Shown here: in pieces, positions 1 through 62,400 of the stretch
How the letters are laid out: the number at the start of each line of letters is the position of its first letter
How positions within the stretch are numbered: position 1 is the first letter of the stretch
Made by a program: the position numbers and the translations under genes
Notes under the pieces: generated by a model
Seen by the model: the letters and a program-made list of their open reading frames with translations, nothing else
What the model was told of the DNA's origin: nothing
Databases searched by the model: none
Source: a virus
Lineage: Duplodnaviria; Caudoviricetes
Virus record (IMG/VR): IMGVR_UViG_3300009071_000009
Location: 1 to 62,400 of that record
Reading direction: 5' to 3' (one strand)
Length of the DNA stretch: 62,400 nucleotides

Positions 1-1
1 C

Positions 2-154
2 AACGACTTTAATCTTCGTCCTGGTTTTGGTTCAACTGATTTTTGGAATTTTGTTGAGTCTGATATGTATATGGACTTATCTGGTGTTTATGCATCTACT
101 TACATCGACGAATGTTTTGATGTCTTAGCAGAACTAGAACTTGAAGGAGTATAA
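2..154 (+). CDS. Partial hypothetical protein (5' end outside window)
   Basis: Open frame from base 2 to TAA at 152-154 (…FWNFVESDMYMDL…LELEGV); its end carries the AAGGAG SD of the next gene. Confidence 0.7.
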   Translation, partial: NDFNLRPGFGSTDFWNFVESDMYMDLSGVYASTYIDECFDVLAELELEGV

Positions 155-156
155 TA

Positions 157-564
157 ATGGCTTTTACTTACTCAGATGATTGTTTCTCCGACCTTCATAA
201 AGATGTTTATGGATTTCGTCCTCGTGGAGTTTTAATGGATGAGTGGAATGACCGCACTCCTCGCCAAAAACAAGAGCTATGGAATGCTCTTTGTGATCAG
301 CTTGAGGAGAATACCGCTCGTGAAAAAAAGATTGAAGAAATGAAAGTTGATGAATTCAAAGAACGCATTCATCAAGCCCAAACCTGGGGTGCTCATGATT
401 ACTGGGATGCTTTACGCTGGATTACTGGTTCTGAAACCTTTTACCATTCTCAAGACGTTGAACATTTTGTATGGGAACAGGGAATTCTGTTTACTCAATA
501 CGGTAAACAGTTAGTTAAAGATCTCTTGAAGATCGTTGAATATAAGGAATATAATTATGCTTAA
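157..564 (+). CDS. Hypothetical phage protein
   Basis: 135-aa ORF with AAGGAG SD; N-terminus FSDLHKDVYGFRPR is typical of small early genes of large phages. Confidence 0.8.
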   Translation: MAFTYSDDCFSDLHKDVYGFRPRGVLMDEWNDRTPRQKQELWNALCDQLEENTAREKKIEEMKVDEFKERIHQAQTWGAHDYWDALRWITGSETFYHSQDVEHFVWEQGILFTQYGKQLVKDLLKIVEYKEYNYA

Positions 565-727
565 TAAGTACTTTAGAATTGAAGCTTTTTCTTTTGAAGA
601 TGGCGAGTACAAGTTGCAAGAGTTTGCAACCGGTTTTGCTCATAAGCAAGCCGCTGATTACTTTCGTCGCATGCATGATACTAATGAATTTGCTAAGATC
701 ACTATGAAACCTGTAAAGGCAGCATAA
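536..727 (+). CDS. Hypothetical protein (likely start ATG 557)
   Basis: Tightly packed ORF; AAGGA precedes MLNKYF. Confidence 0.6.
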   Translation: MNIRNIIMLNKYFRIEAFSFEDGEYKLQEFATGFAHKQAADYFRRMHDTNEFAKITMKPVKAA

Positions 728-931
728 ATGCATTGGGTCTTAGTATACATCGCAATTTCTGGTCATTCAATTTATGCTGTCAATGCTATGGGCCCGAAAA
801 TTTATTTTGAAACTATTACTGAGTGCTTTTTCGCTAGAGAAAGATTGTCATTGACTGTAGGAGGAACCGTAGAAGGTTACTTTCCTCTTAACACTCAAGC
901 AGTTTGTGTACAAGCCTCTGTTGTAGAATAG
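728..931 (+). CDS. Small hypothetical protein with hydrophobic N-terminus and two Cys
   Basis: 67-aa ORF abutting the previous stop codon. Confidence 0.65.
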   Translation: MHWVLVYIAISGHSIYAVNAMGPKIYFETITECFFARERLSLTVGGTVEGYFPLNTQAVCVQASVVE

Positions 932-934
932 AAT

Positions 935-1012
935 GGTCACGTAGCTCAGCTGGATTAGAGCAAGGCACTTCTAATGCCTAGGCCGGGGGTTCGAGTCCTC
1001 CCGTGATCACCA
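935..1012 (+). tRNA. tRNA-Arg(TCT)
   Basis: Acceptor GGTCACG/CGTGATC, anticodon arm AGGCA-CTTCTAA-TGCCT, T loop TTCGAGT, encoded CCA. Confidence 0.95.
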
Positions 1013-1014
1013 AT

Positions 1015-1099
1015 ACTCGCATGTTGGAATTGGTAGACAATGAAGACTTAAAATCTTTTGCCTTAGGGCGTACCGGTTCGAGTCCGGTTGCGAGTACCA
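1015..1099 (+). tRNA. tRNA-Leu(TAA)
   Basis: Acceptor ACTCGCA/TGCGAGT, anticodon arm GAAGA-CTTAAAA-TCTTT, long variable arm, CCA. Confidence 0.95.
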
Positions 1100-1105
1100 A
1101 ATAAT

Positions 1106-1182
1106 ATTCCTCTAGCTCAATTGGTTAGAGCAGAACGCTCATAACGTTTTGGTTACAGGTTCGAGTCCTGTGGGGAGTACCA
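1106..1182 (+). tRNA. tRNA with CAT anticodon (elongator Met or lysidine-modified Ile2)
   Basis: Acceptor ATTCCTC/GGGGAGT, anticodon arm GAACG-CTCATAA-CGTTT, T arm ACAGG-TTCGAGT-CCTGT, CCA; lacks initiator features (no three consecutive G-C pairs in the anticodon stem). Confidence 0.9.
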
Positions 1183-1191
1183 TTAAACTAT

Positions 1192-1268
1192 CTCGGAGTA
1201 GCGCAGGCTGGTAGCGCATTTGGTTTGGGACCAAAGGGTCGGGAGTTCGAATCTCTCCTCCGAGACCA
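1192..1268 (+). tRNA. tRNA-Pro(TGG)
   Basis: Acceptor CTCGGAG/CTCCGAG, anticodon arm TTTGG-TTTGGGA-CCAAA, T loop TTCGAAT, CCA. Confidence 0.95.
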
Positions 1269-1300
1269 ATTAATAAATAATTTAAACATAAGGATGTATA

Positions 1301-1417
1301 ATGCCAAAAGGCTTCACAAACGCTAAGAAAACGTCAATCGGTAGAAGAAACGTAAAGAAGTCTTCTATGAATAAAAGTAAAAAACGTAGTTTTAAAAAAT
1401 ACAGGGGACAGGGGTGA
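1301..1417 (+). CDS. 38-aa highly basic peptide ending YRGQG (missing from ORF track)
   Basis: MPKGFTNAKKTSIGRRNVKKSSMNKSKKRSFKKYRGQG; AAGGA SD and late-promoter-like AATAAATA at 1272-1279. Confidence 0.75.
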   Translation: MPKGFTNAKKTSIGRRNVKKSSMNKSKKRSFKKYRGQG

Positions 1418-2016
1418 ATTACTACTTATTTGGGTTACAGAGATCAGGCACAAATTTAGTCCAGAATTTAATTGAAGACAATTATGGATTAAAACCAGCA
1501 AATGCTGCCCCTGAAGAGTGGAAACACTCTATGAAACCTAATTTAAAAAATGATTATCCAGTTTTTAAGGTAATAAAAAATCCATACACTTGGGTTGAAT
1601 CTATAGTTTATAGAGAACGCGCAGATTTCTTTCAAAAACATGATTTTGACTTTTTTCAAACAGGTCCATTTATGGTCGAAGACGTAAACTTAAATATGTT
1701 AATGTACGTTTACAAAACTTGGTACGATCAATGGAAAGATAAAGGCACACTTATTAAGTATGAGGATATTTTATATCCAGAACAGCAAAGAGAATATTTT
1801 GCAAAACACTTTGGAGATTTGGGAAGTTGGAAAACAGTTGCGCCTGGATCCATGTTTATGTGTGAAGAATTTAAATATAAAGACTTAGAATATTATGAAA
1901 AGCAGAAACCAACGAAGCTAACTGGTATGCAGGTGAAAATAATTAATAAAGTGATGACTAAATATTTCTTTATTGAAACTGGATTCAAAATGTTAAGAGT
2001 AAAAGGATTAATCTAA
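1414..2016 (+). CDS. Sulfotransferase-like protein
   Basis: 5'-PSB-like GLQRSGTN, KNPYTWVES, IKYEDI motifs. Confidence 0.7.
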   Translation: MNYYLFGLQRSGTNLVQNLIEDNYGLKPANAAPEEWKHSMKPNLKNDYPVFKVIKNPYTWVESIVYRERADFFQKHDFDFFQTGPFMVEDVNLNMLMYVYKTWYDQWKDKGTLIKYEDILYPEQQREYFAKHFGDLGSWKTVAPGSMFMCEEFKYKDLEYYEKQKPTKLTGMQVKIINKVMTKYFFIETGFKMLRVKGLI

Positions 2017-2529
2017 AACCGTAAATCTGCGAAATCCTATTGCAGTAGATAAAGGTTTTTCTCCTATAGTTACTTGATCATTATCATTTCCACTTATAAT
2101 AAGAACATATGTTTCCCCATATCTTTGTCTTTTTTCTAAGAAAAAACCAACATGTCCTTGCCACTCTTCACCATCTTGTCGAGGAAAAACTATGATATCA
2201 CCTTGAGTTAAATCATTAGGAAGAACTTGCTCTCCATACTCTAAGAAACTTCTTGCAAGCAGTGATGTTTCAGGATCCATAACTTCAGAGCCCCAATATC
2301 CTGATTTTATTAAAACCGCGTTCATAAATGCAGCGCACCACGGTGTGATAACAGGATCAACATTTAAAAATTCTTTTAATTCTTTTCTATGCGTCTTTTC
2401 GTTATATCCAATATACATATAACTGTTCGCAATAAAAGGATGAGTGTATTCAGATGCGGATGGCAATCCAGCGCATGCTGAAGTAATTTGTGCTAGTGCA
2501 CCGATGGTAAAAAAAGTGATTTTATTCAT
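2008..2529 (-). CDS. CHAP/NlpC-P60-type peptidoglycan hydrolase (TIGR02594-like), possible lipoprotein
   Basis: TPWCAAF, GDIIVF, GHVGF, SGN motifs; N-terminus MNKITFFTIGALAQITSAC looks like a signal with lipobox. Confidence 0.75.
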   Translation of the reverse strand: MNKITFFTIGALAQITSACAGLPSASEYTHPFIANSYMYIGYNEKTHRKELKEFLNVDPVITPWCAAFMNAVLIKSGYWGSEVMDPETSLLARSFLEYGEQVLPNDLTQGDIIVFPRQDGEEWQGHVGFFLEKRQRYGETYVLIISGNDNDQVTIGEKPLSTAIGFRRFTVLD

Positions 2530-2537
2530 TTTTATGG

Positions 2538-2566
2538 TGTACATTTCAATAGAACTATGGTAGTAT
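2538..2566 (+). promoter_or_regulatory. Early sigma70-type promoter
   Basis: TGTACA-17 nt-TAGTAT with TATGG before the -10; same architecture recurs five more times. Confidence 0.75.
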
Positions 2567-2592
2567 ATATAGAAACTTAAAGGAGATACATC

Positions 2593-3051
2593 ATGAAAAA
2601 AATTATTCTAGCAACTACAATGCTTGCTACAATGGCTACATCAGCCTTTGCTGCAACTCGTCCAGCAAAAATAGTATTTGTTGAAACAGAAACAGTTTAC
2701 GAAAATGTTTATGTTGAAAAAGAAGTTTGTACGCGTGAAAGAGTAGAGTACACTACACCAAGCGGTGATGTTTTAGGTGGTTTAATTATTGGTGGAATTC
2801 TTGGTAAAATTGTAACAGGAGATGACGGTGGTGCTGCTGTAGGCGCTATCCTCGGTGCAGGGATTGAAGGCAACAAGAAAAAGCATATTGGTCATGGATA
2901 CGAAACTAGATGTGAAATTATAGTTGAACCTGTTAAACGAGAAGTTAACATGTATGTTGTCCATTGGAAATATAAAGGAAAGCGTGGCTATTTCTTTACA
3001 GAAAAGAAACACTATGTTGGTCATACTATTCACGTTGATGTCGGTCACTAA
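2593..3051 (+). CDS. Secreted/membrane glycine-zipper protein
   Basis: Signal peptide; GGLIIGGILG…GAAVGAILGAG glycine zipper. Confidence 0.7.
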   Translation: MKKIILATTMLATMATSAFAATRPAKIVFVETETVYENVYVEKEVCTRERVEYTTPSGDVLGGLIIGGILGKIVTGDDGGAAVGAILGAGIEGNKKKHIGHGYETRCEIIVEPVKREVNMYVVHWKYKGKRGYFFTEKKHYVGHTIHVDVGH

Positions 3052-3695
3052 TGGTATTTAAATTAAGTGGTGATTTAAATAGATGGGGCATTGGAAAAAT
3101 TGGTCGAGGATTAATCAATTCAGAAAAAGATAAATTTTGGCTAGATATTCCAAAAAACGCCTCGCAAACTACCATTCATGGATTAACTAATCGTCATCCA
3201 AATGATGGAAAATGGGTGCCAATTAATTCAGAAAATTTTAAAGTCAATTCTATCCAGAAATATTTGATTGTTAGAGATCCGATCCAGAGATGGGTCGGAT
3301 CTTCAGTCGAATTAGCATGGCATCATCATAAAACTAAATCAGAGGGAAATTTTTTCGCACGGAAAAATCTAAAAGAATGGTATGATATGCATGCACGTCC
3401 TGATCTTCATCATTTACCACAATGGGTATGGGCAAGACATCTAGATCTACATGATAATACAACCTTTATAATAATGGATAATAAAGATATTAAATTAAAA
3501 CTAAATAAAACGTTTTCAGACTACAACTTTGATGTGAACGTAAACTACAGTGAAGACAACGAATTTAAAAAGAAAATTAAATATCGTATTATGGATGAAT
3601 TTATGACAGATCATGTCTTTGTAGATAAATTAAAAGATTACTATGCTGAAGACTACGATTTATTGGAATTAGCATATACATCAAGTGGACACTAA
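3051..3695 (+). CDS. Sulfotransferase family 2-like protein
   Basis: IPKNASQT, VRDPIQRWVGS, HHLPQ, YYAEDYDL motifs. Confidence 0.7.
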   Translation: MVFKLSGDLNRWGIGKIGRGLINSEKDKFWLDIPKNASQTTIHGLTNRHPNDGKWVPINSENFKVNSIQKYLIVRDPIQRWVGSSVELAWHHHKTKSEGNFFARKNLKEWYDMHARPDLHHLPQWVWARHLDLHDNTTFIIMDNKDIKLKLNKTFSDYNFDVNVNYSEDNEFKKKIKYRIMDEFMTDHVFVDKLKDYYAEDYDLLELAYTSSGH

Positions 3696-3720
3696 ATGAT
3701 TATAGATATAGAGGTAACAC

Positions 3721-3870
3721 ATGGTTGATAGTAACGATCCAGAACCAATACGGTATTATGAATGGATGCTTTGGAAATTAAGACAAGAGCGGAAAGAAGA
3801 TAACGCGAAAAGTATTGAAGGGCTTTGGAAATTAAGACAAGAGCGGAAAGAAGATAACAATGAAACTTAG
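3721..3870 (+). CDS. 49-aa hypothetical protein with internal duplication (missing from ORF track)
   Basis: GAGG SD; MVDSNDPEPIRYYEWMLWKLRQERKEDNAKSIEGLWKLRQERKEDNNET. Confidence 0.6.
   Translation: MVDSNDPEPIRYYEWMLWKLRQERKEDNAKSIEGLWKLRQERKEDNNET
3768..3858 (+). repeat. Two exact 37-bp direct repeats, period 54 bp
   Basis: GCTTTGGAAATTAAGACAAGAGCGGAAAGAAGATAAC at 3768-3804 and 3822-3858. Confidence 0.95.
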
Positions 3871-4102
3871 AAATCAAATTTTGGGAACAGCTTTACAACA
3901 CGCAGACGGTGAAATTCAAATACATAAAATGAATATTGAAGTTTATTTAACTAACCCTGCAGGTATAGGCGAACACAGTGATGTAATGGAAGCTATTCAA
4001 GGTGAACTTGATAAAATGGCATTAGCGCATGATCGTAAAGAAATGCTTATTAAGTATTTTGAAGGCTTAAAAAACCAGGTTTGGCAAAACGATGACAAAT
4101 AA
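3860..4102 (+). CDS. Small conserved T4-like phage protein
   Basis: NIEVYLTNPAGIGEHSDVMEAI motif recognised from marine T4-like phages. Confidence 0.75.
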   Translation: MKLRNQILGTALQHADGEIQIHKMNIEVYLTNPAGIGEHSDVMEAIQGELDKMALAHDRKEMLIKYFEGLKNQVWQNDDK

Positions 4103-4940
4103 AAAATATAAAGATTTCTATGACAACGATAATTTGTGGATGTGGTTAGATATATGTACAAATTGTAATGCTGGATGTCCCGAATGTCACAGAACAGATT
4201 GGGAAGGTGGAGGCCTTGGAAAGCAAGAATGGCTTCCTCTTATTAGTTGGACTTTTACACAATTTAAAAAATGCTATCCACCTGAATTTATCAAAAAAGT
4301 AAAAGAGTGGGACATTTGTGGAACGTGGGGAGATCCTGCAATGTGTAAAGATTTATACGAAATTGCAGAATATATTATTACTCATCGTCCTGATGTTAAA
4401 CTAAGTATTGATTCAAATGGCAGCATTAGATCAAAAGCTTGGTGGAGAAAACTTGGTGAATTATCTAAGCTTATGCCTCTTGATGAAGGTGTAAGACCTA
4501 TTAGAGTTGACTGGGCAATTGAAGGTATCAATCAAGAAATGCACCAAGCGTATCGTAGAAAAACTCACTTGAATAAAGTGTTAGGAAATATGCAGGCTTT
4601 TGTTGAAGGTGGAGGTTATGCAACAGCTATGGTAGTTGTTCATAAACATAATCAAAACCATTTGCAAGAAATTAAAGATTTGGCAATGACTTATGGCGCA
4701 AGTGAAGCTTGGTTCACAGAATCTAATCGTTTTTACAATGGTCCTATTTTCCATTTTAAAGATGAACATGGTAATGATGCTACATTAGAACAAGCCGGTG
4801 GTGATTATTATAAACCTAATCCAGTTAGACCACCACAAGCGGATTGGAAAACTAGAGTAGAAAAACAAGCCTGGTTCAAAGAAGCACAAGAAGGCGTAGA
4901 TGAAATAGAGGAATTTGAAGATGAAGACAACTTGTATTGA
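4092..4940 (+). CDS. Radical SAM protein (core domain)
   Basis: CxxxCxxC motif CNAGCPEC; GTWGDP; SNGS. Confidence 0.85.
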   Translation: MTNKKYKDFYDNDNLWMWLDICTNCNAGCPECHRTDWEGGGLGKQEWLPLISWTFTQFKKCYPPEFIKKVKEWDICGTWGDPAMCKDLYEIAEYIITHRPDVKLSIDSNGSIRSKAWWRKLGELSKLMPLDEGVRPIRVDWAIEGINQEMHQAYRRKTHLNKVLGNMQAFVEGGGYATAMVVVHKHNQNHLQEIKDLAMTYGASEAWFTESNRFYNGPIFHFKDEHGNDATLEQAGGDYYKPNPVRPPQADWKTRVEKQAWFKEAQEGVDEIEEFEDEDNLY

Positions 4941-5328
4941 ATGTAGTTGGCAAAATGAAGGAAAAATTTTAATTAATCCTGATGGTCAAGTTTTTCCTTG
5001 CTGTTATCTTGCTAATAAAACATATAAAGCTGATCAACACGGCGCAGCTTTTCCTACTATGGAAGAAAAATCTGAAGAGTGGGGTAATTGGTTTTGGAAA
5101 GAAAAGTCTGATGCTATTATGAGAAAATATATAGAGCATAAAGACGATTTAAATGTATTTAATAAACCAATGGAAGAAATTGTAAATCATCCTTGGTTTA
5201 CAGAATGGCTACCTGAGTCATGGGAAGATGAGGAAACACGTAATGAAATTTGTGTTACGTTTTGTGAAGTTCCTGTAGATGAAGAAGAGAAAAAAGAATT
5301 TTTTGAAAAGTATACTAATTCATCATGA
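4915..5328 (+). CDS. Stand-alone SPASM/twitch-like Fe-S domain protein
   Basis: INPDGQVFPCC and C-terminal CVTFC; overlaps the radical SAM gene end. Confidence 0.7.
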   Translation: MKMKTTCIECSWQNEGKILINPDGQVFPCCYLANKTYKADQHGAAFPTMEEKSEEWGNWFWKEKSDAIMRKYIEHKDDLNVFNKPMEEIVNHPWFTEWLPESWEDEETRNEICVTFCEVPVDEEEKKEFFEKYTNSS

Positions 5329-6686
5329 CATTAATAGTAGGCATAAGTGAGGGATTTCACGATGCTGGCCATTGCGTAATAAGAAATGGAAGAATTATTA
5401 AAGCGCAGCATTCAGAAAGATTTACTCGTAAAAAGAATGATAGATGGTTATCTGAAAACTCTGCAACAGATATTTGCAGAGCTGATGTAGTTGCCTTTTA
5501 TGAAAAACCTTGGCTAAAAAAGACACGCCAGTTTTATGCTGGACAAGGTTGGAAAAAAACTCATACAGAATACGATGTTTCTTTTCCTCATCATATGTCA
5601 CACGCCGCAGCAGGATTTTATACATCCACATTTAATGAATGCAATATTCTAGTAGTTGATGCTATTGGGGAATGGGATACTATTTCTGTCTGGAAAGCCT
5701 GGATGGATGGTGATGTACCAAAAATGAAAAAGACTAAGAGTTGGAAATATCCATATTCTCTTGGTCTTTTTTATTCTGCGATAACACAAAGAATTGGACT
5801 TAAACCTCAAGAAGATGAATATATTACAATGGGCATGGCTGCTTATGGTTCGCCAAAACATGTCACCGCTTTGCAACCTTATATGGAATCTAATTGCCAT
5901 AAAGGTATTGGCACTGCAATCCCAGAAGCAAAAGATGAAGATCTTGCATCATCTGCACAATTTTGCATTGAAAGAGAAATATTACAGATAATAGAAGATC
6001 ATTGCCCTCATAAAAATTTAGTGTTTATGGGAGGTGTTGCTCTTAACTGTGTTTTAAATACTAAGATAGCTGAACGCGGAAAAAATATATGGATCATGCC
6101 TAATCCTGGTGACTGTGGGTCCTCTCTCGGCGCCGCGGCGTTGGCATATGGTAAGAAATTAAAATGGAGGCACCCATACCTTGGTACAGATATCCGAAGA
6201 GAAATCAATCCTACAGAAATTGTTCAACATTTGCTTGATTATTCTTATTGCGGGGTTGCAAATGGCCGTGCTGAGTTTGGCCCTCGTGCCCTTGGCAATC
6301 GTAGCTTGCTTGCTGACCCTAGACGAGATATTAAAGATACAGTTAACCAAATTAAACGTAGACAAAAGTTTCGACCCTTTGCACCTGCAATCCTGGAAGA
6401 ATATGCTAAAGAATATTTCGAAGGACCAATGAATGAATACATGCAATTTGTGGCAATGGCCAAGCATGATTACTCATCAGTAACACACGTAGATGGATCA
6501 GCAAGAGTACAAATTGTAAAGAGAAATTGCATGTCACCATTGAGAATTATTCTAGAAGAATGGATGAATAAAACAGGTGTTCCTATGTTATTAAATACAA
6601 GTCTTAATATTAAAGGACAGCCTATGGTAGACACGTGGAAACACGCGTTGGAATTTCAAGAGCATTATAATGTTAAAGTTTTCTAA
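5325..6686 (+). CDS. Carbamoyltransferase (NodU/CmcH/TobZ family)
   Basis: HDAG, ERFTRKK, HHMSHAA, DAIGE, GGVALN, EFGPRALGNRS, RPFAP, HVDGSARVQ, LNTSLN. Confidence 0.95.
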   Translation: MTLIVGISEGFHDAGHCVIRNGRIIKAQHSERFTRKKNDRWLSENSATDICRADVVAFYEKPWLKKTRQFYAGQGWKKTHTEYDVSFPHHMSHAAAGFYTSTFNECNILVVDAIGEWDTISVWKAWMDGDVPKMKKTKSWKYPYSLGLFYSAITQRIGLKPQEDEYITMGMAAYGSPKHVTALQPYMESNCHKGIGTAIPEAKDEDLASSAQFCIEREILQIIEDHCPHKNLVFMGGVALNCVLNTKIAERGKNIWIMPNPGDCGSSLGAAALAYGKKLKWRHPYLGTDIRREINPTEIVQHLLDYSYCGVANGRAEFGPRALGNRSLLADPRRDIKDTVNQIKRRQKFRPFAPAILEEYAKEYFEGPMNEYMQFVAMAKHDYSSVTHVDGSARVQIVKRNCMSPLRIILEEWMNKTGVPMLLNTSLNIKGQPMVDTWKHALEFQEHYNVKVF

Positions 6687-7491
6687 AGAATTATATGCCT
6701 GTGGGTGCAGTTATACTTCAAAAAATTGGATCGTCTCAGATGCTAATAAAATAGAAGGCTATGAAACAGGACCACATCTTATGTGGCCAGAAATTTTAGC
6801 TAAAAAATTAAATTTAAAAGAAGTCAATCATGGTTTAGAAGGTCATGGGAATGATTACATTATGCAAAATAGTGTAAAATACATCCTTGATAATCATAAA
6901 AAAATTGATGTGGTTTGTATCCAGTGGTCTGAATTAACCAGAATGTGGGTTTATGACATGAATTACTTTAATCCTTCTGTGTGGCTAGATGAAGACTTAC
7001 GAAAGTTTGACAGATGGGGTGATGATTTTGTTGGTTTTCCAAATATTTTTGGTGATCGGTTTACAGCTTCCATAGCATTAATGAAATATGTTGCCAGAGA
7101 TCCTTATACGGTTGTAGATTTATTTAAAAAATATCTTAGAGAAATATACACCTTGCAAAAATTATGTGAAGAATTAAATGTTAAATATATTTTTGGTCAA
7201 GGCTTTCCAGCACATCAGTTAGATCAATGGCGTTTAATTAATCCAGACCTAGATTGGAAAGAAACATTAAATTGTTTAATAGGACAACCGGAATTTCATT
7301 TAATTAATAAGAAAAAATTTATGGGTTGGCCGTGTCTACCTGAACTTGGTGGAATGACAATGACTACAGGACATCCTGATTTTGAACCTCGAACAAATAG
7401 ATTAAATCCTATGGATGATCATCCAAGCGCTAAAGGCCAGGAGCTTATTGCGAAGCAGTTTCATAATAAATACGTGGAGTTATATGGATGA
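6670..7491 (+). CDS. SGNH/GDSL hydrolase-like protein
   Basis: GCSYT block I, G..GN block II, DDHP block V. Confidence 0.7.
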   Translation: MLKFSKELYACGCSYTSKNWIVSDANKIEGYETGPHLMWPEILAKKLNLKEVNHGLEGHGNDYIMQNSVKYILDNHKKIDVVCIQWSELTRMWVYDMNYFNPSVWLDEDLRKFDRWGDDFVGFPNIFGDRFTASIALMKYVARDPYTVVDLFKKYLREIYTLQKLCEELNVKYIFGQGFPAHQLDQWRLINPDLDWKETLNCLIGQPEFHLINKKKFMGWPCLPELGGMTMTTGHPDFEPRTNRLNPMDDHPSAKGQELIAKQFHNKYVELYG

Positions 7492-8468
7492 CTTATATTT
7501 TATTTGGTGGCTGCAGTTTCACTGCGGAATCATATTACTGGTTTCAATTCATACAACAAGATAATGAAAATTTATTACATGATTACCATAGAGGTCTTAA
7601 TGTTTTTCCAGCGTGGCCTGAAATTTTAACGAATCAGCTTAATAAAAAAATAGGTAGTAATTATGAATGTGTAAATGTTGCTGTGTCTGGAGATAGTAAT
7701 CAACAAGCCATTAGAAATATATTTGATTATATCGGAGGAAATAATTTAAATTGGCGTTTAAATATTCCAGAAGGAGCAAAAGAAAAACCAGAAGCAATAG
7801 TTATAGGTCTTACTGAATGGACAAGATTTATAGACATATATGGAAATGCTATAACTTGTTCATTGATTAGTGATTTAGAGTTTCAAGGATTTTATGACGA
7901 CCTAGAATCATTTAATGAATTAGAAGAAATTTTAATTGATTGGCGCAACACAAGAGAATCAAATAGAAAATTAAAATCTCATACTGCATCTCTTATGACT
8001 GGATTTTTAGAAGGCAACCAAGAAAGAAAATATTATCGAGGCGCATTGCAGCTTAATTTAGATTATATGGAAATGTTAATTCTTTATTGTCGTGCACACG
8101 ACATAAAACTTCTTTTTTGTCAAATATTAAATCCTTGGTGGAGTGGTGGAGGTATTGAATTTCAGGAAGAGTGTGCAAAACGTGTACATTATGAGTGCGA
8201 TTATCTACAACATAGAATAAATACTATTGAAAGTTATTTTAATGAAAGCTGTAAATTTTTAAATCAAAAAGGATTAGATGCAGCACTAAGAGAGAATGCT
8301 AATACTTTGGGTCAAAAATGGAAATGGTCGACAGCTTTTCATTGCTGTAATGTTCCAATTCCATCTACTGGTAAACCTGATCCATATGACCAACATCCAA
8401 ACAAAGAAGGACATGAATATATTGCGAGCCTTATATCTAAAGATTTTAATGCATTATTCAATCATTAA
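7488..8468 (+). CDS. SGNH/GDSL hydrolase-like protein
   Basis: GGCSFT, NVAVSGDSN, DQHPNKEGH. Confidence 0.7.
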   Translation: MTYILFGGCSFTAESYYWFQFIQQDNENLLHDYHRGLNVFPAWPEILTNQLNKKIGSNYECVNVAVSGDSNQQAIRNIFDYIGGNNLNWRLNIPEGAKEKPEAIVIGLTEWTRFIDIYGNAITCSLISDLEFQGFYDDLESFNELEEILIDWRNTRESNRKLKSHTASLMTGFLEGNQERKYYRGALQLNLDYMEMLILYCRAHDIKLLFCQILNPWWSGGGIEFQEECAKRVHYECDYLQHRINTIESYFNESCKFLNQKGLDAALRENANTLGQKWKWSTAFHCCNVPIPSTGKPDPYDQHPNKEGHEYIASLISKDFNALFNH

Positions 8469-8547
8469 ATACAAAATTAAATTAAAATTTTTTAAGCCTA
8501 AACACGAAGAAAAAACTCACGTGTTTATTTACGAACAGGACGAGTAA
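8449..8547 (+). CDS. 32-aa peptide with C-terminal FIYE motif
   Basis: MHYSIIKYKIKLKFFKPKHEEKTHVFIYEQDE fills the gap exactly up to the next ATG. Confidence 0.5.
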   Translation: MHYSIIKYKIKLKFFKPKHEEKTHVFIYEQDE

Positions 8548-8814
8548 ATGACAGACGAAATTTTCGATTTTGGTTTTACTGCAGTTGATGAGGATGAACT
8601 CACCGCTGTACAAAACACACAAGCTAAAGTAGTAGAGACTGAGTCTTTAGCCAGTGACACTCAAGATAGACTAGATAGCCTTTTCAATGCCATCACGCCT
8701 TTGCTGAATAACCTTAAAGCGAACCCTGATAAAGAATACATTCTATGGCCTAATAGGTTAGCTAAAGTTGAACAATTTGAAACAAAACTACAAAAAATAT
8801 ATCGTGGAACTTAA
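8548..8814 (+). CDS. Small conserved T4-like phage protein
   Basis: FDFGFTAVDEDEL…LKANPDKEYILWPNR motif. Confidence 0.8.
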   Translation: MTDEIFDFGFTAVDEDELTAVQNTQAKVVETESLASDTQDRLDSLFNAITPLLNNLKANPDKEYILWPNRLAKVEQFETKLQKIYRGT

Positions 8815-8822
8815 AAAAAACG

Positions 8823-8904
8823 TAAGTAATTGATTTCTATTAGTTTTTAATTGCACTTTTTCCTTTACATTCCCTATGCTATATGGTAGTATAGTTATAT
8901 CAAA
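8823..8904 (+). promoter_or_regulatory. Early promoter with upstream IHF-like site (copy 1)
   Basis: TAAGTAATTGATT at 8823; TTTACA(8864)-17 nt-TAGTAT(8887); 56 bp identical to 10172-10227. Confidence 0.8.
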
Positions 8905-8916
8905 AGGAGAAAAGAT

Positions 8917-9318
8917 ATGAAATTCGCAGTATACCAAATTCAAATGACTCGTGAAATCGCCGACAAAGTAAACGCAGGCGAAACTGTACCAGCATTTGAA
9001 GCTCGGAATAAAATGAACCTTGACTTTGCTGGTCACAAAATTGGTGGTTTGGCAGACGAGGCACTTACTGCTGGGTTTTATACTCACGTTGCTAACATTG
9101 AAGCTGATAGTGCAAACGATGTATTTGAAATTGGTAATATGGGTCCTGAGTCGGCAATCACTCGCTTTTCTCGTATGCACTCACTATCAGTTGGTGATCT
9201 TATCGTTGATGAAGAAGGTAATGTAATGGTTGTAGCTAACTATGGTTTTGTTGCAATCGGATTTAAGCCTGAAATGTCAGCCGCTAATTTAGTTTATAAT
9301 ATGGAGGAAGTAGCATAA
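8917..9318 (+). CDS. Hypothetical early protein, YodL-like motif
   Basis: HSLSVGDLIV motif; AAGGAG SD; directly behind promoter. Confidence 0.7.
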   Translation: MKFAVYQIQMTREIADKVNAGETVPAFEARNKMNLDFAGHKIGGLADEALTAGFYTHVANIEADSANDVFEIGNMGPESAITRFSRMHSLSVGDLIVDEEGNVMVVANYGFVAIGFKPEMSAANLVYNMEEVA

Positions 9319-9554
9319 TGACACCTTGGATTCAAGAAACCCGCAATGGCTTTGTAATGGCCGCGGACGAAGTCGCTCGCGTTCACGCTGAGATTGCTCA
9401 AGGTGAGCAATCGATTGCTGTCCAGATAGATATGAAAAAGTGGAGTGAGAAAGCCGGAATGTGGCCTAATGCTGAGTACAAAAATATAATTAAAGCTCAT
9501 GCTGAATCTCGTGGTTGGACGCAGGAAGGGTTTACTGGAATGGAGATACTGTAA
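9318..9554 (+). CDS. Hypothetical protein
   Basis: TAATG coupling, GGAGG SD. Confidence 0.7.
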   Translation: MTPWIQETRNGFVMAADEVARVHAEIAQGEQSIAVQIDMKKWSEKAGMWPNAEYKNIIKAHAESRGWTQEGFTGMEIL

Positions 9555-9793
9555 TGGATTCGATTGTAGATCCTTATATGGATGACATTATTGTAACTGA
9601 AAAGCTGCCGCGGCACGGTGGTCCTCAAGATCGTGGTGGCGCTGATGCATACTATCACCGGCCTTATGATCCTCACTACTATGTTGGTGGTTCAATGCAA
9701 TCTGAACGTGTTGAGAAAGACAACATGACTGTTGGTGAAATTGAGGCTTATAAGTATGGTTATGAAAATGAAGTTGATAGAAAAGAGTGGTGA
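9554..9793 (+). CDS. Conserved small phage protein
   Basis: RHGGPQDRGGADAYY motif; TAATG coupling gives start 9554. Confidence 0.75.
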   Translation: MDSIVDPYMDDIIVTEKLPRHGGPQDRGGADAYYHRPYDPHYYVGGSMQSERVEKDNMTVGEIEAYKYGYENEVDRKEW

Positions 9794-9930
9794 TTGAAAT
9801 TACAGGTATACTCCTTGACCGAGTTGAGAAGCGTGTATTTGATAATGTACTAGACGCTATAGAATTTAGAGACATTCTTGATGCTCATTACGCAAAAGTA
9901 ATATGGACACAGTACTATGTTTACGATTGA
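9790..9930 (+). CDS. 46-aa hypothetical protein (missing from ORF track)
   Basis: GTGA overlap; MIEITGILLDRVEKRVFDNVLDAIEFRDILDAHYAKVIWTQYYVYD fills the gap. Confidence 0.55.
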   Translation: MIEITGILLDRVEKRVFDNVLDAIEFRDILDAHYAKVIWTQYYVYD

Positions 9931-10156
9931 AATCGATTTGGATGAAACTGCCATTACAATTATGGATGATACAGGAGAGCTTGAAGATGTTCAAGCTCTT
10001 TTGTACGAAGATTACTGCCATTTTAGACAATGGAACGAAAAAACTAATAAGTTTGAGGTAATTACTTTAAAGGCTGAAATGTATTTAAAGCTAATGGAAT
10101 CTTGGAAGCTTAGCGATGGCACATATGTCTTAGAGAAAAAAAACGTAAGTAGTTGA
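9917..10156 (+). CDS. Hypothetical protein
   Basis: 79-aa ORF in packed early cluster. Confidence 0.7.
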   Translation: MFTIEIDLDETAITIMDDTGELEDVQALLYEDYCHFRQWNEKTNKFEVITLKAEMYLKLMESWKLSDGTYVLEKKNVSS

Positions 10157-10227
10157 TTTTAAACGGAAACAAATTGCACTTTTTCCTTTACATTCCCTAT
10201 GCTATATGGTAGTATAGTTATATCAAA
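10146..10227 (+). promoter_or_regulatory. Early promoter with upstream IHF-like site (copy 2)
   Basis: TAAGTAGTTGATT at 10146; TTTACA(10187)-17 nt-TAGTAT(10210). Confidence 0.8.
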
Positions 10228-10236
10228 TAAGGAAAT

Positions 10237-10425
10237 ATGATTATGATGATTATGACTGATATTCAAGATACCCTAGCAATGCAGAATAAGCTTTCTAGCT
10301 TACTACGTCGCTCTAATACTTTTGGAATGTCTAAGTCTGACATTCAAGTTGAACTTGATATGATTATTAGTGATCTTATCTCAAATGTAAATCGTATGGA
10401 AAATGAAATGAAGGAGTCTATATAA
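10237..10425 (+). CDS. Hypothetical early protein
   Basis: AAGGA SD downstream of promoter. Confidence 0.65.
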   Translation: MIMMIMTDIQDTLAMQNKLSSLLRRSNTFGMSKSDIQVELDMIISDLISNVNRMENEMKESI

Positions 10426-10670
10426 TGGAAATCGCAAATACTCAAGTTGAACGTCTTGCTCTTATCAAGAAAATCGCTAACCGCAAGAAAAAACTTGCAG
10501 AGGTCAAATCTAAAACTCGTAAAATGCGTGCTCCTAAAGTTGATCGTTCTTTTATGAACATCCCTAAAGAGTCTAACATGTATCAGTGGACTGATGCTTC
10601 TAAATATGCTAAAGAGTATTATGGTGAAACATTGCACTATACAACTAAATTTGACAATGACTGGGATTAA
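10425..10670 (+). CDS. Hypothetical basic protein
   Basis: AAGGAG SD, TAATG coupling. Confidence 0.7.
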   Translation: MEIANTQVERLALIKKIANRKKKLAEVKSKTRKMRAPKVDRSFMNIPKESNMYQWTDASKYAKEYYGETLHYTTKFDNDWD

Positions 10671-10929
10671 TCAAGAAATTCGTAATAGGATTCGTCTTTC
10701 TGTCGCAGCTTATGCTTATGAGATGGAAGACAATCCTATTATGGGTGATTATGAGTTTGACGAATTATCCAAGACTATCAATCCTGCTGAAAAAACTGGT
10801 AATAGAAAAATGGATAATTTTTTCAAAAAACATTTCAATCCTGACACCGGTATGTGGATCCGTTTTCATCCTGAGAGGCAGAAAATAAAATGGATTTATG
10901 ATACATATTATAAAAATAAATGCAAATAA
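10657..10929 (+). CDS. Small protein resembling domain Ia of NAD-dependent DNA ligase
   Basis: AAYAYEMEDNPIMGDYEFDEL resembles YY..D.P.isD.eyD.L. Confidence 0.6.
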   Translation: MTGINQEIRNRIRLSVAAYAYEMEDNPIMGDYEFDELSKTINPAEKTGNRKMDNFFKKHFNPDTGMWIRFHPERQKIKWIYDTYYKNKCK

Positions 10930-10953
10930 AATGAAAATAATGCATTTTAGGGG

Positions 10954-10982
10954 TGTACAATCGGTTTAAACTATGGTAGTAT
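10954..10982 (+). promoter_or_regulatory. Early sigma70-type promoter
   Basis: TGTACA-17 nt-TAGTAT with TATGG. Confidence 0.75.
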
Positions 10983-10989
10983 AATTTAT

Positions 10990-11230
10990 CAAATGGGGAA
11001 AAGGAGACTCTTTTAATCAACGTCCGTGTAGAGGGAACCGGACCTAGAAGCACTTGGAAGAAATCGACTTACAAATGACGACGGTGCTATCTAACAATCG
11101 TATTAGATAGTAAATATAGCGAAACTAGTAAGTTAGATCCAATTGGTTTCAATCAAACTAGAGCGGCAATGTCAATAAGGCCGTGCGGAGAGATTGGAGA
11201 TACTAGGGGCGTTGATTTAAGGAGTTTTTA
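10990..11230 (+). ncRNA. Candidate structured non-coding RNA or 5' leader
   Basis: Apparent intergenic gap of ~240 nt after a promoter, with a long closing helix and at least six nested stems. Confidence 0.6.
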
Positions 11231-11232
11231 TT

Positions 11233-11439
11233 ATGAGAACTGTACACTATGTTGGTATGAGCGAGGCTCGTTATGAGGCAGCCCGCAGGGTCTTCGGTGG
11301 TCCTGCTTACTATCACAAATATATGGACGCTAGAGTCTATAGTGAAGTTGGTGATAGTGATGTTGTTATTGTAGGTGATGCTAGAATGCAACCATATGTA
11401 TGGGATGCATCTGCAGTTGATAGGGAATATACAGAATGA
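11233..11439 (+). CDS. Hypothetical protein
   Basis: AAGGAG SD, 68 aa. Confidence 0.7.
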   Translation: MRTVHYVGMSEARYEAARRVFGGPAYYHKYMDARVYSEVGDSDVVIVGDARMQPYVWDASAVDREYTE

Positions 11440-11621
11440 TTTTTTCTACTAATGGTATCAACACTCAAAATCATTGGATGGTTGGCATTCAATGGCCCTT
11501 TGCTAAAGGTACTGTTACTATGCATGACGAAGGTTTTAGCTGTACATGTCAAAAGAAACCACGTAAAGCGTGTAGTCACATTACAAACGTAAAGCTAAGA
11601 ATATACGGAGTGTTCCAATGA
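11436..11621 (+). CDS. Small SWIM-type zinc-finger-like protein
   Basis: CTC…CSH motif; ATGA overlap. Confidence 0.6.
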   Translation: MIFSTNGINTQNHWMVGIQWPFAKGTVTMHDEGFSCTCQKKPRKACSHITNVKLRIYGVFQ

Positions 11622-11962
11622 GTATGCATATGATTCGTGGTATTCAAGTCCATGGTAAATCAAAGGTTAAACGTAAACCCGGTTGGAAAAAAGCTCAGCA
11701 GGAGCACGAAGAATTTCTGAAGAAAATGGGTGTGACTGGCAAAAAATCTAACTATCGAGCTCCTATGCCTGATTATAGTTCAGATCGTCAGTCACCTCCA
11801 ACTTCAGATGTTATATGTGGTAATGGTACTAAAAAAGATGCAGTGCAATACACTGGTAATGAGATTGCCGGTATTGTTACTACACATAAGTCAAATCTAA
11901 TGCCTGTCCGTAAAGACAACAAAAAAGCTTTTGTTGATGCAGCGCAAATGAGGAGAAATTAG
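11618..11962 (+). CDS. Conserved T4-like phage protein
   Basis: YTG…GIVTTHKSNLMPV motif. Confidence 0.75.
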   Translation: MSMHMIRGIQVHGKSKVKRKPGWKKAQQEHEEFLKKMGVTGKKSNYRAPMPDYSSDRQSPPTSDVICGNGTKKDAVQYTGNEIAGIVTTHKSNLMPVRKDNKKAFVDAAQMRRN

Positions 11963-11985
11963 GTGCTAAAAGCCGGACGTGATTC

Positions 11986-12744
11986 ATGATAAATTGGGAC
12001 ATATTTCACGATAGAGGATATGTCATTTCTGACAAAATATTTAGAGATGAAGATATCGCATCTCTAAATGTAATAGCTAGTAAACTAAATCCATCTATTG
12101 GTCAATCAAAACAAGGATGGTATAATTATTTACGTTTACATGAAGAACGTGATCAAGGCGTTGATATACTTAATGATATTGACTGGTCATATTTCTGGTC
12201 CCATACTCCTTTAGACAATCCAATTATCAACGAAAAAATTCTACCAGCATTATCTAAAATTTGTGATCAAGCCTTTGATGGATGGGATTGGGGATGGCAG
12301 GATACAAATCGCTATATTGTTCAAAATTATCCTCACGATGAGTCTGAAGCTGGAATTCATCCTCATTTTGATGCTCCATACATTTGGCCTCAAATGCTAG
12401 AAAAACAAATGGCGAAAGAATTACAAGAAGGAATCTTAAGTGTCACCTTTATTGTTCCATTAATGAACTTTACTGTGGAAACTGGTGCTACAGGTGTAGT
12501 GCCAGGGACTCATAAATTTATTTGGGATACAACTAAGTGGAATGATGCTAAAGATTACACCACACAATTTTTTAAAGATAACTATGTACAACCAGAAGTA
12601 GAAATGGGTAGAGTTGCATGTTTTTATGGAAATATTTTACATAGTGTTATGCCAAACAAATCTGATATGATTAGGCGTGGAATAATTTATCGAGGCATAA
12701 GACAAGATGCACTTGATGAAATGAAAAAATATGAACTAGGATAA
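11986..12744 (+). CDS. 2OG-Fe(II) dioxygenase, phytanoyl-CoA dioxygenase-like
   Basis: HFD…GATGVVPGTH…LHSVMPN…R facial-triad pattern. Confidence 0.85.
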   Translation: MINWDIFHDRGYVISDKIFRDEDIASLNVIASKLNPSIGQSKQGWYNYLRLHEERDQGVDILNDIDWSYFWSHTPLDNPIINEKILPALSKICDQAFDGWDWGWQDTNRYIVQNYPHDESEAGIHPHFDAPYIWPQMLEKQMAKELQEGILSVTFIVPLMNFTVETGATGVVPGTHKFIWDTTKWNDAKDYTTQFFKDNYVQPEVEMGRVACFYGNILHSVMPNKSDMIRRGIIYRGIRQDALDEMKKYELG

Positions 12745-12754
12745 GGAAATACGA

Positions 12755-13015
12755 ATGTATAAAGAAGATATTGTAGCACATCTTGTACGTAAAACTGCTA
12801 CCATCACTTTTGATAAAAAAGATGGTACTCAACGTGTAATGAATTGCACTCTAATGAAAAATCTGTTGCCTGAACAAATGGACATTGAAGAAAAAATGGA
12901 TGGTGATCGTGTAGCTGGTAATCCAAATGTGCTAGCAGTATGGGATCTTGAAAAAAATGATTGGCGAAGTTTTAGAATTGATAGTGTCAAAGAAATGGTT
13001 TTTCACGACGTATAA
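12755..13015 (+). CDS. SH3-like beta-barrel (WYL_2/DUF2693-type) protein
   Basis: FDKKDGTQRVM…VWDLEKNDWRSFR. Confidence 0.8.
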   Translation: MYKEDIVAHLVRKTATITFDKKDGTQRVMNCTLMKNLLPEQMDIEEKMDGDRVAGNPNVLAVWDLEKNDWRSFRIDSVKEMVFHDV

Positions 13016-13018
13016 ATA
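13011..13018 (+). promoter_or_regulatory. T4-type late promoter
   Basis: TATAAATA. Confidence 0.7.
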
Positions 13019-13042
13019 GTGGTATTACTACCGGAGAAAAGC

Positions 13043-13387
13043 ATGGAAAATGAATTCGATTCAAATGGATATGGAATTTTAATTCGTACTGAAGATTCAG
13101 ATGATTTAGCTGTTTTAGCTGATGCCAGGCCTCCAGGGCAGGACATTCTTAATCCTGCAGTTACTGCAATCAAAGATATGTTTTGGAGGAAGTTTGGAAA
13201 AATATGGATAGACGATAATCCTCTTCCCTATCACGTTACGATAGATGAAGGCATACCAACACCAGATGGCAGAGAAATAAACGAATACTTTAGTAGTGAT
13301 AGTATTACTTTGTGGGAATATCGAAGTAATAAATGGTTAACTTTTCATATTACGCAAGTCGCAGGAACAAAAACAGGTAGTAAGTAA
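13043..13387 (+). CDS. Hypothetical protein with diverged SH3-barrel-like C-terminus
   Basis: GGAG SD before ATG 13043; LWEYRSNKWLTFHITQV resembles the end of the upstream gene product. Confidence 0.65.
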   Translation: MENEFDSNGYGILIRTEDSDDLAVLADARPPGQDILNPAVTAIKDMFWRKFGKIWIDDNPLPYHVTIDEGIPTPDGREINEYFSSDSITLWEYRSNKWLTFHITQVAGTKTGSK

Positions 13388-13563
13388 TGAATATAGCAAT
13401 ACCTTTTTTAATTTGGATATCAATGCTAGCATGCTGGCTTGTTGGTCGGCGATCAACTCAAGAGGAAGTAATTGAAGCAACTATCGATACTTTAATTCAA
13501 AAGGGGTATTTGAAGGCTAGCGTTGATGAAGATGGTGAAATTATTTTAGAAAAAATTAAATAA
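13387..13563 (+). CDS. 58-aa membrane-anchored hypothetical protein (missing from ORF track)
   Basis: MNIAIPFLIWISMLACWLVGRR…EIILEKIK; TAATG coupling. Confidence 0.65.
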   Translation: MNIAIPFLIWISMLACWLVGRRSTQEEVIEATIDTLIQKGYLKASVDEDGEIILEKIK

Positions 13564-13567
13564 ATGG

Positions 13568-13596
13568 TTTACTTTTGATTTAAACTATGGTAGAAT
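13568..13596 (+). promoter_or_regulatory. Early sigma70-type promoter
   Basis: TTTACT-17 nt-TAGAAT with TATGG. Confidence 0.7.
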
Positions 13597-13624
13597 ATAC
13601 TATATTTAATGATGGAGGAAGCCA

Positions 13625-14098
13625 ATGGCTATTCGTAAAAAGCGTAAACCAATGTCACCGGAACAGCGTGCTGCAGCGGGCGAAAGATTAAAAAAAGCTC
13701 GTGAAAAACGCATGAAGGAAAATCCACCTCAGTATAAAAACATTGCTTCTGGCGTTCTTGAACGTTCTGAAGATGATCCATTTTATTTCCGTAAAATTCA
13801 AGAGTGGATTAAAGTTCAAAAAGAAGAATTATCTATCGCTCGTAGCATGCTTCGTAGAAAAGAAAAAGGAGCAGAAGGTAAGGTAGCTAATCACCAAGCT
13901 TACATTCGTAATCTTGAAACATTTCTAAGAACTGGTACTTACCAAGATATGTTTTATGGAGAGCAACAGCAGAATAAGATTAGGTACGTCTGCCACACTC
14001 CAGCCTATGACAAGGATGGAAACCAAAAATATTCATATGGTGTCTTCTATCCTAGTCTAGGAGTTACCTACACAGGTCTAGAGGAAGAAGATGGTTGA
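13625..14098 (+). CDS. Hypothetical basic protein upstream of gp33
   Basis: GGAGG SD; 157 aa. Confidence 0.8.
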   Translation: MAIRKKRKPMSPEQRAAAGERLKKAREKRMKENPPQYKNIASGVLERSEDDPFYFRKIQEWIKVQKEELSIARSMLRRKEKGAEGKVANHQAYIRNLETFLRTGTYQDMFYGEQQQNKIRYVCHTPAYDKDGNQKYSYGVFYPSLGVTYTGLEEEDG

Positions 14099-14324
14099 AG
14101 TAGAATTTATGAATAAATCAAAATTTAGTAAAATAGTAGAAAAGCAGGTTATGGACAAAAAACTCGACTACATTGAAGCTGTAGTCGAGGCCTGCAAAGC
14201 AACAAACATCGATCCAGAAGATGTAAAGAAATTCATCTCTCCTGTTATCAAGGAGAAGATTGAAGCAGAGGCAATGCGATTAAACTATTTGCCTCGACAA
14301 AATGAACTATTGTTTTTTGAATAA
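14091..14324 (+). CDS. 33: Late transcription co-activator gp33
   Basis: YIEAVVEAC…ISPVIKEKIEAEAMRLNYL; position before gene 32. Confidence 0.9.
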   Translation: MVEVEFMNKSKFSKIVEKQVMDKKLDYIEAVVEACKATNIDPEDVKKFISPVIKEKIEAEAMRLNYLPRQNELLFFE

Positions 14325-14331
14325 ATAGTCA

Positions 14332-14360
14332 TGTACATTTCAGAAAATATAGTGTATAAT
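14332..14360 (+). promoter_or_regulatory. Sigma70-type promoter of gene 32 (late-like AATAAATA at 14320 too)
   Basis: TGTACA-17 nt-TATAAT. Confidence 0.7.
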
Positions 14361-14397
14361 ATTTCAGTAACATTTCAGACATACGGAGAATACAATA

Positions 14398-15315
14398 ATG
14401 TCTTTTGCAAACCTTAAACGTAATAAAAATAAAATTGACCAGTTGGTAGCAGCAGCGGAAGCAACTGGTGGCGGAAATTCAAATAACAAGTATGAAGATA
14501 CTCGTTTTTGGAAACCTACTGTAGACAAAGCCAATAATGGCTACGCTGTAATTCGATTTTTACCAGCAGCTGAAGGTAATGACTTGCCGTGGAATCGCTA
14601 TTGGGACCACGGGTTTAAGGGCCCAACAGGTCGTTGGTATATCGAAAAATCACTTACTTCAATTGGACAAAACGATCCAGTCGGTGAATTAAACTCTCGC
14701 CTCTGGAACTCAGGTGTTGAGTCTGACAAACAAAAAGCCCGTAATCAAAAACGTCGGCTTCATTATGTATCAAACGTAATGGTTGTCAATGATCCAGCAA
14801 ATCCAGACAATGAAGGTAAAGTGTTCCTTTATCAGTATGGTAAAAAAATCTTTGATAAACTAATGGATGCTATGCAACCTGAGTTTGCTGATGAAGAACC
14901 AGTTAACCCATTCGATTTTTGGAATGGTGCGAACTTTAAGCTCAAAATTCGTGATGTTGAAGGTTATCGTAATTATGATAAGTCTGAGTTCTCTGCTTCT
15001 AGCGCATTAAATGACAGTGATGCAGAGCTTGAAAAAATTTATAATGGACTTTATGATTTACGTGAATTTGCTGACGCAGCTCAGTATAAATCTTATGACG
15101 AGCTTAAAGCAAAGTTGATGAGTGTCCTTGGTGAAGAAGCAAATGCTGGCGCATTAAAGATTGATGATGAAATCAAGTTAGGCAATGAAACTCCAGCGCC
15201 TACTATGAAAGAAACAGCACCATCAACTATTGAAGAGACTATCTCATCTAATGATGATGAAGATGATCTCATGGCTCATTTTTCTCAGCTTCTGGATGAC
15301 GACGAAGCTGCTTAA
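14398..15315 (+). CDS. 32: Single-stranded DNA-binding protein gp32
   Basis: DTRFWKP, GYAVIRFLP, YGKKIFDK, PFDFWNGANFKLKI, NYDKSEF, acidic tail. Confidence 0.97.
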   Translation: MSFANLKRNKNKIDQLVAAAEATGGGNSNNKYEDTRFWKPTVDKANNGYAVIRFLPAAEGNDLPWNRYWDHGFKGPTGRWYIEKSLTSIGQNDPVGELNSRLWNSGVESDKQKARNQKRRLHYVSNVMVVNDPANPDNEGKVFLYQYGKKIFDKLMDAMQPEFADEEPVNPFDFWNGANFKLKIRDVEGYRNYDKSEFSASSALNDSDAELEKIYNGLYDLREFADAAQYKSYDELKAKLMSVLGEEANAGALKIDDEIKLGNETPAPTMKETAPSTIEETISSNDDEDDLMAHFSQLLDDDEAA

Positions 15316-16955
15316 AATGGAACTGATGCCTCGGTGGTGAATGGCATCGCCGGGGCATTCATTACTGTAGTGTCATTGTTGTTAGTCACTCTAGCATCGT
15401 TCACTGCATTGACAACTTGATTTTGGAATGCATTTCCTAATGTAGTAAGTCTATCTCTTTGTGCTTGCATCATATCAGCTAATTCATTATTTCTTCTACT
15501 AATGTTAGAATCTCTTGATGCATTTCTTCTATTAATGCTTGCTTGCGCTGAAGCTCTAGATGAAGCATCGCCAACGCCAGCAGTAAATCCTTCAGTAATT
15601 ACTATTTCTTTATTAAATGGCCAAGGTAGTGTAATAGCTAGCTTTGGCATAGTAAACTGTAAATTCTCTGACAACATCAAATAAAGCTCATCTCCAATAT
15701 TAGCAACAAATGTTGTTAGTCTTTCGAATGCATTTTTAATACCGGTGACTATCTTAGTAATTTGTATTTCAAAGTCAGCTACAATAATATCTTTCATTAA
15801 TATAAAGTTATCAGCAACAAAACCAACTACACCTTTTATTCCAGCCCATAATGGATCAACTAAATCAGTAAAGCTAAATCCACGTAAGATTTCAGCCATG
15901 TTGTCCATTCCAAATTTTTCAAGTAACCAAGCTGGAACAGTAAAGAATAATAAGTCAAAGGCTTCAGTAATGCCTTTAATGACACCAATTACACCTCCTT
16001 CAACACCTGCTAATAATTTTTGGCCAAATGTGTCTCCGTCTTCTCCACTATTAAATCCTTCATAAAATCCTTGTACAAAATCAATTACAGTTAATACGAT
16101 TTGAGTAAATGGCCTTAGAGCAGTTTTCATAATAAATTCTAAAGGTTTTAAAGCTGGCTTTAAGATATTGAATATAGATCCAATGACACCAAGTATGCCT
16201 TTTCCAGCAACGCCAGTACCTCCATCTGGAAAATTACCAATAATGTTCATAACACCTTCTGTAAAGGTTTGTATACTCTGCATTTTTGGAAATTCTACAG
16301 TAATCTTTGGTAGTTTTGGCATGTTAATATCTTGAACAGCACCAATAATTTTACCACTTATAGCATCTTTATATTGTATGGCTGGTAATTTTATTTTATA
16401 ATCTATAAAATCTTTTGCAGCATCAATTGCTTTACCAGCGCCGTCCATAAACCGCAGCGCTGGTAATTTTATTTTATAGTCTATAAACTCAGTTATAGCA
16501 TCTCCTGCAGCAGTTAGAAATCTTAGCTTAGGAATATCTGGCATTTCGATTTTTACTTTTGGTAAAGCATCAAATACATTTTTAAATCCTTTTAAAAAGC
16601 TTTTAATGTTTGTTACTACGCTAGGTAGTTTAAGAGCTTTTAGTGCTGCATCTAATCCAGTTAATGATGCCAATCCTCCTAAAGCTAAAGGTCCTAACAT
16701 ACCTCTTAACATACCAGGAAGACCTCCTAGCATTCCACCACCGCCGCCGCTTGAGCTTCTAGAATTGTTATTATTAAAGTTAACTTTAGTTTGCTTTTGA
16801 GCTTCCCTCATCATTTCTAGTTCTTTTAATCGTTGCCGATCTTCTAACTGAAATCTTTTTGCAAATAAATCATACAACTGATCAATCACGGTTTCCGTGT
16901 TTTCTTGGCTTTTTCTAGTTGCTGTAATTTCTTTAGTTAAGGATTCTAAGCTCAT
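15312..16955 (-). CDS. Tail tape measure / baseplate hub (gp29-like)
   Basis: Long helical, Gly/Ala-rich amphipathic protein downstream of gp26/gp51; start moved to MSLESL (16955) because upstream codons overlap gp51. Confidence 0.6.
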   Translation of the reverse strand: MSLESLTKEITATRKSQENTETVIDQLYDLFAKRFQLEDRQRLKELEMMREAQKQTKVNFNNNNSRSSSGGGGGMLGGLPGMLRGMLGPLALGGLASLTGLDAALKALKLPSVVTNIKSFLKGFKNVFDALPKVKIEMPDIPKLRFLTAAGDAITEFIDYKIKLPALRFMDGAGKAIDAAKDFIDYKIKLPAIQYKDAISGKIIGAVQDINMPKLPKITVEFPKMQSIQTFTEGVMNIIGNFPDGGTGVAGKGILGVIGSIFNILKPALKPLEFIMKTALRPFTQIVLTVIDFVQGFYEGFNSGEDGDTFGQKLLAGVEGGVIGVIKGITEAFDLLFFTVPAWLLEKFGMDNMAEILRGFSFTDLVDPLWAGIKGVVGFVADNFILMKDIIVADFEIQITKIVTGIKNAFERLTTFVANIGDELYLMLSENLQFTMPKLAITLPWPFNKEIVITEGFTAGVGDASSRASAQASINRRNASRDSNISRRNNELADMMQAQRDRLTTLGNAFQNQVVNAVNDARVTNNNDTTVMNAPAMPFTTEASVPF

Positions 16956-16963
16956 AATGGTTT

Positions 16964-17134
16964 CTATCTTTTTCGTTGTTGCTGTTGTCTTTGTCTTTCT
17001 TCTTCGTCTCTCAAATGTTCCATTAACATAGTTAGGTATACTTCTCTCTCCCACGGCATCATCATTTCTATTTCTGACAAACTATAGTTATGGTGTTGCA
17101 TTAATTGAAAATTAATCTTATAATAATTCACCAT
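16964..17134 (-). CDS. 51: Baseplate hub assembly chaperone gp51 (missing from ORF track)
   Basis: MVNYYKINFQLMQHHNYSLSEIEMMMPWEREVYLTML…. Confidence 0.9.
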   Translation of the reverse strand: MVNYYKINFQLMQHHNYSLSEIEMMMPWEREVYLTMLMEHLRDEEERQRQQQQRKR

Positions 17135-17154
17135 CCTATCGTGAGAGAGGCATA

Positions 17155-17859
17155 TTACAAAAAATCTTGCATTCCTTTTAGTACAGTTGTTTTTTCTTCT
17201 TTACAGCCAGAGCATTCATAAGTCAATGTATGAGATACAGAAGGCATAGCTTCTACAAAATCTCTTAAGAGTGCAAATTGTTTAGAGTCTAATGATTCTA
17301 AAAAGTCTAGTCTTTCTTGTAAAGGCTCTTCACTAAATTTAATCACTTCATTTTCTGTAATTACTTCATCAATACACTCAACCAGAACTCTAAATGTTTG
17401 GTCTGTTGGAGTCATATCATCAAGGTCAGCCGCAATCATGTCTAAGTATTTTGGCCATTTAAGAGATACTGAAATATCATTTGTAATTTCTATATTTTTG
17501 TCTACATCTGGCATATTTACAAGAATTTGATCTAGTGGTACTTCCACTGAGGTTGCAGTATTACACTCTTTGCATACCGCATTAACTGTACTATTTTCTC
17601 CTACAGATTTTGATCTAATTTGAATAAATGCATATTCAATATCAAATGTAGTTAAGTTAGTATAAGAAATATCTTCTTGGATACATGCCTTTAGTGTATC
17701 AACAATAGCTGTCATTGATGCTTTTGTATCTCCACTTTCGGCTGCCAACATAAGAACCTTTTCTTCTTTCACTAAGTAAGGTCTAAATCTTACTGTTTCT
17801 TGTGTAGAAGGTATAATCAATTCATACTTTGGACTTTCATTCAACTTAGGTAGTGCCAT
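17155..17859 (-). CDS. 26: Baseplate hub assembly protein gp26
   Basis: MALPKL…RPYLVKEEKVL…FDIEY…IRSKSVGE; two CxxC. Confidence 0.9.
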   Translation of the reverse strand: MALPKLNESPKYELIIPSTQETVRFRPYLVKEEKVLMLAAESGDTKASMTAIVDTLKACIQEDISYTNLTTFDIEYAFIQIRSKSVGENSTVNAVCKECNTATSVEVPLDQILVNMPDVDKNIEITNDISVSLKWPKYLDMIAADLDDMTPTDQTFRVLVECIDEVITENEVIKFSEEPLQERLDFLESLDSKQFALLRDFVEAMPSVSHTLTYECSGCKEEKTTVLKGMQDFL

Positions 17860-17861
17860 TA

Positions 17862-18386
17862 TTATCTCCAGTCTGTAAAGGCCAGCTGTACATTCACCTG
17901 TACTAATCCGTCCTGATCGTTATTTAATTCAATTACGTTTACGGTTGTCGGAAACGCTTCCGATAAAACGCAGGTGTAAACCTCTCTGCCTTGGTGGTCT
18001 AATTGCTGTATAGTCACTTCTCTAGCATATTCATTTTTATATTTTACTTCATATACATTTCTTGAAATAATTTTATCTTGCCATCCATCCCAATATCTTT
18101 TAATGCTATAATCATTATTGTCATAAAAAGTTAATGACACATCATCTACAATATAACCATATGGCATTTTTTCTGATTTCATGCCATACATTCTTTCATT
18201 AGTCGTTATCTGTCTTCCTGGTAGCTGAGCCGCATTACACATTAAGTCTAAAGTTTTAGAATCTCTTTCTGCAAAAGGATCAGCAATGCCTAAAGAACTT
18301 GCATTTGGTAAATAGATTCTCCAAAGGTTGGGTCTTGCTAATCCTCTGCCCTTCCCAATTGCGGCTTTAAATTCTTCTATTTTCAT
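17862..18386 (-). CDS. Tail tube initiator / tube-fold protein (gp54-like)
   Basis: GLARPN, LPGRQITT, TIQQLD, EAFP motifs. Confidence 0.75.
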   Translation of the reverse strand: MKIEEFKAAIGKGRGLARPNLWRIYLPNASSLGIADPFAERDSKTLDLMCNAAQLPGRQITTNERMYGMKSEKMPYGYIVDDVSLTFYDNNDYSIKRYWDGWQDKIISRNVYEVKYKNEYAREVTIQQLDHQGREVYTCVLSEAFPTTVNVIELNNDQDGLVQVNVQLAFTDWR

Positions 18387-18970
18387 CTAATCATTTTCCT
18401 TGAATCGCGGTACACTTCTGTTTTACTTGCTTTTTGGAAGTCGGCTGTTGGTAAGAATGAAGCAATCTCCCATTCAGGAGGAGGAACAAATGCAAATCTA
18501 CTACGTACATTAGAATTTAAATAATGTTTAAAGCAAGGTGCAAAATGTTTCATTGATGACGTTTTTTGTAACATAGCATAATTAATATTAAATCGAGTTG
18601 ACTCATCATATGACATATTGTTAGTGTTATCTAAAAGACGATCAAGAAACTTTGCTCTTAATAGAGGTGGCAAATAATGTAGGTTAAGACCATAAAATCC
18701 ACCAGGAGCTGGCTTTACTACAATTACGAGGGGAAACGAATCATAATATGGTAATGTTTCTTTGTGCTTAGGATCATAGAAAAACATAAACATACCACCT
18801 ACGATTTGTCTAGGTTTAAGCTCTAATGGATCTTGTTGCATGAGCTTTGATCGTGATGGAGCTCTAAGGCGTTGCGCCTTTTGTCGAAACCAGTTAATCG
18901 ACTGACGAGTTCTAGGCTGAATGCCTGCTCTAAATGCATCTAATTCGAGTTGTCTAAATAAATTTGCCAT
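18383..18970 (-). CDS. 2: DNA end protector protein gp2
   Basis: FFYDPKHKETLPYYDSFPL, GLNLHYLPP, CFKHYL. Confidence 0.92.
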   Translation of the reverse strand: MANLFRQLELDAFRAGIQPRTRQSINWFRQKAQRLRAPSRSKLMQQDPLELKPRQIVGGMFMFFYDPKHKETLPYYDSFPLVIVVKPAPGGFYGLNLHYLPPLLRAKFLDRLLDNTNNMSYDESTRFNINYAMLQKTSSMKHFAPCFKHYLNSNVRSRFAFVPPPEWEIASFLPTADFQKASKTEVYRDSRKMIR

Positions 18971-18975
18971 GTTAG

Positions 18976-18983
18976 TATTTATA
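18976..18983 (-). promoter_or_regulatory. T4-type late promoter
   Basis: TATAAATA on the minus strand just upstream of gene 2. Confidence 0.75.
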
Positions 18984-18994
18984 ATCGAAAATAG

Positions 18995-19492
18995 TCATTT
19001 CTTCTTCTTTCTTACTGGTCCTAGTGGTTTGATTTTTTTCAGAGGTTTCAGTGGTTTAGGTTTTATTCCCATTTTTTCTAAATGTTTTTCTGTCCATATT
19101 TGAAATTGCCATCCTCTATCTTTAGCAAATTCACCTGCCGCTTTCCATTTATTTTGATTTTTCACATATTCTAAGCCTTCTGAAAGATATGCTTTAGTCT
19201 TTCTTCCTGGATAGATAGGAGGCTTAGTCTGCTTTTCAGGTTTTACTTCAACTAGCACAGTTTTGTTATTTGTGTATGTTATTTTTAAATCCATAAAATA
19301 TCGGTGATATCTTTTATCAACATCGTATAAGTATGGTATAACTATCTCTTCTGAGCTCCATGTCTTAATGTTAGAATTTTCATCACACCACTTAAAACAC
19401 CACTTTTCCCACATAGATCGATAGACTACATTAGAGCTATCTCCTCTATATTTCTTCTTATTTTTAACTGTGTATTTGCCTTTGTAGCTCAT
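18995..19492 (-). CDS. 4: Head completion nuclease gp4 (TnsA-like)
   Basis: YRSMWE, WSSEE, HRYFMD, EVKP, NQNKW.AA. Confidence 0.92.
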   Translation of the reverse strand: MSYKGKYTVKNKKKYRGDSSNVVYRSMWEKWCFKWCDENSNIKTWSSEEIVIPYLYDVDKRYHRYFMDLKITYTNNKTVLVEVKPEKQTKPPIYPGRKTKAYLSEGLEYVKNQNKWKAAGEFAKDRGWQFQIWTEKHLEKMGIKPKPLKPLKKIKPLGPVRKKKK

Positions 19493-19500
19493 AGGATCCA

Positions 19501-19531
19501 TATAAATACTGATAAGATTTTTCTATTTATT
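19501..19531. promoter_or_regulatory. Face-to-face pair of late promoters for gene 48 (+) and gene 4 (-)
   Basis: TATAAATA at 19501 (+) and AATAAATA at 19531-19524 (-). Confidence 0.7.
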
Positions 19532-19541
19532 GGAAGTTTAC

Positions 19542-20504
19542 ATGGCTGAATTACAATTCCCTATCTCAGGACAAGACAAATACAAAGGTCGAATTAGATT
19601 TGACGTATGGAGAACCATTCCTCCTACAATAACACAAAGAGCTCAACGCGCGGTAACTGATGCATTAGCTACAGCAGATGCAGCATTAGGTGGAAGATCT
19701 ATACCACGATCATCTTTAGATCCTAACGATCCACGTGGCCCTCAACAGATTCCATCTTTAGATGATCCAAACGTAGGTATTGGCGCTAACTCATTTATTG
19801 GGAAAGCACAGGAACAAAGAACTGGTAACATGTGTAGCATTTATATGCCACAGTCAATACAAATTCAAGATGGTGTTCAAATTGAAAACGTAGATCTTGG
19901 AGTATTTGGATCTACACTTGAAGCTGGATTAAAAGCAGGCACTGCACCTCTTGAAGCGTTAGTTAATTCAACTGGAGCTACATTTAGTTCAATCGCTGAT
20001 TTTTTTAGGGGTAACTTAACACAAGACGCAGCTAGAGCAGCCGCAGCAAGACTTTCGGGGATGGTCAGTGACGGCGCTATTAGTGGAGCAGTTAGATCAG
20101 CCCTTCAAACTACACCAGCACCTAACACTAGAGCAATTTTTAAAGCCGTAAACATTAGAGAATTTTCTTTTCAATTTACAATGATTCCAAAGACTCAAAG
20201 AGAAGCTCAGGAAATTGTCAACATTATTAAATTTTTTAGAACTGAGCTATATCCGGAAACGATCAAAGCTGGAAACATTCCTGTAGCATATAAATTTCCA
20301 AATAAGTTTGCGATATCAATAGAATATGATGGCAAACTGGTAGCAACTCAGATCTTAAAATCATACTTACGTAATTTTCAAACTAACTATAACCCCTCTT
20401 CAATGGCATTCTTTGAAGATGGAAATTTCCAAGAGATTCAGATCGCGATGAGTTTCGTAGAATCCAGAACATTGGACAAAGACGATATTGCTGGAGGTTT
20501 CTAA
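19542..20504 (+). CDS. 48: Baseplate tail-tube cap gp48
   Basis: IYMP, REFSFQFTMIPK…EAQEI..IIKFFR…YP, TNYNP; synteny gp4-gp48-gp53. Confidence 0.85.
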   Translation: MAELQFPISGQDKYKGRIRFDVWRTIPPTITQRAQRAVTDALATADAALGGRSIPRSSLDPNDPRGPQQIPSLDDPNVGIGANSFIGKAQEQRTGNMCSIYMPQSIQIQDGVQIENVDLGVFGSTLEAGLKAGTAPLEALVNSTGATFSSIADFFRGNLTQDAARAAAARLSGMVSDGAISGAVRSALQTTPAPNTRAIFKAVNIREFSFQFTMIPKTQREAQEIVNIIKFFRTELYPETIKAGNIPVAYKFPNKFAISIEYDGKLVATQILKSYLRNFQTNYNPSSMAFFEDGNFQEIQIAMSFVESRTLDKDDIAGGF

Positions 20505-21250
20505 TGGCATATTTTCGAAATTTTCCTATCATTAACTATCAATTTGGAGATTCAAAAGATCTTACTGCTATGCAAGATCTTACCTCACACGTTGATCTAA
20601 TTGATAGAGTAAGAGATGACGCTACATTCTATGAAATGTATACAATCCTTCCAAAAGAAAGACCTGACTGGTTATCTTTTAAGCTATATGGTGATAATAG
20701 ATTTCACTGGACATTTTATTTACTAAATGACAAGATCCGGCGCCAAGGCTGGCCGTTAGACTATAATGAGGTTGTACAGAAAGCAAAAGAAGATTATCCT
20801 AATGAGACATTCAGGTTTAATGAATTAATGCATGATCAATTTCTTGTAGACACCACGTTTGAAGGATTAACAAGTGGCGCAACTGGAAAAATCTTACGTA
20901 GAAATTTAGACCTAGGGCAAATTACATACGAAAGAACGAGTAGTGCTAGCTTTATAAGCGGTGGTGAAGTAGTCGTCCAAAAAGATGAATTTGGCAATGT
21001 TACGAATAGTGGCAATGGATCATCATTTACAAAAGAATATCTTTCAGCTCATCATTATGAAAATGCTGATAAAGAAACAGTAGACTTTGATCCGTTGATT
21101 GGACCAGGTGTTCTTCTAACAGAAATTACGTATTTGGACAGATACGAACAAACGAATGATGAACTAAAAGAAATCAAAGTGCTAAGACCAAATGTAATCA
21201 ATGACATAGATCAAGCATTCCAAGAAGCATTAACGGGTACTGATGGATGA
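20504..21250 (+). CDS. 53: Baseplate wedge protein gp53
   Basis: YFRNFP, ERPD.LS.KLYG, HW..LLN, WPL, HHYE, IKVLRP. Confidence 0.9.
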   Translation: MAYFRNFPIINYQFGDSKDLTAMQDLTSHVDLIDRVRDDATFYEMYTILPKERPDWLSFKLYGDNRFHWTFYLLNDKIRRQGWPLDYNEVVQKAKEDYPNETFRFNELMHDQFLVDTTFEGLTSGATGKILRRNLDLGQITYERTSSASFISGGEVVVQKDEFGNVTNSGNGSSFTKEYLSAHHYENADKETVDFDPLIGPGVLLTEITYLDRYEQTNDELKEIKVLRPNVINDIDQAFQEALTGTDG

Positions 21251-22563
21251 GTGAAGCAACACCCTTTGACTTTGAAATCATCAGCGCGGTTGTATCTGCA
21301 AATAGAATGTCTTTTGTAGTAGACTTAGCACGAGTCATTTCAGAAATTAACATATTCGAACATGTTGATAAACCATTTTTGACTGGAAATATTCTTTTCA
21401 ATGACAATGCTGGTCTCTATAATGAAGTAAACTGGCAAGGGACAGAAACACTTTCACTTACTATTCGCACTGACCAGTCTGGTGATTTTACTATCAATCG
21501 TGTTTTTCGAATCACAAATGTTAAACAATCAATAAAGTCTAATGACAATAACGAAACATTCTTAATGGAGTTTATTGATGAGTATGCTTGGTTGTCATCA
21601 ACTATTAATGTAAATAAAGCGTACCAAGGTAAGTGTAAAGATATAGTCACTAACATTATAAGTGATAATCTTGGCATAGAAGTTATGAGCCAAAATAAAC
21701 CTGATGCATATAAAGACATGCGAGTTTTGATTCCTAATATGTCTCCGCTTCAAGCAGCAATGTGGATAAAGGATAGAGCACGTGATGTGTATGGATCACC
21801 ATATTTTCTTTATGCATCTATTGCAGATGAAAGATTACGATATATCGACTTAGAGACAATCCTTTCTCTTGGACCACTTAATGAAGGTAGAGACTACATT
21901 TCTGCTCAGCCATTTGGTGCACAGAGTCCTAAAATGGATGTCGAGGATCAATGCTTTATCATACAAACTTATAGACAGCCTGAATCTGAAAACATGCTTA
22001 GGTTATCAAATGAAGGATACATTGGCGCTGACTGGGAATTTGTAGATCCCATCAAAGCTAATTCACATAAAATCAAACACGACATCTCATCTACATTTAG
22101 CAGTATGGTGGCAAGAGGCGTGTTTCCATCAACACAAAATGTACCAGTGTATGATGGAGAAGAGAAGATGCATCAAAAGAGTTCAAGACATATAACTCAA
22201 ATGGCTAGTAGTAGAACATACACTGATTATAAATCAGTAAGTAATATTTATGAGGCTGAAGAAGCAACTTACCATAAAGAAAAGATCCAGTCAAAGGCTT
22301 TAAGAAATTTCCTTTTAAAAAGTCCACTTGACATAAACGTCCCAGGTAAAAATTTCTTTTTAAGAAGAAACAACATGACAATTGGAAATACGATAAATGT
22401 AATGTTTCAAGTAAATGACGATACCGATGGTGGTAACGTTGTAGACTACAAAAGATCAGGACAATACATGGTGTATTCAGCAAGACACGTGTTCACGGCA
22501 AATAGATACACTGTAAACTTAACTTGTGCTAAATTAGCTACAGGTTCCAAACGTGGAGTATAG
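21247..22563 (+). CDS. Baseplate hub protein (gp27-like)
   Basis: Size, position between gp53 and gp5, C-terminal SGQYMVYSARHVF. Confidence 0.7.
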   Translation: MSEATPFDFEIISAVVSANRMSFVVDLARVISEINIFEHVDKPFLTGNILFNDNAGLYNEVNWQGTETLSLTIRTDQSGDFTINRVFRITNVKQSIKSNDNNETFLMEFIDEYAWLSSTINVNKAYQGKCKDIVTNIISDNLGIEVMSQNKPDAYKDMRVLIPNMSPLQAAMWIKDRARDVYGSPYFLYASIADERLRYIDLETILSLGPLNEGRDYISAQPFGAQSPKMDVEDQCFIIQTYRQPESENMLRLSNEGYIGADWEFVDPIKANSHKIKHDISSTFSSMVARGVFPSTQNVPVYDGEEKMHQKSSRHITQMASSRTYTDYKSVSNIYEAEEATYHKEKIQSKALRNFLLKSPLDINVPGKNFFLRRNNMTIGNTINVMFQVNDDTDGGNVVDYKRSGQYMVYSARHVFTANRYTVNLTCAKLATGSKRGV

Positions 22564-22565
22564 CT

Positions 22566-23498
22566 ATGAGTTTGTTGGATGATAGAATTCCTAAAGTTAT
22601 AGAAAATCATCACTATGGTGATGAAACAAGATGGTGGCTAGGAAAGTGTGTAAATAATCAAGATCCAGACAAATTAGGAAGAGTCCAAGTTAGAATTTTT
22701 GGCATACACTCTGGAAATCAGGCTGACATGCCTGCAGCAGTGTTACCTTGGGCACAATGTCTAACTCCAAGCACAGAAGGTGGAGTATCTGGAAAAGGAA
22801 GATATTCTAAAATATTGCCAGGATCTGAAGTGTTTGGAATAATGCTTGATGGTAAAAATTCACAGTGTCCACTTGTACTAGGTACATTACATTACAAAGA
22901 AAATGGCTCAGGTATCGTACCAAGACACACAAACGCCGGGCGGCAAGATAGAGTCTACGATCCAAGAGGTCCACATCAAATACCAGGCTACGATAGTGGT
23001 GTACCAAATGGAGAAATAGATACTGCGCTATCAGGCGGCACAAATGCTGAAAAGATTTTCAACTTCTTCACAGCCCAAGGATATCAGCCGAATCAGGCTG
23101 CAGCCTTTGTAGGAAATTTCTATGCTGAATCAAGCTTAGATCCAAAGGCTCTAAATCCTAATGACAAAGGAAAGCCTGCGTTTGGATTAGCTCAATGGAG
23201 AGGCACACGTTATGATGACCTAATGACATATTCTGAGACTGTTGGCCTTCCTCACGACTCACTTACGACTCAACTTAATTTTGTCATGCATGAATTAAGT
23301 ACAAGTGAAACATTAGCCAATGGAAAATTACAATCGAGTGGATCAGTCACTGATGCTACGACTATAGTAAGTAGATATTATGAAAGACCTGAATTTACAT
23401 TAACGAATGGCGTATATAATAGTCCAAGCTTACCTACTCGTCAAAATGTGGCAATGGATGCGTACAATAGATTTGCGTCGAATGGAGCCAACCAATGA
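22566..23498 (+). CDS. gp5 N-terminal OB-fold fused to phage-tail-type lysozyme
   Basis: DPDKLGRVQVRIFGIH…LPWA (gp5 OB fold); QAAAFVGNFYAES…FGLAQW…YERP (Phage_lysozyme2-like). Confidence 0.85.
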   Translation: MSLLDDRIPKVIENHHYGDETRWWLGKCVNNQDPDKLGRVQVRIFGIHSGNQADMPAAVLPWAQCLTPSTEGGVSGKGRYSKILPGSEVFGIMLDGKNSQCPLVLGTLHYKENGSGIVPRHTNAGRQDRVYDPRGPHQIPGYDSGVPNGEIDTALSGGTNAEKIFNFFTAQGYQPNQAAAFVGNFYAESSLDPKALNPNDKGKPAFGLAQWRGTRYDDLMTYSETVGLPHDSLTTQLNFVMHELSTSETLANGKLQSSGSVTDATTIVSRYYERPEFTLTNGVYNSPSLPTRQNVAMDAYNRFASNGANQ

Positions 23499-25054
23499 GT
23501 GTAAACGTACAAATTTCTCTTCCATCACTGAATGAGATTCTTGGAAATATTCCAGCATTTTCACAGTTATTAAAAGTACAGAGTGAAATACAAAATTTCG
23601 CATTTCAATTTAGTTCTGCATCGCCAGAGGGGACAACGTTAGGTAGATCAAGAACTACCATCAACGGCCTAGAATCTCTTACCTCAAACGTAGACTTAAC
23701 AAGCACAGGATTAACTTTCAATCAAGCGGCTGAAGCTAATGTTGGAGTGGTGCGAGTGCGAGCAACGGTGCCAGGATATTCAAATATCCTAACCAACACA
23801 CAAAACTCTTCTGCTGACTTACGATTAGTAACCGGAAGAACATCTCTTCCAACATCATTCGAACCGAATGAAATCATTATTGCAAACTCTGCAAGATCAA
23901 TAAAATCAAATGTCTCTAACATTACAGGCAAAACGCCTAATTACAATAAGGTCATTGCAGCTACCATAGATCCACAATACAGTTCAACTGCACCAGCTGC
24001 ATACAATGCAGTTGACACTTCAACCGGCGATCTTACTCAAATTCTAAATCAGACTGCTACATCTGTAGGTGGCCTTTCAGCAACCATAAACACATCGCTT
24101 GGTGATATATCTCTTACATATGGTAAGCTCGATAACGCTGCGTTGCAGGTCGATAACTATATCGAAAAAGAAATCCGTTCACTTACCAGTAATACGATAC
24201 CAGATGAAGATGTCAAACTTGCCTTAGAGGAAATTGCAGACGGCAGGCCAGAAGTTGCAGTTCAAATTATGCAGCCTTACTCTACAGTTGAATTTTCAAA
24301 GCTTGAAGAAGACGTTCATTCTATTCCAGCATCTCCAACCAGTCAAATCGGTACTCCACGTGGTACACAAACTATCGTAACTGGATCCGGACTAGGTACA
24401 TCAACGTATTCACCAAAAGTCATTGGTGCAGAAACCGCAGGATGGAAAGGCCGATCTACACCAGTCAACTGGCCAGGATTCAACCAAGTCAATTCAACCG
24501 AAGAATTGATTGCAGAATTTCTTCAATGCAAAAGGCCGATCACAGAGTTCGTTCTTCATTGGACAGCTCATTACCTTGATTCACACGGAGTAGGAGCTTC
24601 TCATGTTCATCGAGACATGATTAGTCGAACAGACATTAAGTTTGCGGGATTAGGATATCACTACATTATCAAGAGAGATGGTACGATCGAAAGAGGTCGA
24701 CCACTCGGACTTGCTGGAGCTCATGCTGTGAGAGGTGGACATAATAAGTATTCAATAGGAATATCTTTCGTCGCAGGATACAATTGTACGAGTGGTACAC
24801 CGAATCCGAATCAATACGTAAGTGCAGCATCAATTACTAGTCTTCAATTTACGGCATTTGATAACTGGTGCAAAGCATTCTATCAAGTATTTCCAGCGGG
24901 TCAAGGATTTGGTCATAATGACACTGATCCGAGTCGAAAGGTCGATCCAGGATTCAATGTACCCGAATATTTAGATACAAAATTCGGCAAAAGAAACGTG
25001 ATTGCTGCGGCACAGGGCCCTCTCTCACCGAGTCAACTGACAGCAATAGTATAG
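23495..25054 (+). CDS. Virion protein with C-terminal N-acetylmuramoyl-L-alanine amidase (Amidase_2)
   Basis: VLHWTA, GYHYII.RDG.IERGR, GAHA, SIGI, GHND…DPGF. Confidence 0.85.
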   Translation: MSVNVQISLPSLNEILGNIPAFSQLLKVQSEIQNFAFQFSSASPEGTTLGRSRTTINGLESLTSNVDLTSTGLTFNQAAEANVGVVRVRATVPGYSNILTNTQNSSADLRLVTGRTSLPTSFEPNEIIIANSARSIKSNVSNITGKTPNYNKVIAATIDPQYSSTAPAAYNAVDTSTGDLTQILNQTATSVGGLSATINTSLGDISLTYGKLDNAALQVDNYIEKEIRSLTSNTIPDEDVKLALEEIADGRPEVAVQIMQPYSTVEFSKLEEDVHSIPASPTSQIGTPRGTQTIVTGSGLGTSTYSPKVIGAETAGWKGRSTPVNWPGFNQVNSTEELIAEFLQCKRPITEFVLHWTAHYLDSHGVGASHVHRDMISRTDIKFAGLGYHYIIKRDGTIERGRPLGLAGAHAVRGGHNKYSIGISFVAGYNCTSGTPNPNQYVSAASITSLQFTAFDNWCKAFYQVFPAGQGFGHNDTDPSRKVDPGFNVPEYLDTKFGKRNVIAAAQGPLSPSQLTAIV

Positions 25055-25062
25055 GATAGAAG

Positions 25063-27102
25063 ATGACAACCGAAAAAGATGACTTACAAGACAGAATTGC
25101 TGCTCAGGGGCAGGGAAGAGTCAACTCAGATGGCCGAACACAAGATGCTTGGGGAGATGTAAGCGGTATATATCCTCAATATGGACCAAACGAGCCAGGT
25201 GTCAACCGCGCTGCTCGAGGCGAGAAAATCAATAATCTAGACGTCAAAACCACTGTTCCAAACGTCGAGCATAATATCATGCAAGACACCGCAACAGTAT
25301 ATCCAAAGTCAGATATCAACGAATCAGAAACCGGACACGTTATCGAAATTAATGATACACCCGGGGGCGAAAGAATTCTCATACATCATAACACTGGTGC
25401 AGGGTTCGATATTCGACCAGATGGTACGATTGTTATCAATTCAAAGAACAACAACGTCGAGTCAACAGACGGAAACAAGTATATGGCAATCGGCGGAGAT
25501 GGCAAAATCACAGTCTTCGGCAACCTCGATCTCGATGTACGGGGTGATATGAATCTCAAGGTTGGAGGAAATCTCAACTGGAGAGTCGGCGGAACAGTTG
25601 TTGGAAACGTCGTTGGCTCACTCGTTACTCGCATATCAGGATCAGTACGAAGAGTCATCACCGGAGATCTTCAAGATCAAGTTCTGGGTAATACCTTCAG
25701 TCTTGGCCTAGGCGGCTTCACTCAATATGTCAAAGGAAATTTCAAATCAGCAGTGCATGGTTCAACCTCACTCTTTTCAAAAATCTCTACAAGAATCTCA
25801 TCAGAAAATGAACTCGACATTGCATCAAACAATATCAATATCGGTGCAAGAGATCTAACCGCAATCGCCGATAAAGGAACCATCGGCGGCCAGAACGTTA
25901 TCATGTACAATTACAACATGCATACCGAAAAGTCAGTATGGGCAGAAACCATGTCAGCAGAAACATTTCATGGAGATTTATCGGGTAAAGCTAAACTAGC
26001 AGCATCGTCAGAACACCAATCATATAGCGATCCAGATGGAGGAGGAGGTGTTGGCTCACGAGGTTCTATTACAGAAACGGCTCTCGATGAAAAGGCTACA
26101 GTACTTCCAACTGGTGCACTCATGAACGATTTTCTTGATAATACAGAAGCTGGTATCACAAAAATCAATATCGATCCAGATGGAACAATAGCACAAGGTA
26201 TCGATCATACACAACACACAGGAAACGTTACGGATAGACTACTTACAAAGGAAGAAGTCAGAGCAAGACTACGGAATCCAAGCCATCTCGCTAATACAGC
26301 ATTCTATACTAGTCAAATAGCTGCAGGTAACCTCGCAAGTAATTTTGCCAACTCATCTCCTTCGTCCATAGGGAGAGTCATCGCCACCACTGACAACACC
26401 TATACCGGTGAAAACATTATAGGCCGGTTTCCAGATGATGGATTCCGTGGTACCACCTTCCGTCAGACTGAATCATCAGGCCAATCTCGTAATCTTACGA
26501 TACTGGTAGAAGGAAGGTTTAACCCTAACCGTTGGACCTCTATTGCAGCGAATACACCACTCTCGAATAAGATTACTCTGGCTAGGTTCCTTGGTGGGGC
26601 TGGAGATCCAGCGAATATAAACCACATTACAGACCTCGAAGAACGAAGACAGATCCTTCGTAACCTATTACCCCATACAGGATTTATTAATCTATTCAAC
26701 ACCTTAAAGAGTACAGCAGGACACAATCTCGTTATTACTGAGGGCCTATACAGACCTAGTCAGACTGAGACTATAGACACTGATTCTATATTAGATCTAA
26801 GGCAAACCGGTAGAGCAGTAGCATATGAAGTCCATAACAATACAACTGGATCTTTATCACCAGAGAAATTATTTGATTTTGCTCGATTAGTAAAGAATGC
26901 AAGTCAGTTTGAAGAACTCTCGCTAAGGTATGATACATTCGATCCGAACGGAGCTCAGCATGTTTCTCTGGTAATAACGACTCCTAATATACCGAGTAAT
27001 TTAACAGCAAAGTTCGAACAGAAATTATCTACATATTATAACGAAGCTCTACAGTCAGCCACATCGTTAGTCGAAATGACACCGGCAGGAAGGCCCTTTT
27101 AA
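25063..27102 (+). CDS. gp5 C-terminal part (beta-helix spike) with extra C-terminal domain
   Basis: YP…ETGHVIEINDTPGGERI..HH.TG, then V.G repeats. Confidence 0.85.
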   Translation: MTTEKDDLQDRIAAQGQGRVNSDGRTQDAWGDVSGIYPQYGPNEPGVNRAARGEKINNLDVKTTVPNVEHNIMQDTATVYPKSDINESETGHVIEINDTPGGERILIHHNTGAGFDIRPDGTIVINSKNNNVESTDGNKYMAIGGDGKITVFGNLDLDVRGDMNLKVGGNLNWRVGGTVVGNVVGSLVTRISGSVRRVITGDLQDQVLGNTFSLGLGGFTQYVKGNFKSAVHGSTSLFSKISTRISSENELDIASNNINIGARDLTAIADKGTIGGQNVIMYNYNMHTEKSVWAETMSAETFHGDLSGKAKLAASSEHQSYSDPDGGGGVGSRGSITETALDEKATVLPTGALMNDFLDNTEAGITKINIDPDGTIAQGIDHTQHTGNVTDRLLTKEEVRARLRNPSHLANTAFYTSQIAAGNLASNFANSSPSSIGRVIATTDNTYTGENIIGRFPDDGFRGTTFRQTESSGQSRNLTILVEGRFNPNRWTSIAANTPLSNKITLARFLGGAGDPANINHITDLEERRQILRNLLPHTGFINLFNTLKSTAGHNLVITEGLYRPSQTETIDTDSILDLRQTGRAVAYEVHNNTTGSLSPEKLFDFARLVKNASQFEELSLRYDTFDPNGAQHVSLVITTPNIPSNLTAKFEQKLSTYYNEALQSATSLVEMTPAGRPF

Positions 27103-27232
27103 ATGACAGGAAAAAGCCATATACCCTGCCGAAGGCCATACTAACGAGGTTGTCTGTCCATAGAAAAAAGTTCAGTAGATTCACTCAGATTTTTTTTTCT
27201 CACGAGTAAATGATACTCTCAGGGTTTTATGG

Positions 27233-27240
27233 TATAAATA
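27233..27240 (+). promoter_or_regulatory. T4-type late promoter
   Basis: TATAAATA upstream of gene 25. Confidence 0.8.
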
Positions 27241-27266
27241 GACAATAACCAGACAAGGAAACACCA

Positions 27267-27710
27267 ATGGCAAGAAGATCGTTCGCAGTAGAGGATGGAA
27301 GTTTAAATACTCCAGCTATTGTTACGAGTAGAGTCCGAGCTTATACGGATATTGATCTACTCTTTCGAGCCAAGGGGAACGGAGATCTATATAAGAAGAA
27401 TGATGCTGCCGCAGTAAAGCAGGCAGTCAAGAATCTAATACAGACTAACTTCCATGAGAAGCCGTTTGCTCCTTACTTTGGTGCAAATCTGAGAAACATG
27501 CTTTTTGAGTTAGCAAGCAATGATGTAGACTATATCGTAAAAGAAGATATAAAGGCTGCCATTGCGAATTATGAACCAAGAGCAGAAGTAATAGAAGTAG
27601 ATGTCATTGCTCGACCTGATAATAATAGTATCGGAGTAACGTTGACTTTTAGAGTAAAGAATACGGACGAGAATGTCGTTTTAGAAACATCAATATCAAG
27701 GTTAAGATAA
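27267..27710 (+). CDS. 25: Baseplate wedge protein gp25
   Basis: AVKQAVKNLI.T…EKPF.P.FG…YEPR. Confidence 0.92.
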   Translation: MARRSFAVEDGSLNTPAIVTSRVRAYTDIDLLFRAKGNGDLYKKNDAAAVKQAVKNLIQTNFHEKPFAPYFGANLRNMLFELASNDVDYIVKEDIKAAIANYEPRAEVIEVDVIARPDNNSIGVTLTFRVKNTDENVVLETSISRLR

Positions 27711-27711
27711 T

Positions 27712-29574
27712 ATGGCAACAACAGTTAGAAGCACAGCACTTGATTTCGATAGAATAAAGACAGCGCTGGCGAAAGATCTCTCCGCGAGTAACGAGTTTCC
27801 GGATTTTGATTTTGAGGCAAGTGGTATCAGTAACATACTGGATGTCCTTGCGTATAATACTCATTTGAATGGTCTGATCGCAAACTTTGCTACAAATGAG
27901 AGTTTCATGCGCACTGCGCAACTCCGGTCTTCAATTGTATCAAGAGCAGAAGAACTTGGTTTAAATATTCGCAGTAATACAGCATCCTCTGCAGTACTCC
28001 GTATATCCGTTAACCTATCGACTCTACCAGTTCTACCAACAACAATTAAACTACCACAATATACAGAATACACAGCGACACTTGATGGAGTGACATATTC
28101 CTTCTATACTCTTGAGGATTACACCGCAGAGAATAACGGAGCAGGAATCTATACCTTCGAAGTCGACTACGGAAATGGCGTGGGAGATGATACTGACTAT
28201 CAGATACCTGTTTATCAGGGTGATATTAAAACAAAGAATTTCTATGTAGGCACAACAGACGATTATCAAGTATATGTTATTCCTGATACTCAACTCGATA
28301 CTTCAAGTGCAAGAGTATTCGTCTATGATACTCCGACCTCAAATTCTTATGAAGAATATACAAGTATTACAAAAGCAATTACCGTGAATTCGAGCTCGAC
28401 TTATTACGACCTCCGCGAGGCGCCTAACGGCGCCTATGAACTTACCTTCGGAGATGGACAGACCTACGGTAAAGCACCAACTCCAGGATCAAAGATAGTC
28501 GTGACATATCTTAGACCAGATGGAGAAAATGCAAATGGGAGCGCAGACTTCTTTCCACAGAACAATTTAACTTATTCAGGCGTTTCATTTCCGCAAGGTG
28601 TAACGACATTCAGTAACTCAACTGGTGGGAAAAATAAACAAACAATCGATCAGATACGTCAAACGGCTCCAATCGCGTTCGCATCTCAACAAAGACTCGT
28701 AACACCAGAGGATTATCAAGCTCAGATCTTATCAAACTTTTCTCAAGTTGATGCAGTCGCAGCATGGGGTGGACAAGATAATATACCTATCGATTATGGA
28801 AAGGTTTATATTAGTCTTCAGTTTGATGATGGAACTGATACAAATACACAGACTCGAGTGAAAGCAAAGATCGTATCTGATTTAACAGATAAATTATCAG
28901 TAACGTCAATTACACCAAAGTTTGTTGATCCAGTGAACGTTTATCTTGAATGTACTGTTGATTTTAATTACGATCCAGACTTGACAGGACTCACGGCTGG
29001 TAACATGGCTACAAAGGTAGAAAACATTGTTACTAATTACTTTAATTCAATTGATGGGTTTGAAAAAACATTCCGTCGATCAAACATGTTAACTACAATT
29101 GATGAAAATGAAGATGCAATTCTTTCTTCAAAGTCTGATGTGAAGATGAGAATGAGATTTGAACCTGAGTTTGGATCTACTTCAACCTTTGCATATACTA
29201 TTAACTTCCCTGTTCCATTAGCAGAATTTGATGATGTCAATTATGTCATTCGAACAACAAACTTTGAGATCACAGGGGCAACAGCATATATCCGTAATAA
29301 ACTCAATAGTACACAATTAGAACTGGTGAATGCAATAACAAGCGAAGTTATCACTTCAAATGTTGGAGCATACTATCCTACAAAGGGTGAGGTTTGGATT
29401 TCAGAAATTACACCATTGAGTTCTTCTTCAGGCGCGAATTATATTGAAATAAGAGCAACTCCAAATAACCAATCAGTAATTAAACCATTGCGTAATTATA
29501 TTATTAAACTTGACAACACTCGTCTTGTTGTAAATGCGTTAAGAGATGATAAGAATACGAAAGTAACACTCTAA
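27712..29574 (+). CDS. 6: Baseplate wedge protein gp6
   Basis: LDFD.IK, DFDFEASG…LDVLAYNTH, FGDG..GK.P, Q.RLVT.EDY, YGKVYI. Confidence 0.95.
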   Translation: MATTVRSTALDFDRIKTALAKDLSASNEFPDFDFEASGISNILDVLAYNTHLNGLIANFATNESFMRTAQLRSSIVSRAEELGLNIRSNTASSAVLRISVNLSTLPVLPTTIKLPQYTEYTATLDGVTYSFYTLEDYTAENNGAGIYTFEVDYGNGVGDDTDYQIPVYQGDIKTKNFYVGTTDDYQVYVIPDTQLDTSSARVFVYDTPTSNSYEEYTSITKAITVNSSSTYYDLREAPNGAYELTFGDGQTYGKAPTPGSKIVVTYLRPDGENANGSADFFPQNNLTYSGVSFPQGVTTFSNSTGGKNKQTIDQIRQTAPIAFASQQRLVTPEDYQAQILSNFSQVDAVAAWGGQDNIPIDYGKVYISLQFDDGTDTNTQTRVKAKIVSDLTDKLSVTSITPKFVDPVNVYLECTVDFNYDPDLTGLTAGNMATKVENIVTNYFNSIDGFEKTFRRSNMLTTIDENEDAILSSKSDVKMRMRFEPEFGSTSTFAYTINFPVPLAEFDDVNYVIRTTNFEITGATAYIRNKLNSTQLELVNAITSEVITSNVGAYYPTKGEVWISEITPLSSSSGANYIEIRATPNNQSVIKPLRNYIIKLDNTRLVVNALRDDKNTKVTL

Positions 29575-30536
29575 TGAAAACTCTTAGTGATTTAAATCGT
29601 TTACCAATTGCTATGAAACGAAGTCTGGTAGGAAATGTCTTACCAGAATATTGGTCATCCGACTATCCTAACTTAATTGCTTTCCTTGAAGCTTATTATG
29701 ATTTCTTAGATAGTGATGAGAACTTTGGTAATCTGATTGAAGACCTATATACAATAAGAGATATCGAAGCAGCTACTTTAAATCAAATAGATCTGATGTT
29801 TAAAGAGATTGGTATGGGAGTTGCCCATACACAGTTTACATCACCAAGAGAAGTAATAAGAAATTTTGGTCGATTTTTTCGAGTAAAAGGTACAGAATAT
29901 AGTGCGGAAAATTTCTTCCGTGCATTCTTTAATGAGGATGCTTGGTTAGAGTATCCTAAGCAAAATTTATTTACAGTCGGTGAATCTACATTAGGTATTG
30001 ATGGACTGGATGTATTGCAAGATGGTAAACTAAATCAAATCTTATCTGTTCTTGTAAAGTCACCTGTCTCAATTGCAACTTGGGGTAATTTATATAGAAA
30101 GCATGTTCATCCAGCTGGATTTTATCTAGGTGCAGAAGTTTTAATTACAACTTTATTTGATGTAGGAGCAACAGCTCCAATTGTTGTTTTAGATTCTGAT
30201 GGCGAAGTTATAGTGGAAGAAGTTACAACCTTCTTAACACAAGGTGCAGAACAAGACTTAACTCTATTACAGACCATGGGCGCAACCATGTATGTGTTTG
30301 ATTCAATACAGAACAGATTGATTTGGACTAACATGGATGGACTACAAGAATTTGATTCAAGTTACACAGATAGAAATGCAGATTCTGCACAAACAGTCTT
30401 TAATGTTAGACTTGATCCAAGTATTCAGATTAGAGGATATAAAGATATTGTAATATCTGATTTTGATAGTGATTATACATCTATTTATGATTTAATGGAA
30501 GCATCTTATGACTTTGAACCATCTGTTCGGGTATAA
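29574..30536 (+). CDS. Short gp7-like baseplate wedge protein
   Basis: FLEAYY.FL, KGT..S…FFR..F, HPAGF; located between gp6 and gp8. Confidence 0.75.
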   Translation: MKTLSDLNRLPIAMKRSLVGNVLPEYWSSDYPNLIAFLEAYYDFLDSDENFGNLIEDLYTIRDIEAATLNQIDLMFKEIGMGVAHTQFTSPREVIRNFGRFFRVKGTEYSAENFFRAFFNEDAWLEYPKQNLFTVGESTLGIDGLDVLQDGKLNQILSVLVKSPVSIATWGNLYRKHVHPAGFYLGAEVLITTLFDVGATAPIVVLDSDGEVIVEEVTTFLTQGAEQDLTLLQTMGATMYVFDSIQNRLIWTNMDGLQEFDSSYTDRNADSAQTVFNVRLDPSIQIRGYKDIVISDFDSDYTSIYDLMEASYDFEPSVRV

Positions 30537-30539
30537 ATA
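30532..30539 (+). promoter_or_regulatory. T4-type late promoter
   Basis: TATAAATA. Confidence 0.75.
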
Positions 30540-30565
30540 ATAGAAAATAATTTAGGGCATAGAAA

Positions 30566-31924
30566 ATGGTAGCAGTAATAACAGATTATTTTAGAAGTAA
30601 TATCGTCAGATATATCACTGATGGTATTAACGACTCCAGTGAGCATATGTATATTGGCCTAGGTAGATCTGAGTATTGGGATAGTACTGATACTCCACCA
30701 CCGCCAGTTAATTCAGCAGAAGAAATTAAAAACTTTAGAGAAAGTTTACAAGCTGTAAAGAAAATCACTGACACATCTTATGTTGTTCCAAGAGTCAATT
30801 GGACTACTGGTACAACTTATTCACAATGGGACGATACTCAAGTAGATTATCCATCACCTAACTTCTATGTGATGACACAAAACTACGGTGTGTATATGTG
30901 TTTAAGAACTGGGAGAAATAATACAGGAGCAACAGTTCCTTCTATAGTAGCACCTTCTGGTTCGAACAACGATCCATTTGAAACTGCTGATGGATATGTT
31001 TGGAAATTTCTATTTACTATTTCTGCAATTGAAGCTAACTACTTCCTTTCTGCTAATTACATGCCCGTAAGCAGAATTGTTGGTGAGTTAGATTCTGATG
31101 CAACAGGTATTCAATTAAAGCATAAAGAAATTCAAGATCAAGCTGTGCCCGGCATGATTTCTTCCATTATCGTAACTGACGGTGGATCTGGATATTCTTC
31201 ACCTCCTACTGTTACTATTAGTGGCAATGGAACAACAGCATCAGTAGTTGCTACAATTGATTCTGCAACAGATTCTGGTAGAGTTGCTAAGATTGAATTC
31301 GAAAATGATTCTTCTACTTTATCATATCCTTATGGCTATGACTATGGTCAAGTAACAATATCAGGCGGAGGCGGTTCAGGTGCTGAAGCTAGATTAGTTA
31401 TTACACCACCTGAAGGACTTGGTGCAGACGCGCCGAATGATTTAAGATCTTCTGGAATTATGATTCATACTAAAGTTTCTGGATCAGAAGAAGACTTTAT
31501 TGTTGTTCAAGATTTCCGTCAAGTTGGTTTAATAAGAAATCCTGTAAAAGGAGATGGAAGTGATTCAGACTTTACTTTTGATACAGGCAATGCATTAAAG
31601 GCTCTAAACTTATCATCTACAGCAGTAGCCTTTAGTGTTGATAAAACAGTTGTCGGTGGAACATCCGGCGCTAAAGCTTATATTGATGAAGTAGATTCGA
31701 ATTTATTATATTATCATCAAAACTCTACAACTGGATATGGTGCATTTACATTAGGCGAAGCATTAACAGAATCTGATGGTTCTGGTGAAGGAGTACTAGG
31801 ATCTATCATAGATAGTTCAGAAGTCGATCCATTCTCTGGAGAAGTTCTATATATCGATAATAGGACAGCAGTTGAGAGAATGTCTAATCAAACAGAAGAT
31901 GTTAAAATCATTCTACAATTATAA
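30566..31924 (+). CDS. 8: Baseplate wedge protein gp8
   Basis: PRVNWTTG, VYMCL, DGYVWKFLF, FRQVGLIRNP, SGEVLYIDNR…QTEDVKIIL. Confidence 0.92.
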   Translation: MVAVITDYFRSNIVRYITDGINDSSEHMYIGLGRSEYWDSTDTPPPPVNSAEEIKNFRESLQAVKKITDTSYVVPRVNWTTGTTYSQWDDTQVDYPSPNFYVMTQNYGVYMCLRTGRNNTGATVPSIVAPSGSNNDPFETADGYVWKFLFTISAIEANYFLSANYMPVSRIVGELDSDATGIQLKHKEIQDQAVPGMISSIIVTDGGSGYSSPPTVTISGNGTTASVVATIDSATDSGRVAKIEFENDSSTLSYPYGYDYGQVTISGGGGSGAEARLVITPPEGLGADAPNDLRSSGIMIHTKVSGSEEDFIVVQDFRQVGLIRNPVKGDGSDSDFTFDTGNALKALNLSSTAVAFSVDKTVVGGTSGAKAYIDEVDSNLLYYHQNSTTGYGAFTLGEALTESDGSGEGVLGSIIDSSEVDPFSGEVLYIDNRTAVERMSNQTEDVKIILQL

Positions 31925-31935
31925 AGAGCTAGCAC

Positions 31936-34900
31936 ATGACGATAAATTACACTGAAAAATTATTTGAAACTAGATACCGAGATGACTACGCGGATAGCAA
32001 CGGGTTTGTTCGAATCTTGTTTAACAATGGGCGTCACTTACAAGCTAGAGAGTTAACACAATCTCAAACGATTATTCAAAAGCAATTAGAAAGATTTGGC
32101 CGGAATATTTTTAAAGAAGGTGCAGATGTTCTTCCAGGAGCAGTTGCTTTAAATAATAAGTATGAATTCGTAAAATTAGATGCAGGAGTTTACTCTGTTC
32201 CAGTTGATGGAAGTGTCCTTGATGAAACATTCGTTGGTCAAAATTCAAATGTACGAATTAAAGTCTTAGAACAAGTTGGTATTGAAGGATCAGATCCTCA
32301 TACACTTTATGTAGAATACACAAATACTATAGGCGGAACAGTTGGTAATACTCCAATTAGATTAACACCAGGCGAAGATATTGTAGGTGTTTCTACTGGA
32401 ACTATTTTAAGAGTACAAACAACGAACACAATTTCAAATCCAGCGGTTGGTCAAGGCGTCAAGTTCTCCGTAGATGAAGGTTCCTTTTTTGTCAATGGTT
32501 TCTTTGTATTTGCACCTAAACAAGAAATAATTATTCAAAAGTATAGCCCAATTTATAGTGGTACTGTTGGATTTAAAGTTGTTCAAGATGTTGTTACTGA
32601 AGATGATGATGAATCTCTTTATGACAATTCACAAAAACTTCCTAACACAACAGCGCCTGGAGCAGATAGATTTAGAATTACACTAACTTTAATTGATGAA
32701 ATAGAGATAAGTGCAACTGATACGTTTGTTTATCTAGCTAAGGTAATAAATTCAAATGTTGTAGATGCTGTAACCGGATTTAATCAATATAATAAAATAA
32801 ATGATTTAATTGCACTAAGAACAAAAGAAGAATCTGGAAACTATTTAGTGCGTCCATTTAAAGCTTTATATGATTCATCGGATGCAACAAGTCTAAGTTT
32901 AAGTGTTTCTGATGGTACTGCTTATGTTAATGGATATAGAGTTAATAAAGATTATCCTACCGAATTACAAGTGTCTAGAGCTCAAGATACTGAGCAATTA
33001 GAAAATGAGGTTGTTGCAAGTAACTTTGGAAACTATGTTATTGCAAGTACAATAGCAGGTTTACCTGATATATCTACATTTGCTTCCGTCAATCTAAGAG
33101 ATAATTCTACCTATGCATCTGGATCTAATATAGGTACAGCTAGAATTAGATCTGTTGACCGTGTTGGTGATGGTACTTATAGAATTTACTTATTTAATAT
33201 AGCAATGGCTGGTGGAAATAATTTTAGAAATGTTAAATCTCTTGGAACTTCTTCAATTAACAATGCTACTTTATTATTAGAAAATAATTTAGCTGTTTTA
33301 AAAGAAGCTAATAACATAGATTTATTATTTCCTCTTCCACAAATTAGACCTTCTTCAATTAACGATATATCATTGACTGTACAAAGAAAAGTCAATGCTG
33401 TAACTGATGGCGCTGGAGCAGTTGATTTAACTTTATCAGCTGCAGGTGAAACATGGGCAAGTACTTCTGACTGGATTACAGCAGTAGATTCTGATGGTGC
33501 TGTAATTACTCCATCAGTTTCAGGATCTGGTACTACTACAGCTTCTATTTCAGGCGCGCCTTTTAACTCTAATTTAACACTTTTTGCCTATATTAATAAG
33601 AGTGTTGGAACAGTTAAACAGAAGTTGATACAAGAAACTACTGGAAATCAAGGAAGCTTAAACACTGGCAGCAATGGAGAGCGTTACGTAGACCTTGCGG
33701 TTCCTGATGCTTATGAAGTGAATTACATTAGACAAGATAGTGCTAATGGTGCAGATATTGCTGATCAATTTAATTTAGATACTGGTCAAAGAGATGCATA
33801 CTATGATATTTCTAGATTAGTACTTAAAGGTGGTATTGCAGTACCAACAAATATTTACTGGTCAATTAAACATTTTCAGCATACTACTTCAGGTGATTTC
33901 TTTGGAATCAATTCATACTCTTCATTAAGCTATGCTGATGTTCCATCATATACCAAACAGGACGGAACAGTAATTGATTTAAGAAATGTTATGGATTTCC
34001 GTTCAGTTAAAAATGTTGGCGATACCTTTATAGGTGGAACCGGACGAATTCATGAACTTCCAAAAAATACTGATGTAATTAATTCAGACATTACTTATTA
34101 CTTACCAAGATATGATAAAATTATAGTTAATGAACAAGGAGAATTATCTGTATTGAAGGGGATTTCTTCTTCTACACCAAAGTTTAAAGAAGTTTCACCT
34201 AATGCTTTAGAATTATATAGAGTTAAAATGAATCCATTTACTTTACATGATAGTGATATGGTAACTCAATTCATAGAAGCTAAAGGCTATACTATGAAAG
34301 ATATTGGTTTAATAGAAAAAAGAGTAAACACTTTAGAAAAAGCTGTTAGTCTTTCATTACTTGAATTAGATACTAATGCATTAGAATTAATTGATTCAAA
34401 TGGAACACCTAGAACTAAATCAGGCTTTGCTGTAGATAACTTTACAAGTCATATTTTATCTGATACTACATCTTCAGAATATAAAGCATCAATTAATCCT
34501 AGTGAACAAACTTTAAATCCTGCATATGTTGAAAAGAATGTTGGATTAATATATGATTCTTCTTTATCAACTAATACTACATTAAAAGGCGATAATGTTT
34601 ATGTAAGATATGATGAAACAAATTATATTTCTCAACCTCAAGTTTCTAATACACAAAATGCTAATCCATTTACCACTTCTTTATATAACGGTACAGTTAT
34701 TTTATCAGGTGCTTCTGATGAACATAGAGATACAAAAACTCCAGCTACTATAGTATTACAAGGTGGAGTAAGTTTAACGCCTAAACAAGAATTGCTTTAT
34801 TCATTTAATGAATGGGGATGGAACGGTGTCGATAGAAATTCTACTATAACAACTAGAGTTGTAGATAATGAAACAATTAGAGAAATTGTTAATGATAGAA

Positions 34901-36873
34901 TAGTTGATGTAACTTTAATTCCATTCATGAGATCAAGGAAAGTTTATTTTAAAGCTGTAGGTTTAAGACCTAACACAAGAATTATTCCTTATTTTGATGG
35001 TGTTAATGTCAGTGATTGGTGTAAAGCAGAAGCGTTCCAAAGAATTAATACTACTAAAGAAGAATATGGAAACACCAAACTCGTGGCAACAAGTCATCCA
35101 GATGGAAGTTCTAATTTATTCACTGATGCTAAGGGTGAAGTTTCTGGTTCTTTCTTTATACCAAATGGAAATCTTAGATTTAGAACAGGCGTAAGAGAAT
35201 TTACTTTATTAGATATTACAACATTTGCTCCAGATACTTCAGGTTCTGTAGCGTCTGCTTCATTTGCATCTGAAGGTGTCATAGAAACTAAAACAGCTAA
35301 TCTTGTTAATACAAAAAGAGTTAATCCACCAAACTTAACAAGAAAACATAATCCACTGGCTCAATCTTTCTATGTTGCTGAAACAACTGGTGTCTTTTTA
35401 ACTAAAATTAAATTGTATTTTAAAAAGAAAGATGATACACTTCCAGTTTGGATTCAATTAAGACCAATGAAAAATGGTGCACCTAGTGATGAGGAAATTA
35501 TACCTGGTTCTAATAAAATTTTAGATCCTGTTAACGTTCAAACCTCAACCGATGGAAGTGTAGGAACTGACTTTGAATTTGATGAACCCATTTATTTAAA
35601 TCCACAAACAGAATATGCTTTAGTAGTTCTTACAGATGCTTCTAATTACAATCTTTTCATTTCAAGAATGGGAGAGTTTGAGTTAGGATCTACTGAAAAG
35701 AGAATTACAAAACAGCCTACATTAGGTTCTATGTATAAACCTCAAAGTGTTGCGGATTGGGAGCCTTCACAATTAGAAGATTTAATGTTTATAGCATATA
35801 GAGCTTCATTTGATACTGGAACATCAACTGCATATTTACAAAACATAAGTTTACCTAATAAACTTCTCCATGATAATCCAATTACTACAACTTCGGCTTC
35901 GGCTGAAATTACAGTAAAACATAATGAACATGGTTTATTTGTAGGAGACACTGTTACTCTTAGTGGTATTGTTGGTAATCTTGGAGGATTTTCACAGGAC
36001 AGCTTAAATTCTAATCATATAATTACAGCAATTGATGGAACTGGATATACTTTTGATATGGATTCCACCGCAAGCATTACAACCACTGCTGGTGGCGATG
36101 GTGTAATCGCATCAGAGCAAATGTTAATGGATAAAGTTTTTCCTTACATTGAAACCATTGCGCCGGAAGAAACCGCTTTACAGTATAAAGGTAGATTCCA
36201 TACTGGTACATCTTTTGCTGGAAATGAAACAGCTTATGCTGAGGATACTGTATATTCAGATCTTAATAATAAAGAATATAATTACTTCCTTGCTCCAAGA
36301 GTTGTGGCGCAAAGTTCAAAAGAAAGTTCATTAGCAACTTCTACTGCTAAAATGAATGTGTTAATGACTACTGCATCTGAATATGTATCACCAATTATTG
36401 ATTTACAAAGAAGTTCATTAACAGGTATATCACATAAAATAGACGATCAAGCGGCAGCTCCTGCATCAGGTAAAAACGTTCCTTTGAATTATGTAGCAGA
36501 AACTGATCCTGCTGAAGGTTCTTCTTTATCAAAGCATATAACAAAGCCAGTTACTCTTATTCAAGATGCTGTTGGTTTAAAAGTTGTGTTTAGTGCAAAT
36601 AGGCCATCAGTCTCTAATATAGAAGTTTATTATAAAGCAATTACTGAAGATGAAGATCTTAATTTAGTTGATTGGGCACTTGCTTCTATAGAAGCTGAAG
36701 TTCCTTCTGATGAAAATAAAGATGAATTTAGAGAATATAGATACCTAGTTGGAGGAAGCAGTGGTAGCTTATCTTCATTCTCAGTGTATCAACTAAAAAT
36801 TGTTATGAAATCTACAAATAGTTCTAAAGTTCCTGTTATAAAAGATTTAAGAGCAATTGCTCTAGGTACATAA
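31936..36873 (+). CDS. Large virion structural protein (DUF4815/VrlC-like)
   Basis: Y.DDY…LF..GR.LQARELTQ.Q, APGADR, RT.EESGNY, KSGF.VDNF, PLAQSF, DLRAIAL. Confidence 0.85.
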   Translation: MTINYTEKLFETRYRDDYADSNGFVRILFNNGRHLQARELTQSQTIIQKQLERFGRNIFKEGADVLPGAVALNNKYEFVKLDAGVYSVPVDGSVLDETFVGQNSNVRIKVLEQVGIEGSDPHTLYVEYTNTIGGTVGNTPIRLTPGEDIVGVSTGTILRVQTTNTISNPAVGQGVKFSVDEGSFFVNGFFVFAPKQEIIIQKYSPIYSGTVGFKVVQDVVTEDDDESLYDNSQKLPNTTAPGADRFRITLTLIDEIEISATDTFVYLAKVINSNVVDAVTGFNQYNKINDLIALRTKEESGNYLVRPFKALYDSSDATSLSLSVSDGTAYVNGYRVNKDYPTELQVSRAQDTEQLENEVVASNFGNYVIASTIAGLPDISTFASVNLRDNSTYASGSNIGTARIRSVDRVGDGTYRIYLFNIAMAGGNNFRNVKSLGTSSINNATLLLENNLAVLKEANNIDLLFPLPQIRPSSINDISLTVQRKVNAVTDGAGAVDLTLSAAGETWASTSDWITAVDSDGAVITPSVSGSGTTTASISGAPFNSNLTLFAYINKSVGTVKQKLIQETTGNQGSLNTGSNGERYVDLAVPDAYEVNYIRQDSANGADIADQFNLDTGQRDAYYDISRLVLKGGIAVPTNIYWSIKHFQHTTSGDFFGINSYSSLSYADVPSYTKQDGTVIDLRNVMDFRSVKNVGDTFIGGTGRIHELPKNTDVINSDITYYLPRYDKIIVNEQGELSVLKGISSSTPKFKEVSPNALELYRVKMNPFTLHDSDMVTQFIEAKGYTMKDIGLIEKRVNTLEKAVSLSLLELDTNALELIDSNGTPRTKSGFAVDNFTSHILSDTTSSEYKASINPSEQTLNPAYVEKNVGLIYDSSLSTNTTLKGDNVYVRYDETNYISQPQVSNTQNANPFTTSLYNGTVILSGASDEHRDTKTPATIVLQGGVSLTPKQELLYSFNEWGWNGVDRNSTITTRVVDNETIREIVNDRIVDVTLIPFMRSRKVYFKAVGLRPNTRIIPYFDGVNVSDWCKAEAFQRINTTKEEYGNTKLVATSHPDGSSNLFTDAKGEVSGSFFIPNGNLRFRTGVREFTLLDITTFAPDTSGSVASASFASEGVIETKTANLVNTKRVNPPNLTRKHNPLAQSFYVAETTGVFLTKIKLYFKKKDDTLPVWIQLRPMKNGAPSDEEIIPGSNKILDPVNVQTSTDGSVGTDFEFDEPIYLNPQTEYALVVLTDASNYNLFISRMGEFELGSTEKRITKQPTLGSMYKPQSVADWEPSQLEDLMFIAYRASFDTGTSTAYLQNISLPNKLLHDNPITTTSASAEITVKHNEHGLFVGDTVTLSGIVGNLGGFSQDSLNSNHIITAIDGTGYTFDMDSTASITTTAGGDGVIASEQMLMDKVFPYIETIAPEETALQYKGRFHTGTSFAGNETAYAEDTVYSDLNNKEYNYFLAPRVVAQSSKESSLATSTAKMNVLMTTASEYVSPIIDLQRSSLTGISHKIDDQAAAPASGKNVPLNYVAETDPAEGSSLSKHITKPVTLIQDAVGLKVVFSANRPSVSNIEVYYKAITEDEDLNLVDWALASIEAEVPSDENKDEFREYRYLVGGSSGSLSSFSVYQLKIVMKSTNSSKVPVIKDLRAIALGT

Positions 36874-36874
36874 T

Positions 36875-37081
36875 ATGAAATATTTACCAGTAGAAGGAAA
36901 TAGTGATTTAGTAAAAGATCTTAATACGGGAGCTATTTTAAATACTTCTAGTAACATTATAGTTGCAAGGAGAGCTAAAGAAGCACGTAAACAGAAAGAA
37001 CAAGAATTAATTGAACTAAAGGAAGAAGTAAAAGAATTGAAGACTATGTTGAGTGTACTTCTAAATAAATTGGATAATTAA
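36875..37081 (+). CDS. Small coiled-coil protein
   Basis: VEG…LVKD..TGAILN followed by coiled coil; typical follower of DUF4815 genes. Confidence 0.75.
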   Translation: MKYLPVEGNSDLVKDLNTGAILNTSSNIIVARRAKEARKQKEQELIELKEEVKELKTMLSVLLNKLDN

Positions 37082-37083
37082 TT

Positions 37084-37335
37084 ATGGCACGTCAAGTAAG
37101 AGCAGATTTAAGCGATCACTTTGAAGCATGGAGAGAAAAAACAAATCTTCTCTCTAATTACATGGGTGACTTAGATAGATTAATTACACCAGAAGATTCC
37201 GATCTTGTTGGTGCTATTAATTCTGCTTATACGTATAGGCAGAACTATTATACTGACACAACTGTAGTTTTGGTTAATTCAGCCGGCAGTATAATTAAAA
37301 CAATGTACGTTTATGATAGTGTAGGCGGCTTATAA
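37084..37335 (+). CDS. Small fibre-type structural protein (paralog A)
   Basis: DLSDHFEAWREKTN…GDL…DSDLVGAIN. Confidence 0.75.
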   Translation: MARQVRADLSDHFEAWREKTNLLSNYMGDLDRLITPEDSDLVGAINSAYTYRQNYYTDTTVVLVNSAGSIIKTMYVYDSVGGL

Positions 37336-37338
37336 ATA
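37331..37338 (+). promoter_or_regulatory. T4-type late promoter
   Basis: TATAAATA. Confidence 0.75.
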
Positions 37339-37360
37339 AAGAATAAAATGGGCGGATTAG

Positions 37361-37609
37361 ATGGCAAGAAAAATTTACGTAGATCTAAGCGATACAATCG
37401 ACGCTTGGCGGGAGAAAACAAATATTCTTGGTGCGAACAGTGGTGACTTAGATAATCTAATCACTACTGCGGATTCTGACCTCGTGGCTGCTATTAATGA
37501 AGTATATAATTATCAACCAATCCGGGATGAGAATTTGCGCATTAGAAGAGCCAATGGAACTGTTGCAAAAGATTTATACGGCTTTTCAATAGATTCATCT
37601 GGTGGTTAA
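37361..37609 (+). CDS. Small fibre-type structural protein (paralog B)
   Basis: DLSDTIDAWREKTN…GDL…DSDLVAAIN. Confidence 0.75.
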   Translation: MARKIYVDLSDTIDAWREKTNILGANSGDLDNLITTADSDLVAAINEVYNYQPIRDENLRIRRANGTVAKDLYGFSIDSSGG

Positions 37610-37614
37610 TTATT

Positions 37615-38613
37615 ATGGCAAGAAGAAGACCGCTTAGATTAGACGACAGCGATAACCTAATAGAAATGTCTCTTGATGACATGTTGGATGTTAGAAAACG
37701 TATAATTTCGTTATACGGTACTAATCCTTCTGTGTCATTAAGTGTTGTTCCATCTGGTGGTAATTTACCAGGCGCTCCACTATATGATAGAAGAACCATT
37801 TCCACTGGTGCTGTTTTAGCAGGAGATCCTCTTAAACCTTTAAGCACAATAGATGTTGCTTATAATAGAATCACACAAACAATAGATTCTGCGGGCGTAG
37901 CGCCGACATGCCCTGATACAAATCTTAGAGGATTTCCAGTTTATTTAAATGATAGCGATCACATTCAAGCGATGACTGATTCTGATTTTTATGATACTTT
38001 TATGGATTCAGCTATTGATACTCTTACTCTTACTGGGTGGGCAGACAGTACACAAGCCGGAACATATGTAGTATCAACTACTCAATTTGTAGAAGATGCA
38101 GAACTTGTATCAACAACTCCAATTTTTATTAATACTATAGCTGATGTTGAACAATTTAGTTCTGGCCCATTACCTGAAGATTCAGATCAACCATTAGAAT
38201 TAACTTCATATTATTTACATAGAATTAATCCAAACCAAGCGCCGAGCTTTAATTGTATTGTAATTGATGATTCTGATCATTTACAAGAATTAACAGATTC
38301 AGATTTTGATGAATGCCTTTCTAAATCTATTAGATATTCAGCCGCGCGGAGACCTTTAAATCAAATAAGGTATTCATTTGATAGTGGTAATATTAGAACT
38401 ACTGCTATATTAGATACGGTTATTGATTCAACTGGCGGCCCTGTTCTAGATTATGAAGGTAGCACATATGAATCTGAAATAGATAATGAGTACTCGCAGT
38501 ACGATTCTGCGTTGCCATATATAATAAGAGAGGATGGAACATATCGTCAAATTGTTCCAAGCGGCAAAGAAGCAATTTACAGAAGATATTATTTGAAAAT
38601 ACAAAAGGTGTAG
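37615..38613 (+). CDS. DS-rich putative structural protein, paralog of 44843-45823
   Basis: Shares PSV.LS.V.SGGNL, GTY.V.T, PI…T.A.V and terminal YYL motifs. Confidence 0.75.
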   Translation: MARRRPLRLDDSDNLIEMSLDDMLDVRKRIISLYGTNPSVSLSVVPSGGNLPGAPLYDRRTISTGAVLAGDPLKPLSTIDVAYNRITQTIDSAGVAPTCPDTNLRGFPVYLNDSDHIQAMTDSDFYDTFMDSAIDTLTLTGWADSTQAGTYVVSTTQFVEDAELVSTTPIFINTIADVEQFSSGPLPEDSDQPLELTSYYLHRINPNQAPSFNCIVIDDSDHLQELTDSDFDECLSKSIRYSAARRPLNQIRYSFDSGNIRTTAILDTVIDSTGGPVLDYEGSTYESEIDNEYSQYDSALPYIIREDGTYRQIVPSGKEAIYRRYYLKIQKV

Positions 38614-38619
38614 TTTATA

Positions 38620-39087
38620 ATGGCAGTATTTAGTGGAAAGATCATCGAAGCTAAATTCTTAGATCGTCAAAAAACAATGATAGAAATCTTATATAAAGAT
38701 GCAGATAAAATTGTGGCGCATTCTATAGAAGTTGATTGGGAACTAAAAGATTTTCATGATTTATTAGAAGAAATGGATCTTGAAGATATTGAAAGACAAA
38801 CAATCATTAGAAATCAAGACTTAGCTGAACAAAAGAAAGCCGCCGTGACGGCTACTGTTGAAGCTAGATTAGCAGACGGGTTTAAAGAAAAAGCAACTAC
38901 TATTGATGTGCTAATAAAAGAAGTAATTGCTAATAGACATGATGAAAGTTTCTTGTTTAGATTTAAAGCAGAAATATTTAAAATGGAAGAAGTGAGTCTT
39001 TCTTATAAGTGGTTTAAAAAAAGAAAAATACAAAAATCTAAAGATGCATTAGAAATTTTAGCTATATTATATAAAATTATAAAGTGA
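38620..39087 (+). CDS. Hypothetical protein heading the glycosyltransferase island
   Basis: 155-aa ORF. Confidence 0.75.
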   Translation: MAVFSGKIIEAKFLDRQKTMIEILYKDADKIVAHSIEVDWELKDFHDLLEEMDLEDIERQTIIRNQDLAEQKKAAVTATVEARLADGFKEKATTIDVLIKEVIANRHDESFLFRFKAEIFKMEEVSLSYKWFKKRKIQKSKDALEILAILYKIIK

Positions 39088-39094
39088 ACTCATA

Positions 39095-39844
39095 ATGACA
39101 AATAAAGTGATTTACCTCAGATGGGGTGAAAGATACACTGAAGAGCATGTATCACAATTATTCGATAAAGTAAACAAAAATTGTTCAGTTGATTTTGAAT
39201 TTACTACAATTGAAAGTGTTCATCTTGGCGATGAATTTGATTTACTCGCAAAGGGTCAGAGTTCTTGTTTTAGAGGAACGCAAGATCCTGAATCCTCAGT
39301 AACAGACAATCCTAATCAAGATTATTGTAGAGAAGACGCTGGTGGTATGGCTCACTGGCGTAAATATCTCATGTTTAATCGAGATGTTGAGCAATTTAGT
39401 AAAGAAGATACTTTATTGTATTTAGATCTAGATACACTTATCACTGGAGATTTAGCTTACTTTTTTGATTTAGATATGTCTAAACCATATATTGCTAGAA
39501 GTTGGCAATTTGAAATAGATGATTTATGGAGAAAGCTATATAATCTTAGAAGTTGTCCTTACTTTAATAGTTCAGTTTTAGTCTGGAAACCAGGACAATG
39601 TTTACCTGTTTTCGATGAAATGATGAAACAATATTGGAATATGATGTTATCATACGGGAGTAATGATAATTGGTTATTCCATAGATTTGGACCCCATACC
39701 TTTTCAGATGAAAATAGAAACTTTTTTAACTGGTTTCCAGAATACACTGTAGCATCTGATCCTCGTTTTGTTAAAGAAGGTGAAACAATTATTCACACTT
39801 TAGCTGGTTTAACTATGTCTGAAAAGAATAAATTATGTTTATAA
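39095..39844 (+). CDS. GT-A fold glycosyltransferase-like protein
   Basis: RWG..Y, YLDLD (DxD), FNSSVLVW. Confidence 0.75.
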   Translation: MTNKVIYLRWGERYTEEHVSQLFDKVNKNCSVDFEFTTIESVHLGDEFDLLAKGQSSCFRGTQDPESSVTDNPNQDYCREDAGGMAHWRKYLMFNRDVEQFSKEDTLLYLDLDTLITGDLAYFFDLDMSKPYIARSWQFEIDDLWRKLYNLRSCPYFNSSVLVWKPGQCLPVFDEMMKQYWNMMLSYGSNDNWLFHRFGPHTFSDENRNFFNWFPEYTVASDPRFVKEGETIIHTLAGLTMSEKNKLCL

Positions 39845-40485
39845 TAGATGATTACAATATTAATGATAGTTTAGTTGATAGCCTATTTGCATTAGATGAA
39901 AACTGTCCGTGGATGAAAGTTGATTTTTATAGATCATTATCAAAACGCAAATTACAAAAAAATATGTGGTTATATAATGAATTGACAAATATTATACATG
40001 ATCCAAATATAATGTTTAAAGTAAATTGGTTAGCACCAGGATTTTGTTATTATTCTTCTATAGTTTTAAATAAACTAAATTTCACAGATATAAAATTCTA
40101 TGATTATGATCCTTCAGTTAAATATATTAATTATCAATCTACAAAATTAATTAAAAGCGCTAATGTAGAACATATTATGTTAGATGTAGTGTTTGATAGA
40201 GAATTTGTTAGAAAAGATCCAGATTTAGTAGTCTGTCTTTCTACGTCATCTCTTGGTAATAGATTCTCTGAACTTAATGGAAATTACTATAATAATCCTT
40301 TATTTGCTTTAATGGGTTCCAATAAATGTAAACGAGGAAATATCAACGTTTTTGAGAGTATAGATAAATTCATAGAATCAACTGGAATTAAGAATGTTTT
40401 ATACTCTGGCGAAAAAAATATACATGGAGAAATTTATTATTTTGTAATAGGGCATAAGGAAGATGATGTATGCTACAAATTATAG
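39835..40485 (+). CDS. Degenerate class I SAM methyltransferase-like protein
   Basis: YDYDP, DVVFD, Y.VIG; paralogous to 41930-42550. Confidence 0.55.
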   Translation: MFIIDDYNINDSLVDSLFALDENCPWMKVDFYRSLSKRKLQKNMWLYNELTNIIHDPNIMFKVNWLAPGFCYYSSIVLNKLNFTDIKFYDYDPSVKYINYQSTKLIKSANVEHIMLDVVFDREFVRKDPDLVVCLSTSSLGNRFSELNGNYYNNPLFALMGSNKCKRGNINVFESIDKFIESTGIKNVLYSGEKNIHGEIYYFVIGHKEDDVCYKL

Positions 40486-41165
40486 TTTCTAAATGGGGCA
40501 CATTATACGGTGAAGAGTATATAGATCGTTTAAAAGAAAGAATTGAAAAAAATTGTAGTGTACCTTGGAACTTAACAGTTATAAGAGATCATGAAAATGG
40601 TTGGGGAGAATATAGTAAAAAACATTATAGAGGTGAAGGAGAACCAAAAGTAGTTCAAGGGGAAGGATTTCAAAACGATTACCATCATTTTGATTTAGGA
40701 GGAATTCCTTTATATAGAAAAATGTATCCATTTGCAATGGATGATCATTGTAAGCAAGATGATACAATTATGATGATGGACATAGATATGTTAATTACCG
40801 ACGATTTAGCATATTTTACAACTTTATCTACTGACAAACCTTGGATTCAATTTGACTATGATACACCAGAATGGGAACTTATGGATGATTATAAAAATCA
40901 AAATATAACTCCACTAAATAGTTCTGTAACAGTTTGGAAAAAAGGCCAAATGAACCCCGTATATGATTTTGTAAGTAAATATAAAAATGAAGTATTTTTT
41001 ACATATAGACGTGTTGATGCTTATCTTTGGTATTGCTGGGGAGTAAACGACTTTTTTAATTATTTACCAATAGAAGCAGTAGACTGGTACTATAAAGGAA
41101 CAAACGCTATTATAAGAAATATGGCAGGTGAAAAGATCGAGTTTAAAAATGAAATGGTTGTATAA
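40470..41165 (+). CDS. GT-A fold glycosyltransferase-like protein
   Basis: KWG..Y, MDID, LNSSVTVW. Confidence 0.75.
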   Translation: MLQIIVSKWGTLYGEEYIDRLKERIEKNCSVPWNLTVIRDHENGWGEYSKKHYRGEGEPKVVQGEGFQNDYHHFDLGGIPLYRKMYPFAMDDHCKQDDTIMMMDIDMLITDDLAYFTTLSTDKPWIQFDYDTPEWELMDDYKNQNITPLNSSVTVWKKGQMNPVYDFVSKYKNEVFFTYRRVDAYLWYCWGVNDFFNYLPIEAVDWYYKGTNAIIRNMAGEKIEFKNEMVV

Positions 41166-41943
41166 TGCAATGAATCCTAGACCCCCTAAAACGTCTACGA
41201 GCAAAAATAAAATAGTATGCGCTCGGTGGGGAAAACTTTATAGCGAAAGAGATATTGATGATTTATATGAAAAAGTGAAAAAGAATTGTTCAGTAGATTT
41301 TGATTTTGAAGTATTTGACAACTTTAAAAAATATAAACATTGGGAAAAAGCAAAGAAAAAACATTATAGAGCTTCTTTACAACCTGATGAAAGATTTGAT
41401 GCTGTACAAAAAGGATACCACCGCGATGATTTTGGGGGAATTCCTCATTATCGTAAAATCACCATGTTTGATCAAGACAAAAAATTTAATTCAGAAGACA
41501 CAATATTATATCTTGATTTAGACACAAATATTACTGGTGATTTAGCTTATTTTTTTGAAGAGCTTAATTATGCTAGACCATATTTGGTTTGGAATTATTG
41601 GTGGGACGAAAATGATGGTATTGAATGGAAGAGACAATACCATGTCACTCGTTGTCCACTATTTAATAGCTCAGTTATGGTTTGGAAACCAGGCCAAAAT
41701 GAAACTATATATAATTTTGTAGAGAATAATTTAGATGAGTGTTTTTATACTTATCCTTCTATGGATACATTTATGTTCCATAATTTTGGGCCACACAGCA
41801 ATTTAGAAAGAAGAAATCATTTTAATTATTTTGATGAAGGTATAGTTACTTCACAGCGAGTACTAAATAACAATAATCCTGGGATTGTTAATATGCTAGA
41901 AGGACTGAGCGTGGAAGAGAAAAATAAATATGTATCACATTGA
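41149..41943 (+). CDS. GT-A fold glycosyltransferase-like protein
   Basis: RWG..Y, YLDLD, FNSSVMVW. Confidence 0.75.
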   Translation: MKWLYNAMNPRPPKTSTSKNKIVCARWGKLYSERDIDDLYEKVKKNCSVDFDFEVFDNFKKYKHWEKAKKKHYRASLQPDERFDAVQKGYHRDDFGGIPHYRKITMFDQDKKFNSEDTILYLDLDTNITGDLAYFFEELNYARPYLVWNYWWDENDGIEWKRQYHVTRCPLFNSSVMVWKPGQNETIYNFVENNLDECFYTYPSMDTFMFHNFGPHSNLERRNHFNYFDEGIVTSQRVLNNNNPGIVNMLEGLSVEEKNKYVSH

Positions 41944-42550
41944 GAAAAAGGATGTAGATAGATTCCAAAAAATACTTGATCAACTTAAACACGCTTATCC
42001 ATGGGATGGGATGCATGCTAATATATGCGCGCAAGTAGGACCAATTGAATTTCAAATTCAAAAATGGTGGGCCGATAGAATAAATTGTATAGATCAAAGA
42101 GTAGCTATTTTAAATGGTGGTATTGGATATTTTTCAGTTCCATTTGCACATGAAATGGGAGCTAAAAAAATAGATGTATATGATATGGATCCAATCACGG
42201 AAAACTTAAGTTGGTATATAAATGGAAACTATAAACCGGAATTTTGTCACCACCAAAAAAACGTTATTTTTGATAGAAAAGAAATAAAAAATGCTGACGT
42301 ATACATAAATACTAGTTGTGAGCATAGCTATCATATGAGAGATATAATTCCACCAAATAGGCTCTGTGTAATGAGTGGAAATAATTTAACAGCAAGAGGA
42401 CATATAAATTTATTTAAAAATATGCGCAGCTTGAAAAAATCAGTAGGATTTAAAGATGTATTATATGAAACAACTATGGAATTTACATATCATGACGATA
42501 TGGGAAAAAGACCATACAAACAATTTTTAGTAATAGGGATAAAAGCATGA
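41930..42550 (+). CDS. Class I SAM methyltransferase-like protein
   Basis: ILNGGIG (motif I), YDMDP, INTSCEH. Confidence 0.7.
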   Translation: MYHIEKKDVDRFQKILDQLKHAYPWDGMHANICAQVGPIEFQIQKWWADRINCIDQRVAILNGGIGYFSVPFAHEMGAKKIDVYDMDPITENLSWYINGNYKPEFCHHQKNVIFDRKEIKNADVYINTSCEHSYHMRDIIPPNRLCVMSGNNLTARGHINLFKNMRSLKKSVGFKDVLYETTMEFTYHDDMGKRPYKQFLVIGIKA

Positions 42551-43449
42551 AGAAAAGAGTTATTTTTTCAATTTACATTGAAATCCCTGAAGCACTATTA
42601 GATGAGACTGGTTATTCAAAGCATGCGGTTAATAATACGCATAGAGGTGAAAGAGCTGGGGAAACTAAAGATAAACTAAAAGCATATAAAAACAGATTAA
42701 TGTGGAATCAAAAATGGTATGCAGATCAGTGTGATGCAGACTATCATATGTACACTTATGATAAACAGTTTTTAGAATATTATCGTTATTGCAAAAGTGT
42801 GCATGATAAGCTTCCAATGTATCACATTGTAAATTATTACAAAAATCATTTGCTTCAGGAACTAGCAAAAACTTATGATGAAATTTTTTATATGGATATT
42901 GATATTATTCCTAGAACAAAGGATAATATATTTGAAGTCCATAATATGAATAAGCTCTGGGCAAAAAATAATAATGACTTAGCTGAATGGAGTAAGCATT
43001 ATGATTTAACAAAATACAATAGTTGTGATAGAAATCCTGGTATTAAGTATTGGAATTGTTATGCTCTTTTAATTCAAAATGGGCATGACCCTGAAAATAA
43101 CGTTATTAACACCGGAACGATAATAGGCGGCAAAAAAGCAATTATGGCAATGGACTGGCAAGGAGAGTTTGAAGGATTAATTGCTGATTTGCTAAAACTA
43201 CAGGAAGATCAAGCAACTATGTTCCCTGAAGCTTTGCATTCTAGGTTTGCTTTTGATAATGAAACAATGTTTAGTTATTTAGTAAAAACTAAAAAATTGA
43301 AGTATGATACTTTAGATGATATTTGGCATGGAAGATTACCAGATGATGGAGTAGATCCAAGACATAAAATTATTCATGCAATTAATAAGAAATTTGAATT
43401 AATTTGGGATGATGTTCCATATGATGGAAGAACTTTAGGGAAATCATAA
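42547..43449 (+). CDS. GT-A fold glycosyltransferase-like protein
   Basis: YMDID, INTG, DNET, IIHAINK. Confidence 0.7.
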   Translation: MKKRVIFSIYIEIPEALLDETGYSKHAVNNTHRGERAGETKDKLKAYKNRLMWNQKWYADQCDADYHMYTYDKQFLEYYRYCKSVHDKLPMYHIVNYYKNHLLQELAKTYDEIFYMDIDIIPRTKDNIFEVHNMNKLWAKNNNDLAEWSKHYDLTKYNSCDRNPGIKYWNCYALLIQNGHDPENNVINTGTIIGGKKAIMAMDWQGEFEGLIADLLKLQEDQATMFPEALHSRFAFDNETMFSYLVKTKKLKYDTLDDIWHGRLPDDGVDPRHKIIHAINKKFELIWDDVPYDGRTLGKS

Positions 43450-44162
43450 TGCCTCTTACAGAACATTCTTCGGGTCAAACAAATCAAGCACAAAAAATAT
43501 TCGTTTTTAGAATAGGTAAAAAATATGGTGAAGAGTATGAAGAGTACTTGAATCAAAAACTAAAAGGAAGATATGATCTTATTTGGATAAGAAATCCATT
43601 AGATTCAAAAGTAGCGTTGCAATGGAATAAAATGTTTCTTATGAATTTAGATTATCCGGATCCTATTGTTGTAATGGATATTGATATATTATTAGAAAAT
43701 AATTTTCATGAATTATTTGAATATCCTATTCAAAAAGGTGAATTTTTGTCTATTCCGGCGTGGTGGAATGAAAGAGCTGGATATTTATCAAACGGCGGGT
43801 TTTTTAAATACTATCCTAAGGATTGTAAATATATTTTCGATGAATTTATTAATAATTCTAAACATTGGCAGTCACATTATATTAAAGAAGGCATTACTGT
43901 AGGACCAGTAAATGGTGAACAGTATTTTGTTGAAGATCAAGTTAAGAAAAACTTAGATTTAAAATTTGTTCCTAAGTCATGGGTAACTAGATGGACTAAC
44001 GATAGCAGTAAAAATATGAAAATAGCTGATAGATGGAGAAAAAAGGTGGAAGATACACAATTATTTTACCATGAAAAAAATAAATTTAACGAAAATGTTA
44101 AATTTGTTCATTTTACTACCTCTTTAAACAAGCCGCATGAATCTAAATTGTATAAATACTAG
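43449..44162 (+). CDS. GT-A fold glycosyltransferase-like protein
   Basis: WNKM, MDID, NGGF, GEQ, VHFT…KPH. Confidence 0.75.
   Translation: MPLTEHSSGQTNQAQKIFVFRIGKKYGEEYEEYLNQKLKGRYDLIWIRNPLDSKVALQWNKMFLMNLDYPDPIVVMDIDILLENNFHELFEYPIQKGEFLSIPAWWNERAGYLSNGGFFKYYPKDCKYIFDEFINNSKHWQSHYIKEGITVGPVNGEQYFVEDQVKKNLDLKFVPKSWVTRWTNDSSKNMKIADRWRKKVEDTQLFYHEKNKFNENVKFVHFTTSLNKPHESKLYKY
44151..44158 (+). promoter_or_regulatory. T4-type late promoter
   Basis: TATAAATA. Confidence 0.75.
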
Positions 44163-44186
44163 TAACCGTAAAAAAGAGGTTTCAGT

Positions 44187-44840
44187 ATGCCTAGAATTAT
44201 AGATTTACCATCAATTAGTGCAGATTCCGCCGATTCGGCAGATTGGCTCATTCTATACAACGTCGATGCCGCATCAAATGACGCTGTTAATAAAATTAGA
44301 GTTGATCAATTAGCTGAATTAACAGCAGGAGTTGCTGCTTATGGTGATTCTAATGTAGCATTATTTTTAGCTAATAGTGATTCAGCTAATCCTATACAAG
44401 TCGGACAAATGATCATTGATAGTGACTTGGTTGTTCAAGGCGATTTAAGAGTTTTAGGTACAACTACTACAGTTAGTCAAAGTGAATTAAGTATTTCAGA
44501 CAAGTTGCTAATATTAGCTGATAGTGCAGTAACAGATACTGATGCCGATGGTGGTGGTATTCAATTAAACGGCGCTAATGCAACAATTCTATATCAACAA
44601 TCAGATGATACTTGGAATTTTAATAAAAACGTATCTTATCCGAATCAATATTCATTAACAGACACTGATTCATTAAATGAAGGATCTACAAATTTATATT
44701 ACAGCGCTGCAAGATTTGATTCCGATTTAACTAATGCAGATTCGTCAATTACTTCTAGTCAATTAGCTTCTGCTGTTTCTTTAATCATTTATGATTCTAC
44801 TGGATCTGCTATAAAGACGTTGTATGGTGCAGGAGTTTAA
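44187..44840 (+). CDS. DS-rich fibre-type structural protein
   Basis: GDL.V.GTTTTV…I.DK..LA…ADGGGI fibre module; EGSTNLYY; 10 DS. Confidence 0.75.
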   Translation: MPRIIDLPSISADSADSADWLILYNVDAASNDAVNKIRVDQLAELTAGVAAYGDSNVALFLANSDSANPIQVGQMIIDSDLVVQGDLRVLGTTTTVSQSELSISDKLLILADSAVTDTDADGGGIQLNGANATILYQQSDDTWNFNKNVSYPNQYSLTDTDSLNEGSTNLYYSAARFDSDLTNADSSITSSQLASAVSLIIYDSTGSAIKTLYGAGV

Positions 44841-44842
44841 GC

Positions 44843-45823
44843 ATGGCTGGCAATCCTTTAGTATGGGACACATCATCTGAAGATGTACGTCCAGCAAGCG
44901 CGGGACATGTGGAAACACTAATTGAAAGAGGAATTTTCCACTATAGTTCTAATCCTAGTGTGGAATTAAGTTATGTTGCATCTGGTGGTAATTTAAATTC
45001 TATTGATGACACAAGATATGCGCCGAGCGCAGGTTTATCTAGAGTTGATAGATTTCCAACCTCAGCTGAAACTGGAGCAGTTGACCTTATCACTGTATCA
45101 CAACAAAAAATACAACAAACGAAAGCAACGGTAACAAAACCAACAAACGCTAAGCCTTTAGCTTATGTTACAAATACTGGAAATATTAGAGCTCTTCCTA
45201 TTGATGAAGCAGTTGAATTATTAGTAAAGCCGGCAATTGATAGATTAAATTCTAAAGCTGCTATTGACGATGAAAATCGCGGTGGAACTTATTTTGTTAC
45301 TACATCAGTTTCAGCGGCAGATGCTGATAATGTTTCATCTCAACCAATATATACCGATACCAACGCAAATGTTTCTTTTTATGATGCGGAAAGATCTGGA
45401 AATGGATTATTTGTTTCATTAGATACTCCAGCCATTAACACTTCTTGGTATTTACATAAACAAAGAGCAAATGCCTTTGATAGAAATTTAGCGGGAACAT
45501 CTGGAGGGGATGTAAACAGATATCCTCTTTATGTTACACCATCAGGTGATTTAAGACATTACACTGTTGCCGAATATGATAATTTTATTGGCGAATTAAT
45601 TAGATGGGCTGCTGTAAATTTATCAGGTTATATATTAGATTATCAAGTTAGCAATTCTTCTACTGATAATACATATAGAAGTTCAACAATAACTAATACT
45701 TTAGTTGATAGTTCAAAACACTTTACTGAAGAAGTAGGCCTAGATGATTATAGAGGTCAATCAATTCCTCAAGGTACAGCAACCATAATAAATTCTTATT
45801 ATCTTACCCTTTCTAAGAGCTAA
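44843..45823 (+). CDS. Putative structural protein, paralog of 37615-38613
   Basis: Shared motifs along the whole length. Confidence 0.75.
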   Translation: MAGNPLVWDTSSEDVRPASAGHVETLIERGIFHYSSNPSVELSYVASGGNLNSIDDTRYAPSAGLSRVDRFPTSAETGAVDLITVSQQKIQQTKATVTKPTNAKPLAYVTNTGNIRALPIDEAVELLVKPAIDRLNSKAAIDDENRGGTYFVTTSVSAADADNVSSQPIYTDTNANVSFYDAERSGNGLFVSLDTPAINTSWYLHKQRANAFDRNLAGTSGGDVNRYPLYVTPSGDLRHYTVAEYDNFIGELIRWAAVNLSGYILDYQVSNSSTDNTYRSSTITNTLVDSSKHFTEEVGLDDYRGQSIPQGTATIINSYYLTLSKS

Positions 45824-45827
45824 TTTT

Positions 45828-45835
45828 TATAAATA
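45828..45835 (+). promoter_or_regulatory. T4-type late promoter
   Basis: TATAAATA. Confidence 0.75.
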
Positions 45836-45892
45836 GAATAAAGAGGCAGGGGCGCTGTTCGCGTCCGACAAAGAAATCGGTAGGAGTATTTC

Positions 45893-46258
45893 ATGGCCCA
45901 ATATGAAGAATTCACCTTAGCTCAAGGTGCAGACATAGCAATTGAGCTACATTTAGTAGACGACCAAGGATCTCCAAAAGATCTAACAAACCATACGGTT
46001 TCAGCGCGAATACAAAAATCGTATTCATCTACAACTTTCACGGATTTCAATTCAATAATCGCAGCGCCGCCTTCTGACGGTATTGCTACTATATCATTAA
46101 ATAATACTCAAACTGAAGCTTTGGAAAAGGGACGTTATGTTTATGATGTAATGCTTTCTTTTGTTGATAGCGCAGGTGATACAATAGCTGAAAGACTATT
46201 AGAAGGAAGAGTTCAAGTAACACCAAATGTTACTCCAACTCCAGGAGGCAGCGAATAA
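45893..46258 (+). CDS. Small Ig-like virion protein
   Basis: QGAD…DLT…GRYVYDV…RLLEG…VTPNVT, common ahead of fibre genes in T4-like phages. Confidence 0.75.
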   Translation: MAQYEEFTLAQGADIAIELHLVDDQGSPKDLTNHTVSARIQKSYSSTTFTDFNSIIAAPPSDGIATISLNNTQTEALEKGRYVYDVMLSFVDSAGDTIAERLLEGRVQVTPNVTPTPGGSE

Positions 46259-49200
46259 ATGGTAACCGTAGTTAAAAAAGTTATAGTTGGAACACCAATT
46301 AGAAGAGTTACTTCTGGTGCCTTTAGTATTTTTAATATTGATGGTATTTCAGCTGAAGGATCTGCCCATAACGATCTTCTTGTTTTTGATTCATCTTCTG
46401 AAAAATTTACAAATCTAAGCACGCTCCGCGTTTTAAAAGTAGATGATTTTACAATTGATAGTAATACAATAAGTGCTACTGGCGATATATACATTTCTTC
46501 TACACAAGTTAATATCAACTCTCCAGTTGAAGCAACATCTTTTAAGCAATCTCAATTAGGCGCTTTTGATGATTCTGACTTAACTAGTAAACTTTATGTA
46601 GATACTGAAGTCGAAAGAGTTAAAAACGTTATCTTTACTACAGATGACGGATTTACTGATTCTGTTCAAATTTATGATGATGAAGATATTAAAGTAATTG
46701 GTGGAATTGGTGTTAAAACTTCTTCTACAAAAATAGGATCACAGTATCAATTAACAATTGATTTAGATAGTTCTGATATAGTAACTGGAACTTATGGTAC
46801 TGCTGACTCAGATAATCTTACAATACCTTTTCTTTCATTTGATTCATCTGGATTATTATCTGGTGTTACGGTATCAAATCCAATTACAACAGATAATGTT
46901 AGAGAAGGCGATTCTAATTTATATTATACTACAGCTAGATTTGATGATAGATTAGACGACAGTAGTTCTATTTCATCTATACGTAGTATGTTCTCTCCTG
47001 GCGGAGATATGGTATATGATTCAATTAACGGTACCTTTTCAATTAATGTTGTTGCTACTTATAACTCAGAAAATTTTGATTCCGATTTAGATGTTGCTTT
47101 AGCTAATAGCCAAAATATTGTATACGCTGATTCATTAAATTCATTCGATTTAACTGCTATAAATGAATCAAATGCTGGGACATTTGGATCAACAACTAAA
47201 ATTCCAATTCTTTCTGTTGATTCATATGGTAGAATTGATAGTATTAGTACTGCCTCAATTTCAACATCATTAGTAATTAGTGCTGATTCTGTTAGTGATA
47301 GTAGTGTAGATTCGATAAATCTTGGTACAGATGTTTTTAATATTTCTGGACAACCTGGTAATATCATTACAAGAGTAACAGATAGTGGTATTAATATACG
47401 ATTAGATAGCGGGCAAACCACACACAATTCTTTTTTAGGTGCCGTGCAACCAGGATTATATACGTATGGTGGCGGGTCGCAGGTAGCTCGAGTTTCAGTT
47501 GATGAGTTTGGTATTGTTAAACACATAGACGCAACTACAATACAGGCGCAAATAACTCTTAAAGATGAAAATAATGCAGAATATGATGCATTTACTACAC
47601 AAAATGACTTAAAGTTTGTAGGCGGGAACGGGATTGATGTTGATGTTAGTGGCGGCTTTTCAGGTGGCAACCCCAGCGCTGATGCAGTAATTACTGTTTC
47701 AATTGATTCATCAGAATTAAGTGCAATAGATAGTGTATCTTGGCTGACTGATTCTAATAAATTACAAATTAGTACTTCTGATGGAGCAAGATTTGTTCCA
47801 CAAATTAATTACTTCGGTGATAGTGTAATATTCGACGATACACTACGCATGAATACCTCTAAACAAGCAGTTTGGGGTACAAAAGGAAATACTGAGCAAG
47901 GTGTATCTGGATCATTTAGTTCAATATATATGATGCCAGGTGATAGTGAAGGAAGTGGTTGGTGGTTCTATAATAATTCACCTGGAATGAAGTTTTATTC
48001 TAAGAGTGAAAATAGTCAAACAGGTGCTGATAGTACTGGGTCCATTGAATTCCTGACTTATTATCGCAATGAAGGTTCCTTTTACGAAGATATGGTTATC
48101 AGTAATGGGGTTTCATTAAAGCATAAAGGTCAGACCGCATTAGCTATTATAGGGCCACAAAATGGCGCTAATGATAGCACGAATGTTACAAGGTTTTATT
48201 CCCATGCTATTCCTTATACTGGTTTGGGTGTAAACTATGATTTAGGTGATTCTGAAAATCCATGGAGAGATTTATATCTTTCTGGACAAACAATACATTT
48301 AGGTGAAATTCAACTAAAAGATAGCGGTGGTGATTTTGCAATTAGATCTGCAGATGGATCTCCTGGTAATATAACAGCAGCTCATATAAATGCTGATTCT
48401 GGTTATATTAGCCAATTTAGAGTCGATTCTGCACAAATTACTAATTATACTGCAACTACGGGATTTGTTGGATTACTAACTGTTGATTCTATAAATGTAA
48501 CAGATCTTAACATTAACACTGCAATAGTAACAAATGGTATTACAGCAGACTCTGCTAAAATAGAAGGTACTTTGACTGCAAGAGATATAAATGTAGACTC
48601 TGGATCTATTAGTCAATTTACAGCAGACTCAGCTTCAATTACTACACTGAATACTACAACAATATCTGGCAATTCTGCAACATTTACAGACATAGTAAGA
48701 TCTGGAACAACTGTTACTGCCGGCGCATATGGTTCAGGTTCACTGGTTCCAGTTCTTACGGTTGATTCTTCAGGTTTTGTTGATAGTATCGGAACAGTTT
48801 CAGTTGCGGGTGTAACAGGATTTGCATGGGATTCGGCAACTTCTACTGCTACAATTAGTACAGCTGATGGTGGATCATTTGCATCAACAATTAATGGTTT
48901 CCATAAAATTACCAGTCATCTAATACCATCAATTGCTAATACATACGATCTTGGTAACGATTCATATAGATGGAATGATCTCTATCTAAATGGAACTAGT
49001 TTGTATCTTGGAGATACCATTATAGAAGATAGTGCTGGTGGCTTTGTCTTTATGCACAATGACGGTGGCGCAGCAAGTCCTGTAGGAGTTACTGTACCGC
49101 AAACTAATTATATTACTTCGACACCACCTACTGGTAACAGTAGCATCACTGCGCAAAGAATGATATTTAATCCAACTGGTACGATATTACAGATAGGTGG

Positions 49201-52200
49201 AATATATACACCTTTGACATATTATGATTTATCTACAGGTTGGGACTTAAGCACTGCAACTGTAGATCAAAATAATTCTTGGACAAATTCTGGCACTCCT
49301 TGGAGTTCAAATGTTAATTTTGATATTGGAAGTCTAAGCTTTAATGCTGATGGTTCAAAGGTTTTCACTGGACGGTATAACAGTTCTATATTCCAATTAG
49401 TATTACACGCCTATGACCTAGGCACAAATTACGTAATTGAAAGCGTAGGAAATAATCCTTCTCAATCCGTAAACGTTAATGTTACTTCATTAAATACAGC
49501 TTGGAATGACAGCAAACCTGCTGGATGGTCGAGTGATTTCTATTCAGCCGGGAGAGATTTTAAAGTAAGGATTATTGATAATGGTAATAAAATTGCCATG
49601 TTTACGGGTGAAAGTAGTAGCTTCTTAGACCTAATTGTTCTTCCTTTAACTACTCCTTATGACTTAAGTACTATTGACTATACTCCGGCCAATGTAAAAT
49701 GTTTTGATTTCGAATATGAATTAACAAATAATATTGTGCCAGGTAGATATACTAGTACGAAAATTTACGGCGAAGATTTCCAATTTAGTAACGACGGCAC
49801 GAAGCTTTGGCTGACTGTTTATGAAAGAGTTGGAGCTTCAAGTCCTTATACTCATGAAATGGATTTCTATCAATTTAATTTATCTACTGCCTATGATATC
49901 GATCCAAGTAGCTTATCTTATAATAGTTCGGTAAGATTAGGAGAATCTGCTTCTTCTCCTTATTATAGATTAGGTGAAAGAATAGATGTTTTCCATGTAG
50001 AAGAGTCAGAAAATAAAATATTCATGGTAGTAAGAAATGAATATTTAAATTCTGGTGGAAGTCAGTTGCTAGCAACTAGCGCAATTGTAGAATTTAGTTA
50101 TGGTAGCCCAGCAATTATGGCTCTAACTAAAATGGGTCACGTAAAAGCAGATTCAGCTCAAATTTCCTTACTAAACGCTGATTCAGGAACTATTGGTCAA
50201 TTTACAGCTGACTCAGCTTCAATTACTACACTAAATACTACAACCGGTAATATAAGTCAGTTTACATCAGATTCAGCTTCGATTACTAATTTAAATGTAT
50301 CTACTCTTAATGCTCCAAGTTTAGATGTTGATTCATCACACATTACTACACTTTCAACAAATAGATTTAATGTTGATTCTGCTAGAGCTGGATTTATACA
50401 GTTTAATGTAGGCGAATATGATGATAACGTTAAACCAACAACTACAGAAGGCGCAGTTTATTATAATTCTGGACCAGATACACTTGTCTTTAAATCTTCT
50501 TCTGGTAGTCCAATTAAAATTGGTCAAGAAGAAGTTACTAGAGTTTATAATAACACTATTTCAACCATACCAAAAGGAAAAGCTGTTTATGTAACAGGAG
50601 CAGCAAATGATTTCCCAACTATTGGTTTATCTAGATCAGACGATATAAACACTGTCTATAAAACAGTAGGTATTACAAAAGATGATATATCACCATCTTC
50701 ATTTGGTTTAGTAGTAAATAGAGGCTTATTTGGTGGAGTAGACACTACAAACTTCTCAGCAGGTGATATTTTACATGTTTCTCCTGATAGTGCTGGAGAG
50801 TTTACTGCATCAAACCCAGTATATCCTAACTTTGCTTTCCAAGTTGGTACAGTTTTAGTTGTAGACTCTGCTGGAGGAAATGCAGTAGGTGGATGTATTC
50901 AAATTGAAATTGTAAGAGAAGTTTTTGAAACTATTAGAGTTTCTGGTGATGGTAGAATCGATGCCAACCTAACAATCGGTGGTAACTTAAACGTTTTAGG
51001 TACGGAAACAACAACTTCAATTTCTAACTTAAATGTTGCTGACACTTTCATATATTTAGGCGCCGGTGACACTATTGGCGCTGGTGGAACAAACTTTAAT
51101 GGTACTGGTGACCAAAACGCAACATTTATTGGCCATTATAAAGGTGATAGCGACGAAACATTTAGAGTACGTGTTTCGGGTGTTGGTGGTGATACTCTTG
51201 AATGGGCACTTGATAGTTGGGGTGCAGGTACCTTAACATTCGATTCAGCTGGTGGTCCAGCAACATGGAATTTAACTACTGATGGTCAAATTGTACCTTT
51301 AAAATATGGCATTTCAATTGATTTTGATAATCCCACTGGCCATGATTTAGGAGATAGTTGGAATGGCGATGCATCACCAATTAATGTTCAAATTGGTCTT
51401 GCTGGTAACTATAATGAGCCAGATGATATTTATCGCCATGCTGGTTTGTTTAGAGACATTTCAGATGGAGTCTGGAAATTCTTTGATAATTATGTTCCAG
51501 AACCAGAAGGTCAGATAAATGTAGCTGCACCTACATTTTCTTTTGCAGATATGAAAGCAAAAGATATTACTGGCGCAGTAATTGAAGCAACTAATGGATT
51601 CACTGGTAATGTTACTGGTACAGTTTCAGATATATCTAATCACACTACTACAAACCTAACTGAAGGTGATAACCTTTATTATACTACCTCAAGAGCTGAT
51701 TCGGATTTTGATGTTAGACTTGCAACTAAGTCTACAACAAACCTAACTGAAGGTGATAATTTATACTATACATTAGCTAGAGCAGATAGCGCAGCTCGTA
51801 GCGCTTTAAGTGTAGATGATCAAAGCGGGGATGGCTCGCTATCTTATGATTCAGCAGCTGGGAAGTTTACTTATATAGGACCTTCTCCAGCTGAGGTTAG
51901 AGCTCATCTTTCAGAAGGTAATGGAATCACTTATGATTCGGCTTCTGGGCAGATAACTATAACAAATACCGGAGTAAATTCAGGTACATATGGTTCAAGC
52001 ACTGAAATTCCTGTATTTACAGTAAATACTAGAGGTCAAATAGATTCAGTTGGAACGGTTGCAGTTGCAGGAGTCACTGGATTTGTATATGATTCATCAA
52101 GCGGAAATCTAACTATTTCTACTGCTGATGGCGCAACTTTTAGTGATAGTATTAACTTAAATCCATTTACTACAAATGAACTAGTTGAAGGTAGCGATAA

Positions 52201-53668
52201 TCTTTATTATACTAGAGCTAGATTTGATTCTGCATTAGGTGATAATACATCAATTACTACAATTAGAGGTTATTTTAATACCGGAGGTGATTTATCATAC
52301 GATTCTACTACTGGTAAATTCTCAATTGACGTAGAAGAAATTTATACCGCTGGTAACTTTGATTCTGATTTTAGAGTTAGATTATTAACTACTACAACTG
52401 ATTCAATTGGCGAAGGAAGTACAAATTTATATTACACTACATCGAGAGCTGACTCAGACTTTGATGTTAGACTTACAACTAAGTCTACTACTGATTTAAG
52501 TGAAGGAAATAATCTTTATTATACCACAACAAGAGCTGACTCAGACTTTGATGTTAGACTTGGTATAGCTGGATCTATTGCTACGATTAGAAGTTATTTC
52601 TCAGCTAGTGGTGATTTATCATACGATTCTACTACTGGCGATTTTAGTTTTGATGTAGAACAAGTTTATACAAAAGCTAATTTTGATAGTGATCTTGGTG
52701 ATGCACTAATTGGCGGAAAGGGAATATCTTACGATTCATCAACAGATACTATTAATATTGATTCGGCTGAATTCTCTGCAATGTTCACTACTACAGATTT
52801 GCCAGAAGGTGATAATTTATACTATACATTAGCTAGAGTAGATTCGGCCTTTGATGTTAGACTTGCAACTAAGTCTACTACAAACCTAACTGAAGGTGAT
52901 AACCTTTACTACACTACATCGAGAGCTGACTCAGACTTTGATGTTAGACTTGCAACTAAATCTACTACTGATATTACAGAAGGAACAAATTTATATTATA
53001 CTCAGACACGGACTGATTCAGATATTATTTCTAGATTAAAAGACGTAAATGAATTTGATGCCGATTCAGTTGGTACTAGAGAATTAATTGTAGAAGCTGA
53101 TGATTCTGCTGGCGATTTAACTATTAAAAATGGAATTATTCATAGAGAATATCATGGAAGAACTGGTGGTGATTCCACATCTGAAAGAGTTAACGTATAT
53201 GTTAGAACAGCGGCAAAAACAAGCAATCACAGATTCTATCAAAAAGGATCGGCAGCTGCTTACTGGTTATCATATGATTCAGCTGATATAGGCACAGCTA
53301 GAGAAATTCAAGCGCCATATTTAGAAATGACTCCAGGTGTTAAATACAGATTTTGGACATTCCACAATTCAAATTCAACACATGATGTTAGATTTTACTA
53401 TGAAAACGATAAACATGAAAGATTAGAACCATCAAGTCCAGGTGTAGATATTACATATAATGGAACAGCTGGTCAGGCCGGTGCGTATTCAGAAATTTTA
53501 GTTCATGATGGCGGCCCGCAATCCTTAGCATATCAATGTATCAATCATCAATATATGGGTAATCATCTTAACTCAAAATCATTAGCATTATCAAGATTAT
53601 ATCAAACAGATTCGGCTATTAATGTTGTTGGAACATTAAACGCAATAATTGACGGAGGTACGTTCTAA
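46259..53668 (+). CDS. Giant mosaic tail fibre/adhesin, DS-rich
   Basis: 2469 aa; GTYGS..IP..TV, YDLG….WRDLYL, EG.NLYYT repeats, C-terminal YQC..H..MG and IDGGTF. Confidence 0.85.
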   Translation: MVTVVKKVIVGTPIRRVTSGAFSIFNIDGISAEGSAHNDLLVFDSSSEKFTNLSTLRVLKVDDFTIDSNTISATGDIYISSTQVNINSPVEATSFKQSQLGAFDDSDLTSKLYVDTEVERVKNVIFTTDDGFTDSVQIYDDEDIKVIGGIGVKTSSTKIGSQYQLTIDLDSSDIVTGTYGTADSDNLTIPFLSFDSSGLLSGVTVSNPITTDNVREGDSNLYYTTARFDDRLDDSSSISSIRSMFSPGGDMVYDSINGTFSINVVATYNSENFDSDLDVALANSQNIVYADSLNSFDLTAINESNAGTFGSTTKIPILSVDSYGRIDSISTASISTSLVISADSVSDSSVDSINLGTDVFNISGQPGNIITRVTDSGINIRLDSGQTTHNSFLGAVQPGLYTYGGGSQVARVSVDEFGIVKHIDATTIQAQITLKDENNAEYDAFTTQNDLKFVGGNGIDVDVSGGFSGGNPSADAVITVSIDSSELSAIDSVSWLTDSNKLQISTSDGARFVPQINYFGDSVIFDDTLRMNTSKQAVWGTKGNTEQGVSGSFSSIYMMPGDSEGSGWWFYNNSPGMKFYSKSENSQTGADSTGSIEFLTYYRNEGSFYEDMVISNGVSLKHKGQTALAIIGPQNGANDSTNVTRFYSHAIPYTGLGVNYDLGDSENPWRDLYLSGQTIHLGEIQLKDSGGDFAIRSADGSPGNITAAHINADSGYISQFRVDSAQITNYTATTGFVGLLTVDSINVTDLNINTAIVTNGITADSAKIEGTLTARDINVDSGSISQFTADSASITTLNTTTISGNSATFTDIVRSGTTVTAGAYGSGSLVPVLTVDSSGFVDSIGTVSVAGVTGFAWDSATSTATISTADGGSFASTINGFHKITSHLIPSIANTYDLGNDSYRWNDLYLNGTSLYLGDTIIEDSAGGFVFMHNDGGAASPVGVTVPQTNYITSTPPTGNSSITAQRMIFNPTGTILQIGGIYTPLTYYDLSTGWDLSTATVDQNNSWTNSGTPWSSNVNFDIGSLSFNADGSKVFTGRYNSSIFQLVLHAYDLGTNYVIESVGNNPSQSVNVNVTSLNTAWNDSKPAGWSSDFYSAGRDFKVRIIDNGNKIAMFTGESSSFLDLIVLPLTTPYDLSTIDYTPANVKCFDFEYELTNNIVPGRYTSTKIYGEDFQFSNDGTKLWLTVYERVGASSPYTHEMDFYQFNLSTAYDIDPSSLSYNSSVRLGESASSPYYRLGERIDVFHVEESENKIFMVVRNEYLNSGGSQLLATSAIVEFSYGSPAIMALTKMGHVKADSAQISLLNADSGTIGQFTADSASITTLNTTTGNISQFTSDSASITNLNVSTLNAPSLDVDSSHITTLSTNRFNVDSARAGFIQFNVGEYDDNVKPTTTEGAVYYNSGPDTLVFKSSSGSPIKIGQEEVTRVYNNTISTIPKGKAVYVTGAANDFPTIGLSRSDDINTVYKTVGITKDDISPSSFGLVVNRGLFGGVDTTNFSAGDILHVSPDSAGEFTASNPVYPNFAFQVGTVLVVDSAGGNAVGGCIQIEIVREVFETIRVSGDGRIDANLTIGGNLNVLGTETTTSISNLNVADTFIYLGAGDTIGAGGTNFNGTGDQNATFIGHYKGDSDETFRVRVSGVGGDTLEWALDSWGAGTLTFDSAGGPATWNLTTDGQIVPLKYGISIDFDNPTGHDLGDSWNGDASPINVQIGLAGNYNEPDDIYRHAGLFRDISDGVWKFFDNYVPEPEGQINVAAPTFSFADMKAKDITGAVIEATNGFTGNVTGTVSDISNHTTTNLTEGDNLYYTTSRADSDFDVRLATKSTTNLTEGDNLYYTLARADSAARSALSVDDQSGDGSLSYDSAAGKFTYIGPSPAEVRAHLSEGNGITYDSASGQITITNTGVNSGTYGSSTEIPVFTVNTRGQIDSVGTVAVAGVTGFVYDSSSGNLTISTADGATFSDSINLNPFTTNELVEGSDNLYYTRARFDSALGDNTSITTIRGYFNTGGDLSYDSTTGKFSIDVEEIYTAGNFDSDFRVRLLTTTTDSIGEGSTNLYYTTSRADSDFDVRLTTKSTTDLSEGNNLYYTTTRADSDFDVRLGIAGSIATIRSYFSASGDLSYDSTTGDFSFDVEQVYTKANFDSDLGDALIGGKGISYDSSTDTINIDSAEFSAMFTTTDLPEGDNLYYTLARVDSAFDVRLATKSTTNLTEGDNLYYTTSRADSDFDVRLATKSTTDITEGTNLYYTQTRTDSDIISRLKDVNEFDADSVGTRELIVEADDSAGDLTIKNGIIHREYHGRTGGDSTSERVNVYVRTAAKTSNHRFYQKGSAAAYWLSYDSADIGTAREIQAPYLEMTPGVKYRFWTFHNSNSTHDVRFYYENDKHERLEPSSPGVDITYNGTAGQAGAYSEILVHDGGPQSLAYQCINHQYMGNHLNSKSLALSRLYQTDSAINVVGTLNAIIDGGTF
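51650..53020 (+). repeat. Dispersed 87-bp (29-aa) repeats EG.NLYYT..RADSDFDVRLATKSTT
   Basis: Near-identical nucleotide copies, e.g. at ~51662, 51749, 52805, 52892, 52979. Confidence 0.9.
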
Positions 53669-53671
53669 GCG

Positions 53672-53679
53672 TATAAATA
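53672..53679 (+). promoter_or_regulatory. T4-type late promoter
   Basis: TATAAATA. Confidence 0.75.
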
Positions 53680-53731
53680 GATTAAAGTCGAGTTTTTACT
53701 CATATATGGCTTCCTTTATTAAGGTGTAACT

Positions 53732-54559
53732 ATGGCAGCAAATATTAAATTAAAAAGATCCGCGGTTGCGGGTAAACAGCCTTTAGTGGCAGACATCGAT
53801 TACGGTGAGTTAGCATTAAACTATGCTGACGGTATTCTCTATTACAAAAATAATATTGATGGTATTGCATCAATATCTGGTGGTGGAGCAGACGCAGATA
53901 GCGCAGCTCCTACTGGCGCAGCTTTAAGAGATGGCCAACTATGGTGGGATGCTACAAATGGTAGACTTAAGATTTATTATGACGACGGTGCTGATTCTGC
54001 TCAATGGGTAGACGCATCTCCTGCTGGTAGAGGTTACACTGGTTCGGCCGGCGCAATAACATTTAGTGAAACTGCTCCAGCAAATCCTTCAGATGGTCAA
54101 ATCTGGTATAATTCAACAACAGGAAAATCATATCTCTATTATGAAAATCAAAGTAATAGAGCATGGATTTTATTTGCAGATCCAACTGTAACAGATGGTG
54201 ACACTGGTTTTACTGGATCTGTAGGTTATGTTGGCTCACAGGGAACAATTTCACCTAGAAACATTTCACTTCTTAATCCTTCAGGTGGTGAAGAAATAAC
54301 TTTACTTAGAACTACCAATGCAATATCAGTTTCAGAAGTAAGAGCTGTAATTAGAGGAAGTAGTTGTGAATACGCAATAAAATATGATACTGATAGAAGT
54401 GCAGCTGGAACTACAGTAGCAACAGAAACAACCACAAACACAACTACAGGATCGACTCCTGTAATTTCTAATGCTTCTATTCCTGCTGGAAATTATGTTT
54501 GGTTAGAAGTTGTTGCTGTGAATAGCTTAACTGAAATTTCAGTAAATGTTACATTTTAA
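53732..54559 (+). CDS. Fibre-associated structural protein
   Basis: IKLKRS…P…GELALN..DG.LY.K N-terminal fibre domain; G.LWW…G.L.IYY modules; GYTGS. Confidence 0.75.
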   Translation: MAANIKLKRSAVAGKQPLVADIDYGELALNYADGILYYKNNIDGIASISGGGADADSAAPTGAALRDGQLWWDATNGRLKIYYDDGADSAQWVDASPAGRGYTGSAGAITFSETAPANPSDGQIWYNSTTGKSYLYYENQSNRAWILFADPTVTDGDTGFTGSVGYVGSQGTISPRNISLLNPSGGEEITLLRTTNAISVSEVRAVIRGSSCEYAIKYDTDRSAAGTTVATETTTNTTTGSTPVISNASIPAGNYVWLEVVAVNSLTEISVNVTF

Positions 54560-54569
54560 GGAGTAAATA

Positions 54570-55526
54570 ATGGCAGCTTTAAATTTTCCAGCATCTCCTA
54601 CACATTTAGATCAATACGTTGATCCTAATCAAGCTGTTTGGCAATACGATTCAGATGGTTCATTTTGGAATGTTATAACGAGCACAACTCGTAAAAATTT
54701 CAGTGGATCTAAAAGAAGAATTCAAACTTCATTTGATGTTACAGAAACCCTATCACCAATTGAATTTTTAAATGAAGATTTTTCGGTAGATAATTATTTT
54801 GGTGGTTCAACTACTAGAGCAACTGTTCCAACTACTGGCTTTTATAGAGTTTATGTTTCTCTTTTCACTTCAACCGGTGGTTCTGGCGCATCTTATACTG
54901 CAGAATTAAGAAAAAACGGAGTTTATTTATTTACTATTAATTTGGGGCCAAACCAAAACGTTAATTTTGATGAAACACTTTCTCTAGTTGCTGGTGACTA
55001 TATTGAAGTTTTTGCATCTGAAAGTGCTAATGTAGGTCAATTTACAAATGAATCAGAATTTTTAGTGTATAGAATAGGTTTTTCTCCAGGCACTGGAATT
55101 AGTAATCATAATGCGTTTAGTGGAGTTAGAGCCGTTTTAAACGGAGCAGTAAATGCTACAAGTACTCCTACACCAATTTCATGGTTTACTACTGATTTTA
55201 ATGCTAATGCAAATGTGATTGGAGATTTATTTTGGTATTCAGGCGCGCCTGATAGATTGACAGTAAGAACTTCAGGATTTTATAGATGTAGATCCTTTGT
55301 TCTTACTAACTCTTTTGGTGGATCAGAAACATATACTGTAGAAATTAAGAAAAATAATACAACTACTATTGATACAATTACAATGGGTCCAAATGACCAA
55401 TTAGATTTTGATGAAGTTTTAGAACTAGCATCAGATGATTTTATTCAATTAATTATTAGTAACTCTGATAACACTGGAGCAGCTAATCAAGAAACATATT
55501 TAGAACTTGTCAGAGAAGGAGTGTAA
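54570..55526 (+). CDS. Structural protein with two C1q/TNF-like domains
   Basis: LNFPASP N-terminus; twice T(VP/VR)T.GFYR…L…D.I. Confidence 0.65.
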   Translation: MAALNFPASPTHLDQYVDPNQAVWQYDSDGSFWNVITSTTRKNFSGSKRRIQTSFDVTETLSPIEFLNEDFSVDNYFGGSTTRATVPTTGFYRVYVSLFTSTGGSGASYTAELRKNGVYLFTINLGPNQNVNFDETLSLVAGDYIEVFASESANVGQFTNESEFLVYRIGFSPGTGISNHNAFSGVRAVLNGAVNATSTPTPISWFTTDFNANANVIGDLFWYSGAPDRLTVRTSGFYRCRSFVLTNSFGGSETYTVEIKKNNTTTIDTITMGPNDQLDFDEVLELASDDFIQLIISNSDNTGAANQETYLELVREGV

Positions 55527-55529
55527 TCT

Positions 55530-55898
55530 ATGGCATTCGTTAAATCAACCAGTACACTTTCCGCTGATGCTATTACGGTACCGGGCCTTTCTGGCGGTGA
55601 TAATGGTAAAGTAGTAAGAATTTCTGGATCAAACACTGCAACTAATGCTGCAAACACTGATACCGCAACTCAGCTTCAAGCTGTATTAATTAAAATTGGT
55701 GATGAATATTATGCTGGAGGAACTGTTTCTGGTTTTACTGGATTAACAGCAAGCACGCCATTATTTTTAGATGCAACAGGAGGATTAACAACATCTCCTC
55801 CTTCTCCAACTGCTTCAACTAGAGCGCTATTTATTGGTTTCGCTATAAATTCAACCGACCTTGTTTTTAGACCAGGAATACCTATTTCAGGAACATAA
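55530..55898 (+). CDS. Small virion decoration-like protein
   Basis: GLT….FL…G.LTT..P…IGFA. Confidence 0.65.
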   Translation: MAFVKSTSTLSADAITVPGLSGGDNGKVVRISGSNTATNAANTDTATQLQAVLIKIGDEYYAGGTVSGFTGLTASTPLFLDATGGLTTSPPSPTASTRALFIGFAINSTDLVFRPGIPISGT

Positions 55899-55901
55899 CA
55901 T

Positions 55902-58900
55902 ATGACTATTGCTAACGTAACTAGAGCTATTGAACTTGCTGATGACTCAGATTTCTTGGGTCTTCCAGTTATGCATCACATATCTGAACAAGGTTATTGG
56001 TATACTTATCATCCTTCAGATTATGATTCAAATGCAACTTTATCTGGTAATTCTATTTCAATATATGAGTGGGATTCTCTATCTCCAATTTCTTCAGCGG
56101 ATCAGCTTTCTGGAAATTCGAGCAGAATAGAATTAGATGGGACTGCAGCATTTATTGATGAATCACATGGGAATGGTACTTTACGTTACCACGGAGGCTG
56201 CGTTGTACACATTGGTTCTGGCGTTAATGATATTACTAATGTAAATGAAGCTAATGCTTTCTTTATGGCCCATATTGGGACTTGGGGTGATGATGGACCA
56301 GCAACTGGTGGTTTATTAGAAGATGATGCTTTCTATTGGGATAGATTTTATCAACAATCGGCTGGTGGTGATTGGAATTATTATCAATATCATAAACACT
56401 TACCCTCTAATTATCCAAGATTTGATGACGGCCGGATTGTTTTTGCTGCTGATGATTATATTAGACCAGCTGATAAACAATATGGTTATTTAATTAGTGT
56501 GAGAGCTAGTACTGGGGGAAAATCTTACAATGTTCCTTTGGCTCGTATTCACACCCCATCTATTGGTGGAGCTCATAACTCTCATAATGATGTAACTTTG
56601 CCTAACACTTCAGGTGTTAACTTCGTAAATGGGGGAATTATATCTGGAGGATCAAATAGATTCCACGCTTCATATTTAGATTCAAATGGAAGTGGAAATT
56701 GGAATTTTTATACGAGAACATACACTTCAAGTTCAGGATCTTTTACTCCAGAAGTTAATTATGGTTCTTTTGATTTAGCTGACCCTGTAAATACACCTTA
56801 TGCTGGAGGTGATGCTCAAGCTGAAGGATCGGTAAGTGAATACCCTATGAGAATGTCTGCGGGCCATTCTTTTGGCTCTAAGGTTTATTGGCCAGTTTTA
56901 ATGAACTCAGTTTATAAGTCATTTGACGTTACTCTATATGGTGATGTGATTCAAAATTTATATAGAGTTGGTGGTGAACATAGAGATGATCCTAATAAAT
57001 TAAATGCTACAGATCCTAGTACCGGAGATCAAAATCCTACAATATATTTAAAAGTAGGTGATACTATTGTATTTGATGCGTCTCAATCTTATCAAAATCA
57101 CCCAATGTATGTAAAATCAAGCTTGGTCAACGCTTTAAATACAAGCCAAAATGTGGCATCAGGTACTTCTGGCAATGGAACAGCTACAATAACATGGGAC
57201 ACTACTGGATTAACACCAGGTGAATATTATTATGTATGTGTTGTGCACAATGGTATGTATGGTAAAATTATTTTAGAAGCTTCTAATAATTGTGTAGATG
57301 CTCAAATTTGGAGTGTTACTGATGCTAATACTATTTCACCAGGAACATTAAGTAGAACAGATCTTCCATGGAGATTTACAGGAAGAGATGATAAGCCAGA
57401 TATTTTAATTACAAGTGTAGGCGATAAACTTTATATTGCAGGTGGATCAGCTAGAGATGGTGGCTTACACTTGTATAGTGCTGAAGCAATTGATTCCACA
57501 GGAAGTTTTTATGATGAAGGAAAAATTATAAGCACTGATTCTGAAAATCCTGCAAGATTACACGGATTTAAATATAATGCAACTAATACAAAATTTTATG
57601 CATTAGCTTCAGCAGATGGACAATCTAATTTTAAAGGGCTGTATAGTTTTGATTTGGCTGGAGGTACATTTGACGGTTATGAGCATTTAAAATGGAATGA
57701 TTCTGGATATTTTGAAGATATAGGTGCAGCAACAAGTGGATACATAGAATACACTCACTCAAATGCTCAATACACAGCTAAATCGACAATTGAGCCTGAA
57801 GGCATACCAAATGGATCTTCTATTTTAAGATGGGATGTTTCATCTCCACAATTTTTTAATAGAAAAGAAATAAACACTAATTCTGAAGAATATCTTTTTC
57901 AGGGGATTTACTTAAAAGATGGAAGAAAGGCTTTAGTTGGCAGAATTGAAGGCCATGTTGGAAACACTGGAACTGATAATACTGGAGATTTATTACTTAC
58001 CATTGTTGATAATGAAGGTGAATCAATAAGTTATTCTTGGGGTGGAACTGGCGATGATTTTATTACTGGTATTATAGAAGATGAAGAAAATGATAGACTC
58101 GTAATATCTGGATACGCTAAAGGTGAATTGGGTAGTAAATCAAATCAATGGGTGCATGGATGGGCGAGAAGATTAAGAAATACTGATAATACAGCAGGAA
58201 TAACATTTACTGGAATTGACATAGATCAATATGGGCATTATTCATTGTCTGCAAATGATAATTTAAATGGAGATGCGCTTCTTACATGTTATAATAAAAA
58301 CTTTGACTATCTAACCACAGTTGCTATGTCATTAGGTGGTGAATCTGATAATTTTTCTGGTGTTCTTACTACAGCAGATAATAAAAGAGTAGTGGTTGGT
58401 GGAACTAAAAATCTAACATCAGAAAAGAGTGCATTTGTAATGAATGTTGATTCTGATTTTACAACTGTAAATTGGGCTAAAGGATTTAGTTCTAGTACGA
58501 ATTATTTAACAATTACCGACCATTGCTTAATTCAAAGTTCAGGGACTGAATATGCCATTTGTTTTGCTCAAATAAACACTACCGTTGACCAAGAAGATTA
58601 TCAAAAAGAAGGTGTCTTATTTGGTGTTAATACTTCAAACGGAAGTATAATTTTCCAAAAATCAATAAGTGGTTTGGCATCAAGTCCATCTACTATGAGA
58701 TGGGTATCTTCAATCGCGCCAGGCGCGCCTAATACTGGTACGTTTTTTATTGCTGGATCATCAGGTATTGAACTTAGTGGGCCTACTAGAGTTTATAAAA
58801 CTCCTTTCTTTGCTTATGGTGATATTAATACTAGTGATGTTATCAATTATATTGAAGATAAATGGGGAAGCAACGAAACATCATATCAATTAGTTTCTGA

Positions 58901-61172
58901 TCAAAATAGTAATTGGGATATTAATGAAAGTAGGTTTGATGTTATTAGAGTTTCAAAATATGATTCAGCTACTGGCACCTATGATTTAATATTAGGAGGC
59001 AGAGCAGAGGATATTAGTCTTGCAGCCGAAGATTCTGCGTCATATACAGATCAAACAACTGTTATGGGTAGAACAACTGGACATGTTAGTCATGGTATTT
59101 ATGAAAAAATTAAATTCGTAGATAGTAATTATAAAACTAGTACAATATGGGCTAAACAGTTAAATTCACATAAAGGATATATTGAAGGTGTCACTACTCT
59201 ATTGATTGAAGAATCAGATATGAGACCTTGGTGGTTTAATGAAACAGAATTCTTCCATAATGGAAATAGTAGAGTTGTTGCATTTGCAGATGGTTTAGGA
59301 CTAGATAGTGATGCTAGTATTCTTAAATTAAGTGATACTGCATTTTTTGGCTTTAACGATAATGATGGTTCTTTATATTTTAGAAGTTCCTTTGGCCATA
59401 TGGGTAGAGATTATATAAACACTGATGTTGTATGGGATCATAATTTTAGAAACTTTGTTGTAGCTGGTGGATCTTCTTCTCACTCTCCAGGTAAAGACGG
59501 AGTTTTATTTAGAGGTGATAAAGAAGGATTTGGGCAAGGTGTGTATCACACGGCTGCTTCAACTTCGAATGCATATTATTATGATTCTGCGCCAATATAT
59601 GTTTCAGATTGGACATGGCCAAATGTAACTAAAGACAGCAACCCTGCAGCCCCAGATAGTATATTAGATGCCAATGATTATAATCCTTCAATGATTACAT
59701 CATCGTATAATAGTTTAGAATATAATGGTTCTTATGGTGCTAATGGATTGTTTACAGGTTTCCTAGGAATAGTAGATAAATCAGATTTACAATCATTCTT
59801 AAATACTGAAGAATATAAAGAAAATGTAGCTAATGGTATTAGAGTACATAGAGCTAATGATTTATTTCAAATACACCAAGTATCAACGGTTGGTGATGCC
59901 ACCGCTGATGACGGGAACGTATTTATGTATGATGTAATTAAATCTACAGACGGTGAATACTATTATTTAGCTGGTCAAGTTTCAGGCATGCTCGCTAAAC
60001 AAAATACAGGCTTATCCGGTGTTTATGATTATTTCTTAGGACAATGGGATATTGCATCAGAACAATTTAGGTTTTGGCAAAATGGAACAGAAGATGATGA
60101 AGAAATTTATGCCTTAACTGAATTACGCGGAACATCTAAAGCTGTGACTAATCCTGAAGCTGAAAACAATGGTGCTGGTAAAGGAACTGTTAGCTGGACA
60201 CCTTCAACATCTGGTTCATATTTTTATCAATGTGGAAATCATGGTGTTATGAATGGATCACTGAATGTTACAGTAGGTGTTGGAGGAAATACCTATAATA
60301 TTGAAGTTCTGTATACAAATGCTCCAGGTGCATTTAGATTTAGTGGATCCGATAGAAATGGAGCTATTAATTCTAGTACTGATAATCCTACACTCACTAT
60401 ACAAACAAATGACACAATTGTATTTACAGTAAATAATGTTGGGCATCCATTCTGGATTCAAACTGAAACTGGTACAGGCGGTGCTAAAAAAGGACACATA
60501 GCATTTTGTGGACGAACTACTGGTCAATTAGGTGATCCTGCAGATACTCCAACATTTGGAGGTTATGATTTATTTTTAGGAATCTTTGATCCTAGAAATT
60601 GGAATGCAGAATATTATAATATGGGTTCAGGCTATAATGACAAAGCAATGAATCTTCATGATATAGATAGCACTATACCTAATACACTAGCTTTAGTATA
60701 CACTACTTTTGGATCAATGAATGGTGGACCTACATTTGGATCAGAGGATATTGGTATAATAACATTTAATTATGATACTGATGATTGGAGTGAAGGTTTT
60801 ACAACTGGATCGGAAACTTCAGAAGAAATAGATCAAAATGGTAAACCTAGTACAAGATTAGCTGATGGAAGAATAGCAGTTGTCGCAAATAGCTCAGGCG
60901 CATTTGCAGATAACTCTGTAACATTTGGACTAAAGGATATGGTTTTAGGTATATTTGACTTTGATAGTGATACGTTGAATGGTGGCTATAAAGGATGGAG
61001 AAAATATCAAGTTGGATCTGGTTCTTCAGATTTTTCTTATAGCGTTGATAACAATGGATCTTCATTACTTATAACTGGTTATTCAGAAGCAACATGGGAT
61101 AAAGAAGTGCATGGTGTTATAGTTGAATTTGACCCAGAAAGAAATGTGCTTGCAAAATCAAGCGGGAGTTAA
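55902..61172 (+). CDS. Large beta-propeller-rich virion protein with cupredoxin-like inserts
   Basis: 1756 aa; repeated G..D blades; YYVCVVHNGMYG and YFYQCGNHGVMNG. Confidence 0.75.
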   Translation: MTIANVTRAIELADDSDFLGLPVMHHISEQGYWYTYHPSDYDSNATLSGNSISIYEWDSLSPISSADQLSGNSSRIELDGTAAFIDESHGNGTLRYHGGCVVHIGSGVNDITNVNEANAFFMAHIGTWGDDGPATGGLLEDDAFYWDRFYQQSAGGDWNYYQYHKHLPSNYPRFDDGRIVFAADDYIRPADKQYGYLISVRASTGGKSYNVPLARIHTPSIGGAHNSHNDVTLPNTSGVNFVNGGIISGGSNRFHASYLDSNGSGNWNFYTRTYTSSSGSFTPEVNYGSFDLADPVNTPYAGGDAQAEGSVSEYPMRMSAGHSFGSKVYWPVLMNSVYKSFDVTLYGDVIQNLYRVGGEHRDDPNKLNATDPSTGDQNPTIYLKVGDTIVFDASQSYQNHPMYVKSSLVNALNTSQNVASGTSGNGTATITWDTTGLTPGEYYYVCVVHNGMYGKIILEASNNCVDAQIWSVTDANTISPGTLSRTDLPWRFTGRDDKPDILITSVGDKLYIAGGSARDGGLHLYSAEAIDSTGSFYDEGKIISTDSENPARLHGFKYNATNTKFYALASADGQSNFKGLYSFDLAGGTFDGYEHLKWNDSGYFEDIGAATSGYIEYTHSNAQYTAKSTIEPEGIPNGSSILRWDVSSPQFFNRKEINTNSEEYLFQGIYLKDGRKALVGRIEGHVGNTGTDNTGDLLLTIVDNEGESISYSWGGTGDDFITGIIEDEENDRLVISGYAKGELGSKSNQWVHGWARRLRNTDNTAGITFTGIDIDQYGHYSLSANDNLNGDALLTCYNKNFDYLTTVAMSLGGESDNFSGVLTTADNKRVVVGGTKNLTSEKSAFVMNVDSDFTTVNWAKGFSSSTNYLTITDHCLIQSSGTEYAICFAQINTTVDQEDYQKEGVLFGVNTSNGSIIFQKSISGLASSPSTMRWVSSIAPGAPNTGTFFIAGSSGIELSGPTRVYKTPFFAYGDINTSDVINYIEDKWGSNETSYQLVSDQNSNWDINESRFDVIRVSKYDSATGTYDLILGGRAEDISLAAEDSASYTDQTTVMGRTTGHVSHGIYEKIKFVDSNYKTSTIWAKQLNSHKGYIEGVTTLLIEESDMRPWWFNETEFFHNGNSRVVAFADGLGLDSDASILKLSDTAFFGFNDNDGSLYFRSSFGHMGRDYINTDVVWDHNFRNFVVAGGSSSHSPGKDGVLFRGDKEGFGQGVYHTAASTSNAYYYDSAPIYVSDWTWPNVTKDSNPAAPDSILDANDYNPSMITSSYNSLEYNGSYGANGLFTGFLGIVDKSDLQSFLNTEEYKENVANGIRVHRANDLFQIHQVSTVGDATADDGNVFMYDVIKSTDGEYYYLAGQVSGMLAKQNTGLSGVYDYFLGQWDIASEQFRFWQNGTEDDEEIYALTELRGTSKAVTNPEAENNGAGKGTVSWTPSTSGSYFYQCGNHGVMNGSLNVTVGVGGNTYNIEVLYTNAPGAFRFSGSDRNGAINSSTDNPTLTIQTNDTIVFTVNNVGHPFWIQTETGTGGAKKGHIAFCGRTTGQLGDPADTPTFGGYDLFLGIFDPRNWNAEYYNMGSGYNDKAMNLHDIDSTIPNTLALVYTTFGSMNGGPTFGSEDIGIITFNYDTDDWSEGFTTGSETSEEIDQNGKPSTRLADGRIAVVANSSGAFADNSVTFGLKDMVLGIFDFDSDTLNGGYKGWRKYQVGSGSSDFSYSVDNNGSSLLITGYSEATWDKEVHGVIVEFDPERNVLAKSSGS

Positions 61173-61175
61173 TAA

Positions 61176-62400
61176 ATGGCAATTTTAAATTTTCCACCTA
61201 ATCCTAACAACGGCGATTCATACACCGCCAATGGGATTGATTATACGTATGATTCTAATACGACGTCTTGGATTGTAGATGCTGCAGTAGGATATACTGG
61301 ATCAAAGGGATTTACTGGATCTAAAGGAGCAGGATATACCGGGTCAAGAGGTCTTTTAGGCTATTCTGGATCTCGAGGATTTACGGGATCACGCGGATTT
61401 ACTGGATCAAGAGGATTTGCAGGATCTGCAAATTCACTCGGAATTATATACTATATCGACACAACTACAACCACGACTGCAGCGGACACTGTTCCTGGTC
61501 AAATGGTTTTTAATAGCGCCACTTTTACTAGTGCTACTGAAATAGCTATTGATGCCTTTGATGACCTTAATAATAATCAAAATGGTTATATTGACACATT
61601 TGATGATTTCGGTTCTAGTACAAATAGAGGCTATTTGTACGTAAGATCTTTAGACGCATCAGATAGTGGATTTATAATTTATGAAGTTACTGGCAGCGTT
61701 GTTTCAACAGGTAGCGCGAGAAGATTAACTGTTACTGGCATATCAGGCGGAGCGGGTTGGCAAAATAATGATAAAGTACTTATCAATTTTATTCATCAAG
61801 GACAAACAGGATTTGTTGGATCGCAAGGTGATAGAGGATTCACTGGATCAAGAGGATTTACTGGTTCTAAAGGTGACAGAGGATATACCGGATCTAAGGG
61901 TGATATAGGATTCACGGGTTCAAAAGGTGATAGAGGATTCACTGGATCTCAAGGCGTTATAGGATATACCGGATCTAAGGGTGATAGAGGATTCACTGGA
62001 TCTCAAGGCGTTATAGGTTACACTGGATCAAGAGGTGCTACTGGTTTCAATGGATCTCAAGGTGATATAGGTTACACTGGATCTCAAGGCGTTATAGGAT
62101 ATACCGGATCTCAAGGCGTTATAGGATATACCGGATCTCGAGGATTTACTGGTTCACGTGGATTCACTGGTTCGAAAGGTGATATAGGTTACACTGGATC
62201 TCAAGGCGTTATAGGATATACCGGATCTAAGGGTGATAGAGGATTCACGGGTTCACGTGGATTTATAGGTTACACTGGATCTAAGGGTGACAGAGGTTAC
62301 ACTGGATCTCGAGGATTTACTGGTTCAAGAGGTGATGATGGTACATCTGTTACAATTGCTGGATCAGTAGCAGACGTTAACGTAAATCCTCCAAATAATC
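61176..62400 (+). CDS. Collagen-like fibre protein, partial (runs off window; missing from ORF track)
   Basis: MAILNFPPNPNNGDSY… followed by G-[FY]-T-G-S-[RKQ] Gly-X-Y repeats. Confidence 0.9.
   Translation, partial: MAILNFPPNPNNGDSYTANGIDYTYDSNTTSWIVDAAVGYTGSKGFTGSKGAGYTGSRGLLGYSGSRGFTGSRGFTGSRGFAGSANSLGIIYYIDTTTTTTAADTVPGQMVFNSATFTSATEIAIDAFDDLNNNQNGYIDTFDDFGSSTNRGYLYVRSLDASDSGFIIYEVTGSVVSTGSARRLTVTGISGGAGWQNNDKVLINFIHQGQTGFVGSQGDRGFTGSRGFTGSKGDRGYTGSKGDIGFTGSKGDRGFTGSQGVIGYTGSKGDRGFTGSQGVIGYTGSRGATGFNGSQGDIGYTGSQGVIGYTGSQGVIGYTGSRGFTGSRGFTGSKGDIGYTGSQGVIGYTGSKGDRGFTGSRGFIGYTGSKGDRGYTGSRGFTGSRGDDGTSVTIAGSVADVNVNPPNN
61800..62340 (+). repeat. Tandem 18/27-bp collagen-coding repeats
   Basis: Repeating GGA/GGT-TT(T/C)/TA(T/C)-AC(T/C/G)-GGA-TCT units. 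Confidence 0.9.

What the first reader, a model, noticed from the sequence alone, without database searches (positions are those of the whole stretch)
37084..54559. Candidate phage-encoded virion glycosylation system: Asp-Ser sequon saturation plus an embedded glycosyltransferase island
Seen (hand counts): the DS dipeptide (DSD, DSA, DSS…) is strongly over-represented in predicted outer virion proteins: ~77 in the 2469-aa fibre, 12 in the 332-aa protein at 37615, 10 in the 217-aa protein at 44187 (which starts SADSADSAD), and 9 in gp8. The inner wedge protein gp6 (620 aa, also D- and S-rich) has none. Ser is encoded by both TCN and AGY codons, so selection appears to act on the protein. In the same late region lie five DxD glycosyltransferase-like and two methyltransferase-like genes (39095-44162). 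Known: D-(S/T)-x is the O-glycosylation sequon of Bacteroidetes, and some phages glycosylate virion proteins with their own GTs. Inference: the phage decorates surface-exposed DS sites with a glycan, and its outer proteins have accumulated sequons.
Basis: partly seen in the sequence, partly recalled or inferred. Interest (0 to 1): 0.88.

Follow-up and report, generated by a model that had tools for sequence, protein, structure and literature searches.

The report
Asp-Ser-rich phage fibres beside glycosyltransferases
An uncultured marine T4-like phage has three times too many Asp-Ser pairs in some of its tail-fibre and baseplate proteins, and encodes five sugar-transferring enzymes between those genes, so it may sugar-coat its own fibres, though this is not shown.

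Summary
DS counts are 77 in the 2469-aa fibre (26 expected, z about 11-12), 12, 10 and 9 in the other named proteins, and 0 in gp6. Composition, codon bias and repeat expansion do not explain it. The island is real: five soluble GT-A/GT8-type glycosyltransferases and two class-I methyltransferase-like genes. They lie between two T4-type late promoters, with no such motif among them.

DS is a lineage trait. Cyanophage homologues of the same repeats read DA, DT or NS. DS sites in gp8 move about while their number stays high.

The four longest DS-rich records, the window included, carry GT genes. Three DS-poor relatives lack GT8 and GT25.

Against the reading:
- Only four independent contrasts exist, which is not significant.
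- A distant phage group has related GTs beside its fibres and no DS excess.
- Four other fibre-like proteins here are not enriched.
- The motif is not the Bacteroidetes sequon: DT is depleted and the third residue is unrestricted.

Virion O-glycosylation at D-S serines is the best reading (about 0.4). It remains unproven.

The parts
29574..30536 (+). 320-aa baseplate wedge subunit (gp7-like part); DS 6 against 2.0 expected
   Evidence: Pfam Baseplate_wedge PF23786, E 4.5e-13. DS z 3.1, 16 of 2000 shuffles reach it.
30566..31924 (+). gp8 baseplate wedge protein; DS 9 against 3.9 expected. TATAAATA lies 26 nt upstream.
   Evidence: Pfam Phage-Gp8, E 7.5e-10. DS statistics. DS sites are kept within the close clade and absent in C48C1 and HTVC008M. 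Sites turn over across 94 gp8 sequences. Promoter motif.
37331..37338 (+). T4-type late promoter motif TATAAATA, 22 nt before the 82-aa gene. It is the last exact motif before the island.
   Evidence: All 9 exact motifs in the window lie 0-57 nt upstream of an ORF start on the same strand. About 5% of positions would do so by chance.
37084..37609 (+). Two small paralogous virion structural proteins (83 and 82 aa), each with 2 DS
   Evidence: The sequences share the N-terminal MAR..DLSD..AWREKTN motif. Homologues sit at the same place in 14 non-identical homologues in the related loci. The same position is annotated 'virion structural protein' in cyanophages and HTVC008M.
37615..38613 (+). 332-aa protein of unknown fold with an internal duplication; DS 12 against 3.7 expected. 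It lies directly upstream of the island.
   Evidence: DS statistics. AF2 model, pLDDT 82.1. DS lies at hairpin turns and helix N-termini: 8 of 12 DS serines are in loops against 11 of 22 other serines. No fold match: Foldseek best E 0.51, VIA best Z 5.2. The DS columns are variable in the family alignment.
38620..39087 (+). 155-aa helical, charged protein of unknown function, always found between the 332-aa gene and the first GT
   Evidence: No Pfam or PHROG hit. Homologues at the same place in the related loci (16 non-identical) and in G008.
39095..39844 (+). GTa: GT8-like glycosyltransferase with an LDLD motif; paralogue of GTb and GTc
   Evidence: Pfam GT8, E 4.5e-4, 20.3 bits, below the 24.3 cut-off. 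Of 28 homologues, 6 carry PF01501. Family profile against PDB: GlyE GT8 at E 2e-6, LgtC at 7e-3. Paralogy.
39835..40485 (+). Ma: class-I Rossmann methyltransferase-like protein; paralogue of Mb
   Evidence: blastp to Mb, E 5e-8. Family profile A3 against PDB: spermidine synthases, E 9e-4.
40470..41165 (+). GTb: GT8-like glycosyltransferase with a DID motif
   Evidence: 31% identical to GTa and 35% to GTc. Member of profile A1.
41128..41943 (+). GTc: GT8-like glycosyltransferase with an LDLD motif
   Evidence: 40% identical to GTa, E 8e-59. No tblastn match in 50,697 phage records at E 1e-3.
41930..42550 (+). Mb: class-I SAM-dependent methyltransferase-like protein
   Evidence: Atlas nearest clusters are named class I SAM-dependent methyltransferase, score 0.98, and are viral. 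Profile A3 against spermidine synthase.
42547..43449 (+). X: GT-A-fold retaining-type glycosyltransferase with a DID motif
   Evidence: AF2 model, pLDDT 80.9. Foldseek PDB hits: LARGE1 6.8e-7, XXYLT1 6e-6, PBCV-1 capsid-glycosylating GT 2.5e-5, LgtC, GlyE; TM scores only 0.31-0.47. No Pfam hit.
43449..44162 (+). Y: distant paralogue of the GT8-like family with a DID motif
   Evidence: hhalign of A1 against A5: probability 88.8%, E 2.5e-6, over 123 columns including the DxD.
44151..44158 (+). TATAAATA late promoter motif inside the last codons of Y, 28 nt before the 217-aa gene
   Evidence: In 11 of 11 related loci examined, the motif sits at or just after the island's end.
44187..44840 (+). 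217-aa short fibre-like virion protein; DS 10 against 3.3 expected
   Evidence: PHROG virion structural protein families, E 5e-7 to 9e-4. DS statistics.
44843..45823 (+). 326-aa paralogue of the 332-aa protein; not DS-enriched (1 against 2.7)
   Evidence: Aligned with the 332-aa family. DS statistics.
45893..46258 (+). 121-aa tail-fibre assembly protein-like gene, directly before the fibre
   Evidence: PHROG 3304, 'L-shaped tail fiber protein assembly', E 5e-17.
46259..53668 (+). 2469-aa tail fibre; DS 77 against 26 expected. Enriched in every 250-aa block except 1001-1250.
   Evidence: The C-terminal repeats are homologous to cyanophage structural and fibre proteins, which read RADARV, RADTRI or YNSSTG where this fibre reads RADSDF or YDSxTG.
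53732..54559 (+). 275-aa tail-fibre-like protein; not DS-enriched (2 against 1.8)
   Evidence: PHROG tail fibre families, E 3e-15. DS statistics.

Best explanation
The window is a fragment of an uncultured marine T4-like myovirus. It is about 35% of the genome. The nearest named relatives are Phage C48C1 and Pelagibacter phage HTVC008M.

A cassette of five soluble GT-A/GT8-type (retaining-type) glycosyltransferases and two class-I SAM methyltransferase-like proteins lies between two late promoters, next to virion genes.

Most likely mechanism (inferred):
- The enzymes are made late, in the cytoplasm, together with the fibre and peripheral baseplate proteins.
- They build a short glycan, possibly O-methylated, on the serine of exposed Asp-Ser turns and helix caps of a defined subset of those proteins: the gp7-like wedge protein, gp8, the 332-aa and 217-aa proteins, and the 2469-aa fibre.
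- Selection keeps many such sites while their positions drift.

Shown here: the DS excess, that it acts at protein level, that it is specific to a lineage, the enzyme families, and the gene order with its late promoter motifs.

Inferred: late co-expression, that serine in D-S is the acceptor, that these enzymes are the writers, and what the glycan is for (shielding, stability or tuning of adsorption).
For: 1. The DS excess is large and specific. In the fibre it is 77 against 26 (z 12.1). In four other proteins pooled it is 37 against 12.9 (z 7.3). SD, ES and NS are not enriched.

2. It is not a DNA-level, composition or repeat effect. TCN is used by 81 of 114 DS serines and 227 of 318 other serines. 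After masking repeats, 44 DS remain against 17.2 expected.

3. It is not required by the folds. Cyanophage homologues of the same repeats read DA, DT or NS, and their fibres are not enriched: 21 against 19.0 and 11 against 15.5. C48C1 and HTVC008M gp8 lack the sites.

4. The number of sites is kept while their places change. In 94 gp8 sequences, 85 alignment columns hold a DS in at least one sequence. Distant DS-rich gp8 proteins with 7-10 DS share 0-1 of the window's nine sites.

5. DS is better kept than other Asp and Ser. Against a 90%-identical relative, 57 of 63 DS are kept, where 0.75 is expected from other Asp and Ser (p 0.002).

6. Five GT-A/GT8-type enzymes and two MT-like proteins are confirmed. 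None has a membrane segment: the highest KD(19) is 1.01.

7. They lie between the late promoter motifs at 37331 and 44151. The island keeps this place in the relatives at 40-96% GT identity. The loci L004-L022 and L025-L027 carry structural genes beside it. L023 and L024 carry the GT and MT-like genes alone.

8. Distribution. DS-rich long records G001, G002 and G008, and the window, all carry GT8-like or GT25 genes. DS-poor G006 (81% complete), C48C1 and HTVC008M (both complete) have no PF01501 or PF01755 match. Among loci fetched by gp8 with at least 9.9 kb downstream, 9 of 22 DS-rich loci and 0 of 9 DS-poor loci hold a GT or MT family gene (one-sided Fisher p 0.025).

9. In the model of the 332-aa protein, DS sits at hairpin turns and helix N-termini.

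10. Precedent from papers. Serines next to Asp are glycosylated in staphylococcal SD-repeat proteins (PMC3794999 and PMC8561734; abstracts seen in the listing). Mycobacteriophage virions are glycosylated (Freeman 2023; seen only as a reference, otherwise recalled).
Against: No chemical evidence of any modification exists.

The co-distribution is mostly one clade against its outgroups. Only 4 phylogenetically independent pairs exist. The GT state goes the same way in about 1.8 of them, never the opposite way, and does not differ in about 2.2. The sign test is not significant.

GT presence is not sufficient for a DS excess:
- A distant group (L029-L080) has GT8-like and MT-like genes next to fibre genes. 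In the 17 of these loci examined, DS is not enriched and no other dipeptide stands out.
- L028 has three of the families and is DS-poor.
- L022 has the island, but its 332-aa homologue has 0 DS and its 678-aa fibre 4 against 5.6.

The island is not necessary in that position. G002 has DS-rich fibres (46 against 16.7, 23 against 7.7, 22 against 7.1) with no island among its structural genes.

Some DS excess occurs without GT8 or GT25. The 1568-aa protein of C48C1 has 31 against 17.6.

Four fibre-like proteins of the window, and the DUF4815 giant, are not enriched.

At DS columns the commonest replacements that keep Asp are DA (20) and DG (15), and rarely DT (6). Together with the turn and cap positions, this also fits a purely structural Asp-plus-small-residue motif.

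There is no DS avoidance in the rest of the proteome. Observed over expected is 0.87-0.96 in DS-rich genomes and 0.68-0.99 in DS-poor ones.

GT8 and GT25 families are best known from LPS and LOS synthesis. Published readings of marine phage GTs favour host-surface or DNA modification (PMC12801897; passages read).
Confidence: 0.4

Rival explanations
1. DS is a lineage-specific structural idiom: an Asx-turn or helix N-cap with a small residue after Asp. It may stabilise turns or bind cations in seawater, and it is not modified. The GT/MT cassette works on another acceptor, such as host LPS or capsule intermediates, or a free or lipid-linked oligosaccharide. It sits among the fibre genes only because that region is a hotspot for accessory genes.
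For: DS lies at beta-hairpin turns and helix N-termini in the model of the 332-aa protein.

Replacements at DS columns are mostly DA and DG, rarely DT.

One gp8 site is DS even in 5 of 13 DS-poor basal sequences.

GT-bearing phages without a DS excess exist.

G002 has DS-rich fibres with no island in its structural module.

GT8 and GT25 are classic LPS/LOS families, and G002's second cluster looks like a polysaccharide pathway: sulfotransferase, a phosphatase-nucleotidyltransferase fusion, and an epimerase.

Published readings of cyanophage GTs follow this line (PMC12801897; passages read).
Against: A purely structural motif should not arise in parallel in unrelated folds of one lineage (the gp8 globule, the wedge protein, three kinds of fibre repeat) while homologues elsewhere use DA, DT or NS.

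Site positions turn over while the number stays two to three times the expectation.

All eight island proteins lack membrane segments. They lie between two late promoter motifs beside virion genes, not among early genes.

Three DS-poor relatives lack GT8 and GT25 entirely.
Confidence: 0.35
2. DS marks sites for some other agent than these glycosyltransferases. This could be another modification (for example phosphorylation, or methylation after isoaspartate formation), a host enzyme, or direct binding of a host ligand or metal ion by the Asp-Ser surface.
For: The evidence that selection acts on DS itself does not say what reads it.

No single GT family tracks DS richness cleanly.

One atlas row for the MT-like protein is a cluster of protein-L-isoaspartate O-methyltransferase type. 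Its score of 0.88 is below the level the tool calls more than a lead.
Against: No kinase or other protein-modifying enzyme was found in the module.

The only enzymes conserved beside the DS-rich genes are the GTs and MT-like proteins.
Confidence: 0.12
3. The glycosyltransferases modify phage DNA, as T4 glucosylates hydroxymethylcytosine, and have nothing to do with DS.
For: Some phage GTs protect DNA. A cyanophage paper raises this possibility for marine phage GTs (PMC12801897).
Against: The enzymes here are GT-A/GT8-type. That the T4 DNA glucosyltransferases have a different fold and are early genes is recalled, not tested here.

These genes lie between late promoter motifs among fibre genes.

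No hydroxymethylase was seen among the ten upstream ORFs scanned. The window holds only about 35% of the genome.
Confidence: 0.03
4. The DS excess is an artefact of composition, codon bias or recent repeat expansion.
For: The proteins are rich in Asp and Ser. The fibre holds tandem repeats, and one group of 11 DS sites shares similar flanks.
Against: Shuffles that keep composition give z 10.9-12.1.

The serine codon mix is the same as for other serines.

There are 50-56 independent flank groups, and z is 7.3 after masking repeats.

The non-repetitive gp8 and wedge proteins are enriched too.
Confidence: 0.02

Closest known systems
Virion glycosylation of mycobacteriophages by phage-encoded glycosyltransferases (Freeman et al. 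2023, Cell Host Microbe; seen only as a reference, content recalled; the paper is not held)
   Same: Phage-encoded GT genes lie next to structural genes. The proposed action is on the phage's own virion proteins in the cytoplasm.
   Different: In that system capsid and tail-tube subunits are modified, and this was shown chemically (recalled). Here the candidates are fibres and the baseplate periphery of a T4-like marine phage, a two-residue D-S motif is over-represented, nothing has been shown chemically, and the GTs are GT8-type.
Chlorovirus PBCV-1 capsid glycosylation by virus-encoded GT-A enzymes (A64R; PDB 2p6w, 2p72, 2p73)
   Same: The model of protein X matches the PBCV-1 capsid-glycosylating GT (E 2.5e-5). 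Both are viruses that carry several GTs. That methyltransferase activity also contributes to the PBCV-1 glycan is recalled.
   Different: PBCV-1 is a eukaryotic giant virus and its glycans are N-linked at non-canonical sites (recalled). The TM scores here are modest (0.38-0.58), so the match is to the fold class, not to an orthologue.
SdgA/SdgB glycosylation of serine-aspartate repeat proteins in staphylococci (PMC3794999, PMC8561734; abstracts seen)
   Same: Cytoplasmic glycosyltransferases put sugar on serines that stand next to aspartates. The stated role is protection of surface proteins.
   Different: Those substrates are long uninterrupted SD repeats. Here the DS pairs are isolated and spread over folded domains; only residues 10-18 of the 217-aa protein read SADSADSAD. 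That the Sdg enzymes belong to another fold class is recalled.
General O-glycosylation of Bacteroidetes at D-(S/T)-(A/I/L/V/M/T) (motif as printed in the abstract of PMC8550257)
   Same: Asp directly precedes the hydroxy residue. Ala is the commonest third residue here (30 of 114).
   Different: DT is depleted. The third residue is unrestricted: 59 of 114 sites fall outside the allowed set and are just as enriched. That the Bacteroidetes system works on exported proteins outside the cytoplasm is recalled. Here the proteins are virion parts and the enzymes are soluble. The host is unknown.
GT8 enzymes that extend O-glycans on serine-rich repeat adhesins (GlyE of Streptococcus pneumoniae, PDB 5gvv)
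   Same: It is the best PDB sequence match of the GTa/b/c profile (E 2e-6). It is a GT-A DxD enzyme acting on a protein-bound glycan.
   Different: The match covers only about 50 residues around the DxD. That GlyE extends a glycan started by another enzyme is recalled. No GT-B initiating enzyme was found in this window.

Membership tests
Bacteroidetes O-glycosylation sequon D-(S/T)-(A/I/L/V/M/T) | Thr is accepted as well as Ser after Asp | tested here: not met
   DT is 9 against 24.1 expected in the fibre (z -3.5). DT[AILVMT] is 9 against 12.8 in the five enriched proteins.
Bacteroidetes O-glycosylation sequon D-(S/T)-(A/I/L/V/M/T) | Third residue restricted to A, I, L, V, M or T | tested here: not met
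   55 of 114 DS sites (48%) fit, against a 38% background share. DS followed by other residues is 59 against 23.8 (z 7.6). DSD is 24 against 3.5.
Bacteroidetes O-glycosylation sequon D-(S/T)-(A/I/L/V/M/T) | The host or organism belongs to Bacteroidetes | not testable with these tools
   The host is unknown. The nearest named phages infect Pelagibacter and cyanobacteria. The only lead is an 8.9-kb MAG contig labelled Lewinella that holds an island fragment, and it may be mis-binned.
Glycosyltransferase family 8 / GT-A retaining-type fold | Significant match to the family model | tested here: inconclusive
   GTa scores 20.3 bits against Pfam GT8, below the 24.3 cut-off. Of 28 homologues, 6 carry PF01501. 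Family profile against PDB: GlyE at 2e-6, LgtC at 7e-3. Y aligns to the family by hhalign at 88.8%. X has no Pfam hit.
Glycosyltransferase family 8 / GT-A retaining-type fold | GT-A fold with a DxD metal and nucleotide-sugar motif | tested here: met
   DxD is invariant in the A1 alignment (D111, D113) and present in X and Y. The X model matches GT-A retaining enzymes at E 7e-7 to 3e-4. The fold was modelled for X only.
Glycosyltransferase family 8 / GT-A retaining-type fold | Transfer of a sugar from a nucleotide sugar to a defined acceptor | not testable with these tools
Donor and acceptor are unknown.
Class I SAM-dependent methyltransferase | Rossmann fold with a Gly-rich SAM loop followed by an acidic residue | tested here: inconclusive
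   Profile A3 matches spermidine synthases at E 9e-4 over 105 positions. The atlas gives clusters named class I SAM methyltransferase at 0.98, which may be the protein's own cluster. The consensus has SGxGxY...YDxDP. The Gly-rich loop of Ma is degenerate. No fold was predicted.
Phage virion glycosylation system (mycobacteriophage type) | Phage-encoded GT genes next to, and expressed with, structural genes | tested here: met
   The island lies between the late promoter motifs at 37331 and 44151 among fibre genes. The same place is kept in relatives. Expression itself was not measured.
Phage virion glycosylation system (mycobacteriophage type) | Virion proteins shown to carry glycans | not testable with these tools
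   The phage is uncultured and no proteomic data are at hand.
T4-like (Kyanoviridae-like) myovirus | T4-type baseplate and tail gene set and late promoter motif | tested here: met
   Pfam matches: gp8, a baseplate wedge subunit, the gp5 C-terminal domain, gp32 and a T4 baseplate protein. gp6 is identified by tblastn: 38.7% to C48C1 and 33% to HTVC008M. All nine TATAAATA motifs lie before ORF starts.

The most novel reading that the evidence does not exclude
A large, uncultured clade of marine T4-like phages (81 of the 94 gp8 sequences sampled) uses a minimal Asp-Ser sequon to O-glycosylate its own tail fibres and peripheral baseplate proteins in the cytoplasm. The writers are phage-encoded GT8-type enzymes, and the sugars are trimmed with methyl groups. 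The sites behave like a viral glycan shield: their number is held two to three times above chance while individual positions come and go.
Probability: 0.33. Interest if true: 0.85.

Novelty: new variant of a known kind. Interest (0 to 1): 0.62.

Why it matters
If these phages glycosylate their fibres, that would be the first sequon-like protein glycosylation code in a tailed phage of Gram-negative or marine hosts. I know of no earlier report. The papers found by two searches on phage virion glycosylation concern mycobacteriophages and giant viruses.

It would change how receptor-binding proteins of abundant ocean phages are read. Sequence alone would no longer describe the adsorbing surface.

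It would give a function to part of the many glycosyltransferase genes in marine phage genomes. These are usually taken to modify the host surface or the DNA.

It would also give a simple, testable marker (DS density) for finding glycosylated virion proteins in metagenomes.

Even if no sugar is attached, the anomaly needs explaining. It is a strong, lineage-wide, protein-level dipeptide excess whose sites turn over.

Tried and rejected
DNA-level causes. D followed by a TCN serine codon always makes GANTC, and GANTC is enriched in the fibre (65 against 23.9). But the serine codon mix after Asp equals that of other serines, and ES is not enriched, so this is a by-product.

Repeat expansion was rejected.

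Proteome-wide avoidance of DS outside the target proteins was not seen.

A search for another dominant dipeptide in the GT-bearing but DS-poor phage group found only the usual G/S/T pairs.

Fold of the 332-aa protein: no match with Foldseek on PDB (best E 0.51) or with VIA on 48,161 chains (best Z 5.2, below the tool's usual chance level).

Profiles of X and Y against PDB sequences gave nothing below E 0.05. X against the GT8-like profile by hhalign gave only 3% probability.

No near-identical DNA and no tblastn match of GTc was found in 50,697 phage records.

TATAAATA with one mismatch occurs at chance level and is uninformative.

Host inference failed. There are four tRNAs and no other clue. 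The one genome-contig hit is a short MAG contig made only of island genes.

Tools that could not be used:
- Freeman et al. 2023 is not held.
- Supplements of papers were not consulted.
- Complex prediction was not used, because an enzyme-substrate pair is a poor case for it.

Full report
WHAT THE WINDOW IS. The window is a whole IMG/VR virus record of 62,400 bases, estimated at about 35% of a genome. It carries T4-type genes: gp32, baseplate proteins, a gp5-like spike, gp25, gp6, a wedge subunit, gp8, a DUF4815 giant protein and several fibres. By gp6 the nearest named phages are Phage C48C1 (38.7%), Pelagibacter phage HTVC008M (33%) and cyanophages (about 31%). No phage record shares near-identical DNA with the region. 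The host is unknown.

THE OBSERVATION.
- Against 2000 shuffles of each protein, DS is 77 against 26.2 in the 2469-aa fibre (z 10.9).
- It is 12 against 3.7 in the 332-aa protein and 10 against 3.3 in the 217-aa protein.
- It is 9 against 3.9 in gp8 and 6 against 2.0 in the 320-aa wedge protein.
- gp6 has none, with 3.9 expected.
- Among dipeptides expected at least twice, DS is the strongest outlier both in the fibre (z 12.1) and in the other four proteins pooled (37 against 12.9, z 7.3).
- SD, ES and NS are ordinary. DT is the most depleted pair in the fibre (9 against 24.1).
- Serines after Asp use TCN codons in 81 of 114 cases and other serines in 227 of 318, both 71%. The pressure is therefore on the protein.
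- Repeats do not explain the excess. The 77 fibre sites fall into 50-56 groups by flank similarity. After masking 668 residues of repeats, 44 DS remain against 17.2 (z 7.3). Nine of ten 250-residue blocks are enriched.
- The preferred context is a small or hydrophobic residue before Asp, and Ala (30 of 114) or Asp (24 of 114) after Ser.

One correction. The excess is not a property of outer proteins in general. The following are at expectation: the DUF4815 protein (9 against 10.0), the 1756-aa protein (17 against 14.4), the fibre-like 275-aa and 318-aa proteins, the collagen-like fibre at 61176, and the 326-aa paralogue of the 332-aa protein.

THE ISLAND. Three paralogues at 39095, 40470 and 41128 are 31-40% identical to each other. 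They are GT8-like.
- One has a sub-threshold Pfam GT8 hit.
- Of 28 metagenomic homologues, 6 carry PF01501.
- The family profile finds the GT8 enzymes GlyE (E 2e-6) and LgtC in the PDB.

The gene at 43449 is a distant member of the same family (hhalign 88.8%).

The gene at 42547 has no sequence match. Its AlphaFold model (pLDDT 80.9) matches GT-A retaining glycosyltransferases, among them LARGE1, XXYLT1, LgtC, GlyE and the PBCV-1 capsid-glycosylating enzyme. E values run from 7e-7 to 3e-4 and TM scores are modest.

The two interleaved paralogues at 39835 and 41930 resemble class-I SAM-dependent methyltransferases. Their profile matches spermidine synthases at E 9e-4, and atlas clusters are named methyltransferase.

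None of the eight island proteins has a membrane segment.

The T4 late promoter motif TATAAATA occurs nine times in the window, always 0-57 nt upstream of an ORF start on the same strand. About 5% of positions would qualify by chance. One motif stands before the 82-aa gene at 37361 and the next before the 217-aa gene at 44187. The island therefore lies between two late promoters, downstream of the 332-aa DS-rich protein, with no such motif among its genes. In 11 of 11 related loci a motif sits at the island's end. In 5 of 11 there is also one inside the island. That the motif marks late promoters is established for T4; here it is an inference.

IS DS REQUIRED BY THE FOLDS? No.
- The fibre's C-terminal repeats are homologous to cyanophage structural proteins. 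There the same positions read RADARV, RADTRI, RADSRV or YNSSTG, where this phage reads RADSDF or YDSxTG.
- Those cyanophage fibres are not enriched: 21 against 19.0 and 11 against 15.5.
- In gp8 the window's sites are kept across relatives down to about 50% identity. They are absent from C48C1, HTVC008M and a third outgroup.
- Over 94 gp8 sequences, 85 alignment columns hold DS in at least one sequence. Distant DS-rich proteins keep 7-10 DS while sharing 0-1 of the window's nine sites. Alignment shifts of a few columns inflate this somewhat.
- Against a 90%-identical relative, 57 of 63 DS pairs are kept. From other Asp and Ser, 75% would be expected (p 0.002).

This pattern points to something that reads DS as such: the number of sites is held, their positions drift, and they arise in parallel in unrelated folds of one lineage.

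DISTRIBUTION. The loci L004-L022 and L025-L027, whose GT is 40-96% identical to GTa, have the island at the same place with structural genes beside it. L023 and L024 hold the GT and MT-like genes alone. The same set of proteins is enriched in these loci, with exceptions:
- In L011-L013, gp8 and the 332-aa homologue are not enriched, although the fibre is (27-30 against about 10).
- In L022, the 332-aa homologue has no DS and a 678-aa fibre has 4 against 5.6.

On a gp8 tree, DS-rich sequences fill a clade of 81 of 94 rows. The basal lines, including HTVC008M and G006, are DS-poor. Nested DS-poor lines exist: the C48C1 group, L128 and L011.

Whole records:
- G001 (98 kb): very DS-rich proteins (49 against 14.3; 29 against 6.5), and an island of four GT/MT genes among the fibre genes.
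- G008 (142 kb): DS-rich, with an island.
- G002 (144 kb, 87% complete): DS-rich fibres (46 against 16.7; 23 against 7.7; 22 against 7.1) and no island in the structural module. About 25 kb or more away, beyond the other tail and baseplate genes, it has a glycan cluster with a sulfotransferase, GT8-like genes, three GT25 genes, a phosphatase-nucleotidyltransferase fusion and an epimerase. Parts of it are shared with G001 and G008 and absent from G006.
- DS-poor G006 (131 kb, 81% complete), C48C1 and HTVC008M (both complete): no PF01501 or PF01755 match.

Among loci fetched by gp8, and so unbiased for GTs, with at least 9.9 kb downstream, 9 of 22 DS-rich and 0 of 9 DS-poor loci hold a GT or MT family gene (one-sided Fisher p 0.025). 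This count ignores relatedness. Only four independent contrasts exist. The GT state goes the same way in about 1.8 of them, never the opposite way, and does not differ in about 2.2, which is not significant.

EVIDENCE AGAINST.
- A distant phage group (L029-L080) has GT8-like and MT-like genes next to fibre genes. In the 17 of these loci examined there is no DS excess and no other stand-out dipeptide.
- L028 is similar: it has three of the families and is DS-poor.
- C48C1, with no GT8 or GT25, still has one protein at 31 against 17.6. Its relative L134 has 55 against 20.8 in the homologous protein, on a contig too short to judge for GTs.
- At DS columns the replacements that keep Asp are mostly DA and DG, and rarely DT.
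- In the model of the 332-aa protein (pLDDT 82.1), DS sits at hairpin turns and helix N-termini. Of the DS serines, 8 of 12 are in loops, against 11 of 22 other serines. Such places are exposed, but they are also where Asp and a small residue are structurally favoured.
- The rest of the proteome does not avoid DS.

COMPARISON WITH KNOWN SYSTEMS. The motif is not the Bacteroidetes sequon D-(S/T)-(A/I/L/V/M/T), as printed in the abstract of PMC8550257. DT is depleted. Only 48% of sites have an allowed third residue, and the remaining sites are equally enriched.

The closest analogues in mechanism are these:
- Mycobacteriophage virion glycosylation (recalled; reference seen).
- Chlorovirus capsid glycosylation by virus GT-A enzymes (fold match).
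- Staphylococcal SdgA/SdgB, which glycosylate serines flanked by aspartates (abstracts).
- GT8 enzymes acting on serine-rich adhesins.

A paper on a cyanophage with 13 GTs reads such genes as modifiers of the host surface or of DNA (PMC12801897; passages read).

VERDICT. The sequence anomaly is real, strong, acts on the protein and is specific to a lineage. The enzyme cassette is real and lies among late virion genes. That the cassette glycosylates D-S serines of the fibres and outer baseplate is the best single reading (about 0.4). The co-distribution has too few independent contrasts, there are clear exceptions in both directions, and a structural reading of DS with the enzymes acting elsewhere (about 0.35) is not excluded. 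The test is cheap: co-express one small DS-rich protein with the island and weigh it.

Noticed in passing
window 4092-12744: Upstream of the structural genes lie further modification-type genes: a radical SAM protein (4092-4940), a NodU/CmcH-type carbamoyltransferase (5325-6686; E 1e-46 and 1e-36 for its two domains), a weak GDSL/SGNH hydrolase-like protein (7488-8468) and a PhyH-type dioxygenase (11986-12744). That carbamoyltransferases and SGNH enzymes often decorate sugars is recalled. They could belong to the same glycan chemistry.
   Followed up: no
G002 (L168:442-6167, L168:11873-12493, L168:16658-17497, L170:17591-18529): A DS-rich relative without the fibre-module island has a separate glycan cluster: a sulfotransferase, GT8-like genes, three GT25 genes, a HAD phosphatase-nucleotidyltransferase fusion and an NAD-dependent epimerase. 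Homologues of several of these are in DS-rich G001 and G008 and not in DS-poor G006. The 62-kb window may simply not reach the equivalent region.
   Followed up: partly
window 38620-39087: A 155-aa helical, highly charged protein with no family match always sits between the 332-aa gene and the first GT. It has 16 non-identical homologues in the related loci and one in G008. It could be an adaptor or chaperone of the cassette.
   Followed up: no
window 37615-38613 and 44843-45823: The 332-aa and 326-aa proteins are paralogues that flank the island. One is among the most DS-dense proteins (12) and the other has 1. The confident model has no match in the PDB.
   Followed up: partly
L029-L080 (e.g. 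L032:10452-15121, L039:7495-10813): A distant, probably cyanophage-like group has an 830-910-aa multi-domain protein with a GT8-like part, a 272-aa GT8-like protein and an MT-like protein. These are transcribed divergently from fibre-assembly and fibre genes. There is no DS excess.
   Followed up: partly
window 46259-53668 and other DS-rich genes: GANTC, which I recall as the CcrM-type methylation site, is enriched in the DS-rich genes: 65 against 23.9 in the fibre. The cause is that Asp followed by a TCN serine codon always spells GANTC. It appears to be a by-product, but it would matter if the host or phage methylates or cuts GANTC.
   Followed up: partly
L195 (8.6 kb fetched of an 8.9-kb MAG contig labelled uncultured Lewinella): The only hit in 185,579 species genomes is a short contig made of GT and MT island genes, at GC 32.7%. 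It is probably a phage fragment binned with a Bacteroidota MAG, and is a weak host lead at most.
   Followed up: partly
window 935-1268: A cluster of four tRNA genes: Arg-TCT, Leu-TAA, Met-CAT and Pro-TGG.
   Followed up: no
window 23495-25054, 25063-27102 and 61176-62399: A 519-aa protein carries an Amidase_2 (N-acetylmuramoyl-L-alanine amidase) domain next to a gp5-like spike protein. The last ORF of the window is a collagen-repeat tail fibre that runs off the end.
   Followed up: no
L134:3391-8094 and L081:16306-21012: The 1567-1568-aa 'wedge-fibre connector' protein of the C48C1 group is DS-rich (55 against 20.8 in L134; 31 against 17.6 in C48C1), although gp8 of the same phages is not. 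C48C1 has no GT8 or GT25 gene.
   Followed up: partly
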